From a virus: a DNA stretch of 64,000 nt. Positions 1 through 64,000 of this stretch are shown piece by piece. The DNA lies in the IMG/VR virus record IMGVR_UViG_3300000301_000012, positions 1 through 64,000 of that record, one strand, 5' to 3'. The notes beneath the pieces were generated by a model. The model had not been told where the DNA came from and did not search any database. It worked only from the letters and a program-made list of their open reading frames with translations. The translations under genes and the position numbers were made by a program. How positions within the stretch are numbered: position 1 is the stretch's first letter; each line of letters opens with the position of its first letter.

Positions 1-287
1 GGCATCCAATACAGAATGTCCAAGGCCATAAGCAATTCAGAACAATTAACGTTGTATCTCTGCCATTTCCCACGCTTGTTGATGTAAAACTCTCCGACAA
101 ATCCGCAGTCCGTAGCAAGCACTCGCTCACCAGGTTCCGGCAGCCGGTCATATACGCTCACCCACTTGTTCGGCTGGGTGAGGGTGGACTGTAGGGCTTT
201 CCTTGCCCAGAAATACGCCTTGGCCTGCTCCTCGTTTTCTGGTACAGCAATCACAAAATACTGATACGCTTTTTCGGCCTCAGTCAT
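1..287 (-). CDS. hypothetical phage protein, DUF551-like (first 95 codons; 3' end beyond window edge)
   Basis: ATG at 287-285 lies 9 nt after GGGAGG and the frame stays open to position 1. The translation contains NKWVSVYDRLPEPGERVLA, a DUF551-type motif. It is missing from the ORF track because no stop lies in the window. Confidence 0.5.
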   Translation of the reverse strand, partial: MTEAEKAYQYFVIAVPENEEQAKAYFWARKALQSTLTQPNKWVSVYDRLPEPGERVLATDCGFVGEFYINKRGKWQRYNVNCSELLMALDILYWM

Positions 288-290
288 CTT

Positions 291-452
291 TCAGCGCCTC
301 CCATCTGTTCTCACTTTTACTCCATATTCTTCTTCAATAGCCTTAATATGCATGGGGCATTTTGGATTCGCTTTACATTTAAGACAATGCCCAGTTTCTT
401 CGTACATTTCCTGTCTGGTAAATGCCTCGTCGTAATCACATATCCTTGTCAT
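291..452 (-). CDS. small Cys-rich hypothetical protein (53 aa)
   Basis: ATG at 452-450 and TGA at 293-291. The translation MTRICDYDEAFTRQEMYEETGHCLKCKANPKCPMH is Cys-rich. Its stop sits inside the ribosome-binding region of the next gene. Confidence 0.35.
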   Translation of the reverse strand: MTRICDYDEAFTRQEMYEETGHCLKCKANPKCPMHIKAIEEEYGVKVRTDGRR

Positions 453-1224
453 ATAGCACCTCCAATCTCTCCATCACCATGTCCACGGCCTCATCCGTCA
501 TGGGAGCGCCGCAGGCAGGGCAAAAATGATTTGGGTCTTCCCAACTATAAAGGTCATGTTCACATCTGGAACATTCATACCATGTGCATCCATCATCGTC
601 GGTCATGCCAATCCACTCACCCTTCCACATCTTTTCAACCTGCTCCCTGGTAGTAAAACTTACAGAGACCAAGAGTGAGGGACTAAGAGTTAAAGCGGGC
701 CGAACCCCGCAAGCGCCGCTGTAGCCCCAATTGTTGTAGTTACCATCGGAGCTGACGTACCAGACGTCGTCGGTGTAGCTGGTGCTCGGGGAGCGGCTTG
801 GCGTTTTCCCAGGTGTTGCGAGCCAATAGATCGTGTCAATCCGAGGAATGATGTCGTAGTATTTCCCGTACTGCTCCAGCGTGAGAAGACCGGCGTGGAC
901 TCTTGCCACCCCGTATTCGTGCTGTCCGAGGGTGCACTTGAGGTCAAGCTTCATCGGAAGAATATCCTCATCCAATTTTGCTCCTGCACTGACCAGTCCC
1001 TCGGTATAGCGTCCTTCGAGGTATGCCCTCACCGAGCTGTCCCTGAAGTCATTCGGCGCAACCTTGTAATCCACTTCATCCTCTCGGAAAGGCATCTCGC
1101 AGACCGTTTCAGTCTCCAGAACGAAAATGCCTTTGTCATCACTGTCCAGAACCGTGTACACATGGCCCCAGATTTCAAAATTCTTCCCTACAGCGACATC
1201 GCTAAGCCTCATTTTCCTAGTCAT
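436..1224 (-). CDS. hypothetical protein with C-terminal CxxC...CxxC zinc ribbon
   Basis: 262-aa ORF from the track ending in TGA. The C-terminus reads CSRCEHD...FCPACG. It lies in the GC-richer block. Confidence 0.6.
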   Translation of the reverse strand: MTRKMRLSDVAVGKNFEIWGHVYTVLDSDDKGIFVLETETVCEMPFREDEVDYKVAPNDFRDSSVRAYLEGRYTEGLVSAGAKLDEDILPMKLDLKCTLGQHEYGVARVHAGLLTLEQYGKYYDIIPRIDTIYWLATPGKTPSRSPSTSYTDDVWYVSSDGNYNNWGYSGACGVRPALTLSPSLLVSVSFTTREQVEKMWKGEWIGMTDDDGCTWYECSRCEHDLYSWEDPNHFCPACGAPMTDEAVDMVMERLEVLYDKDM

Positions 1225-1260
1225 AATTATCCCTTCTCCTTAATTCTAGTTTAGCAGAAA

Positions 1261-1623
1261 TCAGCCTTTTTCAACCATCCATGAATCGCGTCCATGTGTC
1301 CTGTGACGATGAGTGAGGGTAGGTGCACAGGTGATTTCCCGCATAGCCTTATTGAGGCCATAGTTAAATCCGGATTCAAACTCGCTCACTGGTGTTGGTA
1401 TATGGTGCAAGCTGATATCATGCAGCACCTGCACGGCATCAATCGGTTCAATATCGTTCAGCTCCTCTACTTCTATCTTATCACAATCTGTATCTGGCTT
1501 AAACCAGCACATTTCATCTAAAAACATGTCATACGCTTTTTCTTTTGCTTCTTCACCGTTATCTGCTTCCACAATATAGCTGTGGATGTTGTGTTGAATA
1601 AAAGATACTCTGAACTTAGCCAT
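1261..1623 (-). CDS. hypothetical protein
   Basis: 120-aa ORF ending in TGA. It overlaps the upstream gene by 8 nt, a typical phage packing arrangement. Confidence 0.5.
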   Translation of the reverse strand: MAKFRVSFIQHNIHSYIVEADNGEEAKEKAYDMFLDEMCWFKPDTDCDKIEVEELNDIEPIDAVQVLHDISLHHIPTPVSEFESGFNYGLNKAMREITCAPTLTHRHRTHGRDSWMVEKG

Positions 1624-1957
1624 CTTTTAGCACCTCCTCCGGCGGGCGGCGGTAGAATTTTCCATTGCTGCCTTTTGCATATAGATGTTTTCCACTCCAA
1701 GTCGTTAGATTACCTTTATAAACTAAAACCCAACTGTTAATCTGGTCCCACCAAACAGGAGTAGTATCCTCCATGTTTTCCAACTTTTCCAACGTCAACG
1801 CCTCGTTCGGCTGGGTGAGGGCGGAGAGGACAAAGTCAAGCGCTTGTACATCTAAATCAAAAACATATGCCCCATTTTCGTCACTGTCTTTCATGTATTC
1901 GCAATAACTTTTTAGCTTCTCAATTTGTGCAATTGCCTCTTCCTTTGTCATTTTCAT
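1616..1957 (-). CDS. hypothetical protein
   Basis: 113-aa ORF ending in TAA, with GGAGATATCAAGCC upstream of the ATG. Confidence 0.5.
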   Translation of the reverse strand: MKMTKEEAIAQIEKLKSYCEYMKDSDENGAYVFDLDVQALDFVLSALTQPNEALTLEKLENMEDTTPVWWDQINSWVLVYKGNLTTWSGKHLYAKGSNGKFYRRPPEEVLKDG

Positions 1958-2021
1958 GGCTTGATATCTCCTTCTATATTATTGTATAGTTAATTACAAT
2001 GGATTCTTATATTTATTAAAT

Positions 2022-2840
2022 TTACTTTTTATAATTTTGCCCAATCTCTAAACAATCATATATAAAATTATCCAAAATTTCTCTAGCATATTCACTTCTA
2101 ACCTTCGACTTTTTTAATTCTTTTTCGGTTCCATATTTCTTTAAAAATAACTGATAAAAAGATTCTAATTGCTCCATAAAATAATCTCTAAAAGTTTTGG
2201 CTTTATCCAATTCAACAGGCAAAGTTTTCAATTCTCTAAGAAAATCAATATAATTATTAGTAACTTTTAAAGAATATTCAAAATCATTTGAGCTATAATA
2301 ACGTTTTAAAAAATCATAAAGTCGAATAATGTGAACTAATTGTTTTGGGTCATATCCATATTTCTCAATAGTTTCTTTCTTTCCTTCCGTCGGTTTGCTA
2401 AAAAGTTTAACTTTACTTAGCGCCATTCCCCTAGAAACATTTGCAAGAGTTAAAGGGCTTCTATTAGCAATTTTATCTCTCTTTTTTAAAAGATTAAAAA
2501 CGGGTTCTGTAAATTTAGGATTATACATATAATAAGGAGTATAAAGAATCTCCAAGAAATTAATATTTCCTTTATAAAAAGAATTACATATTAATCTAAT
2601 ATCTTGAATTAGATTAAGTCCGCCACTCTCATTATCTTTCTCTTTTGAAATCTTTTTCTTATCGAGATACAACTCGCGCTTTGTAGGGAGAATAATAGTC
2701 TTTACATCTACATCACTTTGTTCAGTTTCAATTCCATAGTTTTGGGAGCCATAAAGACCCATATAAACAAAAGGATGGCTATCTTTATAAATATCTTTAT
2801 AAAATAAGCCCATCTCATTTAAAATATTTGTAACCTCCAT
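2022..2840 (-). CDS. Pol-beta-fold nucleotidyltransferase, RlaP-like
   Basis: The translation has GSQNYGIETEQSDVDVK, the GS...D.D motif of the predicted-nucleotidyltransferase (RNA-repair-associated RlaP) family. Stop is TAA. This is the first gene of the AT-rich part. Confidence 0.65.
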   Translation of the reverse strand: MEVTNILNEMGLFYKDIYKDSHPFVYMGLYGSQNYGIETEQSDVDVKTIILPTKRELYLDKKKISKEKDNESGGLNLIQDIRLICNSFYKGNINFLEILYTPYYMYNPKFTEPVFNLLKKRDKIANRSPLTLANVSRGMALSKVKLFSKPTEGKKETIEKYGYDPKQLVHIIRLYDFLKRYYSSNDFEYSLKVTNNYIDFLRELKTLPVELDKAKTFRDYFMEQLESFYQLFLKKYGTEKELKKSKVRSEYAREILDNFIYDCLEIGQNYKK

Positions 2841-2849
2841 ATATTCTCC

Positions 2850-3047
2850 TTACTCAACAAAATAATCAATACTATAAGTATTAATTGTATCTATTTGAAT
2901 AATACTTTCTGGATGTACTATTTGCATAATTTTAGCTTCTGCTTTCTTTTTCGCATTCCAATCTGTGTCAGCTATTACCATTAACATTTTTTCTTCTTCA
3001 GTCGTAGCTGTCTGATAATAAACTTTAATCTTATAAGCTGTTTTCAT
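2850..3047 (-). CDS. hypothetical protein (65 aa)
   Basis: ORF from the track with AGGAGACTAAGAA before the ATG and a TAA stop. Confidence 0.45.
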   Translation of the reverse strand: MKTAYKIKVYYQTATTEEEKMLMVIADTDWNAKKKAEAKIMQIVHPESIIQIDTINTYSIDYFVE

Positions 3048-3102
3048 TTCTTAGTCTCCTTTCCTTTTCTATTTATATTATACTAAAATTTTAAAATAAA
3101 AT

Positions 3103-3132
3103 CAAAAAGGGAGCCGAATTTCTCCAGCTCCC
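3103..3132 (-). terminator. rho-independent terminator (minus strand)
   Basis: Stem GGGAGC (3127-3132 complement) pairs with GCTCCC, followed by TTTTT on the minus strand. Confidence 0.5.
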
Positions 3133-3136
3133 TTAA

Positions 3137-3222
3137 GTATATGTCCGCAAACATATACCCCAATTTTTCTTAAATTGGGGTATATGTCCGTAAACATATA
3201 CCCCAATTTTTCTTAAATTGGG
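3137..3222. repeat. tandem 43-nt direct repeat (2 copies), each unit holding two hairpins
   Basis: The unit gtatatgtccgYaaacatataccccaatttttcttaaattggg occurs at 3137-3179 and 3180-3222 with one mismatch. Each unit folds as GTATATGT/ACATATAC and CCCCAATTT/AAATTGGGG. Confidence 0.8.
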
Positions 3223-3335
3223 TAATGTCATCCCATCAGACATTTATTAAGGCGCAGTAACGTTACGCCACCCTATTTAAATTTTAGAGATTAGTAAAAA
3301 TAGCTTCGCCACGTAAAGGCTCTCTAATGAAGCCG

Positions 3336-3421
3336 CGCCAGAGAGAGGATTCGAACCTCCAAGCCATTTCTGACCGGCACTTTTCAAGAGTGCTGCTCTC
3401 ACCATACTGAGCGACTCTGGC
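3336..3421 (-). tRNA. tRNA-Ser(UGA)
   Basis: Acceptor GCCAGAG/CTCTGGC. Anticodon stem GCACT/AGTGC with loop CUUGAAA. Long variable arm, T-loop TTCGAAT, no encoded CCA. Confidence 0.85.
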
Positions 3422-3429
3422 ATATAAAA

Positions 3430-3504
3430 TGGTACCCACACCCAGAATCGAACTGAGATAGCGGCCTTAGAAGGACCGAGTTCTATCCGTTGAACTATAT
3501 GGGC
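3430..3504 (-). tRNA. tRNA-Arg(UCU)
   Basis: Acceptor GCCCATA/TGTGGGT. Anticodon stem CGGTC/GGCCG with loop CUUCUAA. T-arm CTCAG-TTCGATT-CTGGG, encoded CCA. Confidence 0.85.
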
Positions 3505-3511
3505 ATATAAC

Positions 3512-3598
3512 TAGACATAGTGAAGGAATCGAACCCTCTCAAGTAAAATTTTACAGATTTTCTTTTTAACCAAAAAATTTTTGCTGTTACTATGTCTA
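3512..3598 (-). ncRNA. tRNA-like RNA (GUA anticodon-like loop, canonical T-arm, aberrant D region); member of the ACAGCAAUU-box family
   Basis: A 9-bp terminal stem TAGACATAG/CTATGTCTA is followed by the box TAACAGCAA and the hairpin AAAAT-CUGUAAA-ATTTT. T-arm is GAGGG-TTCGATT-CCTTC. No normal D-arm is present. Confidence 0.45.
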
Positions 3599-3599
3599 T

Positions 3600-3695
3600 T
3601 GGCGCAACCGAGTAGACTCGAACTACCACATCAGATTTCTCCGATTACTCTCAACTTAGCAGGTTGATTCCTTACCCAATTAGGATTACGGCTGC
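3600..3695 (-). tRNA. tRNA-Ser(GCU)
   Basis: Acceptor GCAGCCG/CGGTTGC. Anticodon stem TCAAC/GTTGA with loop CUGCUAA. Long variable arm, T-loop TTCGAGT, encoded CCA. Confidence 0.85.
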
Positions 3696-3702
3696 ATAAA
3701 CT

Positions 3703-3766
3703 AGGCGCACTAACATCATCTACAAATTTATGGCGCAGATTGTTAATAGAATTGCAGTAAGCGCCT
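3703..3766 (-). ncRNA. acceptor-stem-like hairpin spacer with conserved box (family member)
   Basis: Terminal stem AGGCGC(T)/(A)GCGCCT, with the box TTACTGCAATT directly after the 5' arm on the minus strand. Confidence 0.35.
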
Positions 3767-3793
3767 TTTAGATTTATTGGACTTAATTTCAAC

Positions 3794-3867
3794 TGGCAGC
3801 GGTAGATGGTTACGCTCCACCTCCAAAGGTGTCAAAGACCTTTGTACTACTATTATACGATACCGCC
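3794..3867 (-). tRNA. tRNA-Gln(UUG)
   Basis: Acceptor GGCGGTA/TACCGCT (G1-U72) with discriminator G. Anticodon stem AAGGT/ACCTT with loop CUUUGAC. Unusual T-loop AGCGTAA, encoded CCA. Confidence 0.75.
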
Positions 3868-3870
3868 ATA

Positions 3871-3947
3871 TGGACCAGCAGACGAGATTTGAACTCGCAA
3901 CATCCTACTTGGAAGGCAGGTGCTCTAGCCAACTGAACTACTGCTGG
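3871..3947 (-). tRNA. tRNA-Gly(UCC)
   Basis: Acceptor CCAGCAG/CTGCTGG. Anticodon stem CCTGC/GTAGG with loop CUUCCAA. T-arm GCGAG-TTCAAAT-CTCGT, encoded CCA. Confidence 0.8.
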
Positions 3948-3951
3948 ATAT

Positions 3952-4091
3952 TGGTACTAGCGGGTGGAATCGAACCACCGGCAACAGGTTTTGGTGAGTT
4001 AAAAAGGTCTTGCACCTTCATCTTTTTAAAGGTTTTACTTTTAAACTATTAACCCATAAGACCTGCCCCATCACCACTTGGGTACGCTAGT
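3952..4091 (-). tRNA. interrupted tRNA; becomes a perfect 76-nt tRNA-Ile(UAU)-type cloverleaf if the 64-nt insert is removed
   Basis: Acceptor ACTAGCG/CGCTAGT, D-arm CCCA-AGTGGTGA-TGGG, anticodon stem CAGGT/ACCTG, T-arm GGTGG-TTCGATT-CCACC, then A-CCA. The loop halves CUUAU and AA are separated by 3992-4055. Confidence 0.6.
3992..4055 (-). ncRNA. tRNA-shaped insert lacking an anticodon arm, nested in an anticodon loop
   Basis: Reads GGGTTAA-TA-GTTT-AAAAGTA-AAAC-(12 nt)-GAAGG-TGCAAGA-CCTTT-TTAACTC-A-CCA. It has a 7-bp acceptor stem, D-arm, T-arm, discriminator and CCA. Confidence 0.5.
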
Positions 4092-4099
4092 ATATAGAC

Positions 4100-4159
4100 A
4101 AGACACCTTTGTTTCACAAATTGGCCATTTGTTGCAAGAAAAATTGCTGTTAGTGTCTT
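4100..4159 (-). ncRNA. acceptor-stem-like hairpin spacer with conserved box (family member)
   Basis: Terminal stem AAGACAC/GTGTCTT, then box TAACAGCAATT. Inner hairpins are GCAA-TTTTTC-TTGC and ACAAA-TGGCCAA-TTTGT. Confidence 0.4.
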
Positions 4160-4161
4160 AA

Positions 4162-4236
4162 TGGTTGTGACAGAAAGAATCGAACTTTCATGACGGCGTT
4201 ATCAGCACCGCATACTAACCATTGTATTATGTCACA
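4162..4236 (-). tRNA. tRNA-Ile(GAU)
   Basis: Acceptor TGTGACA/TGTCACA. Anticodon stem CGGTG/CGCCG with loop CUGAUAA. T-arm GAAAG-TTCGATT-CTTTC, A-CCA. Confidence 0.85.
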
Positions 4237-4239
4237 ATA

Positions 4240-4313
4240 TGGAGGCCAACCTCAGAATCAAACTGAGAACGAGAGGTTACAAAGCTCTTGTTTTATCATT
4301 AAACTAGTCGGCC
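4240..4313 (-). tRNA. tRNA-Thr(UGU)
   Basis: Acceptor GGCCGAC/GTTGGCC, D-arm GTTT-AATGATA-AAAC, loop UUUGUAA (one C-C mismatch closes the anticodon stem). T-arm CTCAG-TTTGATT-CTGAG, encoded CCA. Confidence 0.75.
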
Positions 4314-4318
4314 ATAAC

Positions 4319-4398
4319 TAGACGCTATTAACTATTAAATTAAATATATAGGGTTATATTTAGACCAAGATATTTAAATAAATTGCCGTAAGCGTCTA
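4319..4398 (-). ncRNA. acceptor-stem-like hairpin spacer with conserved box (family member)
   Basis: Terminal stem TAGACGCT/AGCGTCTA, with the box TTACGGCAATT after the 5' arm on the minus strand. Confidence 0.35.
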
Positions 4399-4409
4399 AT
4401 AAAAATTTC

Positions 4410-4486
4410 AAAGCACAATTAAGTAATATTTATCTTCTTGTCACAAAGTATCTTAAACTTAAAGTTCAAATTGCTGAATGTGCTTT
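4410..4486 (-). ncRNA. acceptor-stem-like hairpin spacer with conserved box (family member)
   Basis: Terminal stem AAAGCACA/TGTGCTTT, followed by the box TTCAGCAATT. Confidence 0.35.
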
Positions 4487-4488
4487 AT

Positions 4489-4564
4489 TGGTGCGCCAGG
4501 CGGTACTCGAAACCGCGGTCCCTTGATTAAAAGTCAAGTGCTTTACCAACTAAGCTACTGGCAC
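4489..4564 (-). tRNA. tRNA-Lys(UUU)
   Basis: Acceptor GTGCCAG/CTGGCGC. Anticodon stem CTTGA/TCAAG with loop CUUUUAA. T-arm GCGGT-TTCGAGT-ACCGC, A-CCA. Confidence 0.85.
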
Positions 4565-4616
4565 AAAATGCGTGTTTTACTTCCCGCCGGAAGATAAATA
4601 TATTTCCCAATCCTAT

Positions 4617-5054
4617 TTAGTTCTCTACGTTAAGCTTCATATTCTCATAAATATCTTTAAACTTCATATCCTCATAAATATCTACAATATTATGAGAATC
4701 TTCCTCTCGTACCCTAGCTACTCGTTCACGTTCCTCCTGATCCATTTCCACTTCCATCAAATTGAAAAAATGTTCCATAAATCGGTGAAGAGCCTTAGTC
4801 CTATCCTTCTCATACTTCAAGGAAGCTCGACGAGCCGCCATAATACGACCGATTTCCTCGTTAAAAACATCACCAGGCGCGCACTTAGCAACACCAACAT
4901 ACTTCTTCTTTAGCTTCAATACTTCGTACAATACAACAGGATTAAAGAGGTAAGGATTTTTAGCTCTCTTCAAAACAAGCTTATATACATCCTTATCACA
5001 ATTGTCAATAGTTGCCTTAACGATACCTGCTTCCTTGTCTACAAAGTACTTCAT
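4617..5054 (-). CDS. hypothetical protein embedded in the tRNA array
   Basis: 145-aa ORF with AAAGGAGTTTAAATT before the ATG and a TAA stop. Confidence 0.6.
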   Translation of the reverse strand: MKYFVDKEAGIVKATIDNCDKDVYKLVLKRAKNPYLFNPVVLYEVLKLKKKYVGVAKCAPGDVFNEEIGRIMAARRASLKYEKDRTKALHRFMEHFFNLMEVEMDQEERERVARVREEDSHNIVDIYEDMKFKDIYENMKLNVEN

Positions 5055-5139
5055 AATTTAAACTCCTTTTCTTTTTTTAAGTTTGTATAACTATTATACT
5101 TATTTTTTGTAGAACTTTCAAATTTTTTCTATCAGATGC

Positions 5140-5222
5140 TGGTGCGTTTGACAGGACTCGAACCTGCAAGCCGAAGCAACAGAACCTAAATCTGTCGAGT
5201 TTACCAATTTCTCCACAAACGC
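5140..5222 (-). tRNA. tRNA-Leu(UAG)
   Basis: Acceptor GCGTTTG/CAAACGC. Anticodon stem ACAGA/TCTGT with loop UUUAGGU. Long variable arm TGCTTCGGCT, T-loop TTCGAGT, A-CCA. Confidence 0.85.
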
Positions 5223-5564
5223 ATATTAAGTGCCTAGCTACCTCGTAAAACTAGGCGGGCTAGTGCTTCTCACCCGTAGGCATTACCCTTACCTTATCGG
5301 TTTACATCCACACTATATCACCACTATTATTTAATGGGTAATTCGCAGCGAGGTTTTTAACGATAATCTTATATTTTCTGGACAACATAAAATTGCGCTA
5401 TTTATTCTTCCAAATTAGCCCTAAAAAGTTTCATCTTAATATGCTTGTTAGGAATCTGCGCCCGTTTTGTTATTCATAGCTTTACTTTTAGTTATAAGTT
5501 CCTAGGTTTTATAACTAAAAGTTACCAATATTCCGAATCCCACGGAATAATATAAGATTATCTT
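5223..5564 (-). ncRNA. unassigned structured non-coding block (about 340 nt)
   Basis: No ORF on either strand. A 13-bp long-range pairing joins GATAATCTTATAT (5549-5561) to ATATAAGATTATC (5362-5374). A 13-bp hairpin spans about 5483-5525. Further pairings are ATTACCC/GGGTAAT and GCCTAG/CTAGGC. Confidence 0.4.
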
Positions 5565-5641
5565 TGGTAGTCACTAACAGACTCGAACTGTTGACCTCCT
5601 CGGTGTAAACGAGGCGTTCTAACCAACTGAACTAAGCGACT
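5565..5641 (-). tRNA. tRNA-Val(UAC)
   Basis: Acceptor AGTCGCT/AGTGACT. Anticodon stem CCTCG/CGAGG with loop UUUACAC. T-arm AACAG-TTCGAGT-CTGTT, A-CCA. Confidence 0.85.
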
Positions 5642-5647
5642 ATATAA

Positions 5648-5676
5648 GTGACTAATTATTTTAATTTGCTAGTCAC
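5648..5676 (-). ncRNA. short hairpin spacer with conserved box remnant (family member)
   Basis: Stem GTGACTA/TAGTCAC with a 15-nt loop that begins GCAAATT on the minus strand. Confidence 0.3.
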
Positions 5677-5746
5677 CAACAAATAGATGTTTGGGACACA
5701 CACAGTGGAGGGCACGGTCAGATTCGAACTGACGACACGCTGGTTA

Positions 5747-6415
5747 TGGCGTCAACTATGAGATTTGAACTCATATCTTTTCCCATTCTATATCAGAGTA
5801 TTTTTGAATATCTTTTCTCTTTGACGGTAAATTATACTTTTTACACCATTTACGAACAGCATTATCTGAAACTTTAAACATTTTTCCAATTGTAGTAAAC
5901 GGAGTATTTCTTATTAAGGATTTTAATTCTTCTCTACTTATTATATTTTTTTCTCTTAAACATTTCTAACATAACCCTGTTTTATTATTTGCAATTTCTT
6001 TTTTACAAGAAGAACAATAATATTGATGTTTTTTTGGATTTTTTAATTCTTCTGCTATATTTTTGTCATAAATTCTTTTTTGCTCAAGATATTCTTTAGT
6101 ATAAAAACCATCATGAACTTCTCTATGACAATTTGCACATAATAAAATACATTTCTAAATTTCTTGTAAATCTTCTTCCAAATTATGACAAATTCCTTTA
6201 GAAGAAATTCCGTACTCTTTTTCTTCAGGTCTTATATGATGAAATTCTAATGCACTTTTGCTTCTATTATAGCCACAAATATTACATTTATCACCACAAA
6301 CCCTTATTAAATTTTCTTTTCTTCTTCGTCTAAAATCAGAAGTTGCCTAACTACTCATAAATTTCACCATCAAACAATAGAATACAAAGAAAAATATTTC
6401 TTATACTAAGCTGAC
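5747..6415 (-). mobile_element. tRNA-shaped shell carrying an HNH endonuclease gene, nested in an anticodon loop
   Basis: The 5' end reads GTCAGCT-TA-GTAT-AAGAA-ATAT and the 3' end ATGAG-TTCAAAT-CTCAT-AGTTGAC-G-CCA. The acceptor stem has 7 bp including one G-U. The ORF replaces the anticodon arm. None of the ACGG...CCGTGCYAA group I core seen in the other three introns is present. Confidence 0.5.
5771..6358 (-). CDS. HNH homing endonuclease (3 in-frame TAG)
   Basis: ATG at 6358 and TGA at 5773-5771. The translation has CGDKCNICGY...EFHHI...CANCHREVH. TAG falls in the context GLC-TAG-KC. Not in the ORF track because TAG breaks it. Confidence 0.8.
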
Positions 6416-6451
6416 ACAGCCAGCTGCTCTGACCAACTGAGCTACGCACCC

Positions 6452-6977
6452 ATATAATGCCCTGGTTGCCAATCCTTCTCTGGTACTCAGACCTCTGGAG
6501 CGGCCGGGCCAGCCGCAAGAGTTTCTTTAATAAGGGAAACTACATAAAGACCTCCCCATCTTTCGTTAGGGACACGCTGAGGTTTAAGACCTCCCCCGTC
6601 TGTCGTTAGGGGTCACGCCGAGATTTTCAGGCACGAGGTACTCAGTACACACCCCGCTATTACGAGCGCCCGATGATGGACGCACTTAGTTTTTTCTCCG
6701 CAGAGAGGATATACTTTAACCCGAACTAGTTCTAGGCCTTTTTACTTCTTTACGCACATAAAAGACCACATAAACAACGCGCCATTTTACGAATTATTTC
6801 CACAGTTTGGGAGCCATACAAAAATAGTAACGAGGGCTTCGTCAGAAAGTTCTTATGCGACAAGAACTTACAATGAACGCTTTGAGTTTTTTCCTCGGAG
6901 TAAACCATCAACTAAATTTCTCGTATACAGAAACTTAATCTATTTTACAATCCTAGAAAAACGTTCCAAAGATTTAA
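6452..6977 (-). ncRNA. large structured non-coding RNA candidate (about 525 nt; ROOL/GOLLD-like context, class unconfirmed)
   Basis: No ORF, and visibly GC-richer than its flanks. It has many hairpins (AAGTTCTT/AAGAACTT, GCGGC/GCCGC, GTTTC/GAAAC). The module CCC(C)TAACGANAGAYGGGG(G)AGGTCTT is duplicated. It sits flush between two tRNA-type ends. Confidence 0.55.
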
Positions 6978-7509
6978 TGGTGGGCCATCTTGGTATCGAA
7001 CCAAGCGAGTCACAATGACAGCGGCTTTTGGAGATAGAATTTAGATTTGAACTAAAAAGTTGCAAGTATTAAATCCTTGGTTATTGGAATTTGGGATAGT
7101 TCTTAAAACTATTCTTGAAAGATTTCCAGATTTACGAATCTCTTCAACGGGAATTACAAAAAGATTCTTCATATCATCAGCACAAAATAATAAATCTACT
7201 GGATGATTTAGTAAATTATCATAAACTTGTCCCTTTGTTCCGCCTTTGTTTACCAATGAAATCTCCTTATTTTTACTAGCTGTAAATTTACATTGTACTG
7301 TTTGAAAAATATCATCTTTTTCTACAACTAAATCATACCATTGTGTATCATTAATTGGTAAACTAACAGTATAACCATTGGAACCAAAATATGCGATAGC
7401 AAGACTTAATCCCGCTCTTCCTTTATCCCTATTATTTAATAATTGCATAACCCTCCTCCATTAGGATTCTACCACAGGCCGCCCCGTCTCCTTAACGGAA
7501 TACTGACCC
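6978..7509 (-). mobile_element. tRNA-shaped shell carrying a PD-(D/E)XK endonuclease gene (free-standing)
   Basis: The 5' end reads GGGTCAG-TA-TTCC-GTTAA-GGAG and the 3' end CTTGG-TTCGATA-CCAAG-ATGGCCC-A-CCA, with 6 of 7 acceptor pairs. The architecture matches 5747-6415. Confidence 0.4.
7041..7448 (-). CDS. PD-(D/E)XK homing-endonuclease-like protein (I-Ssp6803I-like family)
   Basis: 135 aa with GGAGGAGGG before the ATG. The translation KGRAGLSLAIAYFGSNGYTVSLPINDTQWYDLVVEKDDIFQTVQCKF matches the D...(D/E)xK pattern of the small PD-(D/E)XK intron endonucleases. Confidence 0.7.
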   Translation of the reverse strand: MQLLNNRDKGRAGLSLAIAYFGSNGYTVSLPINDTQWYDLVVEKDDIFQTVQCKFTASKNKEISLVNKGGTKGQVYDNLLNHPVDLLFCADDMKNLFVIPVEEIRKSGNLSRIVLRTIPNSNNQGFNTCNFLVQI

Positions 7510-7596
7510 ATATAATGGCGGTTGGAGCTTATTTTAATTCGACGTCCGCCAACTCGAATGAAGGTTGAGTTATTGTCATTATACCTACAATATGAC

Positions 7597-7672
7597 TGGT
7601 CACGCCATCGGGAATCGAACCCGAATTACGGGATTGAAAGCCCCGTTTCCTTACCGTTTAGAAGATGGCGCG
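7597..7672 (-). tRNA. tRNA-Glu(UUC)
   Basis: Acceptor CGCGCCA/TGGCGTG. Anticodon stem CGGGG/TCCCG with loop CUUUCAA. T-arm TCGGG-TTCGATT-CCCGA, A-CCA. Confidence 0.85.
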
Positions 7673-7906
7673 ATAGAAATAGGAGTGACCGCCCTCCTAT
7701 TGGGTCTGTTGTTCCACTCCTATCGGTAGTTTTTAAATGGTGTTACCGACACCGATTTGCGTCAGGAGGAGTATCCTCCCCAATGGAATTTGTTGATACA
7801 ATCATAGAACCATCTCCTTCCAATAAACGCTTTTTAAGACTTAGCGTGGTACGCATTATTAAGAGGCGTGCTAAGTTCATTTCTACAAGAGGAACTTCCC
7901 ACTTGG
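7673..7906 (-). ncRNA. unassigned structured spacer immediately 3' of the suppressor tRNA
   Basis: No credible ORF. Hairpins are AGGAG-TGACCGCC-CTCCT, GGAGGA-GTA-TCCTCC, CGGTA...TACCG and CTTAGC...GCTAAG enclosing GCGT-GGT-ACGC. Confidence 0.35.
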
Positions 7907-7982
7907 TGGCAGCGGTTCTCAGAATCGAACTGAGTCCATCGCTTTTAGAGAGCGAGGCGCTAAACCGTTACGCTAAACCGCA
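7907..7982 (-). tRNA. amber suppressor tRNA(CUA), Gln-like identity features
   Basis: Anticodon stem TCGCT/AGCGA with loop CUCUAAA; the anticodon is complementary to plus-strand tag at 7946-7948. D-arm GCGT-AACGGTTTA-GCGC and T-arm CTCAG-TTCGATT-CTGAG. Acceptor TGCGGTT/AACCGCT has a U1-U72 mismatch, G2-C71 and discriminator G. CCA is followed by a second CCA. Confidence 0.85.
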
Positions 7983-8014
7983 TCATTCAAGTTTTTGAAT
8001 GGAACTTTAACCAT

Positions 8015-8089
8015 TGGGTGCAGAGGAAGGATTCGAACCTTCGATCTCCGACTCATGAGGACGGTGAGATACCACTTCTCTACTCTGCA
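8015..8089 (-). tRNA. tRNA-Met(CAU) (elongator Met or Ile2; not resolvable by eye)
   Basis: Acceptor TGCAGAG/CTCTGCA, loop CUCAUGA, T-arm GAAGG-TTCGAAT-CCTTC, C-CCA. The anticodon stem has one U-U mismatch. Confidence 0.75.
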
Positions 8090-8097
8090 ATATAGAC

Positions 8098-8162
8098 AAG
8101 GCACATAAGTAACAATAATTTCTCACCCAAGAAAAGCTGTTATTAATTGCTGTTTGCGCCTT
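8098..8162 (-). ncRNA. acceptor-stem-like hairpin spacer with conserved box (family member)
   Basis: Terminal stem AAGGCGCA/TGTGCCTT (one G-U pair), followed by the box AACAGCAATT. Confidence 0.35.
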
Positions 8163-8214
8163 TCTTTATCTTACATAAATATTATATAAGATTTTTAAAA
8201 ACTTTTCAAATTTC

Positions 8215-8337
8215 AAGATACCGTTAGAATAATTATTGCCTTACCATTTAGGCGATTTCTAAAATGATTAGAAAGTAAGAATCGAACTTACAATAGATAA
8301 TTTCCAAAAAATAATTATTGGTTGCTGTAGGTATCTT
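8215..8337 (-). ncRNA. circularly permuted, capped tRNA-like RNA on a basal stem (YrlA/Y-RNA-like architecture)
   Basis: The minus strand reads: basal AAGATACC, box TACAGCAA, then ATTAT, CTATT, T-arm GTAAG-TTCGATT-CTTAC. The acceptor TTTCTAA-TCATT-TTAGAAA is closed by a loop. Then come TC, D-arm GCCT-AAATGGTA-AGGC, A, ATAAT and basal GGTATCTT. Confidence 0.55.
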
Positions 8338-8341
8338 TAAC

Positions 8342-8415
8342 TGGCAGAAAACGTCGGTGCTGCCCCGCTATTCCACCTCCCAAAGATGGCGTGTTACTGT
8401 TACACTACGTTCTCT
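8342..8415 (-). tRNA. tRNA-Pro(UGG)
   Basis: Acceptor (A)GAGAAC(G)/(C)GTTTTC(T). Anticodon stem CCATC/GGTGG with loop UUUGGGA. The T-arm is weak and non-canonical (loop GGCAGCA). It abuts tRNA-Ala. Confidence 0.7.
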
Positions 8416-8491
8416 TGGTGGAACTAAGGGGATTCGAACCCCTAACCCTCTGCGTGCAAAGCAGATGCGCTTCCAATTACGCTATAGCCCC
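8416..8491 (-). tRNA. tRNA-Ala(UGC)
   Basis: Acceptor GGGGCTA/TAGTTCC carries the G3-U70 alanine identity pair. Loop UUUGCAC, T-arm AGGGG-TTCGAAT-CCCCT, A-CCA. Confidence 0.9.
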
Positions 8492-8640
8492 ACGTTTAGC
8501 GGCCGTTGCCATCCGCCATTCGTATCCTCTTATGCAGCAACGAACCGAGGAATTATAGGTTTTTATTTGTAAGCTACCTACAAACTTACTGGTAGGAGTG
8601 GCGGGACTCGAACCCGCACGACCACAAGCCAGCTGATTTT

Positions 8641-9387
8641 CATACTACTCTATGTCACCATAGCCGCATTACTGCGTTGTAGTCTGGACTATGTCTTCAC
8701 CATATCTCTCAACTTAGGTGGTTGGTATATAGTCTCTACACATTTATTTGGTGCAGTTCTTTCCACGATAGGAATCTGTTAAAGCGTGACAATTTGGACA
8801 TAATAATTCATAATTTTCTATACTATTATTATGTCTATTGCCATCTTTATGATGTAACTCTAATGGAATTGGATTGCCAAGCCATTCGGTTAAACCGCAA
8901 TGTTCACACTTATGTTCTTTATACCCTTCTTCTAACAACTTTATTCTAACTTTGTTTGATTGAATATCTTTGCTATTTTCAAGATATTGAACTAATGTCA
9001 TTTTTTCTTTAACTTTAGAATAACCTTTTCCACTTTGATTTCCATCATACTTTAAGCCTAATCTCTCTAATACGCTATTAATAGTTTTAGGATTACATCC
9101 TAATTCTCTTGCCATATAAGCTTTAGATCTGTTCTCAGAAATCCATCGTTCAATTTCTGCCTTACGCTCTAAAATATCTGTTCTCATAAGTATCACTCCT
9201 TTTTTTTCTTTCTACTTATAAGTAGAAAAGGAACACACTTATTACAGAATTTTGATGCGTAATCCAAAATTTAGCACGGCGTTCTGTGTTTGCCTTCGCC
9301 GTTTAGCCAACTTCTACTTTCACAATTTCTTGTGAAGCACTCTCTATCCAAAAGATAGCACTTCTTTTTAGGAAGTGAAACACATTA
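8641..9387 (-). mobile_element. group I intron with HNH homing-endonuclease ORF
   Basis: The 5' splice site follows U and the 3' splice site follows G. The core element GGCTAAACGGCG...ACGCCGTGCTAAATT resembles the P4-P6/P7 region of phage group I introns such as T4 td. The insertion site is the classical tRNA-Leu(UAA) position. Confidence 0.7.
8744..9187 (-). CDS. HNH homing endonuclease (intron-encoded)
   Basis: The translation has CEHCGL...LELHHKDGNRHNNSIENYELLCPNCHA. AGGAGTG lies 6 nt before the ATG at 9187. Stop is TAA. Confidence 0.85.
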   Translation of the reverse strand: MRTDILERKAEIERWISENRSKAYMARELGCNPKTINSVLERLGLKYDGNQSGKGYSKVKEKMTLVQYLENSKDIQSNKVRIKLLEEGYKEHKCEHCGLTEWLGNPIPLELHHKDGNRHNNSIENYELLCPNCHALTDSYRGKNCTK

Positions 9388-9587
9388 AAGTCAGCAGCGT
9401 ATACCGATTTCGCCACACTCCCATAGCGTCCCTCTCGTTTCATAGCTCATTGAGCCGATTTTGCAGGCTTGGGACTGCCGATGGCACGATTAACGCTAAA
9501 TGCCGAACTGAGAGAGTGAAAGGAAAGGAAAAATCTCTCTCATTCAACATTAATATTATATCAAAATTTTTAGTTTATTTCAAATTT

Positions 9588-9722
9588 TTAATACTCATCA
9601 TCTAAAAAGTAGAATGGATCATCCTGCTCTTCATTAATCCAGAAAGCGCCGCCTGAAAAGCCATATTCGCCAAAAAAATCATCATACTGAATATCATCGA
9701 ATCCATCAAAGTAATCTCCCAT
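9588..9722 (-). CDS. small acidic hypothetical protein (44 aa)
   Basis: AAAGGAGC lies before the ATG at 9722 and the stop is TAA. The translation begins MGDYFDGFDDIQYDDFFGEYG. Confidence 0.35.
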   Translation of the reverse strand: MGDYFDGFDDIQYDDFFGEYGFSGGAFWINEEQDDPFYFLDDEY

Positions 9723-9768
9723 TTTTAAGCTCCTTTCTTAACTTTCTGTATATATTATACAGAATTTT

Positions 9769-9906
9769 TTATTCATTTTCAAATTTTTTCTTGTGTTTTT
9801 CTTTTCGAGAATATTTCTTTTTATTAGGTATAATCTTCGTAGAAGGATTGAGGCCACTCCAATCCTTACGAATCTTTTTAAAAGTTTCGTAAGTTTTATT
9901 CTCCAT
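9769..9906 (-). CDS. small basic hypothetical protein (45 aa)
   Basis: GGAAGGTGAG lies before the ATG at 9906 and the stop is TAA. Confidence 0.35.
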   Translation of the reverse strand: MENKTYETFKKIRKDWSGLNPSTKIIPNKKKYSRKEKHKKKFENE

Positions 9907-9951
9907 TTCTCTCACCTTCCTTTAATATTATATATAAAAATTAAAGAAAAC

Positions 9952-10269
9952 TCAAATTTTTTCCATCTCTTTTTTATCTTGAGTAATTGCTTCCGCACGT
10001 GTATTAAGAAGTTTAATGAACTGACTTACTTCTTTTGACTTCTTAAAGATGGCGACTGGATATTTATGACCTTTGCCGATAATTTCCGCACCCAATTCAT
10101 CGCGTGCCATACGAAGATATTGTGCATAGCTAAGACCCATTACTCGTGCAGGAATAATATTATAACTTCCTGTTGTATATTTTAAGTTGAAATTGTCAAA
10201 GTTGGCTCTAATTGTATAGTGTTCATTTTGGATAGGATACTCATCAAGATAAAAATATTCTTTTTTCAT
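9952..10269 (-). CDS. hypothetical protein
   Basis: Track ORF trimmed to the ATG that follows GGGAGGAG. Stop is TGA. Confidence 0.55.
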   Translation of the reverse strand: MKKEYFYLDEYPIQNEHYTIRANFDNFNLKYTTGSYNIIPARVMGLSYAQYLRMARDELGAEIIGKGHKYPVAIFKKSKEVSQFIKLLNTRAEAITQDKKEMEKI

Positions 10270-10574
10270 AGAGTCATCTCCTCCCAAAGTTCTTCAATTT
10301 CAATTTCTTCTTTTTGACTTAGTACACATAAGTCGCCATAATTCTCAAGTCCTCTAAACATTTTAAGAACATCTTCAAAAGGAGGAAGTTCATCACGACT
10401 AAATGTTTTCTTGGGTTTATTCTGCGCCGGCTGGTAATTTGGAATAATATACTTTTTTACTGTAGTAGGAGAGGGAGAACCACCCATAGCTCTACTAACA
10501 CCAGCATAAGTTCCAATTTTTAAATAAAGTTCATTAAGTTCAATTATTTGCTCTTGAGTAATTTTACTTGCCAT
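10266..10574 (-). CDS. hypothetical protein (possible HTH)
   Basis: Track ORF trimmed to the ATG that follows AAAGGTGAG. Stop is TGA. Confidence 0.55.
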   Translation of the reverse strand: MASKITQEQIIELNELYLKIGTYAGVSRAMGGSPSPTTVKKYIIPNYQPAQNKPKKTFSRDELPPFEDVLKMFRGLENYGDLCVLSQKEEIEIEELWEEMTL

Positions 10575-10622
10575 TTTTCTCACCTTTCAATAAATATTAT
10601 ATAAAAAATTTAAAAGAAAATC

Positions 10623-10648
10623 AAAAAAGGAGCTTCCGAAGAAGCTCC
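10623..10648 (-). terminator. rho-independent terminator (minus strand)
   Basis: Stem GGAGCTTC-CGAA-GAAGCTCC is followed by TTTTTT on the minus strand, just after the TAA of the vWA gene. Confidence 0.7.
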
Positions 10649-10654
10649 CTTATA

Positions 10655-12130
10655 TTAAACTTTACCAATCCAAACGCAATCATACATAGGATTATTAAGA
10701 GTTTCAATCATAACATCCCAACCAGTCTTACCGTTCAACGCAGCAGTCAGTTCTTTAAAAGAAGAAGGAGAACCGCCACTTACATGGATAAGATCAGGAC
10801 TATTACCCAAGAAAGTATTGCTACGAGCGTAAACATTCCAAAGAACTAGCTTAGGAAGATTAAAACCGTATTTAGCAAATTTCTTCCTCTGAATTTCTAC
10901 GAAATCATCATTAATATTATCTCTTTGAGAAATCCAGTCAATTTCCATATCAGAAATAACGATAATAGCTTTAGGCATTTCATCGTTAGGAATCTTATAG
11001 TCAATACCAGTTCTCAATACTAAATTGAAAGCTTCATTTAAATCAGTATTATATCCAAAATCCGTCCCTTCGGCCTTTACTATTTTTTGATAAATGTCGT
11101 CACTCTCTTTAAGAGTAATAAAATGAGGATTATCAGTAAAAGTCATGTAAAGATTATGGAAATAACCTTTATTTCTTTCAGCAAAATAAACTGCCAAACT
11201 AGTAGACATTGCCATAGGACGTCCAGACATAGAACCAGATACATCAGCCATAACAATATAGTTATTTTCACCTTCGACATAATTAGGAAGTCCATTCCAC
11301 TGAGCCTGGAGTAAATCTCTAGCTTGCATATTACAGCTACTAATTCTATCTGATTTTTCCTTAAGGTCGTAAGGATAAAGGACAGAACTATTGACTTTAG
11401 ATTCGCCAGTCTTTAAACCTGCAACATATTCATTAAATCTATCTTCATCATGTCTACGGAAAGCATCGGAATAATTCTTCATAGCATAAGAAGGAACATT
11501 ATCATAAATAATTTCATCCCAATTATTCGCAGACATATCTCTCTCAACAATTCGAATAGCATGACGCAACCTAGACAGAGCTTTACGATAAGTTCTGCTA
11601 GTCATACCCAACTCACCAATGGCGCGCCGTGCAAGATGAATAGTCTCAGGAGAAGAAGCATTTTCAGAAGGCATCCACTTACCCAGAAGACTTACAGAAT
11701 TGCCCTTAGCGCAATTAACTAGATCTTCTTTAAAGGTTTCCTTAATCAAATCCCACATTACCTTCTCGCATTTTGTTCCAGTAAGAACAAAAAGAGAATC
11801 CCAACGATTAAAATGGGGAATCAACTTAATATTATTCTCTACATATTTAGGCGCAATATTTGCCAAAGTTTTTAGACAAATACGGAAAGTTCTGCGCTCA
11901 CCTAAACCGCCACGAATGTTACCGGCATAAAATAACATCTTAGTAGTCAATTCAGGATTTTCTCTAAAAGAATTTGTAAACATTTCACTAATGTCTTTCA
12001 CACTTCGACTTCTCAAAGCACCGATGACACCAAAAAGAGATAAAACATTACTATCCAAACAGGAATAAGCGTTCATTCCATTTTCAGTAAACTTATCGGT
12101 AGTATTCTTAGCGGCTTGTGCAAAATTCAT
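10655..12130 (-). CDS. DUF2828-type protein with C-terminal vWA domain (Ro60/TROVE-like architecture)
   Basis: 491 aa. The N-terminal region reads TENGMNAY...LFYAGNIRGGLGERRTFR. The C-terminal vWA domain has the MIDAS motif DVSGSMSG. The TROVE-plus-vWA order matches Ro60. Confidence 0.75.
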   Translation of the reverse strand: MNFAQAAKNTTDKFTENGMNAYSCLDSNVLSLFGVIGALRSRSVKDISEMFTNSFRENPELTTKMLFYAGNIRGGLGERRTFRICLKTLANIAPKYVENNIKLIPHFNRWDSLFVLTGTKCEKVMWDLIKETFKEDLVNCAKGNSVSLLGKWMPSENASSPETIHLARRAIGELGMTSRTYRKALSRLRHAIRIVERDMSANNWDEIIYDNVPSYAMKNYSDAFRRHDEDRFNEYVAGLKTGESKVNSSVLYPYDLKEKSDRISSCNMQARDLLQAQWNGLPNYVEGENNYIVMADVSGSMSGRPMAMSTSLAVYFAERNKGYFHNLYMTFTDNPHFITLKESDDIYQKIVKAEGTDFGYNTDLNEAFNLVLRTGIDYKIPNDEMPKAIIVISDMEIDWISQRDNINDDFVEIQRKKFAKYGFNLPKLVLWNVYARSNTFLGNSPDLIHVSGGSPSSFKELTAALNGKTGWDVMIETLNNPMYDCVWIGKV

Positions 12131-12166
12131 TTGACATTTCTCCTTTTACTCAATAAAGTAAAAGCT

Positions 12167-12277
12167 AGACGCAATAGCTCCAAAGAAGGGACTCGAACCC
12201 TTAAATACTGAATTTAACGTTCAGAGCTTTTTCCTTTTAAGCTACTTCGGAAATCTCTCGCTTCGCTGTTCGCGTCT
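12167..12277 (-). ncRNA. stem-enclosed tRNA-like RNA directly upstream of the Ro60-like gene
   Basis: Basal pairing AGACGC (12277-12272 complement) with GCGTCT (12172-12167 complement). The box-like GAACAGCG follows the 5' arm. It encloses the cloverleaf at 12178-12251. Confidence 0.45.
12178..12251 (-). tRNA. tRNA-like cloverleaf with UUA in the anticodon position and G33 (probably not a decoding tRNA)
   Basis: Acceptor TCCGAAG/CTTTGGA and D-arm GCTT-AAAAGGAAA-AAGC. Anticodon stem CTGAA/TTCAG with loop CGUUAAA. T-arm AAGGG-TTCGAGT-CCCTT, no CCA. Confidence 0.5.
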
Positions 12278-12389
12278 TAACTTTTCTGTAATTATTATCT
12301 CAAGATTTTCATTATTTTTCAAATTTTAAAAAGAAAAGAGAAAAGTTGAAACTTTTCTCCTTTTAATTATAATTATTTTTCATTTTATA

Positions 12390-12842
12390 TTAGCCAACTG
12401 TGGTACTTTCTTCAATTATTACATTGCTTTCATCAACTATTTCTTCTGTTTGTGGTAATTGAATTGCTTCAACCGTAGTTGTAGTAGGAGTAGCTACGGT
12501 AGTTGTTTCGGGAATTGTATATTCTACAGTCATATTTTCACTTTTAATCCGAATAACATCAGTTGCATTTTTAACAAGACCAATTAATTCAGATACAGCA
12601 GAACTTCCACCCATAAAAACTAGCGCTGTTAGTATCTATCCCATTATAGATACCTCTGCTATTAAACCTAGTCCAACTAAAATATCCAGTGAAAAACAAA
12701 AAGCACAAGCAAAAGAAAGAATTGCGGAAATTCCAACTGTTATATATTTACTATAAGGAACATTAACCCATAATTCTTTAAGTCTATCTATTATATACCA
12801 AATAATAACGCTCATCGCGCCAACTAAAAATAACATATCCAT
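12390..12842 (-). CDS. holin-like membrane protein (1 in-frame TAG)
   Basis: Track ORFs 12636-12842 and 12390-12614 share a frame and are joined only by TAG at 12638-12636; I checked that no TAA or TGA lies between them. The N-terminal half has two hydrophobic segments. Stop is TAA. Confidence 0.6.
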
Positions 12843-12916
12843 TTATCATTACCTCCTAATAAAAAGTCGTTAATATTATTATAATCTCTAGTAAATTTGC
12901 TTTTACTTAAAAAATA

Positions 12917-12925
12917 TGATATAAT
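12917..12925 (+). promoter_or_regulatory. extended -10 promoter element (TGATATAAT)
   Basis: TGnTATAAT lies about 50 nt upstream of the first plus-strand gene at 12977. Confidence 0.4.
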
Positions 12926-12976
12926 ATAATAAAATGAATAAGTATATTTATTAAATAATTAAAAAGGAAGGATAAT

Positions 12977-13381
12977 ATGGATTATACACAAATAGAAGAA
13001 AAACATAATTTATATGATAGAATTATAACTACAGCAATGATTAATATGTATAGTTTAAGTAAAGAAAAAGAAGAAATAATTCTAAAAAATGTTGATCCTA
13101 ATAATATTAGTCATTTATTTATGATTGAAGTAGCTAAAATTGTTAATTTATATTGGGGATTTAAAATTAAGATTCAAACTTCTTTTTTTAATTTTAGAAA
13201 ACTTAAAAAACAATGTAGATTAAGTAAAAAAAATACAAAAAGAATTTCTCTTAAAAAAGAGAATTATGCAGCTATTAAAATTGAAAAATTCTTAAAAGAT
13301 ATTCAAAAAGCTTACGAAACAAAACCTAGTATCTTTAGGGATATTTATGATGCTTATTATGCCTGTAATGAGGTGATATGA
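12977..13381 (+). CDS. hypothetical protein
   Basis: 134-aa ORF with AAGGAAGG before the ATG and a TGA stop that overlaps the next start. Confidence 0.6.
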   Translation: MDYTQIEEKHNLYDRIITTAMINMYSLSKEKEEIILKNVDPNNISHLFMIEVAKIVNLYWGFKIKIQTSFFNFRKLKKQCRLSKKNTKRISLKKENYAAIKIEKFLKDIQKAYETKPSIFRDIYDAYYACNEVI

Positions 13382-14397
13382 TGGTAACAATTATAATGCC
13401 AGTTCATAACAATAAAGAATTATTTAAATAGGCATTAGAATCTTTATGTCTTTAGACTAAAAAACTTTTTAGAGTTTATATAGTAGATGATAATAGTGAA
13501 GAAGATATTCAAAGTATTGTTTCTTAGTTTAAGAATAAACTGAATATTATTTATAGAAAATTAAATGAAAATGTAGGTCCTGGATTAGCGAGACAAATGG
13601 GTTTAGATGCAATTTATAAGCAAAAAGAATAGAATCCTGATTTAAACTTAGATTATGTAATGTTTATGGATTCAGATGATTTACTTTATCCGCGCGCGGT
13701 GGAAATTTTACATCGTGAAGCTATTGGTCATAATGTAGATATGTTATACTCATAGATTATGAGAGATGAAAAAGGTGGCACAGGTGGGGTTATTGATAAC
13801 GATAATAATACTACTTGGCTTCATGGAAAGATTTATCGAGTTGATTTTTTAAAAGATAATAATATTCGATTTTTAGATAGTATTAAATATAATGAAGATG
13901 CTTATTTTAATTTAGTTGCAGCCTTTTTAGCTAAAAGACGATTTCATGTTCAAGAAGTAACTTATCTTTGGAGAGATAATAAAAAATCAGTTACTAGAAC
14001 TAATTCTCTTTTGTTTAAAAAAGAACATAATGTTGAATATTTAATTTCTCAAGTTGAAGCAACTTTGAAGATTTTAGATAGTGTAAAAGACGCCGAAGGA
14101 TTAATTCCAACTTTATCTAATATTTATTGTAGCTATCAATATGAAAAATATTTATATCATCATAATACTAATTTTATTAATGAGAAAATAATTAAAATTT
14201 TTAATAATCCTAAAATTATTAAAATATTCGATAAAAAACCATTAATTAAAAAATTAGCATTTTCAATTCCTAGTTCAGTAGTAGTATGTGATAGCGTATA
14301 TTTCTTTAGTGAAAACTTTATTGAATGGATGAATAATTTTTAGGATGAAACAATGAATCAATTGGCTTAGAAATTAATTTGGAAAATAGAGGAATAA
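13378..14397 (+). CDS. family 2 glycosyltransferase (7 in-frame TAG)
   Basis: The translation has IIMPVHNN...ALESLCL-TAG-T, DDNSEEDI and FMDSDD motifs. I walked the frame: TAG at 13429, 13453, 13525, 13630, 13753, 14341 and 14368. The first TAA is at 14395, 2 nt before the next ATG. Confidence 0.85.
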
Positions 14398-14399
14398 AT

Positions 14400-14930
14400 A
14401 TGAAAATTATAGTTATTAACGGTTTTCCCGGCGCGGGAAAAGATGAATTTGTTAATTGTTGTAAAAAATTAATTGGAGAACCTTATGTTAGTAATATATC
14501 AACCGTTGATTTTGTAAAATATATAGCTGCTGAATGTGGATGGGATGGGACTAAAACTCCAGAGAATAGAGCTTTTCTTAGTGATTTAAAAGATTTATTG
14601 ACAAACTGGAATGACGTACCTTTTAAAAAGGTTGAAAAGGCGCTTTCTCTTTAGAAAGATGAATGGTCAATTTATGGAGTTTTAGAAAAGGGAATTATTT
14701 TTATTCATTGTAGAGAACCAAAAGAAATTCAAAAACTTTGTACTAGACTTGGCGCCATTGCTATTTTTATTAATCGAAAAGAAGCAAAAGAAAAATCTCA
14801 ATCCAATCATGCAGATACAGAAGTTGAGAATTTTAGATATAACTATTATATTGATAATAATGGAACAATAGATGATTTAATGAAAGAAGCTAAAAATTTC
14901 TTAATTAATTTGAAAATTCTTAAAAAATAA
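14400..14930 (+). CDS. P-loop kinase, dNMP-kinase-like (1 in-frame TAG)
   Basis: The translation starts MKIIVINGFPGAGKDEF. TAG lies at 14652-14654 and the frame continues to TAA at 14928. Confidence 0.7.
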
Positions 14931-14972
14931 GCTATAATTTATATAGAAACTTTAAAGGAAAGGAAAAGATAT

Positions 14973-16079
14973 ATGGAAAATTTAGTTATTGATAATATCG
15001 ACTTTAACGAATTAGAGAGTGAGAAATACTGGAGCTTTCCAAAATCTTATAAGGGCGATGCTAAACATGACACAAAAATGATGATTTTCTCTGGTGATTA
15101 TCTTGGCGCTAGAAAAATGGATGGTGCCTATTATCGTTTCACTAAATCTCTGGATGGAGAAATGAAACTCCAGGGTCGTTCTCGGAGTGTAAGTGGCGAT
15201 TTTCTTAATAAGATTGGTCATGTTCCTCAGCTTATGAACTTTTTTAATGCGCTGCCGCCTGGTACGTGTTTGCTCGGGGAGCTATATTTTCCTCAAAAAG
15301 AAGGTTCTCAAAATGTAACTACCATTATGGGTTGTAAAGAAGATAAGGCTATTGACCGCCAAGAGAAAGGTATGAAACTTCATTATTATATTTTTGATAT
15401 TTGGGCTTGGAATGGACTATCTTTCCTTACAAAGCGCGCGGTCGATAGATTCAATTATCTTATGAATAGGGCGTATGCTTATCAAAGTGAATATGTTGAA
15501 TATGCGAAATATTCTAGTGGAGAAAAACTTTGGGAAAATCTTCAAACTATTTTAGCTAATAACGGTGAAGGAATCGTTATGACAAAGAAAGATTCAATTC
15601 CTCAACCTGGTAAGCGCACAGCTCGAAAGACTTTAAAAGTCAAGAAGGAATTGGAGCAGAGCATTGATTGTTTCTTTACTGGTAAAGCCACCCCTCCTAC
15701 TAAGGAATATACTGGTAAGGAAATTGGTACATGGAAGTATTGGATTGATGAAGTCACTGGAGAGCGACTTGAAGAAGGAGAACATTATAGAGATTATAGT
15801 ATGGGAAAAACTATTATTCCAGTAACTAAACCTTATTATTATAATTGGGCGGGAAGTTTAGAGATTGGAATTTTAAAGGATAACAAAGTTTTTCCGATTG
15901 GTTTTATTAGTGGCGTTTCGGATGAAATTAAGAAGAATTATAAGGATTATTCGATGCGGCCGATTGAAGTTACAGCTATGGAAGTACATCCGACAGGAGG
16001 CTTACGCCATGCAAAATTTATTGGCTTTCGAGATGATTTAACTCTACAAGATTGTACTTATAATAAAATTTTTGGATAA
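14973..16079 (+). CDS. ATP-dependent polynucleotide ligase (DNA ligase most likely; RNA ligase not excluded)
   Basis: Nucleotidyltransferase motifs are present: K-x-D-G (ARKMDGAY), GELYF, EGIVMTKK and LKVKK. Confidence 0.8.
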   Translation: MENLVIDNIDFNELESEKYWSFPKSYKGDAKHDTKMMIFSGDYLGARKMDGAYYRFTKSLDGEMKLQGRSRSVSGDFLNKIGHVPQLMNFFNALPPGTCLLGELYFPQKEGSQNVTTIMGCKEDKAIDRQEKGMKLHYYIFDIWAWNGLSFLTKRAVDRFNYLMNRAYAYQSEYVEYAKYSSGEKLWENLQTILANNGEGIVMTKKDSIPQPGKRTARKTLKVKKELEQSIDCFFTGKATPPTKEYTGKEIGTWKYWIDEVTGERLEEGEHYRDYSMGKTIIPVTKPYYYNWAGSLEIGILKDNKVFPIGFISGVSDEIKKNYKDYSMRPIEVTAMEVHPTGGLRHAKFIGFRDDLTLQDCTYNKIFG

Positions 16080-16080
16080 G

Positions 16081-16110
16081 AAAAAGAGAGGTAGAAATAC
16101 CTCTCTTTCT
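16081..16110. terminator. bidirectional terminator between convergent genes
   Basis: Stem GAGAGGTA-GAAA-TACCTCTC is flanked by an A-run and a T-run. Confidence 0.7.
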
Positions 16111-16119
16111 TTATATATA

Positions 16120-17037
16120 TTAACCCCAAACACCAACTGTTTTAACCCAGGCGCTTCCATCCCAATAATTTAAAGTATGCTCAGAACTATTAATCCATAG
16201 AAGAGAAGTATCTGAAGGAGCTTCAGCCTATATTACGAAACTAGTTGTTTTAGGGGCATCAATCCATTGAGGGCCAGAAGAGCTATAACCAAGAATTTTT
16301 CCATCAGTTCCACCTTCAGGGAGGCCAGATGGTAAATTCTAAGGTTCAGGAATTCCAGAAGAATCAAAGCCTATTACCTAACCAGGTTTACCTGTTATAA
16401 AAGGCATAGCAAAATAACTCCAAGAACTCCACGAGATTCCTGATTCGGAAGATATAATACCATATCGGACATATCCACAACTAGGAGCTAAATCAACCGG
16501 AACCATAGAATAAATATTCTAAATTATCATTGCATATCCTTCAAAACCTGTAGAAGATGGGCCAACAAAATGGCGTACTTCTAAATAAAAAGCTGTAGCT
16601 ATCTCTTTATTAGGAATATTCGAAATTTCTGGATAAGTCGTACCGTTAGACATTCCAACATAAGTTCCAGGCTCAGTTACGTCATTTAAATCTGTAATTT
16701 CTAATTCATGCAATGATTTCATATTTGCATAGTCTAATTGTATGGCGGTATTACTTTTGTCATTCTATGCAATGGCATTTCCATCTTCGTCAAAGCCTAC
16801 TATTTGACCTTGAGTGCCAGTTAACTTATTTTGTTTATTTGTAATAAGATTCCTTAAAATCTCGTCTGTAAATGGAAGCTGAGTATAAGTTTTAGTTCCA
16901 TCGCCAACTTTAGCTCTTAGCTCTCCACTATCAGTGTCTATTAAAATAATTTCACCATTAAGTAAAACAGGATTATTAACTGTCCAATTGACGGCGGTAT
17001 CTCTCTTTAGCTTAATTCTTGCATTAAAATTGCTCAT
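16120..17037 (-). CDS. tail fibre paralogue with shared N-terminal domain (5 in-frame TAG)
   Basis: The frame was walked codon by codon: TAG at 16765, 16519, 16378, 16339 and 16228, and no TAA or TGA until 16122-16120. The N-terminus reads RIKLKRDTAVNWTVNNPVLLNGEI...GDGTKTYTQLPF. Confidence 0.8.
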
Positions 17038-17051
17038 TTATACCACCTCAA

Positions 17052-17984
17052 TCATATATAACTATTATATCCAACTGCAAACACTGAAATATATCCAGAA
17101 ACACCTGTAGTACTGGTAGGTCTAATTAAATAACATTGAGGAACATACCTATCTATATAACTTATAATTGGATTAATCCAAACTAATGCTGATAAGCTAT
17201 TATTAGAAATAAAAGACATCTGAACTTCCGGATTTATACTAGACGAATCCATACCTTTCCAACGATAGGCAGTAGAACTATATGGAGAATTAGAACGATA
17301 CCAACTTCCTAATGCAGTATTTACGTTTACATTAGAAACATTAATCTGTTGCCATTCAAAAATAACACCATTATCAAAGTGCATCCATCCTCCACTAGAA
17401 CTATTAGAACCAGCATCTGCCCAAGTATACATGTCATTTACTTTACTATACATTGCAGAAGACATTAGTCCGCTAGAAGAAGCAGAAGCATTTCCAATAT
17501 AAGAGGTAATATCAGACCAAGTTCCCTAATTAGAATTACTTCTTCTTAAAAATTGTCCGCTGCTACCTGTATTTGTAGGACTGTCCATTTTATCATTTAA
17601 ATCAGAAGTGTTTGCTTTATTATTTAAATTAGACTAAAGATTAGCGATTTCAGAAATAGCATGAGTATGACCCGTATTTGATTTTCCATCTAAGCTAGTT
17701 TGTAGATTAGTTACATCTGAAATAGTATGAATATGCTTATCTGGAACAAATACGCTAGGCTTGCCCTAAATATCATCCCAGTTTACTTCTACAGTAGAAT
17801 CTCCAAATTCAAAATATTGTAAATCGTTAAAATTACTTGTACCATTACCAATCTTTATTTTTAAAGAGCCGTCAGTCATATCAACTAGAACAATTTCTCC
17901 ATTTAGAAGAAGGGGATTATTAGATTCCCAATTTGCCTGAGTATCTCTTTTACTTTTGATTCTTGCGTCATAAATTTGACTCAT
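17052..17984 (-). CDS. tail fibre paralogue with shared N-terminal domain (3 in-frame TAG)
   Basis: GGAGGAATAAAA lies before the ATG at 17984. TAG at 17766, 17634 and 17526; stop is TGA at 17054-17052. The C-terminal domain is similar to that of 53707-54639. Confidence 0.8.
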
Positions 17985-18131
17985 TTTTATTCCTCCGTTA
18001 TTTAAAATAGCGTACCGTTTCATCAACGATATTTTATTTTATTATTTTATTCAATTCTTCTCTAGTAAGCAATCCTTAAAAATAGACAAAAAGCCGTTAT
18101 TTGCATAACGGCTATTGTCCTTTATTCAAAA

Positions 18132-19874
18132 TTACATAGCAGTAGTAGAAGTACCGCAGTCAAATACGATAGTAGCATTTTGAGTTAAGTCGTCCATCTT
18201 ACCAGTAGTAGCGACTTCTGCTAAATCTTCAGCATCTACTTTAGCGTCTAAAGCAGCCTGTAAGCCATTAACATTGGCAATTGTAGGCTGAGCGCGAGTA
18301 ACAGTGATAATACCGTCAGCTTCGCTTACAGCAGTAACAAACTGATTTGCTACAGCAGCATCTTCTTTATCTAAAGCACCAATAGCACTAGTAATTTGAG
18401 TTGTTACATTAGTTGAACCAACTAAAGTTTCTAAAGCATCTAAATCCTGACCTAATTGAGTAACAGTAGAAGCATCAGCCTTACCAGCTAAAGCAGTATC
18501 TAAACCAGCTACTTTATCAGTAGTAATAGCAGGAATATCAGCAGCAGTTAGAGCTTTTCTAGTAACTGCAATTTTACCGTCGGTTTCACTTACGGCAGTA
18601 ACGAACTGATTAGCGACTTCACTGTCAACTACGTCTAATGCACCGATTGCCTCAGTAATATTAGCAGGAGTAGCTTTGCCGGCTAAAGCAGCGTTTAAGC
18701 CGCCAATTTTATCCATAGAGATATTAGCACTAGCAGAAATATCAGCATCGGTAATTGCACCTTTTACTGCGTAGCTAGATTCATCACCTAATAGTCTCCA
18801 TGCTTCACCGTCATAAACATATTCTTTAGCTTGGTAGGTAACTACGTCGCCAGAAGCAGGAGAATATTCAGGTTTCTCATCAATAGTTACACTAGTAGCA
18901 GGGTCTGTGGTAGATTCACCAACATAGTGCATAGCACCAGAAAGTCCAGCAACTGCATTATTAACATCAGTCATAGTAGCAACTTTATTACTTGTAGCAT
19001 TATAAGTAGTATTAAATACTAAAGTATCTTGCTTTCCAGCTAAAGCTGTAGTTAAACCAGTAACTTTCTCTTGACCAATTTCTGGAATATCAGCGGCAAC
19101 TAAAGCTCTTGTAGAAGCAGCAACTAAACCATCGGTCTGAGAAATAGAACTAATAATTTGTCCTTGACCAGCAGAAACAGCAGCTAAATCTAAAGCAGCT
19201 AAGGCACCGCTTGCAGCAGTCTGAGCAGCGGCAACTTTTTCATCTGTATACTTCTTTACACCAGCGATTGTATTAGCAGTAGAAGGATCCTCGGCAGTAC
19301 CTAATAATTCAGTTTTTACACCAGTTGCAGCACCAGCAGCATCATAAGCAGTACTTTGAGTATAAGCCGCGCTACCTAAACCAGCAACAGGAACGTCAGT
19401 GCCATTAAACTTAACAGTACCGTTAGTATCACCAGTAGTTAAAGTAACAGTAGGGGCAACTAAAGCAATCTCACTTACATCAGTCCAATCTGGAGCTCCA
19501 ATTTCTTTGGACTGAAGTTTGAAGCCCATATTGCCATTTTTTACAATTTGATATGTAGTATTGGTATCTTCTACTTCACCAGAAATAAAATCTTCTAGTC
19601 CTTGAATTTCAGAAGCTTGATAGACGGGTTTTGAAGCAGCTTTAGCCCAAGCATAAACATCTGCAGCCTTACCACTTATCCAGTCTAAAGCAGCGAATTT
19701 CTTAATACCATCACCAACTTTTAAAAGATAAGCAGGCTCATTAAGACCAGTACCAGATTCGGCAGGAACTTCAACAACAGCAAGCTCGCCTTTTAAAAGA
19801 ATTGGATTTGTGGCAGTCCAATTGGCATAGGTATCATATTTTAGCTTAATTCTAGTATTAAAATTTGTAGCCAT
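18132..19874 (-). CDS. tail fibre protein (Ala-rich, repeated L-x-x-ALAGK motif)
   Basis: 580-aa uninterrupted ORF with the same N-terminal domain (RIKLKYDTYANWTATNPILLKGEL). The motif GL..ALAGK occurs 4 times. Confidence 0.85.
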   Translation of the reverse strand: MATNFNTRIKLKYDTYANWTATNPILLKGELAVVEVPAESGTGLNEPAYLLKVGDGIKKFAALDWISGKAADVYAWAKAASKPVYQASEIQGLEDFISGEVEDTNTTYQIVKNGNMGFKLQSKEIGAPDWTDVSEIALVAPTVTLTTGDTNGTVKFNGTDVPVAGLGSAAYTQSTAYDAAGAATGVKTELLGTAEDPSTANTIAGVKKYTDEKVAAAQTAASGALAALDLAAVSAGQGQIISSISQTDGLVAASTRALVAADIPEIGQEKVTGLTTALAGKQDTLVFNTTYNATSNKVATMTDVNNAVAGLSGAMHYVGESTTDPATSVTIDEKPEYSPASGDVVTYQAKEYVYDGEAWRLLGDESSYAVKGAITDADISASANISMDKIGGLNAALAGKATPANITEAIGALDVVDSEVANQFVTAVSETDGKIAVTRKALTAADIPAITTDKVAGLDTALAGKADASTVTQLGQDLDALETLVGSTNVTTQITSAIGALDKEDAAVANQFVTAVSEADGIITVTRAQPTIANVNGLQAALDAKVDAEDLAEVATTGKMDDLTQNATIVFDCGTSTTAM

Positions 19875-19890
19875 TTATATACCTCCAAAA

Positions 19891-21246
19891 TTATTCACTC
19901 ACAATAGGAGCAGCATTACCACCATTTAAAATAATTTCTGTTCCAGGAGTTTGTACAACTTTATCTATATTTAAAGTATTAACTGTCATTTTACCAGTGC
20001 CATCGACAGCAACTGTATTTTCTTCTGAACTGCTAACTACAACACCAGCTGCAGCGTCAGTAGCAAAAGGAACAGTTACAACACCTTCATCGGGAACCAA
20101 AGGAGTTGCACCAACTGTTACACCAGTAAGTTTAGCGTCTAATGCTTCAGGCAATCCTGTAATTTTATCTTGACCAATAGCTAATACACTTAAAGTACCA
20201 GTTCCTGCATCAAGGTTAAATTCCTCAGATACATCTTTAATAGTAGCAGAATCAGTTAATTTGGTTATTAATTCATCAGAAACTAAAGATTTGCCTTCTT
20301 CAACATTGACTTTTCCAGCAAGAGCGCCACTTAAACCAGTAACTTTAGACTGGTCAATAGCAACGACACTTAGCTCGCCTTCTTCAGAAAGGTTTAATTC
20401 ACCTTCTTCAACAGTTTTAATATTTGCTAAACCTTGTAGTTTAGTAATATCAGCATCAGGCACTAAAGAACTACCAGCAACTTTATCAACTTTATTTCCT
20501 AAAGCCTCGGTAACTGATGCAGTAGTAGCATAAGCGCTTAGATCAACGAAGCCAGAAAGTACATCCCATTTAAATTCATTTTCACCAACATCAATACAAA
20601 CTACATTTGTACCAGCGGGATATGATTTTCCAGTACCTTCTACGAAGTTTTCAGTTGTAGTGAAAGCGTTATTTACGTTATAAACCTTTCCCTCTTCTGT
20701 AGCAGCTAAAGCAGGTAAAGATTCAAAAGCAATTGTACCAGCAGGTTTATAAGTAGAACTAATAGCAACAGAAATTTTTTCATCTATTTTACCATCAGTT
20801 TCTGTTTTATTATAATAATTAGCAAATTTTCCATCAATTACTGCATCAGCGGCAATATAATCAGCGACTACTTCATCGATAGCGGCCCAAAGATCCGTAG
20901 CTGCTACTGTACTTTCTTCGCCTTTAGTACCAACAGAAGTTTCTAAGTTAGAAACTTTACCCTGAAGTTCAAGAATATCTTCAGTTAAATCTCCAGAGCT
21001 AGTAGTAGCAGCTAATTTTACAAGCGCGCCAGCAGTATTTTGAATCATATATGCTTCAACAGTGGTTTCAACCTCATTGACCAAACTTAAAATTTGACCA
21101 ACATAGGCGACAGGACTGGTTTGAGCATAGTTCTCCATTGCGGCTTTATCATACCAAACTGAATATTCATCAATAGGGAATGGATTACCACGACGAATAC
21201 TTAGAGGTAAAGCCATATAAGCAATCTATTTATTAATTACAGCCAT
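19891..21246 (-). CDS. tail fibre / structural protein (1 in-frame TAG)
   Basis: GGAGGAAAGATAA lies before the ATG at 21246. TAG is codon 7 (21228-21226) and the rest is the 441-aa track ORF. It contains GLSGALAGK and GLPEALDAK repeats. Confidence 0.8.
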
Positions 21247-21266
21247 TTATCTTTCCTCCTTCCCTA

Positions 21267-22325
21267 TTATCCTATTACTACCTTATGGTCTTCAGTAGCA
21301 TCAATAGATGCTGGTTGATAAACGAAAACATCATAAGGAACAGCAGTATAGCCATTTGCACCTTCAACTTGAACCGGAGCTTCTTGCTTTACATAACTAG
21401 AAGTTACATCGGCATTTAAACTAGAAGTAATATTAGCAGCGGTTACTTCAAGACCAGAAGATTGAGGTACAGCAATAATAATTCTTTTTGTATCTGCTTG
21501 AGCCTTAATGCTATTAATAGTCATAGCTGCGGCAGCCTTTCCCCCAGGAGTAAGTGAGCGAATAGTAGCACTATCCAAAGGAGTAGTAGCATTATTTACT
21601 CCATAGAAAATTTGACGATATCCAGTAGCAGCAGCACTTTGACCAGATTTAGAACCAGCTTTAATCTGACCTTCGGCATATTCATTACCTAAATTTGTTA
21701 CGGGGATCGCGCCGGCTCCGTGTTGAGCGGTAGCAATAATTCTTAAATTAGTGCTATCTCCAACCTGTATCTAAGCAAAAGTACCTGTTGCGGTAGTTAA
21801 CTATTCTTCTCCTAACTGAACGGTCCAAGAAGTAGCAGTAATACCAGTATCAGGACCATAAGAATAAGAGCCTTTATTTAGAGTAGCATTATAAGAAACA
21901 GTAATATTACTACCAGCTTCCATAGCTTTCATTTGACTAGAAGAAACAGAAACCGTAGGTTGAGTAACAGTAGGATTCTTTTCTTCTGCGAAAGCATCAG
22001 TTAATAATTGCTCTAAAGTTTTTCCTTCTGCAGGAACAGTAACTTGACCATCACCGCCAGGAGTGTATTTACCGAAAGCATAGGTAAAAGTTAAATCCTG
22101 GTCAAAACTAACATTTCCAGCATCAACTTCTACTATATCCTGACCGCCAGAATAAGGTAATTGGCCCCAAGTAGTAACACCATCGCCATATTTAACGCGA
22201 CCTTTATTTTCTCCATCAGTAGTTAAACAAGCTTCACCCTCAAGAGGAATTAAAGTTTCAGCCACTGATTGCCAATTGGCTTCAGTATCATGTCTAAGTT
22301 GAATCCTTGTTTTTAATTCAGCCAT
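21267..22325 (-). CDS. tail fibre paralogue with shared N-terminal domain (2 in-frame TAG)
   Basis: Track ORFs 21801-22325 and 21267-21578 share a frame. TAG at 21801 and 21771, with no TAA or TGA between them (checked). Confidence 0.8.
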
Positions 22326-22342
22326 TCATTTTTCCTCCATTT

Positions 22343-22906
22343 TTATAATGTTGCGGTTCCACCATCAAGAATTAGATAGAAACCTTCTTTGTTTTTTAAT
22401 CTATCTACTTCTAATGAATTAACTTCAGCAGTTCCATCGGCTAAAATTTTAATCTTATTATCTTCATCACTACTCTTAATAACGCCAAGAGTGTCATTTG
22501 TACCAATTGGAATATTAGCCTTATTATCCTCAATTGGAACATCTACTCCACCAATAGTGATTCCATTTAGCCCGCCGCCCTCACTAGGAGTAGGAGTGTA
22601 CCATTCTAAGTCACCAGAAGCACCTTTTCTAAGAATTTGTCCAGCTTGTGCTTCTGCAAATCCTTTTAATGATAATTTACCAAGTCCATCGACTACAATG
22701 GATACATCATCGGTATCAACATTAATAGAATCACCGCCAATATAAGGCAGCTCTTTCCAAGCTGTTGTACCATTACCGACTTTTAATTTGCCGGTATCCA
22801 TTTCAAAACCTGGTTCTCCCTCTCTTAAAGTAGGATTTATAGTAATCCATTCAGCGGAAGTGGCGCGCCGAAATTTAATTATAGCTTTATAAAGAATTTC
22901 CGCCAT
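22343..22906 (-). CDS. tail fibre paralogue with shared N-terminal domain
   Basis: 187-aa ORF. The N-terminus reads KFRRATSAEWITINPTLREGEPGFEMDTGKLKVGNGTTAWKELPY, which resembles HylP/Mtd-type N-terminal fibre domains. Confidence 0.8.
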   Translation of the reverse strand: MAEILYKAIIKFRRATSAEWITINPTLREGEPGFEMDTGKLKVGNGTTAWKELPYIGGDSINVDTDDVSIVVDGLGKLSLKGFAEAQAGQILRKGASGDLEWYTPTPSEGGGLNGITIGGVDVPIEDNKANIPIGTNDTLGVIKSSDEDNKIKILADGTAEVNSLEVDRLKNKEGFYLILDGGTATL

Positions 22907-22917
22907 AGTATCACCTT

Positions 22918-23271
22918 TTAATATCCATTAATATCTCCACCATCGTAAATTAAAATGGTGTCCTCAAAACCTTCGTCCTAATATCCATGTACATCTCCAC
23001 CATCATATATAATGACGTTATCTGTAGGAGGTTCTGGTTCTGGTTCATCTCCTCCTCCAGACCCACCGGAAGAAGGCTTTTTAATCCACTAATCTTGACC
23101 ATTTAGAAAATAGATTGCGCCAGTATCAATAACATAACAAGTACTTCCCATTGGAACCTTAGTAAGGGTGCCTCGTAAATCTATTTTATCCATATCTTCT
23201 AAAGTGTCGCAGATAAAATGTTGAAATGGAATATTAGGGGTTTTACCAGTTCGTTTTAATATATAAGCCAT
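22918..23271 (-). CDS. small structural protein (2 in-frame TAG)
   Basis: AAGGAGG lies before the ATG at 23271. TAG at 23089 and 22978; stop is TAA at 22920-22918. The C-terminus has a repeated YDGGD(V/I).GY motif. Confidence 0.6.
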
Positions 23272-23341
23272 AGTTCGCCTCCTTTTGCCGATTGTCATTC
23301 ATTTAATAAGTGGATAAGCTATACCCCATCTTTACTTATTT

Positions 23342-23713
23342 ATGGTGAAAAAAATGAGTGGTTATGAAATGCACATAATTCAAATACTACAAAAAGAAAA
23401 AATTAACTTTATAAGAGAGAAAACCTTTCAAGACTTAAAAAATGGAGCTTTACGTTTTGACTTTTATCTTTATGAAAAAAATATTATAATAGAAGTAGAT
23501 GGAGAATACCATTTTAAACCCATCAGAGGGCGCCAGAAATTTTTACTTCAAACAGAATATGATAGAAAGAAAAATAGTTATTGTTTAGCGAACAATATAT
23601 CTTTATATAGAATTCCTTATTGGGAACTAAAAAATATAAAAAATTTTTCAGATATCTTAAATAATAAATTTTTAGTAAAAACTCGCTGGCATAATGACAA
23701 ATTAGTGAAATAA
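23342..23713 (+). CDS. PD-(D/E)XK-fold endonuclease-like protein (DUF559/Vsr-like)
   Basis: The 123-aa translation has FDFYLYEKNIIIEVDGEYHF. Confidence 0.55.
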   Translation: MVKKMSGYEMHIIQILQKEKINFIREKTFQDLKNGALRFDFYLYEKNIIIEVDGEYHFKPIRGRQKFLLQTEYDRKKNSYCLANNISLYRIPYWELKNIKNFSDILNNKFLVKTRWHNDKLVK

Positions 23714-23727
23714 ATGGAGAGAGAAAG

Positions 23728-24282
23728 ATGATAACTTTTCAAACTATTTGTAACTTAATTGTTCTAATTGGCGCGGCAGTTGTTGCTATTTCTAATATTT
23801 TAAAATTTTTTGGAAAACCAGTAAAACTTTTCAAAAAGAAAAAATAGAAATAGCAAGAAGAATATGAAAAACAAATGAAAGATATATTAGATAAATTAAT
23901 TCCTAATTATCTTATAGACCATGATCATGAAACTAGAAAAAAATATTTAGCTGATAGGTAGCAATATTTAATGGATATAAGTAATGAAGTTTATAATAAA
24001 TTTTAGGGAGAAATAGATAAAATAAAAAGCACAAGCGAAAGTAATGAAAAAGTTATAAAATTATTAAAGAAAAATATGGTAGACGTTTTAAGACAAAAAA
24101 TTGAAAATATCTATTATAGATATAAAGACGAACGAACGCTACCAATTTATGTACATGAAAATTTACAGGAGCTTTATAAAGATTATACCGAAGCAGGCGG
24201 TAATCATTATATTGGTAAATTGTATAATCGTATGTCAACTTGGAAAGTACTTGAAGATGATTATATAGATGAGAATGAATAA
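23728..24282 (+). CDS. membrane-anchored hypothetical protein (4 in-frame TAG)
   Basis: ATG at 23728 follows GAGAGAAAG. The N-terminus has a hydrophobic segment. Four TAG codons precede the track ORF 24076-24282 in the same frame. Confidence 0.6.
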
Positions 24283-24313
24283 GAAGTCAAAATTTGACTT
24301 CTTATTCTTTTTT
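24281..24313 (+). terminator. rho-independent terminator
   Basis: Stem AAGAAGTCAAA/TTTGACTTCTT is followed by ATTCTTTTTT. Confidence 0.6.
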
Positions 24314-24342
24314 GTGTATTCTAAAATAAAGGAGATGAATAA

Positions 24343-25431
24343 ATGTATACCCAATTAGACGATATTCAAAAAGAGATAGTAACCTCTAATGCTAAAAATA
24401 TTTTAGTTATTGCTGGAAGCGGAAGTGGAAAAACAAGAGTTTTGACAGAGAGAATTAAATATCTTTTAGATACACAAGAAAATATTGAAGACATTGTTGC
24501 AATTACTTTTACTAACGCGGCCGCGGATGAAATTAAAGAAAGAATTGGTGAACAAGCTAACAATATTTATATTGGAACTATTCATGGTTATGCTAATCAA
24601 TTACTACTGCGCGCGGGAGTAGATACTAGTAAATTAATTAATGATGAACAATTTGATGAATTATTTGAAGAAATTCAAGACCATCCAGAAGCAATAAGAC
24701 ATATTTCTCATCTTTTAGTGGATGAATTTCAAGATATTGATTCAGACCAATATTTCTTTTTATTTGGTATGTTACAACCAGACAATTTCTTTGTTGTTGG
24801 TGATGATAACCAATGTATTTATAGTTTTAGAGGTAGTGATGTAACTTATTTCTTTGATTTGTATAATGATCCACTTGTAACAGTCTATAAGATGGAAAAC
24901 AACTATCGTACAGGATATAATATTCTTTCATTTGCTACAAAATTTCTAAGAACGCTCCAAAGAAAAATTCCAAAAAAAGTTTGTCCTAAGGTAGATTATG
25001 AAGGTACTGTTAAAAAAGTTCATGATGGTGGAATAGTTTCTCGTGATTTTACTCCTATTGCTGAAGAAATAAAAGAACAAAAAGATTACGGCAAATGGTT
25101 TATTTTAACTAGAACTAATAGTCAATTAGATAAAATAAAAAGTTTTTTAGAAGAAAAAAATATTCCTTGTGACACTTTTAAACGTGGTGACTTAACTACT
25201 TCTGATTTTAATAATAAAATGAGAGAAGATACTGTCAAAGTTTTAACTGCTCATTCTGCAAAAGGACTGGAGAATGACCATGTTGTTGTCTACGGAGTTA
25301 TTCCTAGGAATGATGAAGAAAAGCGATTAGCTTATGTTGCTGCTACAAGAGCTAAAAAAGAACTAATTTGGATTTATACAGACCATTTCTCAAAAAAGAA
25401 AAGAACTGAAAAAGTTTATAATTGGGAATAA
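24343..25431 (+). CDS. UvrD/PcrA-like superfamily 1 helicase
   Basis: Walker A motif AGSGSGKT, DEFQD box, and VLTAHSAKGLE...AATRAK near the C-terminus. Confidence 0.85.
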   Translation: MYTQLDDIQKEIVTSNAKNILVIAGSGSGKTRVLTERIKYLLDTQENIEDIVAITFTNAAADEIKERIGEQANNIYIGTIHGYANQLLLRAGVDTSKLINDEQFDELFEEIQDHPEAIRHISHLLVDEFQDIDSDQYFFLFGMLQPDNFFVVGDDNQCIYSFRGSDVTYFFDLYNDPLVTVYKMENNYRTGYNILSFATKFLRTLQRKIPKKVCPKVDYEGTVKKVHDGGIVSRDFTPIAEEIKEQKDYGKWFILTRTNSQLDKIKSFLEEKNIPCDTFKRGDLTTSDFNNKMREDTVKVLTAHSAKGLENDHVVVYGVIPRNDEEKRLAYVAATRAKKELIWIYTDHFSKKKRTEKVYNWE

Positions 25432-25459
25432 GAGGAATTTGATTTTCCTCTTATTTTTT
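25430..25459 (+). terminator. rho-independent terminator
   Basis: Stem AAGAGGAA/TTCCTCTT is followed by ATTTTTT. Confidence 0.6.
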
Positions 25460-25467
25460 GTTATAAT
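25459..25467 (+). promoter_or_regulatory. extended -10 promoter element (TGTTATAAT)
   Basis: TGnTATAAT lies 30 nt upstream of the topoisomerase start. Confidence 0.4.
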
Positions 25468-25496
25468 AATAATATATATGGAAAGGAGGATAAAGT

Positions 25497-26963
25497 GTGA
25501 GTTATAATGCTGATTCAATAAAAATTAAAGATTTTGCTACAGCGTGTAGAGATACTCCATCTATGTATTTAGGTGATGATAGACAGAACGGAATTTTTAA
25601 TGCGTTTCTTGAAATTCTTAATAATGCTTGTGATGAAGCTATTATGAAACGAGGAAATGTCATTACTGTTGATATGGAAGATGATTGTTTACAAATTGAA
25701 GATAGGGGTCGTGGAGTACCTCATGGAGAGAATGCTGACTGTAAGGAAGTTCTAATTGAACTTTTTACCAAAAGCCATTCTAGTGGTAAATTTGATACAA
25801 ATAACTATAAAAAAGTTCGAGGACTTCATGGCGTTGGTTCTAGCGCTGTTTGTGTTTGTTCTAAGACTTTTGAAGTATGGACAAAACGAGATGGATATAC
25901 TTGGTATTTAAAATTTAATGATGGTATTCCTGAAACGGAAGTTGCTCAACAAGGCGCGCCGACCAATGAGACTGGAACCATTATTAAGTTTTCTCCTAAT
26001 AAAAAAGTCTTCCATCTTAATGAAGATGAAAAATGTTTTGATTACAATAGAATAAGAGAAGAATTAGAATTAACTTCATATTTTATTCCTAATGTTACTT
26101 TTGTATTAAAATATAATGGAAGAACCGAAAGGTTCCTTTCTAAAAACGGATTAAAAGACTTTGCTAAAAGTAGAATTAAAAACCCTCTTCATAAGAATTT
26201 TATTTATGGATATAAAGAATTTGATGATGAAGTTGAAGTTGAGGTTTTTGCACAGTGGACCGCTGGAAAAGAAGAGTCTTACGTCTTTTCTAATGGCGCC
26301 TTAAATGCAGAAGGCGGTACTCCAATAACTGGTGCGAAAACCGCTTTTACGAGAACTATTAACTCTTTGTCCAAGGGTGAGTTTGACGCTGATATGATTA
26401 GAAAGGGATTAGTGTATATTATTAATATTCATCATCCCCATCCTATCTATCAGAATCAGATTAAAAATAAAATTCAAAATCCAGAACTTAGAGGATATAC
26501 CCAAACTGTTTTTAGTGAAGCAATTAAAGATTTTGTTTATAAGAATAAAAATGAATTTGAAAAGATTGTTGAAGTTTTAACTAAAGAAAAGAAAGCAGAA
26601 GCTGCGGCAGAACGAGCTAGACGTCAGGTTCTTGAGGCCACTAAGGATATTGAAAAAAATCAGAGAAAGAAAGTTTTTTCTTCTGATAAGTTAAAGGATG
26701 CAGAATTTTTAGGAGAAGACTCTACACTTTTAATTGTAGAGGGTAATTCTGCGGCAGCTTCAATGGCGGTAGCGAGAGATATTAAGAAATATGGTATTCT
26801 TGGTATTAGAGGCAAACTTTTAAATTGTCTTGCCCATCCAGAAGAAAAGATTTTTCAGAACGAAGAAATTAAACTTCTTCTTAGCGCAATGAATATTAAT
26901 CCAGGAAAGTATGATAGTAAAAAACTTAGATATGGAAAAATCGCAATTTGTGTTGATGCGGAT
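25497..26963 (+). CDS. type II topoisomerase ATPase subunit (GyrB/ParE-like), exon 1
   Basis: GTG start after AAAGGAGGA. The GHKL ATPase and Toprim regions are present (LIVEGNSAA). The exon ends within KIAICVDAD, just before the DG of the conserved DxDxDG motif. Confidence 0.85.
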
Positions 26964-28048
26964 AGAACTTAAAGAACTGTCCAAAAATGCTTTACTCTTA
27001 ACCAAGAGGGTCTACATATAAATGTAAGGATGGATTACATATAAATGTAGGCTAACGGTATCAGTGAAATAAGACTTCTCATTGAAACTATAAAGAGATA
27101 ATGGGATATATCCAAAGACGAATAAGCTGACTAAGAAACCCTAAACCTGAAATATGGTGAGATAAAGGGAATACCGTGGGAATCAGAATTAATCCATTCC
27201 TTCTTATTAAAAAGGAGGAATTAAAATGATAGGTATTTATAAAATAACCAAAAAAGAAAATGGCAAATCTTATATAGGACAATCTAACAATATAGAACGA
27301 AGATTTAAAGAACATCGACATAAGACAGATATTCCTATTGAATTAGCAATTCAAAAATATGGAGTAGATGCTTTTGAATACAAAATAATTGAGGAATGTT
27401 CTTTAGATGAGTTAGATGAAAAAGAAAAGTATTGGATAGCATATTATAATACATATAAAGGTTTCGGTTATAATTGTAATGAAGGCGGTGGAAATAACAG
27501 ATGTGAAAATAACGGAAGAACTAAATTAACTAATGAAGAAGTTAGTTATATTAGAGAATGTTATGATTTACATATGCGCCGACGTGAAGTATATAAAAAG
27601 TTTAAAGATAAAATTTCTTTTGGTGCTTTTGCTAGTATTTGGGATGGCTCTACTTGGAAAGAAATTAAGCCAGAAGTATATACCGAAGATAATAAGAAAT
27701 ATTATATGTATGAAGCTACCAATGGCGGAAAATCAGAAAGCGCTTGTTTAACAGATGAAGAAGTTATGAAATGTAGAACACGCTATATGAAAGAAACCGC
27801 AAAACAAATATATGAAGATTATAAAGAAAAAATAACTTATCAAGCTTTTCAAGCTATGTTATGGGGAAGAAGCTATAAAAATTTACCCATATATAGCAAA
27901 AAGAAAAAGGAATGGATTAATAAATGAAGCCTGTAACGACTATCTCCGTGAAGGAGAGTACAATTACTATTGGTACGTGATTGGAAAGAGCATTCTCATT
28001 TAATGAGTAAAATATAGTCTAAGCCATTTGAAAAAATGGAACATCTTG
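26964..28048 (+). mobile_element. group I intron with GIY-YIG ORF in the topoisomerase gene
   Basis: The 5' splice site follows U (gat|a) and the 3' splice site follows G (cttg|agt). Splicing restores in-frame ...VDAD-SDGYHIG.... Core elements are GCTAACGGTAT...ATACCGTGGGAA and TGTAACGACTATC, both shared with the dnaE intron. Confidence 0.7.
27226..27927 (+). CDS. GIY-YIG homing endonuclease
   Basis: The translation begins MIGIYKITKKENGKSYIGQSNNIERRFKEH. AAGGAGGA lies before the ATG. Confidence 0.85.
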   Translation: MIGIYKITKKENGKSYIGQSNNIERRFKEHRHKTDIPIELAIQKYGVDAFEYKIIEECSLDELDEKEKYWIAYYNTYKGFGYNCNEGGGNNRCENNGRTKLTNEEVSYIRECYDLHMRRREVYKKFKDKISFGAFASIWDGSTWKEIKPEVYTEDNKKYYMYEATNGGKSESACLTDEEVMKCRTRYMKETAKQIYEDYKEKITYQAFQAMLWGRSYKNLPIYSKKKKEWINK

Positions 28049-28432
28049 AGTGATGGTTATCATATTGGACTTTTAATTATGGCTGCACTTCGCTATTTGG
28101 CTCCAAAATTTTTAGAAGAAGGTAGACTATGCTGGCTTCGTTCTCCGCTTTATATTGTAAAAAATGGGAAATTAGAAAGTTATTATTTTTCAGATGAAGA
28201 ATTTGAACGGGCTAGAGGAAAAAGAGGCGCGACTGTAACACGAGCAAAAGGTTTGGGTGCATTATCAGAAGAACAAGCGAGAAATTCTATGTTTGGAGAA
28301 AGTCAAAGAATGGATATCATTGAACCTACTCCAGAAGCTATTGCGCTGCTTGAAGATTTAATGGGGGTAGATGTTGAACCGAGAAGAGAATTTATCTTTG
28401 AAAATGTTGATTTTTCGGAGGTTAAAGAGTAA
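28049..28432 (+). CDS. type II topoisomerase ATPase subunit, exon 2
   Basis: The translation SDGYHIGLLIMAALRYLAP...LYIV...KGLG continues the GyrB/ParE C-terminal region, in frame with exon 1. Confidence 0.8.
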   Translation, partial: SDGYHIGLLIMAALRYLAPKFLEEGRLCWLRSPLYIVKNGKLESYYFSDEEFERARGKRGATVTRAKGLGALSEEQARNSMFGESQRMDIIEPTPEAIALLEDLMGVDVEPRREFIFENVDFSEVKE

Positions 28433-28444
28433 AAAGAGGTATAT

Positions 28445-28912
28445 ATGACTGAAATAGAATTTATAAAAGAAAGATTAAAAAAATCGGATTTTCCTAATAT
28501 TTCTTTTGAAAATACACGTATAGAATATACAAATTATATTTTAAAAAGGATGTTTAAAGAACAATATTTAGATAATTTAAGGTATAGAATCGAAACAAAA
28601 AAATTTAGTTTTGATGTAATTCTTGAATATAATCCTAATATACAATTTGATTATTTTACATATCAAAGAGTTCGACACGATGGAACATTACTTTTTGAAT
28701 TTAATGCTATAATTGAGTGTATTAAAAAAGTAATATTAGCTGAAACTTATAATATAAAAATAGGTGAGCCTTATGAAAATTGTACTATTAAATATACTAT
28801 TGGTAATCTTTTAATCTGTAATGAATATGGAGAACAATTTGCTACTAAAGAAAAACCATGGATGCAACAATGTACTACAGTTTTTCTTCCAGTAAAATAT
28901 GAAATTATTTAA
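28445..28912 (+). CDS. hypothetical protein
   Basis: 155-aa ORF preceded by AAGAGG. Confidence 0.6.
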   Translation: MTEIEFIKERLKKSDFPNISFENTRIEYTNYILKRMFKEQYLDNLRYRIETKKFSFDVILEYNPNIQFDYFTYQRVRHDGTLLFEFNAIIECIKKVILAETYNIKIGEPYENCTIKYTIGNLLICNEYGEQFATKEKPWMQQCTTVFLPVKYEII

Positions 28913-28972
28913 AATTTGGAAATAAAATAAAATAGATATATTATAAATATATAAAACAAAAGGAGGAAAAGA

Positions 28973-31321
28973 ATGGAATTAACCCCAATAATTAAAGAAT
29001 CTTTTTCTCAATATGCTGGTGCAGTTCTTCAAAGTCGTGCGCTAGTTGATGTAAGAGACTGCTTAAAACCTTCTGCAAGACAAATTTTTTACTGTTTATA
29101 TACAGATAAATTTATCCATTCAAAACCTTTTAAGAAAACACTAAAGGGTATTGGTTCAGCTATGCGTATGTATATCCATGGAGATAGTTCTTGTGAGGGC
29201 GTTATTATGCGCGCAGGACAACCATTTGCAATGCGTTATCCTCTTGTAGAAGTTGAAGGTTCATATGGAAACTTAATGGAGAGTGGAAACTGGGCTGCAC
29301 CTCGTTATACGGCTTCTCGTCTTTCTGATATTTCTAATTATCTTTTTGAAGATATTGCGAAAGATACTATTAATGAATGGCGAGATAATTATGACGATAC
29401 AGAGCAATATCCAGCTGTATTGCCTTCTAAGGGTTTTTATAATATCGTTAATGGAACAATGGGTATTGGAATTGGAATGAGCAGTTCTATTCCTCAATTT
29501 AATCTAAGAGAAGTAAATGAAGCACTAATTAAACTTCTTTGGAATTCTGATTGTAGTTTTGAAGATATTTATTGCGCGCCAGATTTTTCAACTGGAAGCA
29601 TTCTTCTTAACGAAGAAGAAGTAAAAGAAAGTCTAAAGAATGGAAACGGTAAGTCTTGTAAACTTCGTTCCGTAATTAGTTACGATAACACAGAAAGATG
29701 TTTAATTGTAACTGAGATTCCATATAGTGTATATACTAATACCATTTGTGGAGAACTAGAAAAGATTCTTGAATCAGAAGAAAATCCAGGAATAGATAGA
29801 TTTAATGACTTGACTGGCTCTACTCCGTTAATTAAAATTTATCTATCTCGTAGAACCAATCCAGACAAAGTTTTAAAATATCTATATAAGAATACTTCTC
29901 TCCAGTATTATTATGGAATAAATATGACTATGCTTGAAAATGGTCGTTATCCTAAAGTCTTTACTTGGAAAGAAGCTCTTCAGTCCTATCTAAATCATGA
30001 GATATCTGTATATAGACAGGGTTTTATTTTTGATTTAAATAAAATTAAGAATAGACTTCATATTATTGAAGGATTGTTAAAAGCCATTAATAATATTGAT
30101 GAAGTTATTCGTCTTATTAAAGAGGCAGCAGATTCTAAAAATGCTTCATTAGCTTTACAAAAATTTCTAGGAATTACTGAAATTCAAGCTAAAGCAATTT
30201 TAGATATTAAACTCGCGCGCCTGGCTCGTTTAGAAGTTGATAAACTTATTAATGAACAAAAAGAGCTAGAAGCTGAAAAAGATAGAATCACTTCTATTTT
30301 AATGAACGAAGATTTATTAAAGAAAGAAATTGAAAAAGGTTTGATTGAGGTTGCTAATAAATTTGGCGATGAAAGAAGAACTAAAATTCTTAATGTTGAA
30401 GCAGAAGAGGATGAACCTAAAGAGGTTAAATCTTTAAGTGTAAATTTAACTAATAATAATAATGTTTATATTAACGAAATTTCTTCTCTTTATACCCAGA
30501 GAAAAGGTGGAGTTGGTGTAAAATTTAAATTAGATAATGGAGAATTTATTCTTAATTCTTTTTCTGCACAAACTATTGATACTATTTTATTTTTTACTAA
30601 TTATGGCAATTTCTATAGTTGTAATATTAGTATTTTACCTGTAGATGAAAAAGTGTATATTAATAACTTTGTAAATCTTCGTGAAAATGAAAGAATAGTC
30701 GCAGCTATTTCAATTAATAAAAATAATAACGTTCATAATTTGACTTTTATTACAAAATGTGGTATGATTAAAAAGTCTTCAATAGAAGAATATAATATTA
30801 AAAGACAAGTTGGTGTTAAAGCATTAAACCTCAATGAAGGAGATGAGCTTTGTGATGTTTTAACTACTGATAGTGAAAAAATTGGTATTCTTACTAATTT
30901 AGGACAATTTCTTATGTTTGTACCTAGAGATATTAGTGAAACTGGAAGAGTAACAAAAGGCGTAAAAGCTATCAAACTAAATGATGGAGATTATGTAGTC
31001 AGCGCGCGAGTAGTGCCAAAAACTACGAAAGAAATCATTAGTATTACTCATAAAGGATTATCTAAAAGGTCTAACATAAAAGATTTTTCTATTGGTAGTA
31101 GATATACTAAAGGACAGAAGATTCAAAAATTAAAAGATTCAAAAGATAACTTAGTTGATTTTTTGCCTATTGAAGAAAATTGTAGTATAATTGTAGTATC
31201 AAATAAAACTCAATTAAAGATTGCTACAGATTCTATTAATCTTTTAAGTAAAGATACTTACGGCGCGAAGTCTATAAAAATGGATGAAAAAAATTCAGTC
31301 GTAAAACTTTTAAAATGCTAA
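28973..31321 (+). CDS. type II topoisomerase cleavage subunit (GyrA/ParC-like)
   Basis: 782 aa. The active-site region AAPRYTASRL corresponds to the AAxRYTExR motif. Confidence 0.85.
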   Translation: MELTPIIKESFSQYAGAVLQSRALVDVRDCLKPSARQIFYCLYTDKFIHSKPFKKTLKGIGSAMRMYIHGDSSCEGVIMRAGQPFAMRYPLVEVEGSYGNLMESGNWAAPRYTASRLSDISNYLFEDIAKDTINEWRDNYDDTEQYPAVLPSKGFYNIVNGTMGIGIGMSSSIPQFNLREVNEALIKLLWNSDCSFEDIYCAPDFSTGSILLNEEEVKESLKNGNGKSCKLRSVISYDNTERCLIVTEIPYSVYTNTICGELEKILESEENPGIDRFNDLTGSTPLIKIYLSRRTNPDKVLKYLYKNTSLQYYYGINMTMLENGRYPKVFTWKEALQSYLNHEISVYRQGFIFDLNKIKNRLHIIEGLLKAINNIDEVIRLIKEAADSKNASLALQKFLGITEIQAKAILDIKLARLARLEVDKLINEQKELEAEKDRITSILMNEDLLKKEIEKGLIEVANKFGDERRTKILNVEAEEDEPKEVKSLSVNLTNNNNVYINEISSLYTQRKGGVGVKFKLDNGEFILNSFSAQTIDTILFFTNYGNFYSCNISILPVDEKVYINNFVNLRENERIVAAISINKNNNVHNLTFITKCGMIKKSSIEEYNIKRQVGVKALNLNEGDELCDVLTTDSEKIGILTNLGQFLMFVPRDISETGRVTKGVKAIKLNDGDYVVSARVVPKTTKEIISITHKGLSKRSNIKDFSIGSRYTKGQKIQKLKDSKDNLVDFLPIEENCSIIVVSNKTQLKIATDSINLLSKDTYGAKSIKMDEKNSVVKLLKC

Positions 31322-31339
31322 AAAATATCATCTCAAAAT

Positions 31340-31368
31340 TTGAAAAAAATAGAAAACGATGATATAAT
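31340..31368 (+). promoter_or_regulatory. sigma70-type promoter (TTGAAA - 17 nt - TGATATAAT)
   Basis: A -35 element at 31340-31345 and an extended -10 at 31360-31368 lie upstream of 31457. Confidence 0.5.
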
Positions 31369-31456
31369 ATTTACAGAAAGTTAAGAGAGAAGAAAATAAA
31401 CTTTCTGGCAAAAGCCAAATAAATAAAATTTTAAATTAAAAAGGAGTTAATTAATT

Positions 31457-31711
31457 ATGAAGCTAACTGAAATGTCTAACGCTGTTTTTACTTATGTTAA
31501 GGAGAATAATGGTCGTGTAAGTGTTCCCGAGCTTTGCGATGCTTTGGGCCGTACCCCTCGTTCTGTAAATGCTAATGTAACTGACCTTAGTAAGAAGGGT
31601 CTTGTAACTCGTGAGAAGGTTCCTGGCGAGGGCGAAGACGCTAAGGATATTACTTATGTAGTTATTACTGATGAAGGCCGTACCTTTGTTCCTTCTGACG
31701 ACGAAGAGTAA
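31457..31711 (+). CDS. small winged-helix DNA-binding protein
   Basis: 84 aa. Codon usage is noticeably GC-richer than in neighbouring genes. The C-terminal tail is acidic. Confidence 0.6.
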   Translation: MKLTEMSNAVFTYVKENNGRVSVPELCDALGRTPRSVNANVTDLSKKGLVTREKVPGEGEDAKDITYVVITDEGRTFVPSDDEE

Positions 31712-31735
31712 TTAATTAGTTAATATTATATTAAT

Positions 31736-31767
31736 GGTTATGAGTTCTACTCATAACCTTTATATTT
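31736..31767 (+). terminator. rho-independent terminator
   Basis: Stem GGTTATGAG/CTCATAACC is followed by TTTATATTT. Confidence 0.6.
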
Positions 31768-31810
31768 ATCAAAAAGAACCAAAAATATTATATAAATGAG
31801 GTATTATTAA

Positions 31811-32722
31811 ATGTTGAGACAAGCAGAAAATAGAGTAAAGATTGAAGGAATTTTGAGTGAAATTGATTTGAAGAATGGTTCTTTCAAAAAGAATGGCGTA
31901 GAAATGGAATCTATTGGCGGTATTATTAAGGTAAAGGTAGACTAGACAATTAATGACGAAGCTAAAGCTTTGGAAATTCCTATTCATATGTTTGCTAGTA
32001 AACTAACAACTAAGGGTACTATTAATCCCGCTTATGAGAATATTGAAAGGATTATGAACTCTTATACTAGCATCGCGGCCGCGGGCAGTGAAGACTTGGC
32101 TGATAGAATTAGAATTTCTAATGGTCAGATTCAGATGAATGAGTATTACAATAATAACAAGCAACTAGTTTCATTCCCAAGAATTACTGCTTCTTTTGTT
32201 ACTAAGGTAAAGAAAGAGGAATTTGAACCTTGCGCAGAGTTTGGTGTTACTTTCTACGTTATTTCTAAAGGTTATGAGTTGGATGAAGATGGTATTGAAA
32301 CTAAGAAGTATAAGGTAACGGCTGCGCTTCCTCAGTATGGCGGAAAGGTAGATGTTATTCCTTTCTTTAGTGCTAATGAAAATGTAACTAGTGGTATTTC
32401 TTCTTTCTGGAATGAAGGAGATACTGTTGTAGCCAATGGTCGTTTGAATTTTTCTTCTACGGTTGAGAAAATTGCTAGAAAGGTAGACTTCGGTGAAGCA
32501 CAGTATGATACTCGTACAGTTTCTGTAAGTGAACTTCTGATTACTGGTGGTACCCAAGTCCCTCTTGATGGAGATGCAGCTTATGAGGAAGCTGATATTA
32601 GAGAGGCTTTGGTCGAAAGAAAGAATAGACTTGAAAATCAGAAGGAAAGAGATATTGAGCGTAGAGCTACTAAGACTTCCACTCCTAGCGCTACAGGAGG
32701 TCTTAGCGACCTAGGTTTCTAA
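31811..32722 (+). CDS. single-stranded-DNA-binding-like protein (1 in-frame TAG)
   Basis: ATG at 31811, with TAG at 31943-31945 in frame with track ORF 31970-32722. The acidic C-terminal tail ends in DLGF. Confidence 0.6.
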
Positions 32723-32739
32723 TTGGAGGTAGATAATAT

Positions 32740-33708
32740 ATGGCTATTGATATTTTAAATATTGAACCTACCACAATTAGTAGAGATTTAAAAGGTAAGT
32801 ATATTTGTATTTATGGGCCGGCTAAGGTGGGTAAAACAACATTCGCTTCGCGCGCCCCGAAAAACCTATTGCTTGCTTTTGAAAAAGGATATAATGGTTT
32901 AGCTGGGGTTAAAGCAGTTGATATAAATAAATGGAGCGATTTAAAACTCGTTCTTAAACAGCTTGAAAGAAAAGAAGCCCAGGAAATGTATGATACAGTT
33001 ACTATTGATACTGTTGGTTTAATGTGGCAAATGTGTGAAGATTATATTTGTGTTGCCAATGGAGTTCAAAGTATTTCTGATATTGCCTGGGGTAAAGGAT
33101 ATGCTCTTTGTAAAAAGGAATTTGATTCTACTTTGAGAAAAATTACTAAACTTGGTTATGGTTTAATTATTATTGCTCATGTAGAAAAAAGAGTTGAGAA
33201 GATTGATGATGATAATTCTATTGAAATCTTTTCTCCTAATATTCCTAAGAGAGCATACGATATTGTAAATCAGCTTGTTGATATTATTGGTTTTATCAAT
33301 GTTGAATATGATAAAGAAGGAATTGGACATAGATATTTATATACTAGGTCTAACCCAACTTTCTTAGCGGGAAGTCGATTCCCTCATTTGCCACAAAAAA
33401 TTCCATTTGGTTATACTGAATTAAGTGAAGCACTTAGTAAAGCTATTGAACAAAGTGGAATTGAAGATGGCGCTACAATTGTAGATAAAGATAAGCCAGA
33501 AGAAATAGATGAAAGAACTTTTAATGAAGTAAGAAAAGAGGCAGAAGAAATTTGGACTTCTCTTATTAAAAAGAGTCCTGATAATGCTAAGAAGATAATG
33601 GAATTGGTAGAAGAAGTTTTTGGACACCAAATGAAATTATCTGAAATTACTGAAAGTCAAGTAGATTTATTTAAATTGCTAGTTGATGAAATGAAAGCGT
33701 TAGTGTAA
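32740..33708 (+). CDS. RecA-fold ATPase, Sak4-like (AAA_24 type)
   Basis: Walker A motif IYGPAKVGKTT with the hydrophobic strand LIIIAHV. Confidence 0.75.
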   Translation: MAIDILNIEPTTISRDLKGKYICIYGPAKVGKTTFASRAPKNLLLAFEKGYNGLAGVKAVDINKWSDLKLVLKQLERKEAQEMYDTVTIDTVGLMWQMCEDYICVANGVQSISDIAWGKGYALCKKEFDSTLRKITKLGYGLIIIAHVEKRVEKIDDDNSIEIFSPNIPKRAYDIVNQLVDIIGFINVEYDKEGIGHRYLYTRSNPTFLAGSRFPHLPQKIPFGYTELSEALSKAIEQSGIEDGATIVDKDKPEEIDERTFNEVRKEAEEIWTSLIKKSPDNAKKIMELVEEVFGHQMKLSEITESQVDLFKLLVDEMKALV

Positions 33709-33726
33709 ATAATATAGGTAGAGATA

Positions 33727-33758
33727 GGGATGAATCGTGTAGGTTCATCCCTATTTTG
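33727..33758 (+). terminator. rho-independent terminator
   Basis: Stem AGGGATGAA/TTCATCCCT is followed by ATTTT. Confidence 0.65.
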
Positions 33759-33762
33759 AATT

Positions 33763-33790
33763 TGACTTCTAAATAAAAAAATGTTATAAT
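33763..33790 (+). promoter_or_regulatory. sigma70-type promoter (TTGACT - 16 nt - TGTTATAAT)
   Basis: A -35 element at 33763-33768 and an extended -10 at 33782-33790. Confidence 0.5.
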
Positions 33791-33811
33791 ATTATTAAGG
33801 AGTTGAATAAT

Positions 33812-34378
33812 ATGGCGCGACTTGGAATAGTACATTGTAGAGTTTGTAAAAAACCTATTGATAGAAATAAATTAACGGAAAATATAGATTGGGTAATGCC
33901 ATCAAAAAATTGGTTTTATCATACAGATTGTTATAAAACCTGGTGCGAAGGAAAGAGTAATTATAAAGATATTACTAAAAAAGAAACTCAAGAAGAATAT
34001 TTAGAAAATATAAAATATTACCTTTATAAAGATTTAAAAATTAATGTAAATTTTTCTAAGCTAACTCAACAAATTCAAACTTTCTTAAAAAGAGGGTATA
34101 CTTTAAAAGGAATATTATTTACATTAATTTATTTTTATGATATTCAAAAGGGAAGTATTGATAAAAGCCAAGGCGGTATTGGTATTGTTCCTTATGTTTA
34201 TGAAGATGCTAAACAATACTGGATTGAACAAACAACCAAACAATATGATATTTTAAATATAATTGAAAAACAAATTGAACAACGTAGAGCGCGCGATACT
34301 ATTACCATTAAAAAGAAAGATAAAACTAAAAAAATAGTAAGTCACTTGGAAGAAATAGGTGAGTTAGAAGATGAATGA
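33812..34378 (+). CDS. hypothetical replication-module protein with N-terminal zinc ribbon
   Basis: ATG follows AAGGAG. The translation has CRVCKK...HTDC. It lies immediately upstream of the helicase and overlaps it. Confidence 0.6.
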   Translation: MARLGIVHCRVCKKPIDRNKLTENIDWVMPSKNWFYHTDCYKTWCEGKSNYKDITKKETQEEYLENIKYYLYKDLKINVNFSKLTQQIQTFLKRGYTLKGILFTLIYFYDIQKGSIDKSQGGIGIVPYVYEDAKQYWIEQTTKQYDILNIIEKQIEQRRARDTITIKKKDKTKKIVSHLEEIGELEDE

Positions 34379-35933
34379 AAAGCCCGATGTATTGCAAATA
34401 TTTGGGACTTTAATGAAAAATCCGATTCTTCTTAGTAAAACTGATAAATATACATTGAATCTAACTGATTTTCATAGTAGATTTGAAAAATATATTTTTG
34501 ATGCGATTTCCGTTTTATATCAAAAAGGCGCAAAAAAGATTATGCCTATTGATATAGAAAACTATTTAAGTTCTAATGAAGTTGCAAAAAAATATTATAC
34601 TGCTAATAATGGTAGAGAGTATTTACAAGATGCTATTGAACTAGCTCAAGAAGATAATTTTGATTATTACTATGAGCATTTAAAGAAGATAAATGTACTT
34701 AGAAGTTTTAATAAGATGGGTTTTGACACTTCGGATTTTTATTGCGAAGACCCTTCTAATCCTAAATTTACTGATATAAATAAAAATTTTGAAAAACTTA
34801 CCATTTCTGAAATGGTAGAACAAATAAAAAGAAAACTTCTAAAAATAGAACATGATTTTTTAAAAAATGATGTATCTGAAACTAGAAACGTTTTTTCTGG
34901 ATTAGACGAACTAATTGAAGAATCTTATGAAGGCGCTGATATTGGTATTCCACTTCAAGGCGAACTTTTTAATGAAGTTATGGCTGGCGCAAGAAAAGGA
35001 ACATTTTGTCTAAGAAGTGGTGGCTCTGGCTTAGGTAAAACTAGAAATATGGTAGCCGATGCTTGTTATATTGCTTTTCCGTTAAGATTTAATCCTTATA
35101 CTATGAAATGGGAGCAAAAGGGAAATTCTGAAAAAGTTCTATATATTACAACAGAACAAAATTTTAAAGAGATTCAAAGAATGATTCTTGCTTATTTAAC
35201 TGGAATTAATGAGTCTAAATTTAAATATGGTAATTTTAATAAACTAGAAGAAAAAGTTATTGCTCAAGCTAAAAAAATAATTGAACAATATCAAGATAAT
35301 TTTCAAATTACTAAAATGCCGAATCCTACTAATGAACTAATTAAAAATACTGTTCGTGAGAATTATGTATTATATAATACAGAATATGTATTTTATGACT
35401 ATATTTTTATCGGACCTGCGCTATTAAAAGAGTTTCGAGGTTATTCATTAAGAAGTGATGAATTACTTTTAATTTTATCAACAACTTTAAAAGATTTAGC
35501 TTCTGAATTAAATATTTTTGTTATGTCTGGTACTCAAGTAAGTGCAAAAGCTGATGAAAATAAAGATATAAGAAATGAATCTAGTTTAGCTGGTGGCAGA
35601 GCCACTATTAATAAAGCTGACTATGGTTTTATCATGGCGCGCCCAACTAAAGAAGAACTAGAATTAATTAGACCTTACACTACAAAATATGGTAAAGAAG
35701 CTAACTTAGTATCTGATGTTTTTAAAGTGCGCGCTGGAGAATGGACTCAAGTAAGAATATGGTCTATTTTTGACGCAGGTATTTTAAGGAAAGAAGATTT
35801 ATTTTTAACTAATAGCAGATGCGAAGAAGTAGATATGTCTAACGGTGTTAATTTTAGATATGAAAATTGGGATTCTGACGAATACGGAGAACTAATAAAA
35901 AAATTGAATAAGTTAAATGAGGAGTTAATTTGA
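34371..35933 (+). CDS. dnaB: DnaB-like replicative helicase
   Basis: 520 aa with Walker A motif SGGSGLGKT in the C-terminal RecA-like domain, preceded by an N-terminal helical domain. Confidence 0.8.
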   Translation: MNEKPDVLQIFGTLMKNPILLSKTDKYTLNLTDFHSRFEKYIFDAISVLYQKGAKKIMPIDIENYLSSNEVAKKYYTANNGREYLQDAIELAQEDNFDYYYEHLKKINVLRSFNKMGFDTSDFYCEDPSNPKFTDINKNFEKLTISEMVEQIKRKLLKIEHDFLKNDVSETRNVFSGLDELIEESYEGADIGIPLQGELFNEVMAGARKGTFCLRSGGSGLGKTRNMVADACYIAFPLRFNPYTMKWEQKGNSEKVLYITTEQNFKEIQRMILAYLTGINESKFKYGNFNKLEEKVIAQAKKIIEQYQDNFQITKMPNPTNELIKNTVRENYVLYNTEYVFYDYIFIGPALLKEFRGYSLRSDELLLILSTTLKDLASELNIFVMSGTQVSAKADENKDIRNESSLAGGRATINKADYGFIMARPTKEELELIRPYTTKYGKEANLVSDVFKVRAGEWTQVRIWSIFDAGILRKEDLFLTNSRCEEVDMSNGVNFRYENWDSDEYGELIKKLNKLNEELI

Positions 35934-36985
35934 ATAGTCAATATCAAGAATTAATTAATAATTTAAATGAAGAAAAAATTATTGAATTAATGACTAAACT
36001 TGGGGCTGATAGATATATAGAGAAGGAAGGATATATTATCTTTCCTACTATATGTCATAATATAGATGCTGAAAGCGCGAGCATGAAACTTTATTACTAT
36101 AAAGACAATAAATTTTTTTATTGTTATACTAATTGTGAAGGAATGTCTATTTTTAATTTCTTAAAAGAATATTATGAAACTAGACAATACGAATATGATT
36201 GGTATGAAGATATTGTTCAAATAGTAGAAAAATGCTCAACTTTTTCCCTATTAGATTCTTTTGAACAAACTCAATATATATCTCAAAGAAATGAATATCA
36301 AAATCCTCATAAGAATATTAAATTACCTTCTTATCCCGAAGGAATACTAAATGTTTTTACAAAGTTTTATCCTCCAGAATGGTTAAAGGATAGTATTACC
36401 GAAAAAGCTATGGATAAATTTAATATTCTTTTTTCTATTTCTCAAAATAAAATTATTATTCCTCATTATGATATTGAAAATAATCTAGTAGGAATTAGAG
36501 GGCGCGCGCTGGATGAATGGGAAGTTGAAAATATAGGTAAGTATATGCCAGTTAAAATTGAGAATAAATGGTATTCACATCCGCTGTCAATGAATCTATA
36601 TGGATTAAATAAAAATATAGATAATATAAAAAAAAATAAGATAGTTTATGTTTTTGAAAGTGAAAAATCTATTTTGCAATTAGAAAGTTTTCCTATAGAC
36701 AATTGTTCTGTTGCTGTTTGCGGAAGTAATTTTAATAAATTGCAATTAAACCTTTTGCTAAAAAATTGTTATCCTCAAGAAATTATAATTTGTTTTGATA
36801 AAGAAGAAAAGCCAGGAGAAGATTTATATTTTAATAAGTTATTAAAAATTTGTCAGAAATATAAAAATTATTGTAATTTTTCTTTTATTTACGATAGAGA
36901 AAATTTGTTAGATTTAAAAGATTCTCCTAGTGATAAAGGTTATGAAGTTTTTAATAAATTATTAGACAGGAGAGTTATAGTGTGA
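35930..36985 (+). CDS. DnaG-like primase (CHC2-type zinc finger plus Toprim)
   Basis: The translation has CHN...C.TNC, and Toprim residues in VFESEKS and CFDKEE. It starts at TTG, overlapping the helicase stop. Confidence 0.7.
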   Translation: MNSQYQELINNLNEEKIIELMTKLGADRYIEKEGYIIFPTICHNIDAESASMKLYYYKDNKFFYCYTNCEGMSIFNFLKEYYETRQYEYDWYEDIVQIVEKCSTFSLLDSFEQTQYISQRNEYQNPHKNIKLPSYPEGILNVFTKFYPPEWLKDSITEKAMDKFNILFSISQNKIIIPHYDIENNLVGIRGRALDEWEVENIGKYMPVKIENKWYSHPLSMNLYGLNKNIDNIKKNKIVYVFESEKSILQLESFPIDNCSVAVCGSNFNKLQLNLLLKNCYPQEIIICFDKEEKPGEDLYFNKLLKICQKYKNYCNFSFIYDRENLLDLKDSPSDKGYEVFNKLLDRRVIV

Positions 36986-38703
36986 AAGTAAAATTAGTAA
37001 ATCAAAATTATAAAAACAATTATACTGAAAATTTATTAAGGGAAAGACAAATTGAAGACTTGCAAAGCTATTTATACCCTACTGCAATTGATTTAGAAGA
37101 ACCAACGTGTTTAGACAATGTTGAGAAAGGTTTTTAGCTCCTAAAAAAAGTTCTTGAAGATAATAAAGAAATACTATTAGTAGTGGATAGTGACTGTGAT
37201 GGCTTTACTTCTTCTGCTATTATGTATTTATATATTAAAGACTGGTTTCCAGATGCAAAAATTACTTATGTTTTACATGAAGGAAAACAACATGGACTAC
37301 AAGACCATATTCAGGAAATAACTGAAAAAGAACAATATGGTCTTGTTATTTTACCTGATGCTTCTAGTAATGATGAAGTTTACCATGATAATCTAAAAGA
37401 ATTAAATATTCCTGTTTTAGTATTAGACCATCATATTTTAGAAACAGAAGTAAGTTCAAATGCAGTAATTATTAATAATCAATCTTCTGAAAATTATACT
37501 AATAAAGCGTTAACCGGCGCGGGAGTAGTGTGGCAGTTTTGTAGATATATTGACTCTCAAACTGGGAAAGATTTTGCATGGAAATATATTGACTTAGCGG
37601 CGCTTGGTGTAATTGGCGATATGGGAAGCGTTGCAGAAATTGAAAATAGATTTATTATAGTAAATGGATTATCTTCTATTAAAAATTTCTTTTTTAAAAC
37701 TTTAATTGATAAACAATCTTTTTCAATGGGTGGTAGAATTAATCCTACTACTGTAGCTTTTTATATTGTTCCAATGATTAATGCTATGATTAGAATTGGA
37801 ACGCAAGACGAAAAAGTTAGATTGTTTGAAGCATTTATAGATGGAAAGAAAGAAGTTGAAAGTAACAAGCGTGGAGAAAAAGGACAAAAAACTTTATTGG
37901 CCTTAGAAAGCGCTCGTGAATGCACGAATGCAAAAGCAAAACAGAACAAGATAAAGGATAAAGTTGTTGAAGATTTAGAAATAAAAATTTATAAGTATGG
38001 CTTATTAGATAATAAAATTCTTTTTATAAGACTTGATGACAATGATATTTTTCCTTCTGAATTAAACGGATTAGTTGCTAATCAATTAGCTAATAGGTAT
38101 AATCATCCTACGATTGTCGCGCGCCTCAATGATGAAGGATATATTAGAGGAAGTGCAAGAGGATTAAATAATAGTGAACTTGAAAATTTTAAAGATTTTG
38201 TAATAGATAGCGAATTAGTTGAGTACGCACTTGGCCATGAAAACGCATATGGTTTTAGTATTCTAAATAAGAACTTATCTGAATTTCATAATTATGCTAA
38301 TGAGAAATTAAAAGAAATAGATTTTTCTGAAAACGTTTATAATGTTAATTTCTCACGAATGGCGGCTGACGAAGACTTAGTTAATCTTATTATGGATATT
38401 GGAAAGTATGTAGATATTTGGGGCCAAGGATTACCTGAACCTCTAATTTATATTTCTGATATTAATTTAACTCCAAATGAAATAGAAGTTATAGGTAAGA
38501 ATAAAGATACTGTAAAGTTTTCAAAATTTGGAACAACTTATATTAAATTTCATGCTAAAGATTTAATTGAAGAATTATCACAATATAATAATATAAAAAT
38601 TAATTTGGTTGGAAAAGCTAATATAAATGAATGGATGGGTAGAGAAACTCCTCAAATAATTATTGAAGATTATGAAGTTTTAGATGGAACCTATAGTTTT
38701 TAA
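36982..38703 (+). CDS. RecJ-like DHH-family exonuclease (1 in-frame TAG)
   Basis: GTG at 36982 follows AGGAGAG. A TAG precedes the track ORF at 37183 in the same frame. Motifs VVDSDCDG and LDHH are present. Confidence 0.75.
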
Positions 38704-38711
38704 AGGAGAAA

Positions 38712-39248
38712 GTGATGATTAATAAAGGATATTTAACAGCAAAAACCAATAAAGAATCAGACGAAGTTTATACTCCATCTTACGCAGTAATCCCAATTTT
38801 AAAATATTTGCCAAATAAAACAGGACTAACTATTTGGTGTCCTTTTGATTATAATGATAGCGAATATGTAAAAATTCTTCGTAAACAAGGATATCATGTA
38901 ATAAACAGCCATATAGATTATAATCAAAATTTTTTCTTTTTTGAGCCAGAAGAAAAATATGATATAATTATTTCTAACCCGCCCTTTAGTGTGAAAGATG
39001 ATGTTTTAAAAAGATTATATGAATTAAATAAACCCTATATGATGCTTTTACCAATACCAACATTACAAGGCCAAAAAAGATATAAATATATAAAAGATTG
39101 TCAGGCATTAATTTTTGATAAAAGAATTAATTTTTTTAAAAATAAACAAACAAAAGAAATATTAAAGGGCGTTTCTTTTGGAAGCTTTTATCTTTGTAGA
39201 AAAATATTACCAAAAGATTTGATTTTTGAGGAGTTAATAGTTAAATGA
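38712..39248 (+). CDS. N6-adenine DNA methyltransferase-like protein
   Basis: The translation has IIISNPPFS, the NPPF catalytic motif. Confidence 0.65.
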   Translation: MMINKGYLTAKTNKESDEVYTPSYAVIPILKYLPNKTGLTIWCPFDYNDSEYVKILRKQGYHVINSHIDYNQNFFFFEPEEKYDIIISNPPFSVKDDVLKRLYELNKPYMMLLPIPTLQGQKRYKYIKDCQALIFDKRINFFKNKQTKEILKGVSFGSFYLCRKILPKDLIFEELIVK

Positions 39249-39526
39249 TACAAATAAATATATATTATGATTTAAAAAATAAAGAAAAGGCACAAGAAAT
39301 TTACAATTCTTATAAAGCTTGTTTATCAAATATAATTAAAGAAATAAAAAGTTTAAATTATCAAACTATTTATAATAATTGCTTTAAAATTTCTATGATT
39401 CTTATTAATGAATCAGCTAGAGGATATGCTTGTCATATTGGATATTTTCCTAAAGATATAAACCCAGAAATAAAAAATTCAGTAATATTACCAACAATAA
39501 AAAGTTTTACAAGAAAAGAATTTTAA
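39245..39526 (+). CDS. hypothetical protein
   Basis: 93-aa ORF overlapping the previous stop. Confidence 0.5.
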   Translation: MIQINIYYDLKNKEKAQEIYNSYKACLSNIIKEIKSLNYQTIYNNCFKISMILINESARGYACHIGYFPKDINPEIKNSVILPTIKSFTRKEF

Positions 39527-39590
39527 AACTTGTATTTTTAATAAAAAAGAAGTATAATAATTATATAAAGGGAAAGGAAGGTGATGCCAT

Positions 39591-40936
39591 ATGACAAATC
39601 AGTATCCTGGTAGTTTACATAACCATACTGATTATTCTTAGTTCTAACTTTCGTTTGCGCGATTCAATAAATACGGTTGAATCTTTGGTTAATCGAGCAA
39701 TAGAACTTGGTCATAATGTTTTGGCAATAACCGAACATGAAACAATTAGTTCTGCCATTAAAGCAGAGAAAGTTTATAATAAAGTAAAAAAAGACCATCC
39801 TGATTTTAAATTAATTTTGGGTAATGAGATTTATCTCTGTAGAAATGGATTAAACGCTCAAAATTTTAATAGAGAAAATGACAGATATTATCACTTCATT
39901 CTTTTAGCTAAAGATGCTATTGGACATGAACAAATTAGAGAGATTTCTACCAGAGCTTGGAGCCACTCTTACATGGCGCGCGGTATGATGCGCGTTCCAA
40001 CTTATTATCAAGATTTATATGAAGTTATTGGCAGAAACCCTGGACATGTAATTGGAAGTACAGCTTGCTTAGGTGGCGCTCTACCTACTCAACTTTTAAA
40101 ATATAGAAAAAATCATAGTAAAGATTTATATAAAAAGATTTGTCTTTGGTGTAGACAGTTGAAAGATTTATTTAGAGAAGGTAATTTTTATTTAGAAATG
40201 CAACCCTCTCGAAATGAAGAACAAATTTATGTAAATAAAAATTTAATTAAGCTTTCAGAAGAATTAGATATTCCTTATATTATTACAAACGATTCTCATT
40301 ATCTTAAAAAAGAGGATATTAATATTCATCATGCTTTTCTTAATGCTCAAGGCGGCGACAGAGAAACGGAAAGTTTTTATGCTACTACTTATTTAATGAG
40401 TACAGAAGAAATTTATGAATATATGGAGCAAACTCTAGGGGAAGAGGTTCTTCAAAAAGCTTTTAATAATATTCTTAAAATTAAAGAAAAATGTGAAGAC
40501 TATTCTTTAATGCACCCATTGAGAATTCCATATTTACCCAAACATCCTTCAGAGCCAAATGAAGATTATTATAATGAGTTTGTTAAAGATATTCCTATAA
40601 TGGAATCTTTTAAAAATTCTGAGTATGATAGTGATAGACATTTGTTAAGTGTAGTTTTAAATAAAATAAAAAAAGATTCTCAGTATCAAAATAAGAGAGC
40701 TTATGATGAAATAAATATTTGCTTAAAAAGTGTTTGGGATTCTTCTGAGGCTTCTCGCACAAGATGGTCTGCATATTTAATGAATGTTAGAGATTATATC
40801 GAGATTGCTTGGGAGGACGGAGATACTCTTATTGGTCCTTCTCGTGGGTCTGGCGGTGGATTTATTTTATTAAATATTTTAGGTATTACACAAATTAACC
40901 CACTAAGAGAAAAAACTAAGTTATTTCCTTGGAGGT
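39591..40936 (+). CDS. dnaE: DNA polymerase III alpha (DnaE-type), exon 1, with a frame break near codon 17
   Basis: ATG at 39591 gives MTNQYPGSLHNHTDYS, the PHP HxH motif. That frame then hits TAG (39639) and TAA (39645). The body (NFRLRDSINTVE...AITEHE...) runs in the +1 frame, open from 39595, and ends at the intron. Confidence 0.75.
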
Positions 40937-41863
40937 TAGCTAATGTGGCATAAGCCTCCTCTCTATGGTGACATAGTTAAAATAAACGCTGTGAACGCCT
41001 TTAGCAAGCGGTGTCCGAAAGGGCTAACGGGGAAAATCTTATAAAAATAAAGACAATCCCGTGCCAAGTTACTTTATCATTGGAGAGCCAATAATAAAGT
41101 AAAAGGTGTAACGACTATCCGAAAGGAGTAGGGTGGATTTGCTACCACTCGAAGCGCAGCGGCTCTCATAATATTTAAAGTAGGTGATATTATGGGATAT
41201 ATTTATAAAATTCAAAATAAAATAAATGATAAAATTTATATTGGACAAACAGTAGCTAGTCCACAAAGAAGATGGACTTAGCATAAAAACAATATAAAAA
41301 GAGATTACTTATAGCATATAGCTTTATACAAAGCTATGAATAAATATGGTATCGAAAATTTTACTTTTGAAGTTTTAGAAGAAGTTTCAAATAATTTGCT
41401 CGATGAACGAGAAAAATATTGGATAAAAAATTTTAATAGCTATGGTAAAAATGGTTATAATATGACTCTAGGTGGAAGATGTACTAAACTTTATAATTGG
41501 GATGAACTTGAAATAATTGAGTTATACTATAAAGAGAAATCTGCTAGAAAAGTTGCAAAAATAATTGGATGCGACCATAGTACTGTTGATAAAATTTTAA
41601 ATGCAAATAATATTCCTAGATTTTCTATTGCATAGCAAATTAGTAAAAGAATAGTCCTAGAAAAAGATGATAAATATTTATTTGAAACGACTTCTGATGC
41701 TGCTAAATGGCTAATAGAAACTGGAAAAACAAGAAGTAAAAATTTTCATAGCATAAGATAGCAAATTTCAGAAAAAGCAAGAGTAAATGGAATTTATTTT
41801 GGATTTAAAGTATATTATGAGAGTAAGATATAGTCTACCCCACTAGAAATAGTGGATAAGGTG
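40937..41863 (+). mobile_element. group I intron with GIY-YIG ORF in dnaE
   Basis: The 5' splice site follows U (aggt|t) and the 3' splice site follows G (ggtg|tt). Splicing gives ...LFPWR-F-MNPERVSPLDIDID..., the conserved RF(L/M)NPER motif. The core GCTAACGGGGAA...GACAATCCCGTGCCAAGTT is close to the T4 td intron core. TGTAACGACTATCC is shared with the topoisomerase intron. Confidence 0.75.
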
Positions 41864-41869
41864 TTATGA
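41192..41869 (+). CDS. GIY-YIG homing endonuclease (5 in-frame TAG)
   Basis: The translation reads MGYIYKIQNKINDKIYIGQT...RRWT-TAG-HKNN. Track ORF 41336-41635 is in the same frame. The first non-TAG stop is TGA at 41867. Confidence 0.75.
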
Positions 41870-44517
41870 ATCCTGAGCGAGTTAGTCCTTTGGATATTGA
41901 TATTGATATTGAAGGCTCTAAAAGAGATAAAGTATATAGTGCTTTTCAAAAACATTATGGCGCAAATAGAGTTTCTAAAGTTTTAACTTTAAGAACTGAA
42001 AAATCTAAATCAGCGGTTCTTACTGCCGCGCGCGGACTTGGTATTGATGTTGATATTGCTCAATATTTATCTTCTATGATTACGGCAGATAGAGGATTAT
42101 TAAGAACTTTAAAACAAACTGCTTATGGTGATGAAGATAATAATATTTCAGCTAATAATCAATTTAGGATTGAAATGGAAGAAAATTATCCTGAACTTTG
42201 GGAAGTTGCACAAAGAATTGAAGGTTTAATCTGTGGGGTTGGTTCTCATGCAGGCGGTGTTATTTTTGTAGACGAACCTTTTTATAAAACAACGGCATTG
42301 ATGAAAACTTCTAATGGTGACGTTGTAACTCAATTTGACCTTCATGATGCCGAGGATGTAAGTTTAATAAAAATTGACCTGTTGTCTATTGAGGCTCTTG
42401 ATAAAATCCATATTTGTTTGGATTTACTTTGTGATTATGGATATATTACACGAGAAAAAACTTTAAAAGAAACCTATGAAAAAGTTCTTGGTATTTATAA
42501 TCTTGAACGAGATAATCCTGATATGTGGAAAATGCTTTGGAATCATGAAGTAATGTCATTATTCCAAATGGAAAAACAAAGTGGTATTCAAGGAATTGCA
42601 TTGACTCATCCTTCTTCTGTTGATGATTTAGCAGTTATTAATTCAGTAATGAGATTGATGGCTTCTGAAAAAGGCGCGGAGCAACCGTTGAGCAAATATG
42701 CCAGATATAAAGACAACATAAATCTTTGGTATGATGAAATGATAAATTATGGATTAACTGAAGACGAAATTAATTGGCTTAGAAGCTATTTAGATATTTC
42801 TTTTGGTATTTGTGAAACACAAGAAAAACTAATGTCTATGGTACAAGACGAAAGAATAGGTGGCCATTCTCTTCTTTTTGCTGATAGATTAAGAAAATCT
42901 ATTGCAAAGAAAAAACCAGTAGAATTTTTACAATGTGAAAAAGAGTTTTTTGAAACTATAGAAGAAAAGCATTTATCCAAAAGATTGGCCAATTATGTTT
43001 GGAATGTTATTTTTAAGGTTCAAAGAGGATATTCATTTTGTGCCGCGCATACGCTTGCCTATAGTTTAGTGGGATTACAAGAGTTAAATCTTGCTTTTAA
43101 ATATCCTATTGTTTTTTGGAATTGTGCTTGTTTAATTACAGATAGTGGTGGATTAGAACAAGAGCAAGAGGAAGAAGAAGATATTTATTCCGAAGAAACT
43201 CAATATATTAATTGTATTGAAGAATTTACGGAAGATGAAGAAGAAGACGATGATGATGACGATGAAGAAGAAAAAGATTCTACTAAAAAGAAAAAGAAAG
43301 TAAAAACAGTAAACTTCGGTAAGATAGCTACAGCAATTGGAAAAATGAAAGCAATAGGAATTGAGGTGGCTCCACCTGATATAAATAAATCAGGATATAC
43401 TTTTTCTCCAGAAGTAAAAACTAATACTATTCGTTATGGTCTAAGCGGCATTACTAGAGTTGGGGAAGAAATTATTCAAAATATTCTTTCTAATAGACCA
43501 TACTCTACTTTACAAGATTTTCTTTCTAAAGTAAAAGTTACAAAGCCTCAAATGGTTAATCTAATTAAATCAGGTGCATTTGATAGTTTTGGAGATAGAG
43601 AAGAAGTAATGAAAAAATATATTGCTTCAATTAGTAGTCCCAAAACTAGATTAACATTACAAAATATGAGAATGTTAATTGATAACAACTATATTCCGCC
43701 TCATTTAGATTTTCAAATTAGACTTTTTAATTTTAATAAATATTTAAAGAATTTTAAATATGAAAATAAATATTTGTTGAATGATATTGCTCTTAGCTTC
43801 TTTGATAAAAATTTTGATGTAGATGAATTAATTGTAATGAATAATTCTGAATATCAATATGCTATTCTTCAAACTAAATGGGACAAGATATATAAGAAAG
43901 GTATGGACCCTGTTAGAGACTTTTTAAAAAGCCATCAAGAAGAATTACTTAAAGAAGTAAATGAAGGATTAGTAAAAGAATTGTGGGATAAGTATTGTAG
44001 TGGCAATATTAGTAAATGGGAAATGGATTCAGTTTCTTATTACTCACACGATCATGAACTGAAAAATGTTGATTGCGCCCGCTACAATTTTTCTGATTAT
44101 AGTTATCTTTCTGAAAATCCTGAAATTGACAGAATTATAGAAATCAAAGGGAAAAAGATTCCATTATTTAAATTACATCGTATTATTGGAACTGTTCTTG
44201 ATAAGGATAAAAATAAAAAAACAGTTACTATTTTAACTACTAGTGGAGTAGTTACAGTTAAGATTTACGGTGGAGTATATTCTCATTATGACCGACAAAT
44301 TTCCAGAAAAGACCCAAAGACAGGAAAGAAAAAAGTTATAGAAAAATCTTGGTTTTCAAGAGGTAATAAAATAATTGTAACTGGAATTAGACAAGAGGAT
44401 GGATTCTTAGCTAAAAAATATAAAAATACACCTTATCATTTAGTGGAATTAATTGAAAAAGTAAAAGATGATGGAAGTATTTTAATAAGAAGTGAAAGAA
44501 TTGAGGAAGAAGAATAA
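41864..44517 (+). CDS. dnaE: DNA polymerase III alpha, exon 2
   Basis: The translation has MNPERVSPLDIDIDIEG...GSHAGGVIF...QMEKQSG..., and a C-terminal OB-like region. An acidic E/D insertion lies at about 43141-43290. Confidence 0.85.
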
Positions 44518-45677
44518 TGGGTACTGTAGGTTTATATGATTGTGACTTATCTAATTTTGGATAGATTTTCTTCAATTTAGAGTTGATGAAAATAGCTTCC
44601 TATTTTAAGAATAGCAACTAGATTGTAACTATGTGTCCAAAGATATAGCCAGAATTATATTCTGATTTTTATTATCGAAAAGATTATGATACTGGAGTTT
44701 TTAATAAAAAGATTCTTCCTTATTTAAGTAATGAACATTTTCATTACGGTGGTTTAGCTTTCTCAAATAATAAATACATTCCATTACCAGAGGATATTGA
44801 AGGGTCTATTCCTGACCCTTCTATTTATTCTCGATTTTAGGAATCCTTTGAAAGAAGTTCTTTAGGAAAAATTGGATATAGAAGTTTTATGCGCGGGCCG
44901 CACTTAAGATTATCTACAGATGAAAAGACTATCTCAAATTATCCTTTTGATAAAGTATTATGGTCTACTAAAGGAGTAATAGTGTTTATCCACGATTATG
45001 ATATTGGTAAAATAGAGGATAGTTTGGATACAGTAAAATATTTATTACAATAGAAAAATAAAAATTTAATAAAAGGCGCGCTCGCGACAAAATTTCCCGT
45101 TGTTCTAAAAAAAGAATAGGATTTTATTGAATGGGAAAAAATAATTTGGTCGCCATTATCCGCGCCACTAACTTTTAAAGGATTAATGAATGATGAAGCT
45201 TTTTCGGAAGTAACTTTATTAACAAGATTAGGTCAACGAAAAATAGAGAATATAGATTATTATATAGATTATGGATGTTCCGATGAAGATGATTTTATAA
45301 TAAATCGCTTACCTAAAATTTTTAAATAGGTCACATTTTTACGAATGAATTAGGCAAGAATTTTTCTTAAATATGAGGATAATTTTTTTCAAGATGAAAG
45401 ATGTAGAAAATTAATTGGATTACTTAATGTATTTATAGAAGGAGAACGAACTTTAAATTATGAATAGCACCATGATTTTATAAATACGAATACCTTTGCA
45501 GGTTATTGTAAAAAATTATAGATAGTGCAAGGTAAACCAAAAGTCGTTCCTTTTCTAAGGGAAGATGCAAGAGAAGTATTTCAATTTATTCGAGAAAAAA
45601 ACTACGAACTTTTTAAAGATTTTTATGAATGTAGTACTGTTACTTTAAAAAATGGAGAGTTTAAAAATGACAAGTGA
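44517..45677 (+). CDS. hypothetical early-module protein (10 in-frame TAG)
   Basis: ATG overlaps the dnaE TAA. I walked all 386 codons. TAG lies at 44562, 44619, 44646, 44838, 45051, 45117, 45327, 45351, 45465 and 45519. No TAA or TGA occurs before 45675. Confidence 0.7.
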
Positions 45678-45858
45678 ACAAATTCATAATAAAATTGTAG
45701 AAAACAATAATGAAATAGAAAAAATTTTAACAGCAAATAGATTTACTTTAAATATTAAAATTTAGGAACTGTTAGAAGAAAACAAAAAACTTCAAAAAGA
45801 ATGCAATCATTTATTTGAAAATGGAGTATGTATTTATTGTTTTAAGGAGGCAGATTGA
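45667..45858 (+). CDS. small hypothetical protein (1 in-frame TAG)
   Basis: ATG at 45667, one TAG, and TGA at 45856 overlapping the next ATG. Confidence 0.45.
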
Positions 45859-46055
45859 TGTTTATAGTGTATTCAACAGGATGCCCACAATGTAAAGTTT
45901 TAATTTCCAAACTTAAAGAAAAAACGATTCCTTATGAAATAATTTCTGATATTGATGTAATGTTAGAGAAAGGTATTCAATCTGTTCCTGTTATTGAATA
46001 TGAAGGAAGACTTTATCCCTTTATGGAAGCATTAAAATTAATTAGGGAGTGGTAA
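45858..46055 (+). CDS. glutaredoxin/NrdH-like redoxin
   Basis: 65 aa. The translation has the CPQC active site in MFIVYSTGCPQCKVL. Confidence 0.75.
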   Translation: MFIVYSTGCPQCKVLISKLKEKTIPYEIISDIDVMLEKGIQSVPVIEYEGRLYPFMEALKLIREW

Positions 46056-46060
46056 TTTTA

Positions 46061-47974
46061 ATGAATATAAATATTCGTTTAAATAAGAATTTTACAACTC
46101 AATTTAATAAACTTCAAGAAAAATATGGTGAAGAATTTGCTAAATTACAAGGGCTTTCCGATGATAAATTGAGTTTAACAGATTTTATTAATGGCTTTGT
46201 AGATAGTGATAATGTAGCCAATAGTTCTATTGATGCTAATTCAAATATTGGACAAAAAGATGTTGTTACGCTTATTAGTGAAATGAGTAAGCCTCATAAG
46301 AAGTTATTAGCTTTTAATAAAATTTACTATGAATTAAATAAGAAATATAGCTTTAAAGAAGCTAATAAAATTATTGAAGAATTATGGAATTATAGTTCAT
46401 ACCTTCATGATTTTGATACTTCCACTTTTTATAGTTATTGCTTTGCTTATGATATAAAAGATATTGTAGAACAAGGCCTTTTCTTTATTGAAGGATACAA
46501 TGCAGAACCTCCAAAGCACTTAGATTCTTTTATTCAAATTCTATTAGAAGCTGTATCTTATTTAAGCCGTAGACAAAGTGGCGCAGTTGGATTACCAAAT
46601 CTAATTCCCTATATGTGGTATTTTTGGCATAAAGATGTAGAAGAAGGATATTATACTAAAACTCCTGAAAAATATCGTGACCAACAAATTCAGGCTCTTA
46701 TTTATAGATTGAACCAGCCTTGGATGCGCGCGGACCAATGCGCTTTTACAAACGTTTCTGTTTTTGACCATCCTTATTTTGAAGCTATTTTCGGTGGCGC
46801 GGTTCTTCCAGATGGTAGTTTTATGATTGATTATGAAGAAGAAATTATTCAATTTCAGAAAGATTTTATTAATATTGTTAATAAAATTAGAAAGGATAAT
46901 GTTTTTACTTTCCCTGTTTTAACTGCTTCTCTATTGTACCAAAATGAAAAATTTGTAGATGAAGATTTCGCAAAATGGGCATGTGAAGCTTCAAGAGAAT
47001 GGAATATTTTCAATTTCTTTACTGATTCAAGTGTAAACAGTCTATCTAATTGCTGCCGCCTAAAAAGTAATATTGAAGATTTAGGCTATTTTAATAGTAT
47101 TGGTGGTACAGCTTTAAAAGTTGGTTCAGTTAAAGTTTGTACTCTTAATCTTGCGCGCCTTGCTTATAAGAATCAAGATGAAAAGAGTTATTTAGTTGAA
47201 TTAAAGGATTTAACGGAAGATTGTTTGAAAATATTAGATGTAGTTCGTAGTATTATTAAAAGAAATGTAGAGAAAGGATTGCTTCCTAATTTTACTTATG
47301 GGCTAATTGATTTTGAGCATCTTTATAATACTGTTGGAATCAATGGTATTTATGAAACAATGAAAACTTTTGGATATACTTATAAAGATGAATTTGGGAA
47401 TACTTTCTATAAAGATGAGGCTTATGATTTTGGCAAAAAGATTTTTAAAGTAATTCAAAATACTATTGATAATTTTGCTTTAGATAAAGATTATAAAATC
47501 AATATTGAACAAGTCCCTGCTGAACAGGCTGCGGTAAAATTAATTGAAAGTGATAAACTTCTTTATGGTGATAAAGTAGTTTTAGATTTACCTCTTTACG
47601 GTAATCAATGGATTCCTCTTGGTATTCAAGCAACTATGAAAGAGCGGACCAAAATTTGTGCTGCATTTGATAGTTATTGTAATGGCGGTTCGATTGAACA
47701 TATAAATATTGAGGGGACATTTAGTAATTTTGAACAAGCTTGGGATATGCTTAACTGGGTTGCTCAACAAGGAGTTACTTATTTTGCCTTTAATAGTAAA
47801 GTTTCTCAATGTAAAAATTACCATAGTTTTTATGGTGACGTTTGTCCTGAGTGTCATGAACCCAAAGAATTTGAATATACTAGAACAGTAGGGTTCTATA
47901 CTAGAACGGCTACTTGGTCAAAAGAACGTAAAAATGAATTTCAGTTAAGAAAGTGGGAAAAAATAAATGAATAA
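46061..47974 (+). CDS. nrdD: anaerobic ribonucleoside-triphosphate reductase
   Basis: Class III RNR length and order. The C-terminus has a Cys cluster (CKNYH...CPECH) followed by a glycyl-radical-type segment (TRTVGFYT). Confidence 0.85.
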   Translation: MNINIRLNKNFTTQFNKLQEKYGEEFAKLQGLSDDKLSLTDFINGFVDSDNVANSSIDANSNIGQKDVVTLISEMSKPHKKLLAFNKIYYELNKKYSFKEANKIIEELWNYSSYLHDFDTSTFYSYCFAYDIKDIVEQGLFFIEGYNAEPPKHLDSFIQILLEAVSYLSRRQSGAVGLPNLIPYMWYFWHKDVEEGYYTKTPEKYRDQQIQALIYRLNQPWMRADQCAFTNVSVFDHPYFEAIFGGAVLPDGSFMIDYEEEIIQFQKDFINIVNKIRKDNVFTFPVLTASLLYQNEKFVDEDFAKWACEASREWNIFNFFTDSSVNSLSNCCRLKSNIEDLGYFNSIGGTALKVGSVKVCTLNLARLAYKNQDEKSYLVELKDLTEDCLKILDVVRSIIKRNVEKGLLPNFTYGLIDFEHLYNTVGINGIYETMKTFGYTYKDEFGNTFYKDEAYDFGKKIFKVIQNTIDNFALDKDYKINIEQVPAEQAAVKLIESDKLLYGDKVVLDLPLYGNQWIPLGIQATMKERTKICAAFDSYCNGGSIEHINIEGTFSNFEQAWDMLNWVAQQGVTYFAFNSKVSQCKNYHSFYGDVCPECHEPKEFEYTRTVGFYTRTATWSKERKNEFQLRKWEKINE

Positions 47975-48176
47975 TATTGATATTACCTCTAAAAAACAAA
48001 TCAATAAAATGTTAAAGTCTTTAAAAGAAATTGGAGAAGATGAACCTATTTCTTTTGAATATGTTATGACAGCATTATTTCCTACTGTATTTTTTAATAT
48101 ACAAGAAAAAATGAAAGAACAATATACTAAAGGTTATATTCAAGGATTACAAGAAGGAGGTAATAATGAAAGTTAA
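47967..48176 (+). CDS. hypothetical protein
   Basis: 69-aa ORF that overlaps both neighbouring genes. Confidence 0.45.
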   Translation: MNNIDITSKKQINKMLKSLKEIGEDEPISFEYVMTALFPTVFFNIQEKMKEQYTKGYIQGLQEGGNNES

Positions 48177-48639
48177 AGGAATAGTTTTTGAGGATTTTTT
48201 AAACTATAAGAAGCCTTCTTTATTTATTATTTTCCCTTATTGTAATTTTAAATGTGATAAAGATTGCGGTTTAAAAGTATGTCAAAATAGTTCTTTGGCT
48301 AAAGAAAAAGAAATTGAATATAGTATTGATAAAATTGTTAATAACTATATTGAAAATGATATAACTAAAGCTATTGTATGTGGTGGGCTTGAGCCTATGG
48401 ATTCTTTCGATGATTTAAAAGAATTAGTGGGCGCGCTGCGTATAAAAACTAATGATGATATTGTAATTTATACTGGATACAGAGAAGAAGAAATAGAGGA
48501 TAAAGCAAATGATTTAAAACAATTTGCTAATATTATAATTAAGTTTGGAAGATATATTCCTAATGACAAAGAATATTATAATGATATTTTAGGAATTAAT
48601 CTTGCTAGTAGAAATCAATATGCAAAAAAAATCAGTTAA
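48166..48639 (+). CDS. nrdG: anaerobic RNR activating protein (radical SAM)
   Basis: The translation has a CNFKCDKDC (CxxxCxxC) cluster. The gene lies adjacent to nrdD. Confidence 0.8.
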   Translation: MKVKGIVFEDFLNYKKPSLFIIFPYCNFKCDKDCGLKVCQNSSLAKEKEIEYSIDKIVNNYIENDITKAIVCGGLEPMDSFDDLKELVGALRIKTNDDIVIYTGYREEEIEDKANDLKQFANIIIKFGRYIPNDKEYYNDILGINLASRNQYAKKIS

Positions 48640-48648
48640 GGTGATTGA

Positions 48649-48834
48649 ATGAAAATTCGTTCAAATCCAAATAAAGAACTTGTAAAAGAAATAAGAGAGA
48701 AACTAAAAGAAAACGATGGATACTGTCCTTGTAAAATAGTCAAGAATGAAGATACAAAGTGTATCTGCAAAGAATTTATTGAACAAGGATTAGGTCCATG
48801 TCATTGCGGTTTGTATATTAAAGAGGAAATTTGA
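48649..48834 (+). CDS. small Cys-rich protein, ferredoxin-thioredoxin-reductase catalytic-chain-like
   Basis: The translation has CPCK...CICKEF...GPCHCGLY, which follows the CPC...C.C...CHC pattern. Confidence 0.45.
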   Translation: MKIRSNPNKELVKEIREKLKENDGYCPCKIVKNEDTKCICKEFIEQGLGPCHCGLYIKEEI

Positions 48835-48851
48835 TTTCCTCTTTATTTTTT
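48822..48851 (+). terminator. rho-independent terminator
   Basis: Stem AGAGGAAAT/ATTTCCTCT is followed by TTATTTTTT. Confidence 0.65.
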
Positions 48852-48891
48852 AGTATAATATATATAGAAAATAGAGAGGAGAAATAAATTA

Positions 48892-49158
48892 ATGAAAAAC
48901 AATAATATTAAAAATTATACTAACAATAAAAATTATGAATATGGTTGTTTAATATTTTTAGTAGCATTAGTTGTACTTCTTTTATTTGGATTTATTTATA
49001 GCGCAATTATTATGTGGATTTGGAACGCAGTTATTGTTGTGCTCTTTGGTTTGCCTTTTATTTCTTACTGGCAAGCTTTTGGACTTTACATTTTATGTAA
49101 TATTTTATTTAAAAATACTACAAATGTAAGGAGTGAAGATTTTTATGATAAAAATTGA
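48892..49158 (+). CDS. small membrane protein
   Basis: 88 aa with two long hydrophobic segments. Confidence 0.55.
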   Translation: MKNNNIKNYTNNKNYEYGCLIFLVALVVLLLFGFIYSAIIMWIWNAVIVVLFGLPFISYWQAFGLYILCNILFKNTTNVRSEDFYDKN

Positions 49159-49840
49159 AAATTATGATGTTGTGGGCTGGGAACATGCAATTCGTGGGAT
49201 GCGGAATCCGATGAACTCTTGGGAGAAGAGTGATAGTTTTGAATTCCCTCCTGATGAAGATGGCGTACCAGATATTGGCCCAAATGATTATAAATTAATG
49301 AAAAGTCTTCGAGAAAGTGGGACTGACCATCGTAAGTTTATGAGAATGATTACGGTATATCTTGACATTGTTAGTCCTTTATATTTTCTCAAAGAGCTCG
49401 ATACATATAAAGTTGGAACTGTGGCAAACTCTTGCTCGACGATGCATAAAATTGCGGAGAAGGAATTTACTCTGGAGGATTTCTCACACGAGAAATTGAT
49501 GAGTGTCTACAATGATGATCCGTGTGACGCTCTATTTCTCGATGGGACAAATATCAGAGTTGATGGGGACGATTTGTTAGGGTTGACAATAAATGTTCTT
49601 AATTACTATCGAACACGCTACCTCAAAACCAAAGACAAGAAATACTGGTGGCAAATGATTCAACTCCTTCCTAGTTCCTACAATCAGAGACGGACGGTTA
49701 TGTTAAATTATGAAGTTTTAGCTAATATGTATAAATCTCGAAAAGACCACAAACTTGACGAATGGAGAGATTTTTGTAAGTGGATTAAAACTCTCCCTTA
49801 TAGTGAATTAATTACAGGAGAATATGATAATGGGTATTGA
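49133..49840 (+). CDS. ThyX-like protein (flavin-dependent thymidylate synthase fold, signature motif divergent)
   Basis: The translation RESGTDHRKFMRMITVYLDIVSPLYFLKELDTYKVGTVANSCSTMH aligns by eye with the ThyX core, but TYK...S.S replaces RHR..S....S.R. Confidence 0.45.
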   Translation: MKIFMIKIENYDVVGWEHAIRGMRNPMNSWEKSDSFEFPPDEDGVPDIGPNDYKLMKSLRESGTDHRKFMRMITVYLDIVSPLYFLKELDTYKVGTVANSCSTMHKIAEKEFTLEDFSHEKLMSVYNDDPCDALFLDGTNIRVDGDDLLGLTINVLNYYRTRYLKTKDKKYWWQMIQLLPSSYNQRRTVMLNYEVLANMYKSRKDHKLDEWRDFCKWIKTLPYSELITGEYDNGY

Positions 49841-50684
49841 TAATATTAAAAATATTAACGAAAATCAACAGAATGCTATTGATACATTTGCCCAAATTCT
49901 GGCGCTTCCCGATGAAGAATTTAAAACTTTCTCCCAGCTTTTTCTTGATACTCTTGAAAAAGAATTGACCGACCCCAAGAATATTTCTACTATACAAATT
50001 ATTTTTAAAAATTCTGGGATAGATGTTGAAAATTTTGTAGATAGCGCTGATGATTTATGTGAATCTCTTAAAGAAAAATATGGTAAAGATTTAGGAGAAG
50101 ATAGAATTGATTTCCTTGTAAAGATGGTTATTCTATTTAAAAACGCAGTTCGCGCGAATGGTAATCTTGGAAAGAAAATTGTAATGATTCAAGTAGAAAA
50201 ATGTTCGGAAGATACAAAAATTCCCACCTACGCGAGAGTTGGTGATGCTGGAATGGATATTTACTCTACAGAAGAAGTTACTTTGGCGCCAGGTGAGAAG
50301 AAATTAATTGGAACAGGTATTAAAGTTGCTATTCCTGAAGGATATGAAATTGAAGTAGTTCCTAAAAGTGGTATCGCATTAAGAACTGGTTTAAAAGTTT
50401 CTAATAGTCCTGGTACTATTGATAGTGGATATAGAGATGAAATTAAAGTAATTGTTGAAAACTCAGAGCCTTCAATTAAGGATATTGAATATACTTTTGA
50501 TGATAATAGAAATCCTGTAATTAAAAGCATCCTTCATGGAAAATCTTATACTATTGAAAAAGGTCAAAAAATTGCACAGATTATTCTAAAAGAAGTTCCT
50601 ATGATTAACTTCCAAGAAGTTAAAAATATTAGTGAAATTTCGGGCGACCGAGGTGGAGGCTTTGGCTCAACTGGGCTTAAGTAA
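49824..50684 (+). CDS. dut: dUTPase with N-terminal extension
   Basis: The translation has ARVGDAGMDIYS, GTIDSGYRDEI and C-terminal RGGGFGSTG motifs. Confidence 0.85.
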   Translation: MIMGIDNIKNINENQQNAIDTFAQILALPDEEFKTFSQLFLDTLEKELTDPKNISTIQIIFKNSGIDVENFVDSADDLCESLKEKYGKDLGEDRIDFLVKMVILFKNAVRANGNLGKKIVMIQVEKCSEDTKIPTYARVGDAGMDIYSTEEVTLAPGEKKLIGTGIKVAIPEGYEIEVVPKSGIALRTGLKVSNSPGTIDSGYRDEIKVIVENSEPSIKDIEYTFDDNRNPVIKSILHGKSYTIEKGQKIAQIILKEVPMINFQEVKNISEISGDRGGGFGSTGLK

Positions 50685-50686
50685 AA

Positions 50687-51421
50687 ATGTCTAAAATAAA
50701 AATAGAAGATATAAGAAAGGAACTTCAAGATGATGGATGGAAATTAATTTCTGATACTTATGAAAATTTAGATAGTGAAATGATTTTTTAGTGTCCAGAA
50801 GGACATACAGTATATAGCTCATGGAAAAAATTAAGAACAAAAAAAGAATGTCCTATTTGCAAAGCTAATAATTTTAAAGTCTTAGATTCAAAAGTAATCT
50901 CTAAATCAAAAGGAGTAAAGAGAGTTTTAGCTTTAGATTAGGCGACTCATATTACAGGCTGGGCTATTTTTGATAATCAGAAATTAATTAAATATGGAAA
51001 GTTTAGAACGGATTATTCTAAAGAAGAAGAACGTACCAATACAATAAAACATTGGTTAATTAATATGATTACTACTTGGAATCCTGATGAAGTAGGAATT
51101 GAAGATATACATTTTCAATAGAAAACCGCACAAGGCGCGCCAGTTGGCTTAATGACTTATAAAACTTTAGCTCATTTATAGGGAGTTATTATAGATACAT
51201 TATTTGAGATGAAACAATCTTTTACAATTTGTTCTCCATCTACTTGGCGCGAGCATTGTAAGGTTAAAGGTAAAACTAGCCCAGATAAAAAACGCTCAAT
51301 GCAATTAAAGGTTAAAGAATGGTTTGATATTAGTGTTACAAATGATGAGGCAGATGCAATAGGTATTGGGAAATATGTATCGGATAGCTTAAAAAAATGG
51401 GAAATAGTTAATTGGGAATAA
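50687..51421 (+). CDS. ruvC: RuvC-like Holliday junction resolvase with N-terminal zinc-ribbon extension (4 in-frame TAG)
   Basis: The translation has VLALD-TAG-ATHITGWAIF, GIEDIHFQ-TAG-K and NDEADAIGIG. Track ORF 51209-51421 is in the same frame as the ATG at 50687. Confidence 0.75.
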
Positions 51422-51425
51422 AATG

Positions 51426-51460
51426 AAAAAGAGTGGATAGATATTCTATCCACTCTTTTA
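51426..51460. terminator. bidirectional terminator at the convergence of early and late modules
   Basis: Stem GAGTGGATAG/CTATCCACTC with a 5-nt loop, flanked by an A-run and a T-run. Confidence 0.7.
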
Positions 51461-51461
51461 T

Positions 51462-51749
51462 TTACATTTTTTTCATTTTATTTTCTAAATCTTCGTACCA
51501 TTCTTCCAAACTATCTTTTAAAAATTCTCTTAAAGAATTATTTTCCATTGCTTTGTCAGCTTTGCTAATTTGTTCGAATAGCTGCATTGTCTATGGGAAA
51601 CTAACTGTTATTCTTTCTTTCGCCTAAGCAAATAAAAATTTAGAAACTTCAGGAGATGAATCTTGTAACTCTTTGGCCCAATCTAGCCACATACCAGCGT
51701 CTTTTAAATCATCCATCATTTTTTTATATAATGCTTTATATTTTAACAT
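51462..51749 (-). CDS. hypothetical protein (2 in-frame TAG)
   Basis: GGAGAA lies before the ATG at 51749 and the stop is TAA at 51464-51462. Not in the ORF track because of the TAG codons. Confidence 0.55.
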
Positions 51750-51762
51750 CTTATTTTCTCCA

Positions 51763-52179
51763 TTAACATAGTTTAGTTATAACAACATTAACATTAGAGA
51801 AAGTAGCTGGAACATCAGTATTAATTAAAGTTAAATTAACATTATTATCTATTGCACAACAAGAAGGTTTAACCTAAATTATAGTTGAAAAACTTAGGTT
51901 CTTAATATCGGTTAATGCGGTTGTAGATGCTGCTGTAGTAAGCGCACCAGGAACATTAACTCCATTTTGTTGCAGCTAAACAGTTATATTACCAACCGTA
52001 TCAGTTGCAGCGGCAATTCCATTAAAAGTAACAAAATAAAAACCTGGTTTATTTAGTGCAAAAGTAGCTGAGCCTGCGGCATGAGTAACAGTACATCCCG
52101 TCTATACGAAATTATTATTAAAAGTTAAAGCTTCATTTGTTAAAACTGCAAGACTAGTATTAGTATAACTATTTACCAT
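51763..52179 (-). CDS. hypothetical structural protein, BclA-C-terminal/C1q-like by eye (3 in-frame TAG)
   Basis: The frame was walked: TAG at 52102, 51976 and 51874, with TAA at 51765-51763. GGAGTGATGTAAA lies before the ATG. Confidence 0.55.
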
Positions 52180-52223
52180 TTTACATCACTCCTATGATAC
52201 GGATTTGTACTCTTTAAGAGTGA

Positions 52224-52901
52224 TTAGTTGCAGCAGCAACCATTATTATATCCATAGCCAGTATAAGCAGTAGTATAAGGGCTACAAGTAATGTAAGCAG
52301 GTTTTGCACATGGACGTAGTTCACTAATTAAAGTCTAAGTCTGAGCGTTGTTTTGAAGAGTTAATTGAGCAGATTGCAACTCAGTGCGTAAGTTCTCAAT
52401 CTTATCGTTAGTCATAAAGTCAATAATGCGTTGGAATCCTGCGTTCTAAGAATCGATAATATCTCTAGTATTCATATTGTTATTAGTAACAATATCACAA
52501 GTATTCTTAGCATTTTCATAACGAACTGCATCAATATTACGATTTGTTTCACAGCAACAGTTCTAAGTGGCAAAACGATTTTCAGCAATAGCGGAATTTA
52601 CTCCATTGAAACCTTGAAGAGCAGTTGTGTTTAAATCATAGAATCCACTACAAAGACCATTTTGAACACCCTGAATCTGCCTTTCAATGTTGTTCATTGT
52701 AAATCCATCGTACATTTCTGCTCTAGTAAGGGCACCATTCGCGCCAACTCCACCAAAGCCGCCGAAGCCGCCACCGAAAGCATTAAAAGCCCACATCCAT
52801 ACTAAATATACGAATGGATTATCCCACATTCCATCATTATAGCAATTTCTATTGTTATTTGTCAAAGCCAATACATCGGCTGCTGATAGGCCATTATCCA
52901 T
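52224..52901 (-). CDS. Gly/Cys-rich hypothetical protein (3 in-frame TAG)
   Basis: The track ORF 52563-52901 extends through TAG at 52563, 52446 and 52335 to TAA at 52226-52224 (checked). Confidence 0.65.
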
Positions 52902-52934
52902 TTTACAGGCCTCCTATTTTATTTATTTCTTCGT

Positions 52935-53216
52935 TTAAAACGAAGATTGTTTCAATTGTTCAATAAAGTTTAATCCCGATTGAATATCGTTCTCTGACAT
53001 ACCCTATTGTCGCGCTCTCTAAACCAATTGAGATAATATATTATCATCTATATTTGGTAAATACTAACGAAACTAATTCTAATTAATAGGCATATTCCCA
53101 CTTGGCATCATATTATTCATCATTTGCGCCATTGGATTTCTAGGCATAATACCCATTCCAGGGCCACCTTGGCTCATCATGTTCATCATCATCGAAAAAG
53201 GATTAGATGAGTTCAT
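52935..53216 (-). CDS. Met/Asn-rich hypothetical protein (5 in-frame TAG)
   Basis: ATG at 53216 and TAA at 52937-52935. The translation begins MNSSNPFSMMMNMMSQGGPG. The length is a multiple of 3. Confidence 0.5.
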
Positions 53217-53631
53217 TTATTTTTCCTCCACTATTACTCTTTTTCAATTCACTAATTTCATTCTCAAGATTATTTATTTTTTCTCTTTGTTTTTGAAATT
53301 CTGTAACTAATGCATTAAGGACATCTTGCTAATTACTCGAAGTTGAATTGGAATTTATATTTTGATTTGAATTTGAGTTATTATCATATGGAGTAATTTT
53401 ATATGCCATAAACATAGGATTTCCATTTTGCATTGATTTTAAATATAGAAGTCCTTCTGACAGACATAATGCTACTGATAATCCACCGCTCATAGGTACA
53501 TTTGCTACTTCTAAAGAGTTATTGATAGTGTAAACATTACCTTGTGGCTGAGGAAATAACTATTGTGGTTGATACTGTCCCATTGACTATGCCTATTGAT
53601 TATATGGAAATTGGTAGCTATTATTTGTCAC
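53203..53631 (-). CDS. Gln-rich hypothetical protein with C-terminal coiled coil (4 in-frame TAG)
   Basis: AAGGAGGTG lies 8 nt before the GTG at 53631. Three TAG codons fall inside the run YNQ-TAG-A-TAG-SMGQYQPQ-TAG-LFPQPQ. Confidence 0.55.
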
Positions 53632-53706
53632 TACTTTTCCACCTCCTTTTCGCTCCTATTAATAAGTAAACTATGAGAAATACTATTTTAATAATTTGGT
53701 GTAAAT

Positions 53707-54639
53707 TTATACATTAGTCTATCCTGAGATATAAAAATTTATATATCCTATAACTGAGTTTGCGGTAGATGGCCTAATTAAATACAAAGAAGGAGCATAA
53801 TCTATTCTGTAAGATGCTGTAGGATTTAACCATATCAATGCAGACTAATTGTTAGTTGAATAAAAACTTGCCTAAATATTCGGATATGTATTTCTTTGAA
53901 AAGAATAGGGGTAGCGATATTCTCTTTGACCAATGGGGGAATCAGAACGATACCAATTTTCCCCTAGTGTATAAGATACAGAAGTAGAAACATAAATAGA
54001 GGCCCATAATTCCATAAAACCATCAGACCATATGCGATAGGTCCATACTCCTGAGGTTCCTTCAATTGTTATATAACGATTTATCATATTTAATTTATCA
54101 TAAAGAAATGTAGTCATTAGTCCATCCTAAGAACTAGATACAGTCGGAATAGTATACCAAGTTCCCTAATTAGATGAATCTCTTCTTAGGTACTATCCAC
54201 TAGAACCTAAATTTGTAGGAGAATCCATTTTTTTATTTAAAGTATTATATAATTCAGTAGTCATTAGTCCATTCTAAGAACTAGATACAGTTGGAATAGT
54301 AACCCATGTTCCCTAATTATTTCCTGCTCTTTGCAGATACTATCCACTAGAACCTAAATTTGTAGGAGAATCCATTTTTTCATCTATAGATTCTTTTATT
54401 AAAGTTATTTCACTTTCTAAATTTTCTATATCAATTATTTTATGAGTATGTTCTTCTGGAGGAAAAGTTTCTGGTTTATTCTAAATATTTTCCCAAGAAG
54501 TATCATTTAACGAAACGATTTCTCCATTAATTTTAGTATATAATTTATTAGTAGTTTTATCTATGCCAGGTTCTAATTCTTCTAAATCATTAGATGTTGG
54601 TATTGTTTCTCCACTCTTTAAAATTATTTTATTAGCCAT
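53707..54639 (-). CDS. tail fibre tip-like protein, twin of 17052-17984 (10 in-frame TAG)
   Basis: The frame was walked codon by codon. TAG lies at 54481, 54340, 54313, 54274, 54193, 54166, 54127, 53872, 53845 and 53719, with TAA at 53709-53707. It has an internal duplicated MDSPTNLGSSG-TAG-YL segment. It is exactly 933 nt, the same length as 17052-17984. Confidence 0.8.
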
Positions 54640-55033
54640 CAGAAACCTCCAAAAATTTTAGAAGAGTTTCTAAATCTCCAAATTTTAAATTAACTTCATT
54701 CAATTTTTCAAAATCTTTGTTTTTAATTTTAATTTTTTCTATTTCAACTTCTGTATTATTTAATTCCATAATTGCTTTTTGACATTCTTCAATTTTATCT
54801 TTTATAATAATAAAACTACTCTAATCATTTGACATTTTTATTGTACCATCTTCATTTTTTTCACAATAAAGATTTAAAATTTTATTAAATTCTTCTTGCC
54901 AAAAATTATAATTAGTTTTATTTTTTTCATTTAATAAAGTTAAAGAATAGGCTAATTGAATAGGTATTACCTTTTCCTTTAAATTATTATATACTTCCTA
55001 AAAAACTAAACAATCCTATAAATTAATTTTCAT
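54632..55033 (-). CDS. hypothetical protein (3 in-frame TAG)
   Basis: GGAGGA lies before the ATG at 55033. TAG at 55016, 54998 and 54821; TAA at 54634-54632 (checked). Confidence 0.6.
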
Positions 55034-55096
55034 ATAAAAATCCTCCTTTTACTCCTTTATAATAATTATACCATAGCAATTGTTTTTATGTCAAAT

Positions 55097-58000
55097 TTAC
55101 CAATTGCCGCCAGAAATTATCGCACCATCAATAGTTCTGTTTTTTAAGTCTATTAAAATAGTTTGATTGTTATTTGTATCATAACCAATTAATGTTCCAT
55201 TTTTAACATTAATAACTATATTCATTGCTTCTCCGGCTTCATTAGTTCCAATAAATTTTATTTTATCTCTCATACCAAAATCAGAAACAATAAAAATTTC
55301 ATCTTCATCTTTACTAAAATTATTGGTATTTATACCTACATGATTTGCTCTATGAGATACGGTAGGCGCGTCAGCATAATAAGTATAAATTGATGAATAA
55401 GTAATATTTACACTTAATCCATTAAAATCTTCTAATTCATTAGTTCCTAACCCAGTAGACATAATTAAAACTAATCTTGAATAAAGTTTTTTATTTAGAA
55501 AATTTTCATTTAAAACATCTGTTGCAATTGTAATAGGCTATCCATTATTAGAACCAATAGATTCAAAGTCTGTATTGCTATCGTAATCTATAGAAGTTAT
55601 TCCATAGTTATTACTGGAAGTATTATTAAAATTACCATCTAAACAATACTCTAAAGAGATTCTAGCTTTTTTATTATAACTTTCACCATTTAAAGAAATT
55701 GTTCTTTCAAAATTAGGATACTAAGAATAAGTATAAATCTAACTATTTACAAAGCGCGAGCCGCCTAAATCTGAAATAATGTAAGTAAATTTTAATTTAT
55801 TATCAGTATTGTCTACTTTAGCATCAAAATCAATAGTAGCATTTTGAATACGACAGCCAATTAAATAAGTTTCTGAATATTTATATTCAGATAAATTTCC
55901 CTTACTATCTACCGCCGCAATTGCAAAAATTAAAAATTTGTTCATTGTATAAGAATTAACTGGATATAACATATTAACTTCATTATTATCAATATCTAAT
56001 TCTTCCAGGGAATAAGTTTTTAACATTTCAAAATTTCCAGTAGAATAATTAGCATCAAAAGCTATTGCAGGTTTTGTATCTAATCTTTTTACAAATAATC
56101 TATATCCAATTATATCTTCATTATAATCAGTTGCTTTATTAAATTTTAGAAAAACAGATTCTCCTGGATTAAACATTCTTTCATTGGCAATATTAAAATC
56201 TCCAGAAGTTGTTGTACTTACCATCTTTATTTTATTTGTTGTAGTCTAAGCATTATATTCTATACCTAAACTTATATATTCTCCAGTTACAAATTTAGGA
56301 GACTCAATAAATTTAATCTAAGTATTTTGACTACTGTTTATTGTAGATGTCATTCCAGAATTATCTCTAGCATAAATTCTATATCTAACATTTATAAAAT
56401 TCTAATTCCAAATAGTATCTTCTGGATTATCTTTTAAGGAATTATTTTTAAGCAAGGTATTTATATTATTAGCTTCTACTGTAAAAAATACTGTATCTCC
56501 TTCAGTTGAAGTAGGGTCTACATTAGTTAAAATTGGAATTGTTAATCCTTTTTGTTCTATATAAGCATCAATAGTATAAGTGATAGGATTATCACTAATT
56601 GCACGAACAGAAGAAAATACTAAATTTTGGGTATTAGTATAAGGACGAACAGTAACCATATTATCTTCTTCTGGACCTGTAACACTGAAAACTTCTGTAC
56701 TTAATTCAGGACCATATCCTCTATACAAAATATATTGACTATTAGTTGCGATTGTATCGCTAAATCGTCCTGCCGTATCTGTAACTCTAACGCCAAAACG
56801 ATAATACTGCCCTGGCGTAAAATTAGCCGTTACAGTCTAAGTATTAATTCCACCAGAAGTATTATTTCCATTAATCCCTGATAAAATTGTACTACCCCAT
56901 GAACTTCCATTTGAACTAGCCTAATAAATTACTTGAGTAGAAGTAATATTTGCATTACCACTTTGTATAACTGGATTGGTCCAAGTAATTTTTATACTAT
57001 TTGAAAAATATCCAGGAGCTAATCCTGACTCTGCTGCTTCAACAGAAGAAATTGTAGGAGCAGAGGGTTTGCTTGGAACTTGATATACCTCACTAGTATA
57101 TGTCCAATCAGAATTTCCGTAGTCATTGGTTAAATATGCTCGTGCTTTAATATAATTTCCAGCATAAGTATTACTGAAATTAGATGGAACTTCAATAGCA
57201 ACATATCCAGGAGAAACTTGTGGAACTGTAACTCGTCCAACTGTATAGGAATTTCCTCTATTGTTTAATATTGTAGAATAATTACTACTAAAAGTTAATT
57301 GTACATATGCACTTGTGGGATAATATTCTCCATTATTACTTCCGCTATTTAAATCTACAGTTACTAAATTTGGAATAATTAAAGAAGCATTTGTATTTCC
57401 CTAAATACCATCGACCTAAAGGCCAGTTAATTCTACCTCTGAAGGAGCATACGGAGGATAGGAATTTACAGTTATATATTTACTAACTGTACTACTATAA
57501 GCATAATAACCATTTTTATAATTATAGCAACGAAAAGTATAGTTTCCACTAGATTCTGGTTCATCAGTAACTGTAAAACTGGTTGTAGTATGCCAAGAGC
57601 TACTATCAGGTGTCTAATATTGCAAATAATCTGCGTTATAACCTATTGTAAAAGTAACAGACTAACCTTTAGTAATCTATTCTCTATTTACGCTAACAGA
57701 AGGCCTGCTAGGAGTAGTAGGTCTATTAGAATTTATTTTAAAATAAAAAGCTCTACTCAAATCAGAATGATACTAGGAAACATTAGCTCCACTTGAAACA
57801 GATGAACTTACCTATAACTAAGCTCTAACTGCTAAGTACTATCCTTCATGCCCAGACTCTAATGTTTTTGTAACTTCCGGCCAAGCCTAACCAAGTTTAC
57901 TATCCCAATTTCCCGTGGGAGTACTAGGAGTAGAAGAAGAAGATGAATTAACATACTTTAAAAAGAATTGATAACCAGATACTTCCAAATTCTATCCAGG

Positions 58001-58645
58001 AGAACTTCCACTACAAGAAATAGTAACTGTATCTCCATCATAAACTGTAGAAGGAGATATTTCTATATTAGTAGGAGCTTTACTTTTTGTATAAATGGGA
58101 GTGGGGTCTGATTGCTTTGGTAAAGTTAATGTTACATTACCATTACTATCAACATTAACCCCACTGTGACTAGTTAATCCATGTGAGTCATGAAAATAAG
58201 TACTCGCATAAGGAAGAGTCATATAAGTTAAAAAACTAGATATCTTATGAGAAGTAGGAGGGGGATTACAAAATCCTGCTAAAATTGATATAGTTTTACT
58301 AGAAGTTGATGTATAAGTAAAACTATGTGTAACAGCTGGAAAATTAACCCATCCATTACCAATCTCATAAGGTCCATTTCCCCCATCTTCTCCAGAAGTA
58401 TTCTTATTATGAACCTATTTTTTAATACCATTTATTGTAATATAATCGCTTCCATATGGATTATCTCCTTTTCCATACCAAGTAGGTCCATAATTATCAT
58501 AACGTCTTACAGACATTGTTGTAGTAAAAGTCGCAGTAGTAGTAGTACCACTTGTGCTAAGCGAATATGAGCCTGCAATTTTAAAGCCCATATTTGCCGT
58601 AGCGTCATTATCTCTATACCAAACTTCAACTGAATAATTAGGCAT
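55097..58645 (-). CDS. large structural / host-recognition protein, 1182 codons (20 in-frame TAG)
   Basis: AAAGGAGTG lies before the ATG at 58645. Five track ORFs share this frame. I walked every gap: 20 TAG and no TAA or TGA until TAA at 55099-55097. Confidence 0.85.
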
Positions 58646-58658
58646 TTAATCACTCCTT

Positions 58659-61600
58659 TTACTCCTAAACATATAAATCGTATCCAATTAATTGACCATT
58701 ATCATTTCGAATAGCTCGATATTCAATTATATCTTGTAATAATAAATTTTCATTAAAATAAACATTAGTATTAAATCTTGACTAATTACGATTAAAAGTA
58801 ACTGTTGTAATATCAGTCGCAGTTGAATCAATAATATTAATACCATTATTATAATTTAAATACATCTAATAATCTAGTCCAGAAATAGTAGAAGGTAAAC
58901 CATTATTAGTAAAACCTATTCTATTTGGCTAAATAACAAGAAGATTACTAATATCTTCCGTCTAATTATAAATTAATGCTATTGGCATTATAACTGTAGA
59001 ATCATTTCTAACTGTAAAATTTGAACCTACATATAAATTTGAATTTAAAGTTAACCCCTAATCGGTTAAACTCATTCTCTAAATGCCATTATTAGTAAAA
59101 TTAATACCATAAGCAACATCTTGAATATTTAGCGCAGCATTTGTGTAATCTCCATTACTATCTTTAGCATATCCTGTTATTGTTGCTGTTTTTATTTCAG
59201 CCGCGGTTATAGTTGCATCAGTAATAATTGTACCCTAGAAATAACCGCTACCAGCGTAAAGATTTCCATAAGTATCAACTCTAAAACGAGCATTTTCAAT
59301 ATCTTCTACTGAATCACTATCTGCACCAGCCCATAATAGAATATTTCCTCGTCTATCAGCAGGAAAATTAGAATTTTTTTCCATAGCTTCTGATTCAGTG
59401 TTTATACCAGAAGAATAATTTATTCCATTCGCTATCATAGAACCCTTTAAAAGAACATTATCAGCATATAATCCATATTTGCCAGATAAACTACCGTATG
59501 TTTCTGGAATATTAGGAATCTAACCTAAAATAACTCTAGGAATAATATTTACATTTCCTTCTAAATCATAAGTTGAGGCTGATTCAATTTGAAGTTCAAA
59601 AAGAGATAAGGCATTTCCAGTAACTAAATTAGAATTTTTAGAGCTATTAATTCCAATTCCAATATCTCCTGTTTTACCAAAATCTACAAAAGGTAATCCT
59701 ATAAAATTATAATTTGTTAAATTAGAACTATTTAATAGTTCAATTTCCGCACCATCTTCTCCATTTAGCTCTCCAGTTGTATCATCAATTTCAAAAATAC
59801 CTTCAGCGAAAGCTATTTCAAACATACTTTCTGTTAAAGCATTTCCATATCCAATTTTACAGTAGTCCCCTGTTGAAAAGCCATTTCGATTTTCAATAGT
59901 AATAAAAACATTTCCATTTTCTTCTTTTCTAACAGTTTTAATTATTGAACTAGGGCGAACTATTAAAATACCACCTACAGCCTAAATATTAGAATATTCT
60001 AATACAGAAGATTTAATAGAACCTCTAGCTATAATATTATTAAAAATAGCTGAATCAGAATTTATATTCCATCCTGAATTAGTATTATAATTTGCAGATT
60101 GAATAGATTCTGCTACTCCATTTAAAATAATTCCCGTTGTTTCACTACCTAATCTTAATATTCCATCAGATGTAACTACAAAACTATTTATTAGTTCATT
60201 TAAAGAATTAATCTAATTTATTAATAAGAAAGCATTAGATGGAATTTTATTAGTTTCTTTTAATTCAGAATCTAAACTATTTACACTACTTGGATTAAAA
60301 ATCCAAGTATTATTTCCTAATCTTATATAATTTTTAATAGTTGCATAATCTCCTAAAGTAATAGTATTAGCAACTATTTCACCAGAGCTAGAAATAAAGA
60401 AACCTGAATTACTATCTGAGGTATAATTATTTATATAAATACCCTAATACTAATTTTGAATTTCTATAGTAGGATTTTCATACCAATTTGAAGTTGAAGG
60501 ATTTACTAAATTATTAAGATTTACACTTATATATTCTTCTTCCTACAAAATATAATAATTTTTATTTATATTTAATGTTGTATCCTAAGATAAAGTATAA
60601 TCTTCACCATTAAATTCATAGTAATTACTTAAAGATGGATTAATTAAAGTAGAAAAATCTACTTGAATATATTCTTCTTCAAATAAAGTATAGTATTTTT
60701 TTTCAAAATCAATTGAAGTATCTTTAGAAAGAATATAATTTGAAGTATCAATTTGTTCAATAATGTCTCTACCATCTATAATAATATTACCTACCAATAA
60801 CTAGCCATCAATATTTAAATTTCCTAAAGTTCCATTAACAGCATTTACTGTACCATTAAAAGTACCATCAGTAGCATTTACTGTACCATTGAAGGTACCA
60901 TTATTAGCATAAATAGTCCCTTCTATAATTAAATCTCCATTATCATCAGCATATAAAACTCTTTCTTCATTATTATTTAAGATAGATAATCCACCATTCT
61001 AAATTGTAAGTCCATCAATATTAAATTCTAATTTAGTATTTTGAATTGCTGCATTTATACCTGCCGCGTTTAATTCAAAAATTGCCATATCCTCTGTAGA
61101 ACCAAATCTAATTTCAATAGGAGAAACTACTAAAATTTGCTCAGTATTAGGCTAAAACGCTTTAAATCTAATTACAGTTTCCTATGTTCTAATAATATCT
61201 CTAATTTTTTGCCATTTCTTGTCTTCAATTTCACTTGTCGCAGAACAATAATCCTATATATTAAAAATATATCTATTCTCATTTTCAATAGTATCTTGAA
61301 CTATATAATACCCTATATAATCATTCATACTCAACCATTCATTTTCATTATTGTCATAAACTTCAAAAATGGCATCATACTAATTAAAACCCATATTTAA
61401 ACTATTATTATCATAGTATAAACTAAGTGATATTATTAACTAAGAAGGAGAAAATATTGTATTTATCTCCTAGGTTTCAGAATTAATTTCCTTAAATTTT
61501 AATATTCTTTCTTGATTAAAATTTACGATGTATCTTCTTTGAGAAATCGCAGAACCATCCTCGCCCTTAACTTTATTCCAAGTATAAGCAGATTTATCAG

Positions 61601-64000
61601 TCGGCGCAGTCTCAGAGGGACCAGTATAAATTCCCATATAAATATTAGGAGTATCACTAAAATCAGTACCATCAGGATAAGCAGAATATTTAATATGAAC
61701 ATAAGTCTATTCTCCAGATTCTCCTGGCTTACCTTGCGCGCCGTCTGCAACAGTGTTAATAGTTAAGTAAGAAGTATAATTTTCTCCATCTGTTCCACTT
61801 ACAACTAAGCGAATAAAATATGTTCCGTTAGTATTAAATTTATCTTTATGAGCTTCATAATTAAATATATACTAACTTCCAGATCCAGATAAGATTTCCC
61901 ACTAATCAAAATCATTACTACCAGACCAAGTATAAGCAGTATCTCCTGCTACTTGAACATTACTTAAACGAGCAGTTAAAGTCAAAGACTCTGGACTTGC
62001 CACTCCATCTTTAAGTTTAAAAAATTCTCCTTCTAGCGATTGAATTGTAACATTCTTTCCAATCTACCCAATATTATTAATATCTTCGATTGTCATATTA
62101 CCAATTTTACCGCCAGTAGCATAGATAGTACCAGTTAATTCTACTCTATCAGCTTTTAATAAACCATTATCATATATAGCAACAGTTTCAATATTTTCCT
62201 GGTCTTTTACAGAGAAAATTTTAGAATAATCTTTTAAGCTATCATCAGTTGTAATTTCTCCATCTTCAGTATAGCTTTCAATTACACCAATCTAAGCTCT
62301 ATAACGATAAGTGTCTGATATATCTGGACCAATAAATAATTTCTACTTTAAGAATAATTGACCATCATCATCAGTAACCATTACTGGCGCGCCGTCACTA
62401 TCTGAAAATCTTATACCAAATAAATCTTGACCTAATCGACCAATCTTTATTCTTTCAGTTCCTTGTCCATCAATAACCTAAATATCATTTTCAGAATCAA
62501 TAGTTATATATCCCTATTCATCTGGCGCAACATTTCCATAATTACTCTTCAAGAAGAAGCCATCCCAAGTAAAGCCAAAATCAGCATTATTTCTAATTTC
62601 TTCTTCGCTTTCTGGAGTAAAATCCTAATTTCCTCGCATACCATAGATACCATACTGGTCAAAACGAACAAATTCTCCAAAATTAAAAAATTCTGCTTCT
62701 CCTTGGTCATTTCTCGTAAATCTATAGGCATTGATACCTCTTTCATCCCATCTAAAGGCACTAAAAGAACCACTTAAAATATGAATTCGAGAAGCATCAA
62801 TTTGTCCAGAAGTTATATGATTAGCATTTATACCATTACCAGTAATACCAGCATTCCAAGTATCTCCACCATTTGTGCTTAAAAAGATACCACCACTAAC
62901 CAATCTAACAATTTCATTTGGTTTAGATAAACTAGTAATAATCATACCATTATCGTTCCAAACAACACTTTGGTCCTTAGCATTACTAATGATTAAAGAG
63001 TTATTTGCAAAGCTATTCTAAAGAGTTTGAACTTTTATTTCTCCATTTGTATTTATAATATCGGATACCTTTCCATACTCACCACTTTTATACTCAATAG
63101 ATTGAGTAGTTGCAGTAATACGTTGAAATAAATCTTCAAACTGAGTTTTATAATTCTAAACAGTAATTTTATTTGATTCTGGAGAATCAAGACTATAGCT
63201 AATCTCAGAAATAACGATTTCTTCTTTATATGGAGTTTTCATACCATTTTTAACTACCCAGCCAAAAAATTCAGTATCTTCCATATAAGTAATATCGCCT
63301 AAGGCAAAATGATAATTTTCAAAACCAGGCATTTCACTTATTTCTAAAACATTTATTGTATAACTTATCTAAGGCGAGGCAGAAGTATATAACAAAGCTT
63401 CAGCATCAAGATAATATAAATTATCATCAATATAATCTTCGGAAATCCAAGAACCTTCCTAAATAAAACGAGAATATTTTTTATAAAATATTTTATTTAA
63501 TTCATTTTTCTATTCTGCAATACTATCAAGATAATTTTCAATATTTTCTAATTTTCCTTGATATTCTTGTAAATTAGCTTCAGCCTAAGACCATAAAGCA
63601 TTAAATCTATCAGTCTATCCAGATAAAGTTTTTATAGCAGTTATATATTCTCTAACCTTATCATTTACTAACCATTTTGCAGCTTCTGAATTATTATTAG
63701 TAAAATCTTCATAAGCAAAACCAGTATAAGCCTTTAGCTCATTTTTATTAGTAGTTAAACTTGCTTCGGCTTCTTGTGCTGCTACTTCATAAGTTTGTAC
63801 TTGAGCTTCAAGATTTGTAATGGTATTTTCAATTTCAGACTATTGTTCAATATAAGAATCTCTATCTTTATTTAGATTTCTTAATTTAACATAATATCCT
63901 AAATATCCACCAGCATCTAGGTATAAATCATTACTGACCTAAGTGTAATCTAGTAAGCCCTGTTGAATATAATGTTTAAAATTATATAGGAAATTTTCTT
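58659..64000 (-). CDS. giant tail-associated host-specificity protein (Tal/PblB-like), at least 1780 codons, start beyond window (41 in-frame TAG)
   Basis: The frame ending at TAA 58661-58659 has no TAA or TGA up to the window edge (every codon outside the track ORFs walked). The segment GGIFLSTNGGDTWNAGITGNGINANHITSGQIDASRI is typical of siphovirus tail-tip/antireceptor proteins. Confidence 0.8.

What the first reader, a model, noticed from the sequence alone, without database searches (positions are those of the whole stretch)
3512..8162. Family of covarying acceptor-stem-like hairpins with a conserved ACAGCAAUU box interleaved between tRNAs
At least nine elements share one plan: 3512-3598, 3703-3766, 4100-4159, 4319-4398, 4410-4486, 5648-5676, 8098-8162, 8215-8337 and 12167-12277. 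Each has a 6-9 bp terminal stem whose sequence differs between copies while base-pairing is maintained. Examples are AGACATAG/CTATGTCT, AAGACAC/GTGTCTT, AGACGCT/AGCGTCT, AAAGCACA/TGTGCTTT and AAGGCGCA/TGTGCCTT. Directly after the 5' arm comes the conserved box (U)WACAGCAAUU. The interiors vary from 15 nt to full tRNA-like domains. Most copies are packed within a few nt of the neighbouring tRNA ends. Compensatory changes across copies argue for a functional RNA structure rather than plain spacers.
Basis: seen in the sequence. Interest (0 to 1): 0.75.

Follow-up and report, generated by a model that had tools for sequence, protein, structure and literature searches.

The report
Y-RNA-like partners of a phage Ro protein
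The hairpins scattered through this phage's tRNA cluster are real: they belong to a widespread, uncatalogued family of small RNAs that always travels with a phage protein shaped like the Ro60 RNA quality-control ring, so they are most likely that protein's Y-RNA-like partners.

Summary
Eight of the nine listed elements are real members of one RNA family on the minus strand. The ninth (5648-5676) is only a plain hairpin.

The shared plan is a 6-10 bp terminal stem, consensus 5'-U-AAGRCRC...GYGYCUU-G-3'. It is followed on the 5' strand by the single-stranded box ACAGCAA, then a variable interior.

Evidence:
- The stem covaries strongly and strand-specifically.
- One copy (E9) is the 5' leader of ORF 10655-12130. 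That ORF is Pfam DUF2828, and its predicted fold matches full-length Ro60/Rsr.
- In 40 of 60 related loci an element lies just upstream of this gene.
- A search for the RNA motif alone recovers the gene in 30 of 69 stem-bearing loci, against 2 of 50 stemless matches.
- The pairing recurs in Bacillus phage Tsamsa, Listeria A511, a mycobacteriophage and a Felix O1-like phage. It is absent from the phage T5 tRNA region.
- E8 and 12 relatives are circularly permuted tRNA mimics laid out like bacterial YrlA.

The canonical Ro-binding motif GNCGAA is replaced by ACAGCAA, and no Rfam family matches.

Best reading: Y-RNA-like RNAs released from tRNA operons that dock on a divergent phage Ro ring. Binding itself is untested. 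This is a new variant of a known kind.

The parts
3512..3598 (-). E1. Stem UAGACAUAGU/ACUAUGUCUA, box AACAGCAA, then A/U hairpins, then a T-arm (GAGGG-UUCGAUU-CCUUC) stacked directly on the terminal stem, giving a minihelix-like shape.
   Evidence: Weak tRNA-Sec hit only (24 bits). The anticodon-like loop is CUGUAAA here but CUGGAAA in the close relative L003 (DUF2828 protein 95% identical).
3703..3766 (-). E2. Stem AGGCGC/GCGCCU, box variant UUACUGCAAUU, one internal hairpin.
4099..4160 (-). E3. Stem UAAGACAC/GUGUCUUG, box UAACAGCAAUU, two small hairpins. This is the short form of the family.
   Evidence: No Rfam match even in a 71-nt search.
4317..4400 (-). E4. Stem AUUAGACGCU/AGCGUCUAGU, box variant UACGGCAAUU.
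   Evidence: fold z-score -4.55
4409..4487 (-). E5. Stem UAAAGCACA/UGUGCUUUG, box variant UUCAGCAAUU.
   Evidence: The UCAGCAA variant recurs in Lachnospiraceae loci.
8098..8162 (-). E7. Stem AAGGCGCA/UGUGCCUU, box AACAGCAAUU. It is the first RNA after a TTGAAA-17-TATAAT promoter.
8215..8337 (-). E8. Stem AAGAUACC/GGUAUCUU, box UACAGCAA, then a circularly permuted tRNA-like domain: T-arm, a 7 bp acceptor-like hairpin closed by a loop, and a D-arm. The layout is that of YrlA.
   Evidence: Rfam YrlA full-length alignment, 25.9 bits, E 7e-4, below the gathering score of 69; 13-sequence consensus, 21 of 23 pairs with compensatory changes
12167..12277 (-). E9. Stem AGACGCGA/UUGCGUCU (one G-U pair), box ACAGCGAAG, enclosing a complete tRNA-like gene (12177-12251, anticodon UUA, with G where U33 should be). 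It lies in the 5' leader of the DUF2828 mRNA.
10655..12130 (-). Gene for a 491-aa DUF2828 + DUF7788 (vWA-like) protein with a Ro60/Rsr-like fold. It is the proposed protein partner of the RNAs.
   Evidence: (PHROG 850 'RNA-binding protein')
12294..12322 (-). Sigma-70-type promoter (TTGAAA-17-TG-GATAAT) driving E9 plus the DUF2828 gene.
   Evidence: consensus match only
10626..10651 (-). Intrinsic terminator closing the E9-DUF2828 transcription unit.
8181..8209 (-). Sigma-70-type promoter (TTGAAA-17-TATAAT) at the head of the E7-tRNA operon.
3107..3134 (-). Intrinsic terminator at the end of the tRNA/element array.

Best explanation
The elements are a family of Y-RNA-like small RNAs.

Proposed mechanism:
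1. They are transcribed as part of the phage's tRNA operons. One copy is instead transcribed as the leader of the Ro-like gene's mRNA.
2. They are set free when RNase P and the 3' processing enzymes cut out the neighbouring tRNAs (inferred).
3. The constant part of each RNA is the terminal stem AAGRCRC/GYGYCUU plus the adjoining single-stranded ACAGCAA on the 5' strand. This part is the docking site for the phage's DUF2828 protein, a divergent Ro60-type ring (inferred from co-occurrence, position and analogy with Ro60-Y RNA).
4. The variable part is a plain hairpin, a T-arm minihelix, a permuted tRNA mimic or a whole tRNA-like body. It is an effector module that tethers the ring to tRNA-handling or RNA-decay enzymes, gates the ring, or serves as a decoy (inferred).
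5. The system would then serve tRNA/RNA quality control and counter-defence during infection (inferred).
6. The copy in the gene's own leader may also allow autoregulation (speculative).

Shown here: the RNA family, its covarying structure, its strand, its tight genomic coupling to the Ro60-fold gene, and the YrlA-like tRNA mimicry of E8.
For: 1. Structure.
- Of 369 distinct gene-strand boxes in 61 related loci plus the window, 34% have a flanking stem of at least 7 Watson-Crick pairs. Three controls give 4-7%.
- Seven of nine pairs show double changes, and covariation is far above shuffled and slid controls (pair counts).

2. Protein.
- The ORF is DUF2828 + vWA-like.
- The AlphaFold model has pLDDT 78.
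- Its top seven PDB matches are all full-length Ro60/Rsr/TROVE chains, E 6e-7 to 8e-5, over about 510-550 aligned columns.

3. Coupling.
- An element lies within 450 nt upstream of the gene in 40 of 60 loci. In most it ends 18-57 nt before the start codon. Protein identity in these loci runs down to 34%.
- In the reverse test, the 5' RNA pattern alone gave 123 matches in viral contigs. Seventy-two have GTGTCTT within 175 nt downstream, against 3 of 123 in the upstream control window.
- A DUF2828 gene is present in 30 of 69 stem-bearing fragments against 2 of 50 stemless ones.
- The same pairing occurs in Tsamsa, A511, mycobacteriophage AvadaKedavra and Salmonella phage Mushroom and in Lachnospiraceae genome contigs, presumably prophages.
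- It is absent from the first 50 kb of phage T5, which holds the T5 tRNA region. No DUF2828 homolog is found in that stretch either.

4. Y-RNA likeness.
- The RNAs have a terminal stem with a conserved 5' strand and no conserved 3'-side sequence. This mirrors Ro60 mainly reading the 5' strand (PMC4201824).
- E8 aligns end to end with Rfam YrlA.
- Thirteen such RNAs share a T-arm, a closed acceptor-like hairpin and a D-arm.

5. Literature.
- A P100-like Listeria phage shows very abundant unannotated transcripts near its tRNAs, upstream of the homologous gene. Its authors suggested these may be Y RNAs (PMC12282133).
- The Bas63 homolog gp130 is Ro60-like and counters the Ppl defence system (PMC11482910).
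Against: - No binding data exist for any DUF2828 protein with any of these RNAs.
- The canonical Ro-binding motif GNCGAAN0-1G (PMC4201824) is absent. ACAGCAA is only loosely similar to it; 9% of copies read ACAGCGA.
- The protein does not hit Pfam TROVE by sequence, and the fold match is moderate (TM about 0.5).
- E8 scores 25.9 bits against a gathering score of 69 for YrlA.
- Co-occurrence could partly reflect shared descent rather than function.
- Twenty of 60 loci have no element within 450 nt upstream of the gene, although most carry elements elsewhere.
- Only one negative-control phage (T5) was examined.
Confidence: 0.72

Rival explanations
1. The stem-box is a cis-acting processing or stability signal of phage tRNA operons. 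It would be read by a host or phage nuclease or another protein, and the DUF2828 protein would merely be a neighbour in the same gene module.
For: The elements sit 2-11 nt from tRNA ends. Many lie kilobases from the DUF2828 gene. Thirty-nine of 69 stem-bearing fragments show no DUF2828 gene within the stretch fetched.
Against: Copies sit immediately next to the gene even where no tRNA is near, for example in mycobacteriophage AvadaKedavra and in many metagenomic loci. The T5 tRNA region has none. Minimal 35-nt copies occur in the gene's leader. tRNA-mimic cargos are hard to explain as processing signals. The fetched fragments were short relative to their contigs.
Confidence: 0.13
2. The elements act only as translational or autoregulatory operators and titrating decoys for the DUF2828 protein, with no effector role for the variable interiors.
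For: In most of the 40 loci that have an upstream element, it ends 18-57 nt before the start codon. E9 lies between the promoter and the Shine-Dalgarno sequence and is followed by a hairpin overlapping the Shine-Dalgarno sequence, which I read by eye from the sequence.
Against: The window has eight copies, and the highly conserved tRNA-like modules show covariation. That argues the interiors are selected for something. This reading overlaps with, rather than excludes, the main explanation.
Confidence: 0.08
3. They are decayed tRNA genes (pseudo-tRNAs) or remnants of tRNA duplications, with no function of their own.
For: E1 keeps a T-arm. E9 encloses a tRNA-like gene. E8 has D- and T-arms. The elements lie in a tRNA array.
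Against: ACAGCAA is invariant and the stem is constrained across phages of Bacillota, Actinobacteria and Proteobacteria, including a GC-rich mycobacteriophage. Compensatory changes are common. Short forms have no tRNA features.
Confidence: 0.03
4. It is a DNA-level signal (promoter, recombination or homing site) or a small self-cleaving ribozyme or intron.
For: Homing endonuclease genes and promoters are nearby. In L001 the stem is closed by a GAAA loop inside two tRNA-like genes, which looks intron-like.
Against: There is strong strand bias, and G-U pairs are tolerated without A-C pairs. The arms differ between copies. No Rfam ribozyme or intron family matches. No conserved core exists beyond 7 nt. 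Promoters are separate, recognisable sites.
Confidence: 0.04

Closest known systems
Bacterial and phage YrlA-type Y RNAs (Rfam RF02553; Chen et al. 2014, PMC4201824)
   Same: They are encoded beside a Ro60-fold gene. The 5' and 3' ends pair into a stem whose 5' strand carries the conserved motif. E8-type copies carry the same permuted tRNA mimic in the same order: T-arm, closed acceptor-like hairpin, D-arm. The 7 bp acceptor-like hairpin is the length that allowed RNase P cleavage of M. smegmatis YrlA.
   Different: The protein-binding module is AAGRCRC + ACAGCAA instead of GNCGAAN0-1G. The partner protein is DUF2828, not a Pfam TROVE protein. The Rfam score is far below threshold. Most copies have no tRNA-like domain. 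There are up to eight copies per genome, interleaved with tRNAs.
Yrl1 and Yrl2 of Thermus phage phiLo with phiRo60 (PMC12135203; PDB 9KOP, 9L5Y)
   Same: A phage-encoded Ro60 ring has two small stem-internal loop-stem RNAs encoded just upstream of its gene. These phiLo structures are the best structural matches of the window's protein.
   Different: The phiLo RNAs were picked by the CGAA motif and are bound by a canonical Ro60. Here the motif differs and binding is untested.
Stable RNAs of unknown function in the phage T5 tRNA region (RNAI, RNAIII, RNAIV, RNA1, RNA2, RNA3, as annotated in NC_005859). Similar RNAs in the T4 tRNA cluster are known to me only from memory.
   Same: They are small stable RNAs, some tRNA-like, interleaved with tRNA genes and presumably released by tRNA processing enzymes.
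   Different: The first 50 kb of T5 has no stem-box element in its tRNA region and no DUF2828 homolog, so they are a different kind of RNA.
Vertebrate Y RNAs bound by Ro60
   Same: The terminal helix is formed by the two ends and is recognised sequence-specifically, mainly on the 5' strand. Variable loops act as effector modules.
   Different: There is no sequence similarity, no bulged-C helix, different biogenesis (operon processing rather than Pol III), and no La-binding U tail.

Membership tests
YrlA / bacterial Y RNA (RF02553) | Encoded next to a Ro60/Rsr (TROVE + vWA) gene | tested here: met
   E9 is in the leader of ORF 10655-12130. The predicted fold matches full-length Ro60/Rsr. Caveat: there is no Pfam TROVE hit; the family is DUF2828.
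YrlA / bacterial Y RNA (RF02553) | Conserved GNCGAAN0-1G (CGAA) motif near the 5' end | tested here: not met
   The box is ACAGCAA in 91% of copies and ACAGCGA in 9%. E9 reads ACAGCGAAG, which does not fit G-N-C-G-A-A.
YrlA / bacterial Y RNA (RF02553) | tRNA-like domain with T-arm, closed acceptor-like hairpin and D-arm | tested here: met
   Met for E8 only. E1 has only a T-arm. E2-E5 and E7 have none.
YrlA / bacterial Y RNA (RF02553) | Reaches the Rfam gathering score | tested here: not met
   E8 scores 25.9 bits against 69. The other elements give no hit.
Y RNA in the functional sense | Physically bound by a Ro60 protein | not testable with these tools
   Only genomic coupling is shown.
tRNA (RF00005) | Cloverleaf scoring above the gathering score, with a canonical anticodon loop (U33) | tested here: not met
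   E1-E5, E7 and E8 are not called as tRNAs. The gene inside E9 scores 54 bits, but its loop is C-G-UUA-A-A (G33). Its L002 counterpart is C-A-GUA-A-A (A33).
Known self-cleaving ribozymes, introns and other Rfam families | Match to any Rfam 15 covariance model | tested here: not met
   There are no relevant matches at E up to 10 over 3000-13000 or on E3 alone.
T5-type stable RNAs of tRNA clusters | Shared sequence or structure motif with the annotated T5 RNAs | tested here: not met
   There is no stem-box element in the T5 tRNA region.

The most novel reading that the evidence does not exclude
The stem plus ACAGCAA may be a universal 'handle'. Through it a phage Ro-like ring would hold an interchangeable set of cargo RNAs: plain hairpins, acceptor/T-arm minihelices, permuted tRNA mimics, and even tRNA bodies with open acceptor ends (L001 5640-5900). 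This would make a programmable RNP that presents tRNA look-alikes to host tRNA-targeting defences or repair enzymes. It would be the RNA half of the anti-defence activity reported for the Bas63 homolog against Ppl. Some virions may carry the RNP in with them, since the Listeria phage homolog was found in purified particles (PMC12282133).
Probability: 0.25. Interest if true: 0.85.

Novelty: new variant of a known kind. Interest (0 to 1): 0.68.

Why it matters
DUF2828 'Ro-like' proteins occur in at least 706 sequenced phage records, including Felix O1-like, A511/P100-like and Tsamsa-like phages and mycobacteriophages. They also occur in many Lachnospiraceae genomes.

Two recent papers guessed that such phages must have Y RNAs but could not point to them (PMC12282133, PMC11482910).

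This family gives a concrete, searchable RNA signature in genetically tractable phages. Three questions become directly testable:
- What does a phage Ro ring bind?
- Why are tRNA mimics kept inside tRNA arrays?
- How does the Bas63 homolog defeat the Ppl defence?

It also explains part of the unannotated 'spacer' DNA in phage tRNA clusters and flags some 'suppressor tRNA' calls, such as the tRNA(UUA) here, as probable mimics.

Tried and rejected
1. Rfam at gathering and permissive thresholds found nothing for the short elements. It gave only a sub-threshold YrlA hit for E8 and a weak tRNA-Sec hit for E1.

2. Megablast of the array against cultured phages found no match.

3. I built a covariance model (R1) from a fixed-length pseudo-alignment of stem + box + 3' arm. 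It cannot span the variable interiors and gave only partial or spurious hits in the window. I abandoned it in favour of an explicit box-plus-stem scan with controls.

4. I looked for a pairing partner of the box inside the elements. Nothing is conserved on the 3' side, and there is no consistent complement by eye, so I treat the box as single-stranded.

5. I tried reading the elements as odd tRNAs with the box as a D-arm. I rejected this because there is no consistent D-stem partner and 35-nt forms exist.

6. Retron ncRNA, type III antitoxin repeats, BHB or group I introns and terminators were considered from memory and dropped. There is no RT adjacency at the elements, no tandem repeats, no conserved catalytic core and no U-tract.

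7. A stem-only search (AAGRC...GYCUU without the box) is swamped by chance hits in this AT-rich DNA, so the box is essential to the definition.

Full report
**What is there.** The window carries a tRNA array on the minus strand (3335-8491, plus a tRNA-like gene at 12177-12251). Read on that strand, eight of the nine listed elements share one plan.
- The terminal stem is 6-10 bp. Its 5' arm usually starts (U)AAGRC or UAGAC, and its 3' arm ends GYCUUG or GUCUAG.
- The box ACAGCAA follows within 0-2 nt of the 5' arm. Variants are ACUGCAA, ACGGCAA, UCAGCAA and ACAGCGA.
- The interior varies.

The ninth element (5648-5676) is a plain 9 bp hairpin without the box or the AAGRC start, and I exclude it. 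The 9-mer alone is not enriched in the window. The combination of box, flanking stem and conserved stem ends is found only in the tRNA region and only on the tRNA strand.

**Is it more than chance?** I fetched 61 loci that encode relatives of the neighbouring protein.
- ACAGCAA occurs 214 times on the gene strand and 56 times on the other strand.
- Without using any information about the 3' arm, 34% of 369 distinct gene-strand boxes have a flanking stem of at least 7 Watson-Crick pairs. The opposite strand, shuffled downstream sequence and upstream windows give 4-7%.
- The 5' consensus from 144 copies is U-A-A-G-R-C-R-C-N-W-ACAGCAA. Nothing is conserved on the 3' side except the complementary arm followed by G.
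- On 86 non-redundant copies, none from the window or its close relative L003, 7 of 9 pairs show double changes. There are 149 doubly changed cells against 37.9 +/- 6.9 in shuffles (0 of 500 reach it). The covariation score is 0.586 against at most 0.154 when partners are slid.
- Because those copies were chosen for having a stem, the percentage paired is circular. The compensatory pattern and one search are not.
- G-U pairs occur and A-C pairs do not in the seven core pairs, so the helix forms in a transcript of this strand.

**The neighbouring gene.** E9 sits between a sigma-70-type promoter (12322-12294) and ORF 10655-12130, which ends at an intrinsic terminator.
- The ORF is Pfam DUF2828 + DUF7788 with a weak vWA hit, and PHROG 850 'RNA-binding protein'.
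- It has no sequence match in the PDB.
- Its AlphaFold model has mean pLDDT 78.
- The seven best PDB matches of the model are all full-length Ro60/Rsr/TROVE structures: phage phiLo Ro60, D. radiodurans Rsr, Xenopus Ro60 and human Ro60. E-values run from 6e-7 to 8e-5 over about 510-550 aligned columns, and isolated vWA domains follow far behind.
- It is therefore a divergent Ro60-type protein. Some mycobacteriophage records already call homologs 'Ro-like RNA binding protein'.

**Coupling of RNA and gene.**
- In 40 of 60 loci an element lies within 450 nt upstream of the gene. In most it ends 18-57 nt before the start codon. Protein identity in these loci goes down to 34%.
- The smallest copies are 35-36 nt hairpins.
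- For the reverse test I scanned viral contigs with the RNA's 5' pattern alone and got 123 matches. Seventy-two have the exact complementary GTGTCTT within 175 nt downstream, against 3 of 123 upstream.
- A DUF2828 gene lies in 30 of 69 stem-bearing fragments and in 2 of 50 stemless ones, although the fragments are much shorter than their contigs.
- In cultured phages, elements sit next to the gene in Bacillus phage Tsamsa (five copies in and around the tRNA array), Listeria phage A511 (three copies just upstream), Mycobacterium phage AvadaKedavra (three copies just downstream, in a GC-rich genome) and Salmonella phage Mushroom (three copies between tRNAs).
- In Lachnospiraceae genome contigs (presumably prophages) the outer stem changes to UGUGAC...GUCAUG while the box stays the same.
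- The first 50 kb of phage T5, which holds a large tRNA region with annotated stable RNAs, has no stem-box element in that region and no DUF2828 homolog.

**The interiors.**
- E8 folds into a terminal stem, a long second stem, a T-arm, a 7 bp hairpin in the acceptor position and a D-arm. It aligns over the whole Rfam YrlA model at 25.9 bits, E 7e-4 locally, below the gathering score of 69.
- Thirteen such RNAs come from gut phages, Tsamsa, the mycobacteriophage and the Felix O1-like phage. They give a consensus in which 21 of 23 pairs carry compensatory changes, with ACAGCAA and the T- and D-loop signatures invariant.
- E1-type copies place a T-arm directly on the terminal stem.
- E9 encloses a whole tRNA-like gene whose anticodon loop lacks U33. 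Its counterpart in L002 reads GUA with A33. The ARAGORN call 'tRNA-Stop (tta)' is therefore probably a mimic, not a suppressor.
- In L001 the same stem is closed by a GAAA loop and sits in the anticodon region of two tRNA-like genes with perfect 7 bp acceptor stems. L055 has a copy with the stem-box in place of the acceptor stem.
- The constant handle with exchangeable cargo is the defining property of the family.

**Interpretation.** This anatomy is that of Y RNAs. The ends pair into a stem whose 5' strand is conserved, the interior varies and often mimics tRNA, and the genes lie beside a Ro60-type gene (PMC4201824, PMC12135203).

I therefore read the elements as Y-RNA-like partners of the DUF2828 ring. 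They would be released from tRNA operon transcripts by the enzymes that mature the flanking tRNAs. The stem-box would be the docking site and the interior an effector or decoy.

The protein-RNA contact, the processing and the physiological role are inferred. The role is suggested by two things:
- RNA-repair genes lie nearby: RlaP at 2022-2840, and RtcB and an RNA ligase in A511.
- The Bas63 homolog counters the Ppl defence (PMC11482910).

A multi-omics study of a P100-like phage reports very abundant unannotated transcripts near the tRNAs upstream of the homologous gene. It found the protein in purified virions and proposed Y RNAs without identifying them (PMC12282133).

**What argues against membership in known families.** The canonical motif GNCGAAN0-1G is not present. 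The protein is not a Pfam TROVE member. Rfam thresholds are not met. The finding works like a Y RNA system but is not a member of YrlA as currently defined.

**Rivals.** The alternatives are listed with their evidence in the rival explanations:
- a tRNA-operon processing signal unrelated to the protein;
- an operator-only role;
- decayed tRNAs;
- a DNA-level signal or a ribozyme.

The first is the only serious one. It is weakened by copies that flank the gene where no tRNAs are near and by the absence of the elements from T5.

**Verdict.** The identity is a new, widespread Y-RNA-like family tied to DUF2828 Ro-like proteins. It is a new variant of a known kind, of good interest because it is immediately testable in model phages.

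Noticed in passing
window, whole; tRNA(CUA) 7907-7982 (-); in-frame TAG at 12636-12638 (-): The phage probably reads TAG as sense in part of its genome. Treating TAG as a sense codon raises coverage by ORFs of at least 150 aa from 53% to 81% (37 to 52 ORFs). ORFs 12636-12842 and 12390-12614 are in one frame, separated by a TAG.
   Followed up: partly
window 12177-12251 (-); L002 9880-9955: The 'tRNA-Stop (tta)' inside E9 has G at position 33. The homologous gene in L002 has anticodon GUA with A33. It is likely a tRNA mimic derived from tRNA-Tyr rather than an ochre suppressor.
   Followed up: partly
window 12135-12165 (-): A hairpin CUUUUACU-UUAUUG-AGUAAAAG overlaps the Shine-Dalgarno sequence of the DUF2828 gene right after E9. 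It is conserved in L002 and L003 and may be a translational control element.
   Followed up: no
window 5700-6460 and 6972-7500 (-): Two tRNA-like genes appear to be split by long insertions. One insertion contains a PD-(D/E)XK endonuclease ORF (7041-7448). There is a weak Rfam tRNA hit at 6379-6451. These may be intron-containing tRNAs.
   Followed up: no
window 6460-6960 (-): A GC-rich, apparently highly structured non-coding stretch lies between tRNA pieces. It has no meaningful Rfam match.
   Followed up: no
window 3948-4095 (-): A roughly 140-nt tRNA-like gene has an encoded CCA end and a long insertion. Rfam calls only 3995-4055 as tRNA (40.9 bits), and ARAGORN misses it.
   Followed up: no
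window 8585-8830 (-) with ORF 8744-9196 (-): A T-arm plus acceptor 3' end with encoded CCA lies downstream of an HNH/HTH ORF. There are weak tmRNA (15 bits) and group I intron (20 bits) hits.
   Followed up: no
window 9426-9496 (-): A sub-threshold match to the type-P1 twister ribozyme (34 bits against a gathering score of 67, E 2e-4) lies in a structured intergenic region.
   Followed up: no
window 7839-7875 (-): A match to the abiF RNA motif lies just under its threshold (36.8 against 37 bits, E 8e-4).
   Followed up: no
L045-L051 and L056, about 300 nt upstream of the DUF2828 gene (e.g. L047 9577-9690): A long A/U-rich stem-box RNA contains ACCUCCUUU, identical to the anti-Shine-Dalgarno end of 16S rRNA.
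   Followed up: no
window 18132-19874, 21801-22325, 22343-22906 (-); L002 4227-5330; L003 2528-3580: Three proteins have Mtd_N (major tropism determinant) N-termini, and relatives carry a reverse transcriptase nearby. This suggests a diversity-generating retroelement.
   Followed up: partly
window 2022-2840 (-): An RlaP-family nucleotidyltransferase (RNA-repair associated) lies just beyond the end of the tRNA array.
   Followed up: partly
L264 (NC_041923.1, Salmonella phage Mushroom) 7540-11600: The tRNA genes are shown on the strand opposite to the one ARAGORN finds. Either the record's annotation or the tool's strand conversion for this reverse-complemented locus is wrong.
   Followed up: yes
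L001 5640-5900: Two tRNA-like genes with perfect acceptor stems carry the stem-box, closed by a GAAA loop, in place of the anticodon loop. This is a reverse permutation of the E8 layout.
   Followed up: partly

What the first reader, a model, noticed from the sequence alone, without database searches (positions are those of the whole stretch)
3952..4091. tRNA-shaped 64-nt insert nested inside the anticodon loop of a tRNA
The outer molecule has a perfect acceptor stem, D-arm, anticodon stem and T-arm, but its anticodon loop is split (CUUAU ... AA) by 64 nt. The insert itself has a 7-bp acceptor stem (GGGTTAA/TTAACTC), a D-arm, a T-arm, discriminator A and a terminal CCA. It has no anticodon arm. 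Removing it exactly from G1 to CCA leaves a canonical 7-nt loop CUUAUAA (UAU, an AUA-reading Ile type, with A73). It is far too short for a group I intron, and bacteria and phages are not known to have other tRNA intron types. RNase P and 3'-end processing acting on the inner element would release tRNA halves carrying 3'-OH and 5'-phosphate ends. Those are substrates for an ATP-dependent ligase such as the one at 14973-16079.
Basis: partly seen in the sequence, partly recalled or inferred. Interest (0 to 1): 0.9.

Follow-up and report, generated by a model that had tools for sequence, protein, structure and literature searches.

The report
tRNA-shaped intron inside phage tRNA gene
A phage isoleucine tRNA gene is split in its anticodon loop by a 64-base insert that is itself tRNA-shaped, and it belongs to a recurring, apparently undescribed family of mobile inserts in phage tRNA genes that look built for removal by the cell's own tRNA-trimming enzymes.

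Summary
On the minus strand, 4091..3952 is a tRNA-Ile(UAU) gene. A 64-nt insert (4055..3992) sits between nt 36 and 37 and runs exactly from G1 to CCA.

- Related phages carry the same tRNA uninterrupted. Five independent assemblies carry the insert.
- The insert and exons are far more conserved than synonymous sites, and the only changes keep base pairs.
- The same window holds two larger inserts of the same design. tRNA-Asn(GUU) has a 669-nt insert with an HNH endonuclease gene. tRNA-Tyr(GUA) has a 445-nt insert with a PD-(D/E)XK endonuclease gene.
- Other phages have further cases, including a 58-nt ORF-less insert in tRNA-Lys and a whole tRNA-Phe inside tRNA-Arg.
- Every case has U(-1)|G1, a 7-bp acceptor stem, a T arm and NCCA. 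Removing the insert restores a canonical 7-nt loop.
- The insert is not a group I intron, a BHB intron or any ribozyme in Rfam.

Best reading: this is the ORF-less member of a mobile, tRNA-shaped intron class. It would be cut out by RNase P and a cleavage just after CCA, and an RNA ligase would then join the exons. Splicing is inferred, not shown.

No RNA ligase was found in the window.

The parts
4056..4091 (-). 5' exon of tRNA-Ile(UAU): acceptor 5' strand, D arm, anticodon stem 5' strand, loop nt 32-36 (CUUAU)
   Evidence: Sequence. 97-100% identical to the first 36 nt of the uninterrupted orthologs L010:7022-7097 and L012:1527-1602.
3992..4055 (-). 64-nt tRNA-shaped insert without an ORF: G1, 7-bp acceptor stem, D arm, 12-nt linker in place of the anticodon arm, T arm, A73, CCA
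   Evidence: Rfam tRNA 40.9 bits. Absent from the L010/L012/L018 orthologs. Differs at 0-1 of 64 positions in four other assemblies.
3952..3991 (-). 3' exon of tRNA-Ile(UAU): A37 A38, anticodon stem 3' strand, variable loop, T arm, acceptor 3' strand, A73, CCA
   Evidence: The spliced construct is called tRNA-Ile(tat) by ARAGORN.
5706..6451 (-). Sibling element: tRNA-Asn(GUU) (exons 6451..6416 and 5746..5706) split after nt 35 by a 669-nt tRNA-shaped insert (6415..5747). The insert starts GTCAGCT-TA-GTAT and ends ATGAG-TTCAAAT-CTCAT-AGTTGAC-G-CCA. It carries an HNH ORF (6358..5771, with in-frame TAG codons).
   Evidence: Sequence; HNH by Pfam; spliced construct called tRNA-Asn. The uninterrupted ortholog L025:7113-7189 differs at 1 nt. 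The L013/L014 and L108 alleles show compensatory changes.
6978..7509 (-). Sibling element: tRNA-Tyr(GUA) (exons 7509..7474 and 7028..6978) split after nt 35 by a 445-nt tRNA-shaped insert (7473..7029). The insert starts GGTAGAA and ends TTTAG-TTCAAAT-CTAAA-TTCTATC-T-CCA. It carries a PD-(D/E)XK endonuclease ORF (7448..7041). Only 37 nt are non-coding.
   Evidence: Sequence; PDDEXK_5 at 5e-13; spliced construct called tRNA-Tyr. The uninterrupted ortholog L025:7935-8021 differs by a compensatory C28-G42 / U28-A42 pair and one variable-arm base.
2022..2840 (-). RlaP-family nucleotidyltransferase (tRNA/RNA repair), directly downstream of the tRNA array. Context only; not shown to act on the element.
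   Evidence: PF10127 at 4e-6 and phrog_388. Biochemistry described in bioRxiv 10.64898/2025.12.29.696909.
14973..16079 (+). It belongs to the ATP-dependent DNA ligase family and is probably not part of the system.
   Evidence: PF01068, phrog_114 and PDB 4d05. Not hit by the phage RNA ligase profile.

Best explanation
The 64-nt insert is the ORF-less ('miniature') member of a class of mobile, tRNA-shaped introns that sit in the anticodon loops of phage tRNA genes. Each member starts at a G that follows a loop U. Its two ends pair into a 7-bp acceptor stem stacked on a canonical T arm, and it ends with a discriminator base plus CCA. In RNA terms the insert therefore looks like a pre-tRNA whose 5' leader is the 5' exon and whose 3' trailer is the 3' exon.

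Proposed pathway (inferred, not shown):
1. RNase P cuts 5' of G1. This leaves a 3'-OH on the 5' exon.
2. An endonuclease of the tRNA 3'-end pathway, or a phage enzyme, cuts immediately after CCA. This leaves a 5'-phosphate on the 3' exon.
3. The two exons stay held together by the outer acceptor and anticodon stems, as a tRNA nicked in its anticodon loop. This is the substrate of phage tRNA-repair ligases, which would seal it to give tRNA-Ile(UAU).
4. The released piece is a 64-nt anticodon-less mini-tRNA. In the larger siblings it is the endonuclease mRNA.

The larger siblings spread at the DNA level through their homing endonucleases. The ORF-less form may be a deletion derivative. It may persist because it is harmless if spliced, and possibly because it disrupts an endonuclease target site.
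For: Shown:
- The insert spans exactly G1..CCA relative to uninterrupted orthologs. Its removal gives the loop CUUAUAA.
- Close relatives differ in presence or absence of the insert. L019 carries the insert on an L012-type background, in both the T stem and RlaP.
- The element is under constraint. Third-codon-position divergence between the window and other insert-bearing genomes is 7-14%. The insert shows 0, 0 and 1 change in 64 nt and the exons 0-2 in 76 nt. All changes preserve pairs: inner U5-A68 to U.G, and outer G50-C64 to A-U.
- The same architecture appears twice more in this window, with HNH and PD-(D/E)XK genes inside. The Tyr insert has only 37 non-coding nt, which leaves no room for a ribozyme.
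- Further members occur in other phages. These are Asn with HNH (L013/L014, L108), Lys with HNH (L032/33), a 58-nt ORF-less insert in Lys (L126), and a full tRNA-Phe ending in CCA inside tRNA-Arg(UCU) (L088).
- All spliced constructs are called as tRNAs. A scan of reversed sequences gave 0 validated hits from 21,981 raw candidates.
- Across nine elements, 108 of 108 acceptor and T-stem cells pair, and 10 of 12 pairs show changes on both sides. G1-C72, G53, U54, C56, A58, C61 and CCA are invariant.
- Three Asn-intron alleles whose HNH proteins are 52-77% identical show compensatory changes in the inner stems.
- U(-1)/G(+1) holds at every 5' junction. Twelve of the 15 ordinary tRNAs in the array also have the leader UAU|+1.

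Context:
- RlaP lies next to the array.
- Relatives encode a kinase-HD end-healing enzyme.
- The phages with the Phe-in-Arg and Lys-HNH cases encode an RNA ligase (PF09414-like) near RlaP.
Against: - There is no RNA evidence of any kind.
- No RNA ligase was found in the 64-kb window or in the loci held for close relatives.
- The enzyme that would cut exactly after CCA is unidentified. In many Firmicutes an encoded CCA inhibits RNase Z (from memory).
- Intact exons in the endonuclease-bearing siblings could simply reflect recent homing into functional alleles.
- The exon variants seen in insert-bearing alleles also exist in uninterrupted alleles. Recombination, rather than post-insertion selection, could therefore explain them.
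- The covariation count is partly circular, because some members were found by a scan that required pairing.
Confidence: 0.55

Rival explanations
1. Selfish insertion without exon ligation. The tRNA-like ends serve only to cut the insert out of the tRNA operon transcript with RNase P and 3' trimming. That release yields the endonuclease mRNA in the large forms, or a mini-tRNA-like RNA in the small ones. The interrupted tRNA is sacrificed and the host supplies that tRNA.
For: Homing endonuclease genes can spread even when costly. No RNA ligase was found in this phage. AUA makes up only 77 of 6001 codons in 12 confident ORFs, so tRNA-Ile(UAU) may be dispensable. Exon intactness can be explained by recent homing.
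Against: It does not explain why every insert has no extra nucleotide before G1 or after CCA, so that a canonical 7-nt loop is always restored. It does not explain why ORF-less 64-nt and 58-nt forms, which have no drive of their own, persist with intact exons across 7-14% synonymous divergence. This phage would have lost Ile(UAU), Asn and Tyr at once, yet relatives always keep these tRNAs.
Confidence: 0.22
2. Fossil of RNA repair. A mature tRNA-like RNA with a 5'-P and a CCA-3'OH was ligated by a repair ligase between the halves of a nuclease-cut tRNA. The chimera was then copied back into DNA. On this view the exact G1..CCA borders record an RNA-level accident, not a splicing signal.
For: Mature-tRNA borders are seen at three different loop positions: 34|35, 35|36 and 36|37. 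A complete tRNA-Phe with CCA sits inside tRNA-Arg in L088. These phages carry tRNA repair genes. In L019 the tRNA-Ile(GAU) ortholog lacks its anticodon arm, as if trimmed and rejoined.
Against: No reverse transcriptase was found in the window. No free-standing copy of the 64-nt RNA gene was found. The endonuclease-bearing members, and the conservation of the element, point to a maintained design. This scenario concerns origin and does not exclude present-day splicing.
Confidence: 0.12
3. The 140-nt RNA works unspliced as a composite tRNA-like RNA. It could be a decoy for anticodon nucleases, or a partner of the DUF2828/vWA RNA-binding protein at 10655-12130, in the way Y RNAs partner with Ro.
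For: The DUF2828 protein (phrog_850, 'RNA-binding protein') lies in the same tRNA region. In L009, tRNA-like genes with long inserts lie directly upstream of its homolog.
Against: The Rfam YrlA match is only 19.6 bits against a gathering score of 69, and it lies over neighbouring tRNA arms. The L009 inserts are a different type, a hairpin plus an ACAGCAA motif. The endonuclease-bearing siblings show that the shared feature is the insert's tRNA-like ends, not a composite fold. The insert is optional among near-identical phages.
Confidence: 0.06
4. Decaying pseudogene or assembly artefact.
For: Default tRNA finders do not call the gene.
Against: The gene appears in five independent assemblies. 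Conservation is well below the synonymous rate, and only pair-preserving changes are seen.
Confidence: 0.03

Closest known systems
Group I introns in bacterial and phage tRNA anticodon loops, some with homing endonuclease genes (e.g. tRNA-Leu(UAA); tRNA-fMet with the PD-(D/E)XK enzyme I-Ssp6803I; from memory)
   Same: Located in the anticodon loop. Presence/absence polymorphism among relatives. Associated with HNH and PD-(D/E)XK homing endonucleases. ORF-less derivatives exist. The same window has a group-I-like case: tRNA-Leu(UAA) split after U34 by 747 nt ending in G.
   Different: There is no ribozyme. The insert is 64 nt, and the Tyr sibling has only 37 non-coding nt. There is no Rfam Intron_gpI hit. 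The ends form a tRNA acceptor/T minihelix with CCA instead of P1-P10 pairings and a terminal G.
Archaeal/eukaryal protein-spliced tRNA introns (bulge-helix-bulge motif, EndA/Sen endonuclease, RtcB or Trl1 ligase)
   Same: A short intron without a ribozyme in the anticodon loop. It would be removed by protein or RNP enzymes and the exons sealed by an RNA ligase. Some archaeal examples carry homing endonuclease genes (from memory).
   Different: There is no BHB geometry: 5-nt and 6-nt single strands flank a 7-bp helix. The positions are 34|35 to 36|37 rather than 37|38. No EndA-family protein appeared in the Pfam scans. The predicted ends are 3'-OH/5'-P rather than 2',3'-cyclic-P/5'-OH.
tRNA-like processing signals: plant mitochondrial t-elements (PMC1920247), MALAT1 mascRNA, mitochondrial tRNA punctuation
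   Same: A tRNA-like fold embedded in a longer transcript directs RNase P and the 3' tRNase to cut at its borders and release flanking RNAs.
   Different: Those elements lie between or at the ends of RNAs, and the flanks are never rejoined. Here the element is nested inside another tRNA's anticodon loop with nucleotide-exact borders, which implies rejoining.
Phage tRNA repair: T4 PrrC damage healed by Pnkp and sealed by Rnl1; RlaP-associated repair modules (bioRxiv 10.64898/2025.12.29.696909)
   Same: The predicted intermediate is a tRNA nicked in its anticodon loop and held together by its own stems. RlaP, kinase-HD and RNA ligase genes accompany the tRNA arrays of these phage groups.
   Different: Repair answers damage from host nucleases. 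Here the break would be programmed by the gene's own structure.
Engineered tRNA scaffolds and natural tRNA mimics (YrlA)
   Same: A foreign RNA is carried in the anticodon arm of a tRNA body.
   Different: The cargo here is itself tRNA-ended and optional. The YrlA model does not match (19.6 bits against a gathering score of 69).

Membership tests
Group I intron | Ribozyme core (P3-P9) of roughly 200 nt or more, detectable by Rfam RF00028 | tested here: not met
   The insert is 64 nt. No Intron_gpI match at the gathering threshold or up to E = 10 around the locus.
Group I intron | 5' splice site after a U, and a terminal G at the intron's 3' end | tested here: not met
   U36 does precede the insert, but the insert ends in CCA, not G.
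BHB (archaeal/eukaryal) tRNA intron | Two 3-nt bulges separated by a 4-bp helix at the splice sites | tested here: not met
   The junctions are a 5-nt strand (CUUAU) and a 6-nt strand (ACCA+AA) on either side of a 7-bp helix.
BHB (archaeal/eukaryal) tRNA intron | A splicing endonuclease of the EndA/Sen family is available | tested here: inconclusive
   None appeared among the window ORFs scanned with Pfam. The host genome is unknown.
tRNA (Rfam RF00005), for the insert | Cloverleaf scoring above the gathering score | tested here: met
   40.9 bits against 29. My own phage tRNA model gives 28.3 bits, E = 3e-7.
tRNA (decoding), for the insert | An anticodon arm | tested here: not met
   Only a 12-nt linker lies between the D and T arms. 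The insert is tRNA-like, not a decoder.
tRNA-Ile(UAU), for the outer gene | Orthology to an uninterrupted tRNA in the syntenic slot, and a canonical cloverleaf once the insert is removed | tested here: met
   Synteny Thr-Ile(GAU)-Ile(UAU)-Gly. The L010 ortholog scores 68.2 bits. ARAGORN calls the spliced construct.
Mobile (homing-endonuclease-associated) intron | Presence/absence at an identical site among close relatives | tested here: met
Mobile (homing-endonuclease-associated) intron | An endonuclease ORF inside the element | tested here: not met
   The 64-nt insert has none. The siblings do: HNH at 5771-6358 and PD-(D/E)XK at 7041-7448.
Mobile (homing-endonuclease-associated) intron | RNA-level removal that restores the host gene | not testable with these tools
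   Requires RNA-seq or northern blots of infected cells.
RNase P substrate (pre-tRNA or minihelix) | Acceptor stem stacked on a T arm, a 3' NCCA, and preferably U(-1)/G(+1) | tested here: met
   Present in the insert and in all siblings: 108 of 108 stem cells paired, and G1-C72, the T-loop positions U54, C56 and A58, and CCA invariant. Cleavage itself was not tested.
YrlA / Y RNA | Match to Rfam RF02553 | tested here: not met
   19.6 bits against a gathering score of 69, located over neighbouring tRNA arms.
Small self-cleaving ribozymes (hammerhead, twister, HDV-like and others) | Match to an Rfam model | tested here: not met
   No such match up to E = 10 in 3900-4150.

The most novel reading that the evidence does not exclude
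Phages carry a previously unrecognised class of introns in tRNA genes that mimic a pre-tRNA. The tRNA-maturation machinery would excise them: RNase P at the 5' junction and a cut right after CCA at the 3' junction. A tRNA-repair-type RNA ligase would then join the exons. The class moves by means of HNH and PD-(D/E)XK homing endonucleases encoded where the anticodon arm would be. It also exists as 58-64-nt ORF-less miniatures, and as nested pairs of functional tRNAs. If so, this would be the first enzyme-dependent, ribozyme-free tRNA splicing pathway in the bacterial world.
Probability: 0.5. Interest if true: 0.95.

Novelty: categorically new. Interest (0 to 1): 0.9.

Why it matters
If the inserts are spliced, bacteria-infecting viruses have a third way of removing tRNA introns, alongside self-splicing group I introns and the archaeal/eukaryal BHB pathway. 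RNase P and RNA ligases would act as splicing enzymes.

This would give phage tRNA-repair modules (RlaP, kinase-HD, RNA ligase) a routine job beyond countering host anticodon nucleases. It would also explain how homing endonuclease genes can colonise tRNA genes without carrying a ribozyme.

Even if the inserts are not spliced, two things remain:
- The class is a blind spot in annotation. Default tRNA finding missed four tRNA genes in this window.
- It is a natural design for releasing RNAs from tRNA operons.

The idea is directly testable with small-RNA sequencing and three purified enzymes.

Tried and rejected
- An exact 18-mer across the 3' junction hit only coding sequences by chance in IMG/VR (L001-L008).
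- A 25-mer from the insert's 5' half gave nothing in IMG/VR. A 28-mer from its 3' half gave nothing in GTDB genomes and one contig in the metagenome collection (L025).
- Megablast of the tRNA region against GenBank phages gave no match. The nearest annotated phages are SPbeta-like, at 41% identity in the DNA polymerase.
- The RlaP protein used alone found no IMG/VR relatives. An alignment was needed.
- I hunted for an RNA ligase in the window with Pfam and PHROGs on standard and TAG-readthrough ORFs. I also used a profile of 42 phage RNA ligases on six-frame translations. Nothing was found.
- Looking up the window's own leftmost proteins to walk beyond the window failed.
- ARAGORN intron mode produced many false 'introns' that are really two adjacent tRNAs (L026-L028, L036, L049).
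- The Y-RNA/Ro idea, prompted by DUF2828 and L009, was set aside. The L009-type inserts are a different kind.
- The proposed L025 nested Leu has a poor outer cloverleaf, so I did not count it. L122 (50 nt) is doubtful.
- Searching with my tRNA model with filters off gave uninformative alignments for the ACAGCAA-type inserts.
- Seven literature searches found no description of tRNA-shaped introns.
Full report
**Setting.** The window is part of a low-GC (~30%) tailed phage. It encodes a split PolIII-alpha-type DNA polymerase, topoisomerase II, a helicase and primase, and NrdD. It is distantly SPbeta-like, at 41% identity in the polymerase. Its late genes read TAG as sense.

A tRNA array lies on the minus strand between 3335 and 12251. 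Default ARAGORN tRNAs there and Rfam. The array is bordered by an RlaP nucleotidyltransferase gene (2022-2840) and a DUF2828/vWA 'RNA-binding protein' gene (10655-12130). RlaP is a family shown to add nucleotides to damaged tRNA ends (bioRxiv 10.64898/2025.12.29.696909).

**Observation.**
- The outer molecule has a 7-bp acceptor stem, D arm, 5-bp anticodon stem, T arm, A73 and an encoded CCA.
- Its anticodon loop is CUUAU ... AA, separated by 64 nt.
- The 64 nt have G1, a 7-bp acceptor stem (one G.U), a D arm, a 12-nt linker where the anticodon arm should be, a T arm, A73 and CCA.
- The Rfam tRNA model scores the insert alone at 40.9 bits, with a gathering score of 29.
- The minimum-free-energy fold of the 140 nt keeps the outer acceptor, T and anticodon stems and the inner acceptor stem.
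- ARAGORN finds the gene only when introns are allowed.

**Orthologs.** I fetched relatives through RlaP homologs and found the same array order: Thr(UGU), Ile(GAU), Ile(UAU), Gly(UCC).
- In L010, L012 and L018 the Ile(UAU) gene is an ordinary 76-nt tRNA.
- Alignment shows that the window differs from these by one uniquely placed 64-nt gap, exactly G1..CCA between nt 36 and 37.
- The 140-nt form is present in L019, L022, L023 and L025, which come from different samples.
- A third set of relatives (L013-17, L020) has a non-orthologous 90-nt tRNA-Ile(UAU) in the same slot.
- So the insert is real, optional and precisely bounded.

**Constraint.** Third-codon-position divergence between the window and the other insert-bearing genomes is 7-14% in RlaP and the neighbouring ORF.
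- The insert shows 0, 0 and 1 difference in 64 nt, and the exons 0-2 in 76 nt.
- By my own arithmetic, such low counts have probabilities of about 0.008, 7e-5 and 0.01 at those rates. The genomes are not independent, so these figures are only indicative.
- The single insert change turns U5-A68 into U.G.
- The exon change is a double G50-C64 to A-U change.
- L019 combines the insert with an L012-type T stem and an L012-type RlaP. The insert has therefore crossed genetic backgrounds.
- This rules out a decaying pseudogene. It does not by itself distinguish selection from recent transfer.

**The same design elsewhere in the window.** While checking weak tRNA-model hits I found that tRNA-Asn(GUU) is also split.
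- Its exons are 6451..6416 and 5746..5706. They surround a 669-nt insert that begins GTCAGCT-TA-GTAT and ends ATGAG-TTCAAAT-CTCAT-AGTTGAC-G-CCA.
- An HNH endonuclease ORF lies in between.
- The junction is CUGU|...|UAA, after nt 35.

tRNA-Tyr(GUA) is split in the same way.
- Its exons are 7509..7474 and 7028..6978, again split after nt 35.
- The 445-nt insert begins GGTAGAA and ends TTTAG-TTCAAAT-CTAAA-TTCTATC-T-CCA.
- It carries a PD-(D/E)XK endonuclease ORF. Only 37 nt are non-coding.

In both cases the ORF's stop codon lies in the T stem.

L025 shares the 64-nt Ile insert but has uninterrupted Asn and Tyr genes. These differ from the window's exons by one G.U-preserving base, and by a compensatory C28-G42/U28-A42 pair plus one variable-arm base, respectively. 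Each insert therefore comes and goes independently among close relatives, as mobile introns do.

**Other phages.** I ran a structural scan of 1.9 Mb of fetched phage loci. It required a 7-bp acceptor stem, a T arm, CC[A/C], a flanking 5-bp stem and a 7-nt residual loop, and hits were validated by ARAGORN on the spliced construct. It recovered all of the above plus the following:

| Locus | Host tRNA | Insert | Position |
|---|---|---|---|
| L013/L014 | Asn | 675 nt, HNH | after nt 35 |
| L108 | Asn | 616 nt, HNH | after nt 35 |
| L032/L033 | Lys(UUU) | 586 nt, HNH | after nt 36 |
| L126 | Lys(UUU) | 58 nt, no ORF, no anticodon arm | after nt 35 |
| L088 | Arg(UCU) | complete 76-nt tRNA-Phe(GAA) ending in CCA | after nt 34 |

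- The same pipeline on reversed sequences validated none of 21,981 raw candidates.
- Across nine elements, all 108 acceptor and T-stem cells pair, and 10 of 12 pairs show changes on both sides. G1-C72, G53, U54, C56, A58, C61 and CCA never vary. This count is partly circular, because some members were found by a scan that required pairing.
- The three Asn-intron alleles, whose HNH proteins are 52-77% identical, give independent compensatory changes: C6-G67 to U-A, C3-G70 to U-A, and one T-stem G-C to A-U.
- Every 5' junction is U|G.

**What it is not.**
- It is not a group I intron. It is too small, has no Rfam match and has no terminal G.
- The window does contain one group-I-like case for contrast. 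tRNA-Leu(UAA) is split after U34 by 747 nt that end in G and carry an HNH ORF. It is not tRNA-shaped, and Rfam does not recognise it either.
- It is not a BHB intron. The junction geometry is wrong, and no EndA-family protein appeared in the scans.
- It matches no small ribozyme or Y RNA model.

**Mechanism (inferred).** The features shared by all members are those of a bacterial RNase P substrate: an acceptor/T minihelix, NCCA, and U(-1)/G(+1). Twelve of the 15 ordinary tRNAs in this array also have the leader UAU|+1, and in the Ile case the anticodon UAU supplies that same leader.
- RNase P cleavage would free the 5' exon with a 3'-OH.
- The inserts never carry a nucleotide beyond CCA, so the second cut must fall right after CCA. 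From memory, some RNase Z/BN enzymes cut there, while others are inhibited by CCA. This step is the weakest link.
- The result would be a tRNA nicked in its anticodon loop with 3'-OH/5'-P ends, which is the substrate of Rnl-type ligases.
- The L088 phage (Phe-in-Arg) encodes RlaP, a kinase-HD end-healing enzyme and a PF09414-like RNA ligase (25.9 bits, just below the gathering score of 27). A close homolog of that ligase lies near RlaP in the L032 phage (Lys-HNH) and in about 45 of the 80 IMG/VR loci fetched with RlaP.
- In the window's own clade I found RlaP, and in L010 a kinase-HD protein and a metallophosphoesterase. I found no RNA ligase in the DNA held.
- The gene at 14973-16079 belongs to the DNA ligase family.

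**Rivals.**
- The inserts may be processed out without rejoining the exons. That would be selfish release of an endonuclease mRNA at the cost of the tRNA. This fits the missing ligase. It does not explain the nucleotide-exact borders or the persistence of ORF-less miniatures with intact exons.
- The exact mature-tRNA borders could record an RNA-level origin: a repair ligase inserting a mature tRNA into a cut loop, followed by copying into DNA. The L088 case, and an anticodon-arm-less Ile(GAU) ortholog in L019, hint at this. I found no reverse transcriptase, and this scenario is compatible with present-day splicing.
- An unspliced composite function, or an artefact, is unlikely.

**Novelty.** Seven full-text searches found no description of tRNA-shaped or nested-tRNA introns in phages or bacteria. 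The library lacks most subscription journals, so prior description cannot be excluded.

**Verdict.** The finding is the smallest member of a recurrent, structurally constrained and partly endonuclease-bearing class of tRNA-shaped insertions in phage tRNA anticodon loops. Splicing by tRNA-processing enzymes plus an RNA ligase is the best-supported explanation, at about 0.55, but it is untested. The specific ligase assignment is not supported.

Noticed in passing
window 8590-9422 (minus strand): tRNA-Leu(UAA) (exons 9422..9388 and 8640..8590) is split after U34 by a 747-nt insert (9387..8641). The insert ends in G and carries an HNH ORF (8744-9196). This is the classical group I position, but Rfam gives no Intron_gpI hit, and the insert is not tRNA-shaped. 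A 77%-identical HNH gene occurs in the distant phages L030 and L088.
   Followed up: partly
window 50681-63998; suppressor tRNA(CUA) at 7907-7982 and tRNA(UUA) at 12177-12251: Late and structural genes form long ORFs (1182 and 1779 aa) only if TAG is read as sense. The phage therefore recodes TAG and carries the matching suppressor tRNA. The intron-encoded HNH ORF also contains in-frame TAG codons.
   Followed up: partly
window 4092-4161 (minus strand); also 8144-8154; L009:5650-6010; L047:5449-5699; L068:140-375; L081:5101-6269: A conserved hairpin carrying the motif (U/A)ACAGCAA(U/A)UU lies between tRNA-Ile(GAU) and the nested gene. Its stems are kept and its loops vary among relatives. The same motif, placed after a hairpin, forms 40-55-nt inserts in runs of otherwise high-scoring tRNA genes in other RlaP/DUF2828 phages. 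This is a second, different kind of tRNA insert of unknown function.
   Followed up: partly
L019:28-90 (ortholog of window 4162-4236): In L019 the tRNA-Ile(GAU) ortholog lacks about 13 nt, so its anticodon arm is replaced by 'ACA'. This gives a ~62-nt armless tRNA-like gene with the same architecture as the 64-nt insert.
   Followed up: no
L025:6452-6630 (minus strand): A complete tRNA-Leu(UAG) ending in CCA sits inside a tRNA-like shell: acceptor AGGCAAA/TTTGCCT, D arm, T arm and CCA. After removal the shell does not give a canonical anticodon loop. In the window the same slot holds a plain tRNA-Leu(UAG).
   Followed up: partly
L022/L023:1900-2500: tRNA-Thr(UGU) is split in its anticodon loop by an insert with a different PD-(D/E)XK gene. 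The insert's ends pair (TTTTTGA/TCAAAAA), but it has no clear T arm or CCA. It may be a degenerate or distinct variant.
   Followed up: no
window 7839-7875 (minus strand): An Rfam abiF RNA match of 36.8 bits, just under the gathering score of 37, lies inside the tRNA array. It may be an RNA related to an abortive-infection system.
   Followed up: no
window 25497-28432 and 39655-44517: The GyrB-like topoisomerase gene is interrupted by a GIY-YIG endonuclease gene (27226-27927). The PolIII-alpha gene is split, with a TAG-containing GIY-YIG ORF (41051-41869) between the halves. A further HNH gene lies at 23342-23713. The genome is unusually rich in homing endonucleases.
   Followed up: no
window 8346-8414 (minus strand) and 1-1700: A degenerate tRNA-Pro(UGG)-like gene with a weak T arm (Rfam 29.6 bits) lies next to tRNA-Ala. 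Separately, the first ~1.7 kb of the window has 47% GC against ~30% elsewhere, and it differs from the syntenic region of relatives.
   Followed up: no

What the first reader, a model, noticed from the sequence alone, without database searches (positions are those of the whole stretch)
4877..62393. Massive excess of GC-only palindromes (GCGCGC, GGCGCGCC, CCGCGCGCGG, CGCGGCCGCG) in an AT-rich genome
I located 27 GCGCGC hexamers. They start at 4877, 11622, 13692, 15434, 21024, 22863, 24609, 25954, 29209, 29574, 30215, 31002, 32850, 34289, 35637, 35729, 36502, 38118, 39976, 42028, 45076, 46726, 47153, 48431, 51135, 61736 and 62387. There are six full GGCGCGCC octamers (11621, 22862, 25953, 35636, 51134, 62386). 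The 10-mers CCGCGCGCGG (13690, 42026) and CGCGGCCGCG (24516, 32074) each occur twice. If G+C is near 30 percent (my visual estimate), the expectation is about 0.7 hexamers and about 0.02 octamers in 64 kb. The motifs occur in different codon phases. For example, GGC-GCG-CCG at 25953 contrasts with atG-GCG-CGC-Cca at 35636. They usually recruit otherwise rare GCG and CGC codons for Ala and Arg. This points to selection at the DNA level. Nineteen of the 27 lie in the plus-strand replication module (24.6-51.2 kb). Phages normally purge short palindromes, so enrichment suggests a function. Candidates include a recognition site for a phage enzyme, a methylation or modification target, a replication or recombination signal, or Z-DNA-prone alternating CG tracts.
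Basis: seen in the sequence. Interest (0 to 1): 0.85.

Follow-up and report, generated by a model that had tools for sequence, protein, structure and literature searches.

The report
Cooperative G/C clustering, not palindrome sites
The AT-rich phage really does carry about ten times too many GCGCGC words, but they are the most visible product of a clade-wide, DNA-level tendency to fill any position flanked by G/C pairs with another G/C, not conserved recognition sites.

Summary
The counts are right. There are 28 GCGCGC at 27 places and 6 GGCGCGCC in 64 kb at 31.7% G+C. The excess survives nulls that keep protein sequence and codon usage (2.4±1.5 expected) and also codon-junction dinucleotides (6.1±1.9).

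It is not a site-specific signal. Positions turn over between relatives (2 of 10 shared with the closest one). Non-palindromic GC-only words are enriched as much. A shuffle that keeps where G/C sits already predicts 20.6 of the 28.

The underlying rule: a synonymous position is G/C 36-44% of the time when both flanks are G/C-G/C, against 17-24% otherwise. The rule holds in all codon phases, in TAG-free and TAG-rich genes, and in non-coding DNA. It is present in this clade and one related clade. It is absent from a third clade and from SPbeta, T4 and phage K.

In closely related pairs, W→S changes in that context are about 2× as frequent and S→W about 0.5×. This fits a symmetric fixation bias (scaled coefficient ~1.3). 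I infer GC-biased mismatch correction in GC contexts; weak selection for GC-only runs is the main rival. The phage is a TAG-recoded, SPbeta-like gut or rumen phage.

The parts
4876..4882 (.). GGCGCGC run (GCGCGC at 4877); the greedy ORF call puts it in 4572-5090(+), phase 2, but that ORF is doubtful (low-complexity, no family hit) and overlaps ORF 4617-5054(-)
11621..11629 (.). GGCGCGCCG run (AscI-type octamer); Arg-Arg-Ala in the Ro60-like gene 10655-12130(-)
13690..13699 (.). CCGCGCGCGG run; Pro-Arg-Ala in the glycosyltransferase gene
15434..15441 (.). GCGCGCGG run; Lys-Arg-Ala in the ligase-like gene
21024..21030 (.). GCGCGCC run; Gly-Ala-Leu in structural gene 19891-21246(-)
22862..22870 (.). 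GGCGCGCCG run (octamer); Arg-Arg-Ala in the Mtd_N tail-fibre gene
24516..24526. CGCGGCCGCGG run (contains a NotI word) in the UvrD-like helicase gene; by my reading against the ORF start it encodes Ala-Ala-Ala
24609..24617 (.). GCGCGCGGG run; Leu-Arg-Ala in the UvrD-like helicase
25953..25961 (.). GGCGCGCCG run (octamer); Gly-Ala-Pro in gyrB
29209..29214 (.). GCGCGC; Met-Arg-Ala in gyrA
29574..29580 (.). GCGCGCC; Cys-Ala-Pro in gyrA
30214..30221 (.). CGCGCGCC; Ala-Arg in gyrA
31002..31008 (.). GCGCGCG; Ser-Ala-Arg in gyrA
32074..32086 (.). CGCGGCCGCGGGC run (contains a NotI word) in gene 31811-32722
32849..32859 (.). CGCGCGCCCCG run; Ser-Arg-Ala-Pro in the Sak4-like (AAA_24) gene; W-rich in all relatives
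34289..34295 (.). GCGCGCG; Ala-Arg
35636..35644 (.). GGCGCGCCC (octamer); Met-Ala-Arg-Pro in the DnaB-like helicase; relatives encode the same Ala-Arg as GCAAGA, GCTCGT and similar
35729..35734 (.). GCGCGC; Val-Arg-Ala in the DnaB-like helicase
36500..36509 (.). GGGCGCGCGC run (two overlapping GCGCGC); Gly-Arg-Ala in the primase gene; the only widely conserved site (13 of 22 relatives)
38118..38125 (.). CGCGCGCC (GCGCGC at 38119, not 38118); Ala-Arg in the RecJ-like gene; patchy among relatives
39975..39983 (.). GGCGCGCGG; Met-Ala-Arg-Gly in the N-terminal part of dnaE; patchy among relatives
42025..42035 (.). GCCGCGCGCGG; Ala-Ala-Arg-Gly in the C-terminal part of dnaE; shared with L001 only
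45075..45081 (.). GGCGCGC; Gly-Ala-Leu in gene 44517-45677
46726..46733 (.). GCGCGCGG; Met-Arg-Ala in nrdD
47153..47159 (.). GCGCGCC; Ala-Arg in nrdD
48429..48436 (.). GGGCGCGC; Gly-Ala-Leu in the nrdG-like gene
50151..50156 (.). CGCGCG only (no GCGCGC) in the dUTPase-like gene
51134..51141 (.). GGCGCGCC (octamer); Gly-Ala-Pro in the RuvC-like gene
61736..61743 (.). GCGCGCCG; Asp-Gly-Ala in the TAG-recoded giant structural gene 58659-63998(-)
62386..62394 (.). GGCGCGCCG (octamer); Asp-Gly-Ala-Pro in the same giant structural gene
1..64000 (.). Genome-wide background: 260 windows of six consecutive G/C against 107 expected from the codon shuffle. At four-fold third positions G/C is used 36% of the time when flanked by G/C on both sides (two bases each) and 10-23% otherwise.

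Best explanation
GCGCGC is not a site in its own right. It is the commonest outcome of a genome-wide, DNA-level rule in this phage clade: a degenerate position lying between two G/C bases on each side (written SS_SS) tends to become G or C, and C/G alternation is preferred over GG or CC runs.

Ala is GCN, Arg is CGN and Gly is GGN. Ala-Arg, Arg-Ala and Gly-Ala-Pro/Leu strings therefore collapse into GCGCGC, GGCGCGCC and similar words once two or three free positions are filled with the alternating G/C. Three free positions at about 2.5x each give the 10-20x excess.

Shown: the rule itself; its presence in coding and non-coding DNA; its restriction to certain clades; site turnover; and a symmetric shift of substitution fluxes, with W->S up about 2x and S->W down about 2x in the SS_SS context.

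Inferred: the cause is GC-biased correction of G.T and A.C mismatches when the mismatch sits among G:C neighbours. This would be a molecular drive resembling very-short-patch repair or biased gene conversion, acting during phage replication or recombination in these hosts. GG/CC-run avoidance and lineage-specific restriction avoidance then decide which GC-only words survive.

I put about 0.85 on the first level (a by-product of cooperative G/C clustering, not a recognised palindrome) and about 0.4 on the repair-drive mechanism.
For: 1. A shuffle that preserves the S/W pattern predicts 20.6±2.4 GCGCGC in the window and 224 of 309 in the clade pool.
2. All GC-only hexamers together are 2.8x over the codon shuffle in the clade (4054 against 1435). 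CGGCCG is 6.4x, GCGGCC 4.8x and CGCGCC 4.7x; CCCCCC is 0.1x and GGGCCC 0.18x.
3. P(G/C at a four-fold third position) is 0.36 (window), 0.44 (clade g1) and 0.38 (clade g2) in the SS_SS context, against 0.08-0.25 elsewhere. It is flat at 0.18 in clade g3 and in SPbeta, T4 and phage K. The window odds ratio is 3.0, P=3e-26.
4. Runs of six G/C have observed/expected 2.4 in the window and 1.8-4.0 in relatives. SPbeta gives 0.80, T4 0.86 and g3 0.4-0.9; phage K gives 1.59 on small counts, 22 against 13.8.
5. Non-coding DNA shows the same effect: 0.46 against 0.30 in g1 (P=1e-17) and 0.49 against 0.25 in g2. It is absent in g3 (0.28 against 0.31) and in the controls.
6. The relative effect is the same in TAG-free and TAG-rich genes. 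Third-position G/C autocorrelation is seen only at lags 1-2. There is no regular spacing.
7. Sites turn over: 2 of 10 are shared with L001, and the same Ala-Arg codon pairs are GCGCGC in scattered lineages.
8. In close pairs the number of S/W differences in the SS_SS context is 29 (g1, >=95% identity) and 80 (g1, 83-93%). A protection-only model predicts 13.2 and 41.6 (P=1e-4 and 8e-8). A creation-only model predicts 50.8 and 157.8 (P=7e-4 and 6e-12). A symmetric fixation bias with S about 1.3 predicts 24.0 and 75.3.
9. Only transition neighbours of GCGC and GCGCGC fall below expectation: ACGC/GCGT 0.80, GCAC/GTGC 0.89 and ACGCGC/GCGCGT 0.72.
Against: - No repair enzyme has been identified. 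No Vsr, T:G glycosylase or C5-methyltransferase was found in the 64 kb, and the rest of the genome was not available.
- Weak selection for GC-only runs gives exactly the same symmetric flux signature, so cannot separate drive from selection.
- After conditioning on the S/W pattern, a residual 1.36x excess of GCGCGC remains (z=3.1; a plain Poisson test gives only P=0.07).
- Lineages differ in which words they carry. L001 has 17 GCGCGC but no CGGCCG or GCGGCC, and g2 shows the reverse. Word-specific forces therefore also exist.
- The flux estimates assume stationarity and rest on 29-80 events.
- The gene calls are my own ORF-based calls with TAG read as sense.
Confidence: 0.5

Rival explanations
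1. Weak direct selection for uninterrupted GC-only runs of five or more base pairs ('GC clamps') as DNA-level elements in a 32% G+C genome. Possible roles include limiting duplex breathing or unwinding, stabilising annealing or priming, or evading a host system that senses AT-rich DNA. Selection would take the cheapest route, one synonymous change where the protein already supplies G/C on both sides.
For: - The symmetric flux shift fits a scaled selection coefficient of about 1.3.
- The effect needs both flanks.
- It is present in non-coding DNA.
- GC-only cores such as GGCGGCCGC are held at orthologous Gly-Gly-Arg positions across many lineages while the flanking synonymous sites vary.
- Site 36502 is conserved in 13 of 22 relatives.
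Against: - Runs are not evenly spaced. Within-gene permutation gives coefficient-of-variation, maximum-gap and variance ratios indistinguishable from the observed values.
- No function or reader protein is known.
- A sister clade of equal G+C content and gene order lacks the effect.
- Most sites turn over.
Confidence: 0.25
2. One reading: GCGCGC/GGCGCGCC (BssHII/AscI-type palindromes) are recognition sites for a phage or host enzyme (methyltransferase, nuclease, or replication or recombination protein) and are selected as such.
For: - GCGCGC is the most enriched hexamer in the window (11x) and in L001 (17 against 0.8).
- A residual 1.36x remains after conditioning on G/C positions.
- The flanks are enriched for G on the 5' side and C on the 3' side.
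Against: - There is no positional conservation.
- There is no hexamer-level signal beyond the pentamers (Markov-4 gives 28.6).
- Non-palindromic GC-only words are equally enriched and some palindromes are depleted.
- The generic SS_SS rule explains most of the count.
- No cytosine methyltransferase or cognate nuclease is present in the window.
- Related lineages keep the clustering but with other words.
Confidence: 0.1
3. Host mimicry or a translational context effect: the phage copies a codon-pair or oligonucleotide preference of its host, or selects host-preferred G/C-ending codons for consecutive Gly/Ala/Arg/Pro codons.
For: - Some Acutalibacteraceae and Ruminococcus MAG loci show a weaker version: odds ratio 2.3-2.8, six-G/C runs 1.1-1.4x, together with GATC avoidance.
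- The phage's GC-rich left-end gene has 82% identical homologues in a prophage of an Acutalibacter/Neglecta-like Firmicute.
Against: - The effect is present in non-coding DNA, in all three phases, and equally in early TAG-free and late TAG-rich genes.
- The Acutalibacter/Neglectibacter sample is flat (0.65-0.68) with GCGCGC at 0.63x and CGCG at 0.64x.
- The bacterial effect is much weaker than in the phages.
- The host is not actually known.
Confidence: 0.12
4. Relic of a GC-richer ancestor, or purely slower decay: G/C bases embedded in GC-rich neighbours deaminate or mutate more slowly, so GC-only runs simply persist.
For: S->W change per G/C site is halved in the SS_SS context.
Against: - W->S change per A/T site is doubled in the same context, and the protection-only model is rejected (P=1e-4 and 8e-8).
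- Sharing only 2 of 10 sites between the two closest genomes would require an implausibly site-dense ancestor.
- A physical protection effect should also appear in T4, SPbeta and clade g3, and it does not.
Confidence: 0.05

Closest known systems
Over-representation of a methylase site through very-short-patch (Vsr) repair, e.g. CCWGG in E. coli (my own knowledge: Bhagwat & McClelland 1992; Gelfand & Koonin 1997)
   Same: A short GC-rich word is over-represented through a repair bias that turns T:G mismatches into C:G. The transition neighbours are slightly depleted, and the effect is DNA-level and independent of reading frame.
   Different: Here the effect is 6-20x, not about 1.3x. It applies to a whole class of GC-only words, not one site. 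No Vsr or C5-methyltransferase gene was found in the window. GTGCGC/GCGCAC is not depleted (1.88x).
GC-biased gene conversion (my own knowledge: described in eukaryotes and proposed for bacteria)
   Same: A symmetric fixation bias favouring W->S over S->W, acting in coding and non-coding DNA alike and indistinguishable from weak selection.
   Different: Classical gBGC raises G+C regionally with recombination rate. Here the genome stays at 32% G+C and the bias is switched on only when both flanks are G/C-G/C, with no long-range autocorrelation.
Codon-pair and codon-context bias (Tats et al. 2008, PMC2585594, found; the paper was listed but not read in detail)
   Same: Synonymous choice depends on the first bases of the next codon; junction GC/CG is preferred.
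   Different: The effect is also present in non-coding DNA, depends on two bases on each side whatever the amino acid, and is absent in related phages and in T4 and SPbeta. It is therefore not a general translational context rule.
Restriction-site avoidance in phages and bacteria (e.g. PMC4687349 and PMC10359461, listed)
   Same: Palindromic 4-6-mers depart strongly from expectation. The same genome shows classical avoidance of GATC (17 against 112), and relatives show lineage-specific loss of GCGC/CGCG or GGCC-type words.
   Different: The sign is opposite (enrichment), and the enriched set is not defined by palindromy.
Chi sites, DNA uptake sequences and other over-represented functional oligomers
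   Same: High density, turnover of positions, and presence inside genes in any phase.
   Different: Those are single specific, oriented oligomers. Here many words are enriched, the top ones are symmetric, and GCGCGTG (the Lactococcus Chi, from my own knowledge) is not the enriched form: 13 against 2 for its complement in 646 kb.
SPbeta-like phages and TAG-recoded gut phages (stop-codon recoding literature listed)
   Same: The replication module has SPbeta gene order: Sak4-like, DnaB-like helicase, primase, RecJ-like, DnaE/YorL at 41% identity. Amber is read through in late genes with a CTA-anticodon tRNA.
   Different: SPbeta itself shows no G/C clustering (six-G/C runs 0.80x, no GCGCGC). The recoding papers I retrieved were not searched for this compositional feature (only PMC10607447 was opened, for other terms), and I know of no description of it.

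Membership tests
Recognition site of a restriction-modification or other sequence-specific enzyme (BssHII/AscI type) | Departure from expectation specific to the exact word and its length | tested here: not met
   Markov-4 predicts 28.6 of 28. Non-palindromic GC-only hexamers are enriched 3-5x. The S/W-preserving null gives 20.6.
Recognition site of a restriction-modification or other sequence-specific enzyme (BssHII/AscI type) | Cognate methyltransferase or nuclease gene present | tested here: inconclusive
   No C5-methyltransferase, Vsr or type II nuclease among the ORFs scanned. The only hit is an NPPF amino-methyltransferase at 38712-39248. Only 64 kb of a roughly 110-170 kb genome was available.
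Recognition site of a restriction-modification or other sequence-specific enzyme (BssHII/AscI type) | Sites modified or cleaved in vivo | not testable with these tools
   Needs methylation-aware sequencing or digestion of virion DNA.
Conserved cis-acting sites (origin, packaging signal, operator arrays) | Conservation at orthologous positions while neighbouring synonymous sites diverge | tested here: not met
   2 of 10 aligned sites are shared with L001 and 0-2 of 6-8 with more distant relatives. Only 36502 is widely kept.
Dispersed repeat or mobile mini-element | Shared flanking sequence beyond the core | tested here: not met
   Flanks are unrelated. Base composition returns close to background within about 4 bases and is only slightly raised out to 8.
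Chi-like or uptake-sequence-like over-represented oligomer | One specific oriented oligomer with strand bias | tested here: not met
   Many words are enriched. The top words are self-complementary. Coding-strand asymmetries are modest (141 against 89) and explained by Gly GGC.
VSP-repair-type drive | Depletion of the T:G-derived neighbours of the enriched word | tested here: inconclusive
   ACGC/GCGT 0.80, GCAC/GTGC 0.89 and ACGCGC/GCGCGT 0.72, but GCGCAC/GTGCGC 1.88.
Fixation bias (biased gene conversion, biased repair or weak selection) | W->S flux raised and S->W flux lowered by reciprocal factors in the favoured context | tested here: met
   Roughly 2x (1.7-2.7x) and 0.5x in g1 close and mid pairs. 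The symmetric model predicts 24.0 and 75.3 against 29 and 80 observed; the one-sided models are rejected.
Fixation bias (biased gene conversion, biased repair or weak selection) | Acts irrespective of coding status and expression class | tested here: met
   Non-coding 0.46 against 0.30. TAG-free and TAG-rich genes both show 2.2x.
Translational codon-pair bias | Confined to reading frames and tied to codon or tRNA identity | tested here: not met
   Present in non-coding DNA. It depends on the G/C status of the flanks across Ala, Gly, Arg and Pro codons alike.
Z-DNA-prone alternating CG tracts | Strictly alternating purine-pyrimidine runs long enough to flip | tested here: not met
   The longest alternating runs are 8 bases (3 cases). 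Non-alternating CGGCCG and GCGGCC are equally enriched. Whether 6-8 bp could flip in vivo is not testable here.
Amber-recoded (TAG read as sense; the amino acid was not determined here) SPbeta-like phage | ORFs restored when TAG is read through, a suppressor tRNA, and an SPbeta-type replication module | tested here: met
   Coverage by long ORFs rises from 0.53 to 0.81. A CTA-anticodon tRNA lies at 7907-7982. Gene order matches yorG-yorL with 41% identity to YorL.

The most novel reading that the evidence does not exclude
These TAG-recoded SPbeta-like phages, and perhaps their Oscillospirales hosts, carry a so-far undescribed system that converts G.T or A.C mismatches, or A/T pairs, flanked by G:C pairs into G:C. 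Alternatively, GC-only runs such as GCGCGC and GCGGCCGC are directly selected DNA signals, for example self-marks or barriers read by a phage or host factor. Either way, a strong sequence-context-dependent fixation force would be shaping whole phage genomes. It would be distinct from restriction avoidance, Chi, VSP repair and classical gBGC.
Probability: 0.3. Interest if true: 0.75.

Novelty: new variant of a known kind. Interest (0 to 1): 0.45.

Why it matters
If the cause is a repair or gene-conversion bias, this would be a clean and strong case of context-dependent molecular drive in a virus, with sister clades of equal G+C that lack it as natural controls. It would also warn that large oligonucleotide excesses need not mark binding sites.

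If the cause is selection, it points to an unknown DNA-level requirement for GC-only runs in AT-rich phages of GC-richer Firmicutes.

In practice, these phage genomes should be cut unusually often by rare-cutting GC-only enzymes (BssHII, AscI, NotI) for their base composition. K-mer-based host prediction for this clade may also be distorted.

Tried and rejected
- **Megablast to known phages:** no match.
- **Literature search for GCGCGC in phages:** nothing relevant.
- **Dispersed repeat element:** rejected because the flanks are unrelated.
- **Regular spacing of GC runs:** not found.
- **Long-range G+C mosaicism within genes:** rejected, since autocorrelation appears only at lags 1-2.
- **Effect confined to early genes:** rejected once normalised. 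Raw use of GCGCGC opportunities does differ, 22 of 76 against 6 of 63, P=0.005.
- **Vsr-like nuclease at 23342-23713** (EVDGEYH motif): PHROG matches show a homing-endonuclease domain and there was no structural-sequence match.
- **PD-(D/E)XK ORF 7041-7448:** it belongs to Pfam family PDDEXK_5, which I recall as the I-Ssp6803I homing-endonuclease family, so not Vsr.
- **Methyltransferase 38712-39248:** an amino-methyltransferase present in only two relatives, so it does not co-vary with the effect.
- **Link to TAG recoding:** could not be tested, because the relatives' loci are mostly TAG-free replication modules.
- **Next-nucleotide or proofreading context effect:** considered and dropped on reasoning. 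It would change both mutation directions alike and so would not shift the equilibrium.
- **Avoidance of SSWSS palindromes** (GCWGC, CCWGG, etc.) or of Shine-Dalgarno-like words: these do not account for the strongest contexts, GGN|GC, CGN|GC and GCN|CG.
- **phAss-1 group of recoded phages:** 44% G+C, so a different group.
- **Rfam scan:** only tRNAs.

Full report
**1. The observation**

An exact search of the 64,000-base window (31.7% G+C) finds 28 overlapping GCGCGC at 27 places, 15 CGCGCG, 6 GGCGCGCC, and two each of CCGCGCGCGG and CGCGGCCGCG.

| Null model | Expected GCGCGC |
|---|---|
| iid | 1.0 |
| Markov-1 | 1.1 |
| Markov-3 | 13.6 |
| Markov-4 | 28.6 |
| Synonymous-codon shuffle within genes (1000 replicates) | 2.41±1.50, max 8 |
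| The same, also fixing codon-junction dinucleotides | 6.09±1.94, max 12 |

The Markov results show that the signal is already carried by the pentamers GCGCG and CGCGC. For the shuffles I called genes as non-overlapping ORFs with TAG read as sense (see section 8) and shuffled synonymous codons within each gene. GGCGCGCC is expected at 0.23 and 0.39 under the two shuffles, against 6 observed. All 28 hexamers lie in ORFs, in phases 0, 1 and 2 (7, 10 and 11 sites). About 14-28% of all positions where the protein sequence permits the word actually carry it, against about 1% expected. The excess is real, large and not a codon-usage artefact.

**2. What kind of thing it is not**

The flanks of the 27 places are unrelated, so this is not a repeat element. 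I fetched 62 related loci around the DnaE gene from IMG/VR.
- Relatives with at least 55% DnaE identity, plus L034, L035 and L056, carry 1.4-8.4 GCGCGC per 10 kb (L048, only 4 kb long, has none). I call this clade g1.
- A second group has none or one: L044, L058, L040, L043, L037, L054 and others at 38-40% identity. I call it g2.
- A third group also has none or one: L033, L038, L047, L052, L032 and L030 at 45-49% identity. I call it g3.

In nucleotide alignments, only 2 of 10 aligned window sites are GCGCGC in the closest relative L001 (about 72% nucleotide identity), and 2 of L001's 11 aligned sites are GCGCGC in the window. Elsewhere the same Ala-Arg or Arg-Ala codon pairs read GCAAGA, GCTCGT, GCACGA and so on, with GCGCGC appearing in scattered lineages. 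Only the site at 36502 is widely conserved. Density is maintained while positions turn over.

**3. It is not specific to the palindrome**

I pooled 35 non-redundant g1 sequences, the window plus 34 loci (646 kb).

| GC-only hexamer class (each with its reverse complement) | Observed / codon-shuffle expected |
|---|---|
| All GC-only hexamers together | 2.8x (4054 / 1435) |
| GCGCGC | 6.6x |
| CGGCCG | 6.4x |
| CGCGCG | 5.9x |
| GCGGCC | 4.8x |
| CGCGCC | 4.7x |
| CGGCGC | 4.4x |
| CCGCGC | 4.2x |
| GGGCCC | 0.18x |
| CCCGGG | 0.14x |
| CCCCCC | 0.1x |

Pooled counts are phylogenetically non-independent. For example, GCGGCCGC sits at a handful of orthologous Gly-Gly-Arg (GGC GGC CGC) positions in many relatives.

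A shuffle that exchanges synonymous codons only within the same G/C-versus-A/T pattern fixes where G/C bases sit. It predicts 20.6±2.4 GCGCGC in the window and 224 of 309 in the pool. About three quarters of the excess is therefore clustering of G/C. The remaining 1.36x reflects a preference for C/G alternation over GG and CC runs.

**4. The underlying rule**

At four-fold degenerate third positions I tabulated the frequency of G or C by context, where SS_SS means the two preceding and the two following bases are all G/C.

| Group | SS_SS context | Other contexts |
|---|---|---|
| Window | 0.36 | 0.10-0.23 |
| g1 | 0.44 | 0.16-0.25 |
| g2 | 0.38 | 0.08-0.20 |
| g3 | 0.18 | 0.15-0.25 |
| SPbeta, T4, phage K | 0.18 | 0.10-0.20 |

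The window odds ratio is 3.0 (P=3e-26). The base chosen is the one that alternates. GGN before GC becomes GGC in 51% of cases, CGN before GC becomes CGC in 51%, and GCN before CG or CC becomes GCG in 48-49%.

Runs of six G/C have observed/expected 2.4 in the window and 1.8-4.0 in g1 and g2 loci. SPbeta gives 0.80, T4 0.86 and g3 0.4-0.9; phage K gives 1.59 on small counts (22 against 13.8). The effect is strictly local: third-position G/C autocorrelation is seen only at lags 1-2. It shows no regular spacing. Its relative size is the same in TAG-free (early) and TAG-rich (late) genes, 2.2x in both. The concentration of GCGCGC in the replication module (opportunity use 22 of 76 against 6 of 63, P=0.005) therefore reflects baseline composition, not a module-specific function.

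The effect also appears in non-coding segments. In g1 the frequency is 0.46 against 0.30 (P=1e-17) and in g2 0.49 against 0.25. In g3 it is 0.28 against 0.31 and in the control phages 0.28 against 0.32. It is therefore a DNA-level property and not a codon or tRNA effect.

The size of the GCGCGC excess follows from this rule. The word spans two or three free positions, namely third positions plus the C/A choice at Arg first positions. Each is favoured about 2.5x.

**5. Dynamics**

I took independent pairs of related loci and restricted the analysis to four-fold sites whose flanks are identical in both members. I then counted sites where one member has G/C and the other A/T. Relative to other contexts, S->W differences per G/C site in SS_SS are about half (0.062 against 0.10-0.11 in close g1 pairs; 0.22 against 0.42-0.46 in mid-distance pairs). 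W->S differences per A/T site are about double (0.065 against 0.024-0.037; 0.197 against 0.092-0.113).

| Model | Predicted, g1 close pairs | Predicted, g1 mid pairs | P |
|---|---|---|---|
| Protection only (slower decay) | 13.2 | 41.6 | 1e-4, 8e-8 |
| Creation only | 50.8 | 157.8 | 7e-4, 6e-12 |
| Symmetric fixation bias, scaled coefficient ~1.3 | 24.0 | 75.3 | fits |
| Observed | 29 | 80 | |

The g2 mid-distance pairs behave the same way. In the g2 close pairs (16 events) protection-only is rejected, creation-only is not (20.4 predicted, P=0.20), and the symmetric model fits only marginally (9.1 predicted, P=0.05). The analysis assumes stationarity and the counts are modest. It nevertheless excludes a relic of a GC-rich ancestor and simple protection from deamination. 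It cannot separate weak selection from biased mismatch correction, since both give this signature.

**6. Candidate agents and host**

The window is an SPbeta-like phage. Its DnaE is 41% identical to YorL, and the gene order matches yorG-yorL: Sak4-like, small ORF, DnaB-like helicase, primase, RecJ-like, DnaE. It also encodes GyrB/GyrA, NrdD/NrdG, a dUTPase-like fusion protein, a RuvC-like protein, a UvrD-like helicase, a ligase-like protein and several homing endonucleases.

No C5-methyltransferase, Vsr or mismatch glycosylase was found among the ORFs scanned. An ORF that looked Vsr-like by eye (23342-23713) matches homing-endonuclease families. In the DnaE neighbourhoods, genes shared by g1 and g2 but missing from g3 are only homing endonucleases and, in part, the dUTPase-like protein. 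Nothing there explains the effect, and whole genomes were not available.

The GC-rich left end (47-52% G+C) encodes a DUF6273 protein. It has 82-92% identical homologues, including one in a prophage of a bacterium that clusters with Acutalibacter and Neglecta (Oscillospirales). The Acutalibacter/Neglectibacter sample (709 kb, 52.6% G+C) shows no context effect (0.65-0.68), with GCGCGC at 0.63x and CGCG at 0.64x. Some other Acutalibacteraceae and Ruminococcus MAG loci show a weaker version (odds ratio 2.3-2.8, six-G/C runs 1.1-1.4x) together with GATC avoidance. A host-environment contribution therefore cannot be excluded, and the host remains unidentified.

**7. Interpretation**

I conclude with high confidence that the GCGCGC and GGCGCGCC excess is the visible tip of a cooperative, clade-specific clustering of G/C bases. 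It is driven by a fixation bias in GC contexts and is not a set of recognised palindromic sites.

As mechanism I favour GC-biased correction of G.T and A.C mismatches embedded among G:C pairs, during replication or the intense recombination typical of these phages. My reasons are that the effect is uniform across coding and non-coding DNA and across early and late genes, symmetric in both directions, shows no spacing constraint, and leaves only transition neighbours slightly depleted. This step is inference. Weak selection for GC-only runs is the main rival.

Lineage-specific differences in which words occur suggest that ordinary restriction avoidance is superimposed. L001 has many GCGCGC but no CGGCCG or GCGGCC, and g2 shows the reverse. 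The same genomes show strong and variable GATC avoidance.

**8. Novelty and limits**

I know of no description of this pattern. The nearest known phenomena are VSP-repair-driven over-representation, GC-biased gene conversion and codon-context bias, and it differs from each (see the comparisons). I rate it a new variant of a known kind, of moderate interest.

Limits of this analysis:
- The gene calls are my own.
- The pooled counts are phylogenetically non-independent.
- Only 22-kb neighbourhoods of the relatives and 64 kb of this genome were analysed.
- The host is unknown.
- No modification data exist.

Noticed in passing
window 51430-64000 (-), 16100-23300 (-), and tRNAs at 7907-7982 (-) and 12177-12251 (-): TAG is read as a sense codon in late and structural genes. 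Coverage by long ORFs rises from 0.53 to 0.81 when TAG is read through, giving ORFs of 1183 and more than 1780 codons. There are 148 in-frame TAG codons, 91 of them in the last 12.6 kb. A tRNA with anticodon CTA and another with anticodon TTA (ochre-reading) are present in or near a 15-17 gene tRNA array.
   Followed up: partly
whole window; relatives L001-L059: GATC is almost absent: 17 against 112 expected from the codon shuffle, and 186 by Markov-1. The avoidance varies among close relatives (0 to 41 per 22 kb) independently of the GC-run effect. GTGCAC is also depleted in the clade pool (5 against 43).
   Followed up: partly
window 25497-28432 and 39655-44517: gyrB and dnaE are each split into two ORFs by an inserted GIY-YIG homing-endonuclease ORF (27226-27927 and 41192-41869). 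Further HNH (5771-6373, 8744-9238), PD-(D/E)XK PDDEXK_5-family (7041-7448, inside the tRNA array; the I-Ssp6803I family as I recall it) and homing-endonuclease-like (23342-23713) ORFs are present. Whether the splits are introns, inteins or true gene fissions was not examined.
   Followed up: no
window 1-2000: The left end is 47-52% G+C, against about 31% for the rest of the window. It encodes a DUF6273 protein (436-1224) with 82-92% identical homologues in many gut metagenome contigs. One copy lies in a prophage next to a reverse transcriptase plus a large DUF6273 protein (it looks like a diversity-generating retroelement) in an Acutalibacter/Neglecta-like bacterium. This is probably a recent horizontal acquisition and a hint to the host lineage.
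   Followed up: partly
window 16120-22906 (-): Five consecutive ORFs carry an Mtd_N (major tropism determinant N-terminal) domain, four clearly and 18132-19874 only below the Pfam threshold. They are probably tail-fibre paralogues, and 17052-18026 also has a phage tail repeat. ORF 53707-54639 gave no Pfam hit; its similarity to 17052-18026 is only my reading of the two sequences.
   Followed up: no
relatives L003-L029, e.g. L004:10050, L004:13060, L004:14547: GCGGCCGC (NotI word) is held at several orthologous Gly-Gly-Arg positions (GGC GGC CGC) across many lineages while flanking synonymous sites vary. There are 76 copies against 3 expected in the pool. The window has only two, at 24517 and 32075.
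   Followed up: partly
window 10655-12130 (-) and 2022-2840 (-): A DUF2828/DUF7788 protein that PHROGs names an RNA-binding protein (by my recollection Ro60/TROVE-like), and an RlaP-family nucleotidyltransferase (RNA repair pathway), flank the tRNA array. This suggests a phage-borne RNA repair or quality-control module.
   Followed up: no
window 38712-39248 (+): A small (178 aa) methyltransferase-like protein with an NPPF motif (PHROG DNA methyltransferase). Among the relatives sampled it is present only in L034 and L056. Its target is unknown and it cannot methylate GCGCGC at adenine.
   Followed up: partly
loci L134, L135, L137, L138, L139 (Acutalibacteraceae and Ruminococcus MAGs): Some Oscillospirales chromosomal loci show a weaker form of the same GC-context effect (odds ratio 2.3-2.8). 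L135, L137 and L139 also avoid GATC; L134 and L138 do not. Acutalibacter/Neglectibacter loci show no context effect.
   Followed up: partly
window 3995-4055 (-) and 8346-8414 (-): Rfam reports two further tRNA-like matches (40.9 and 29.6 bits) that ARAGORN did not call.
   Followed up: no
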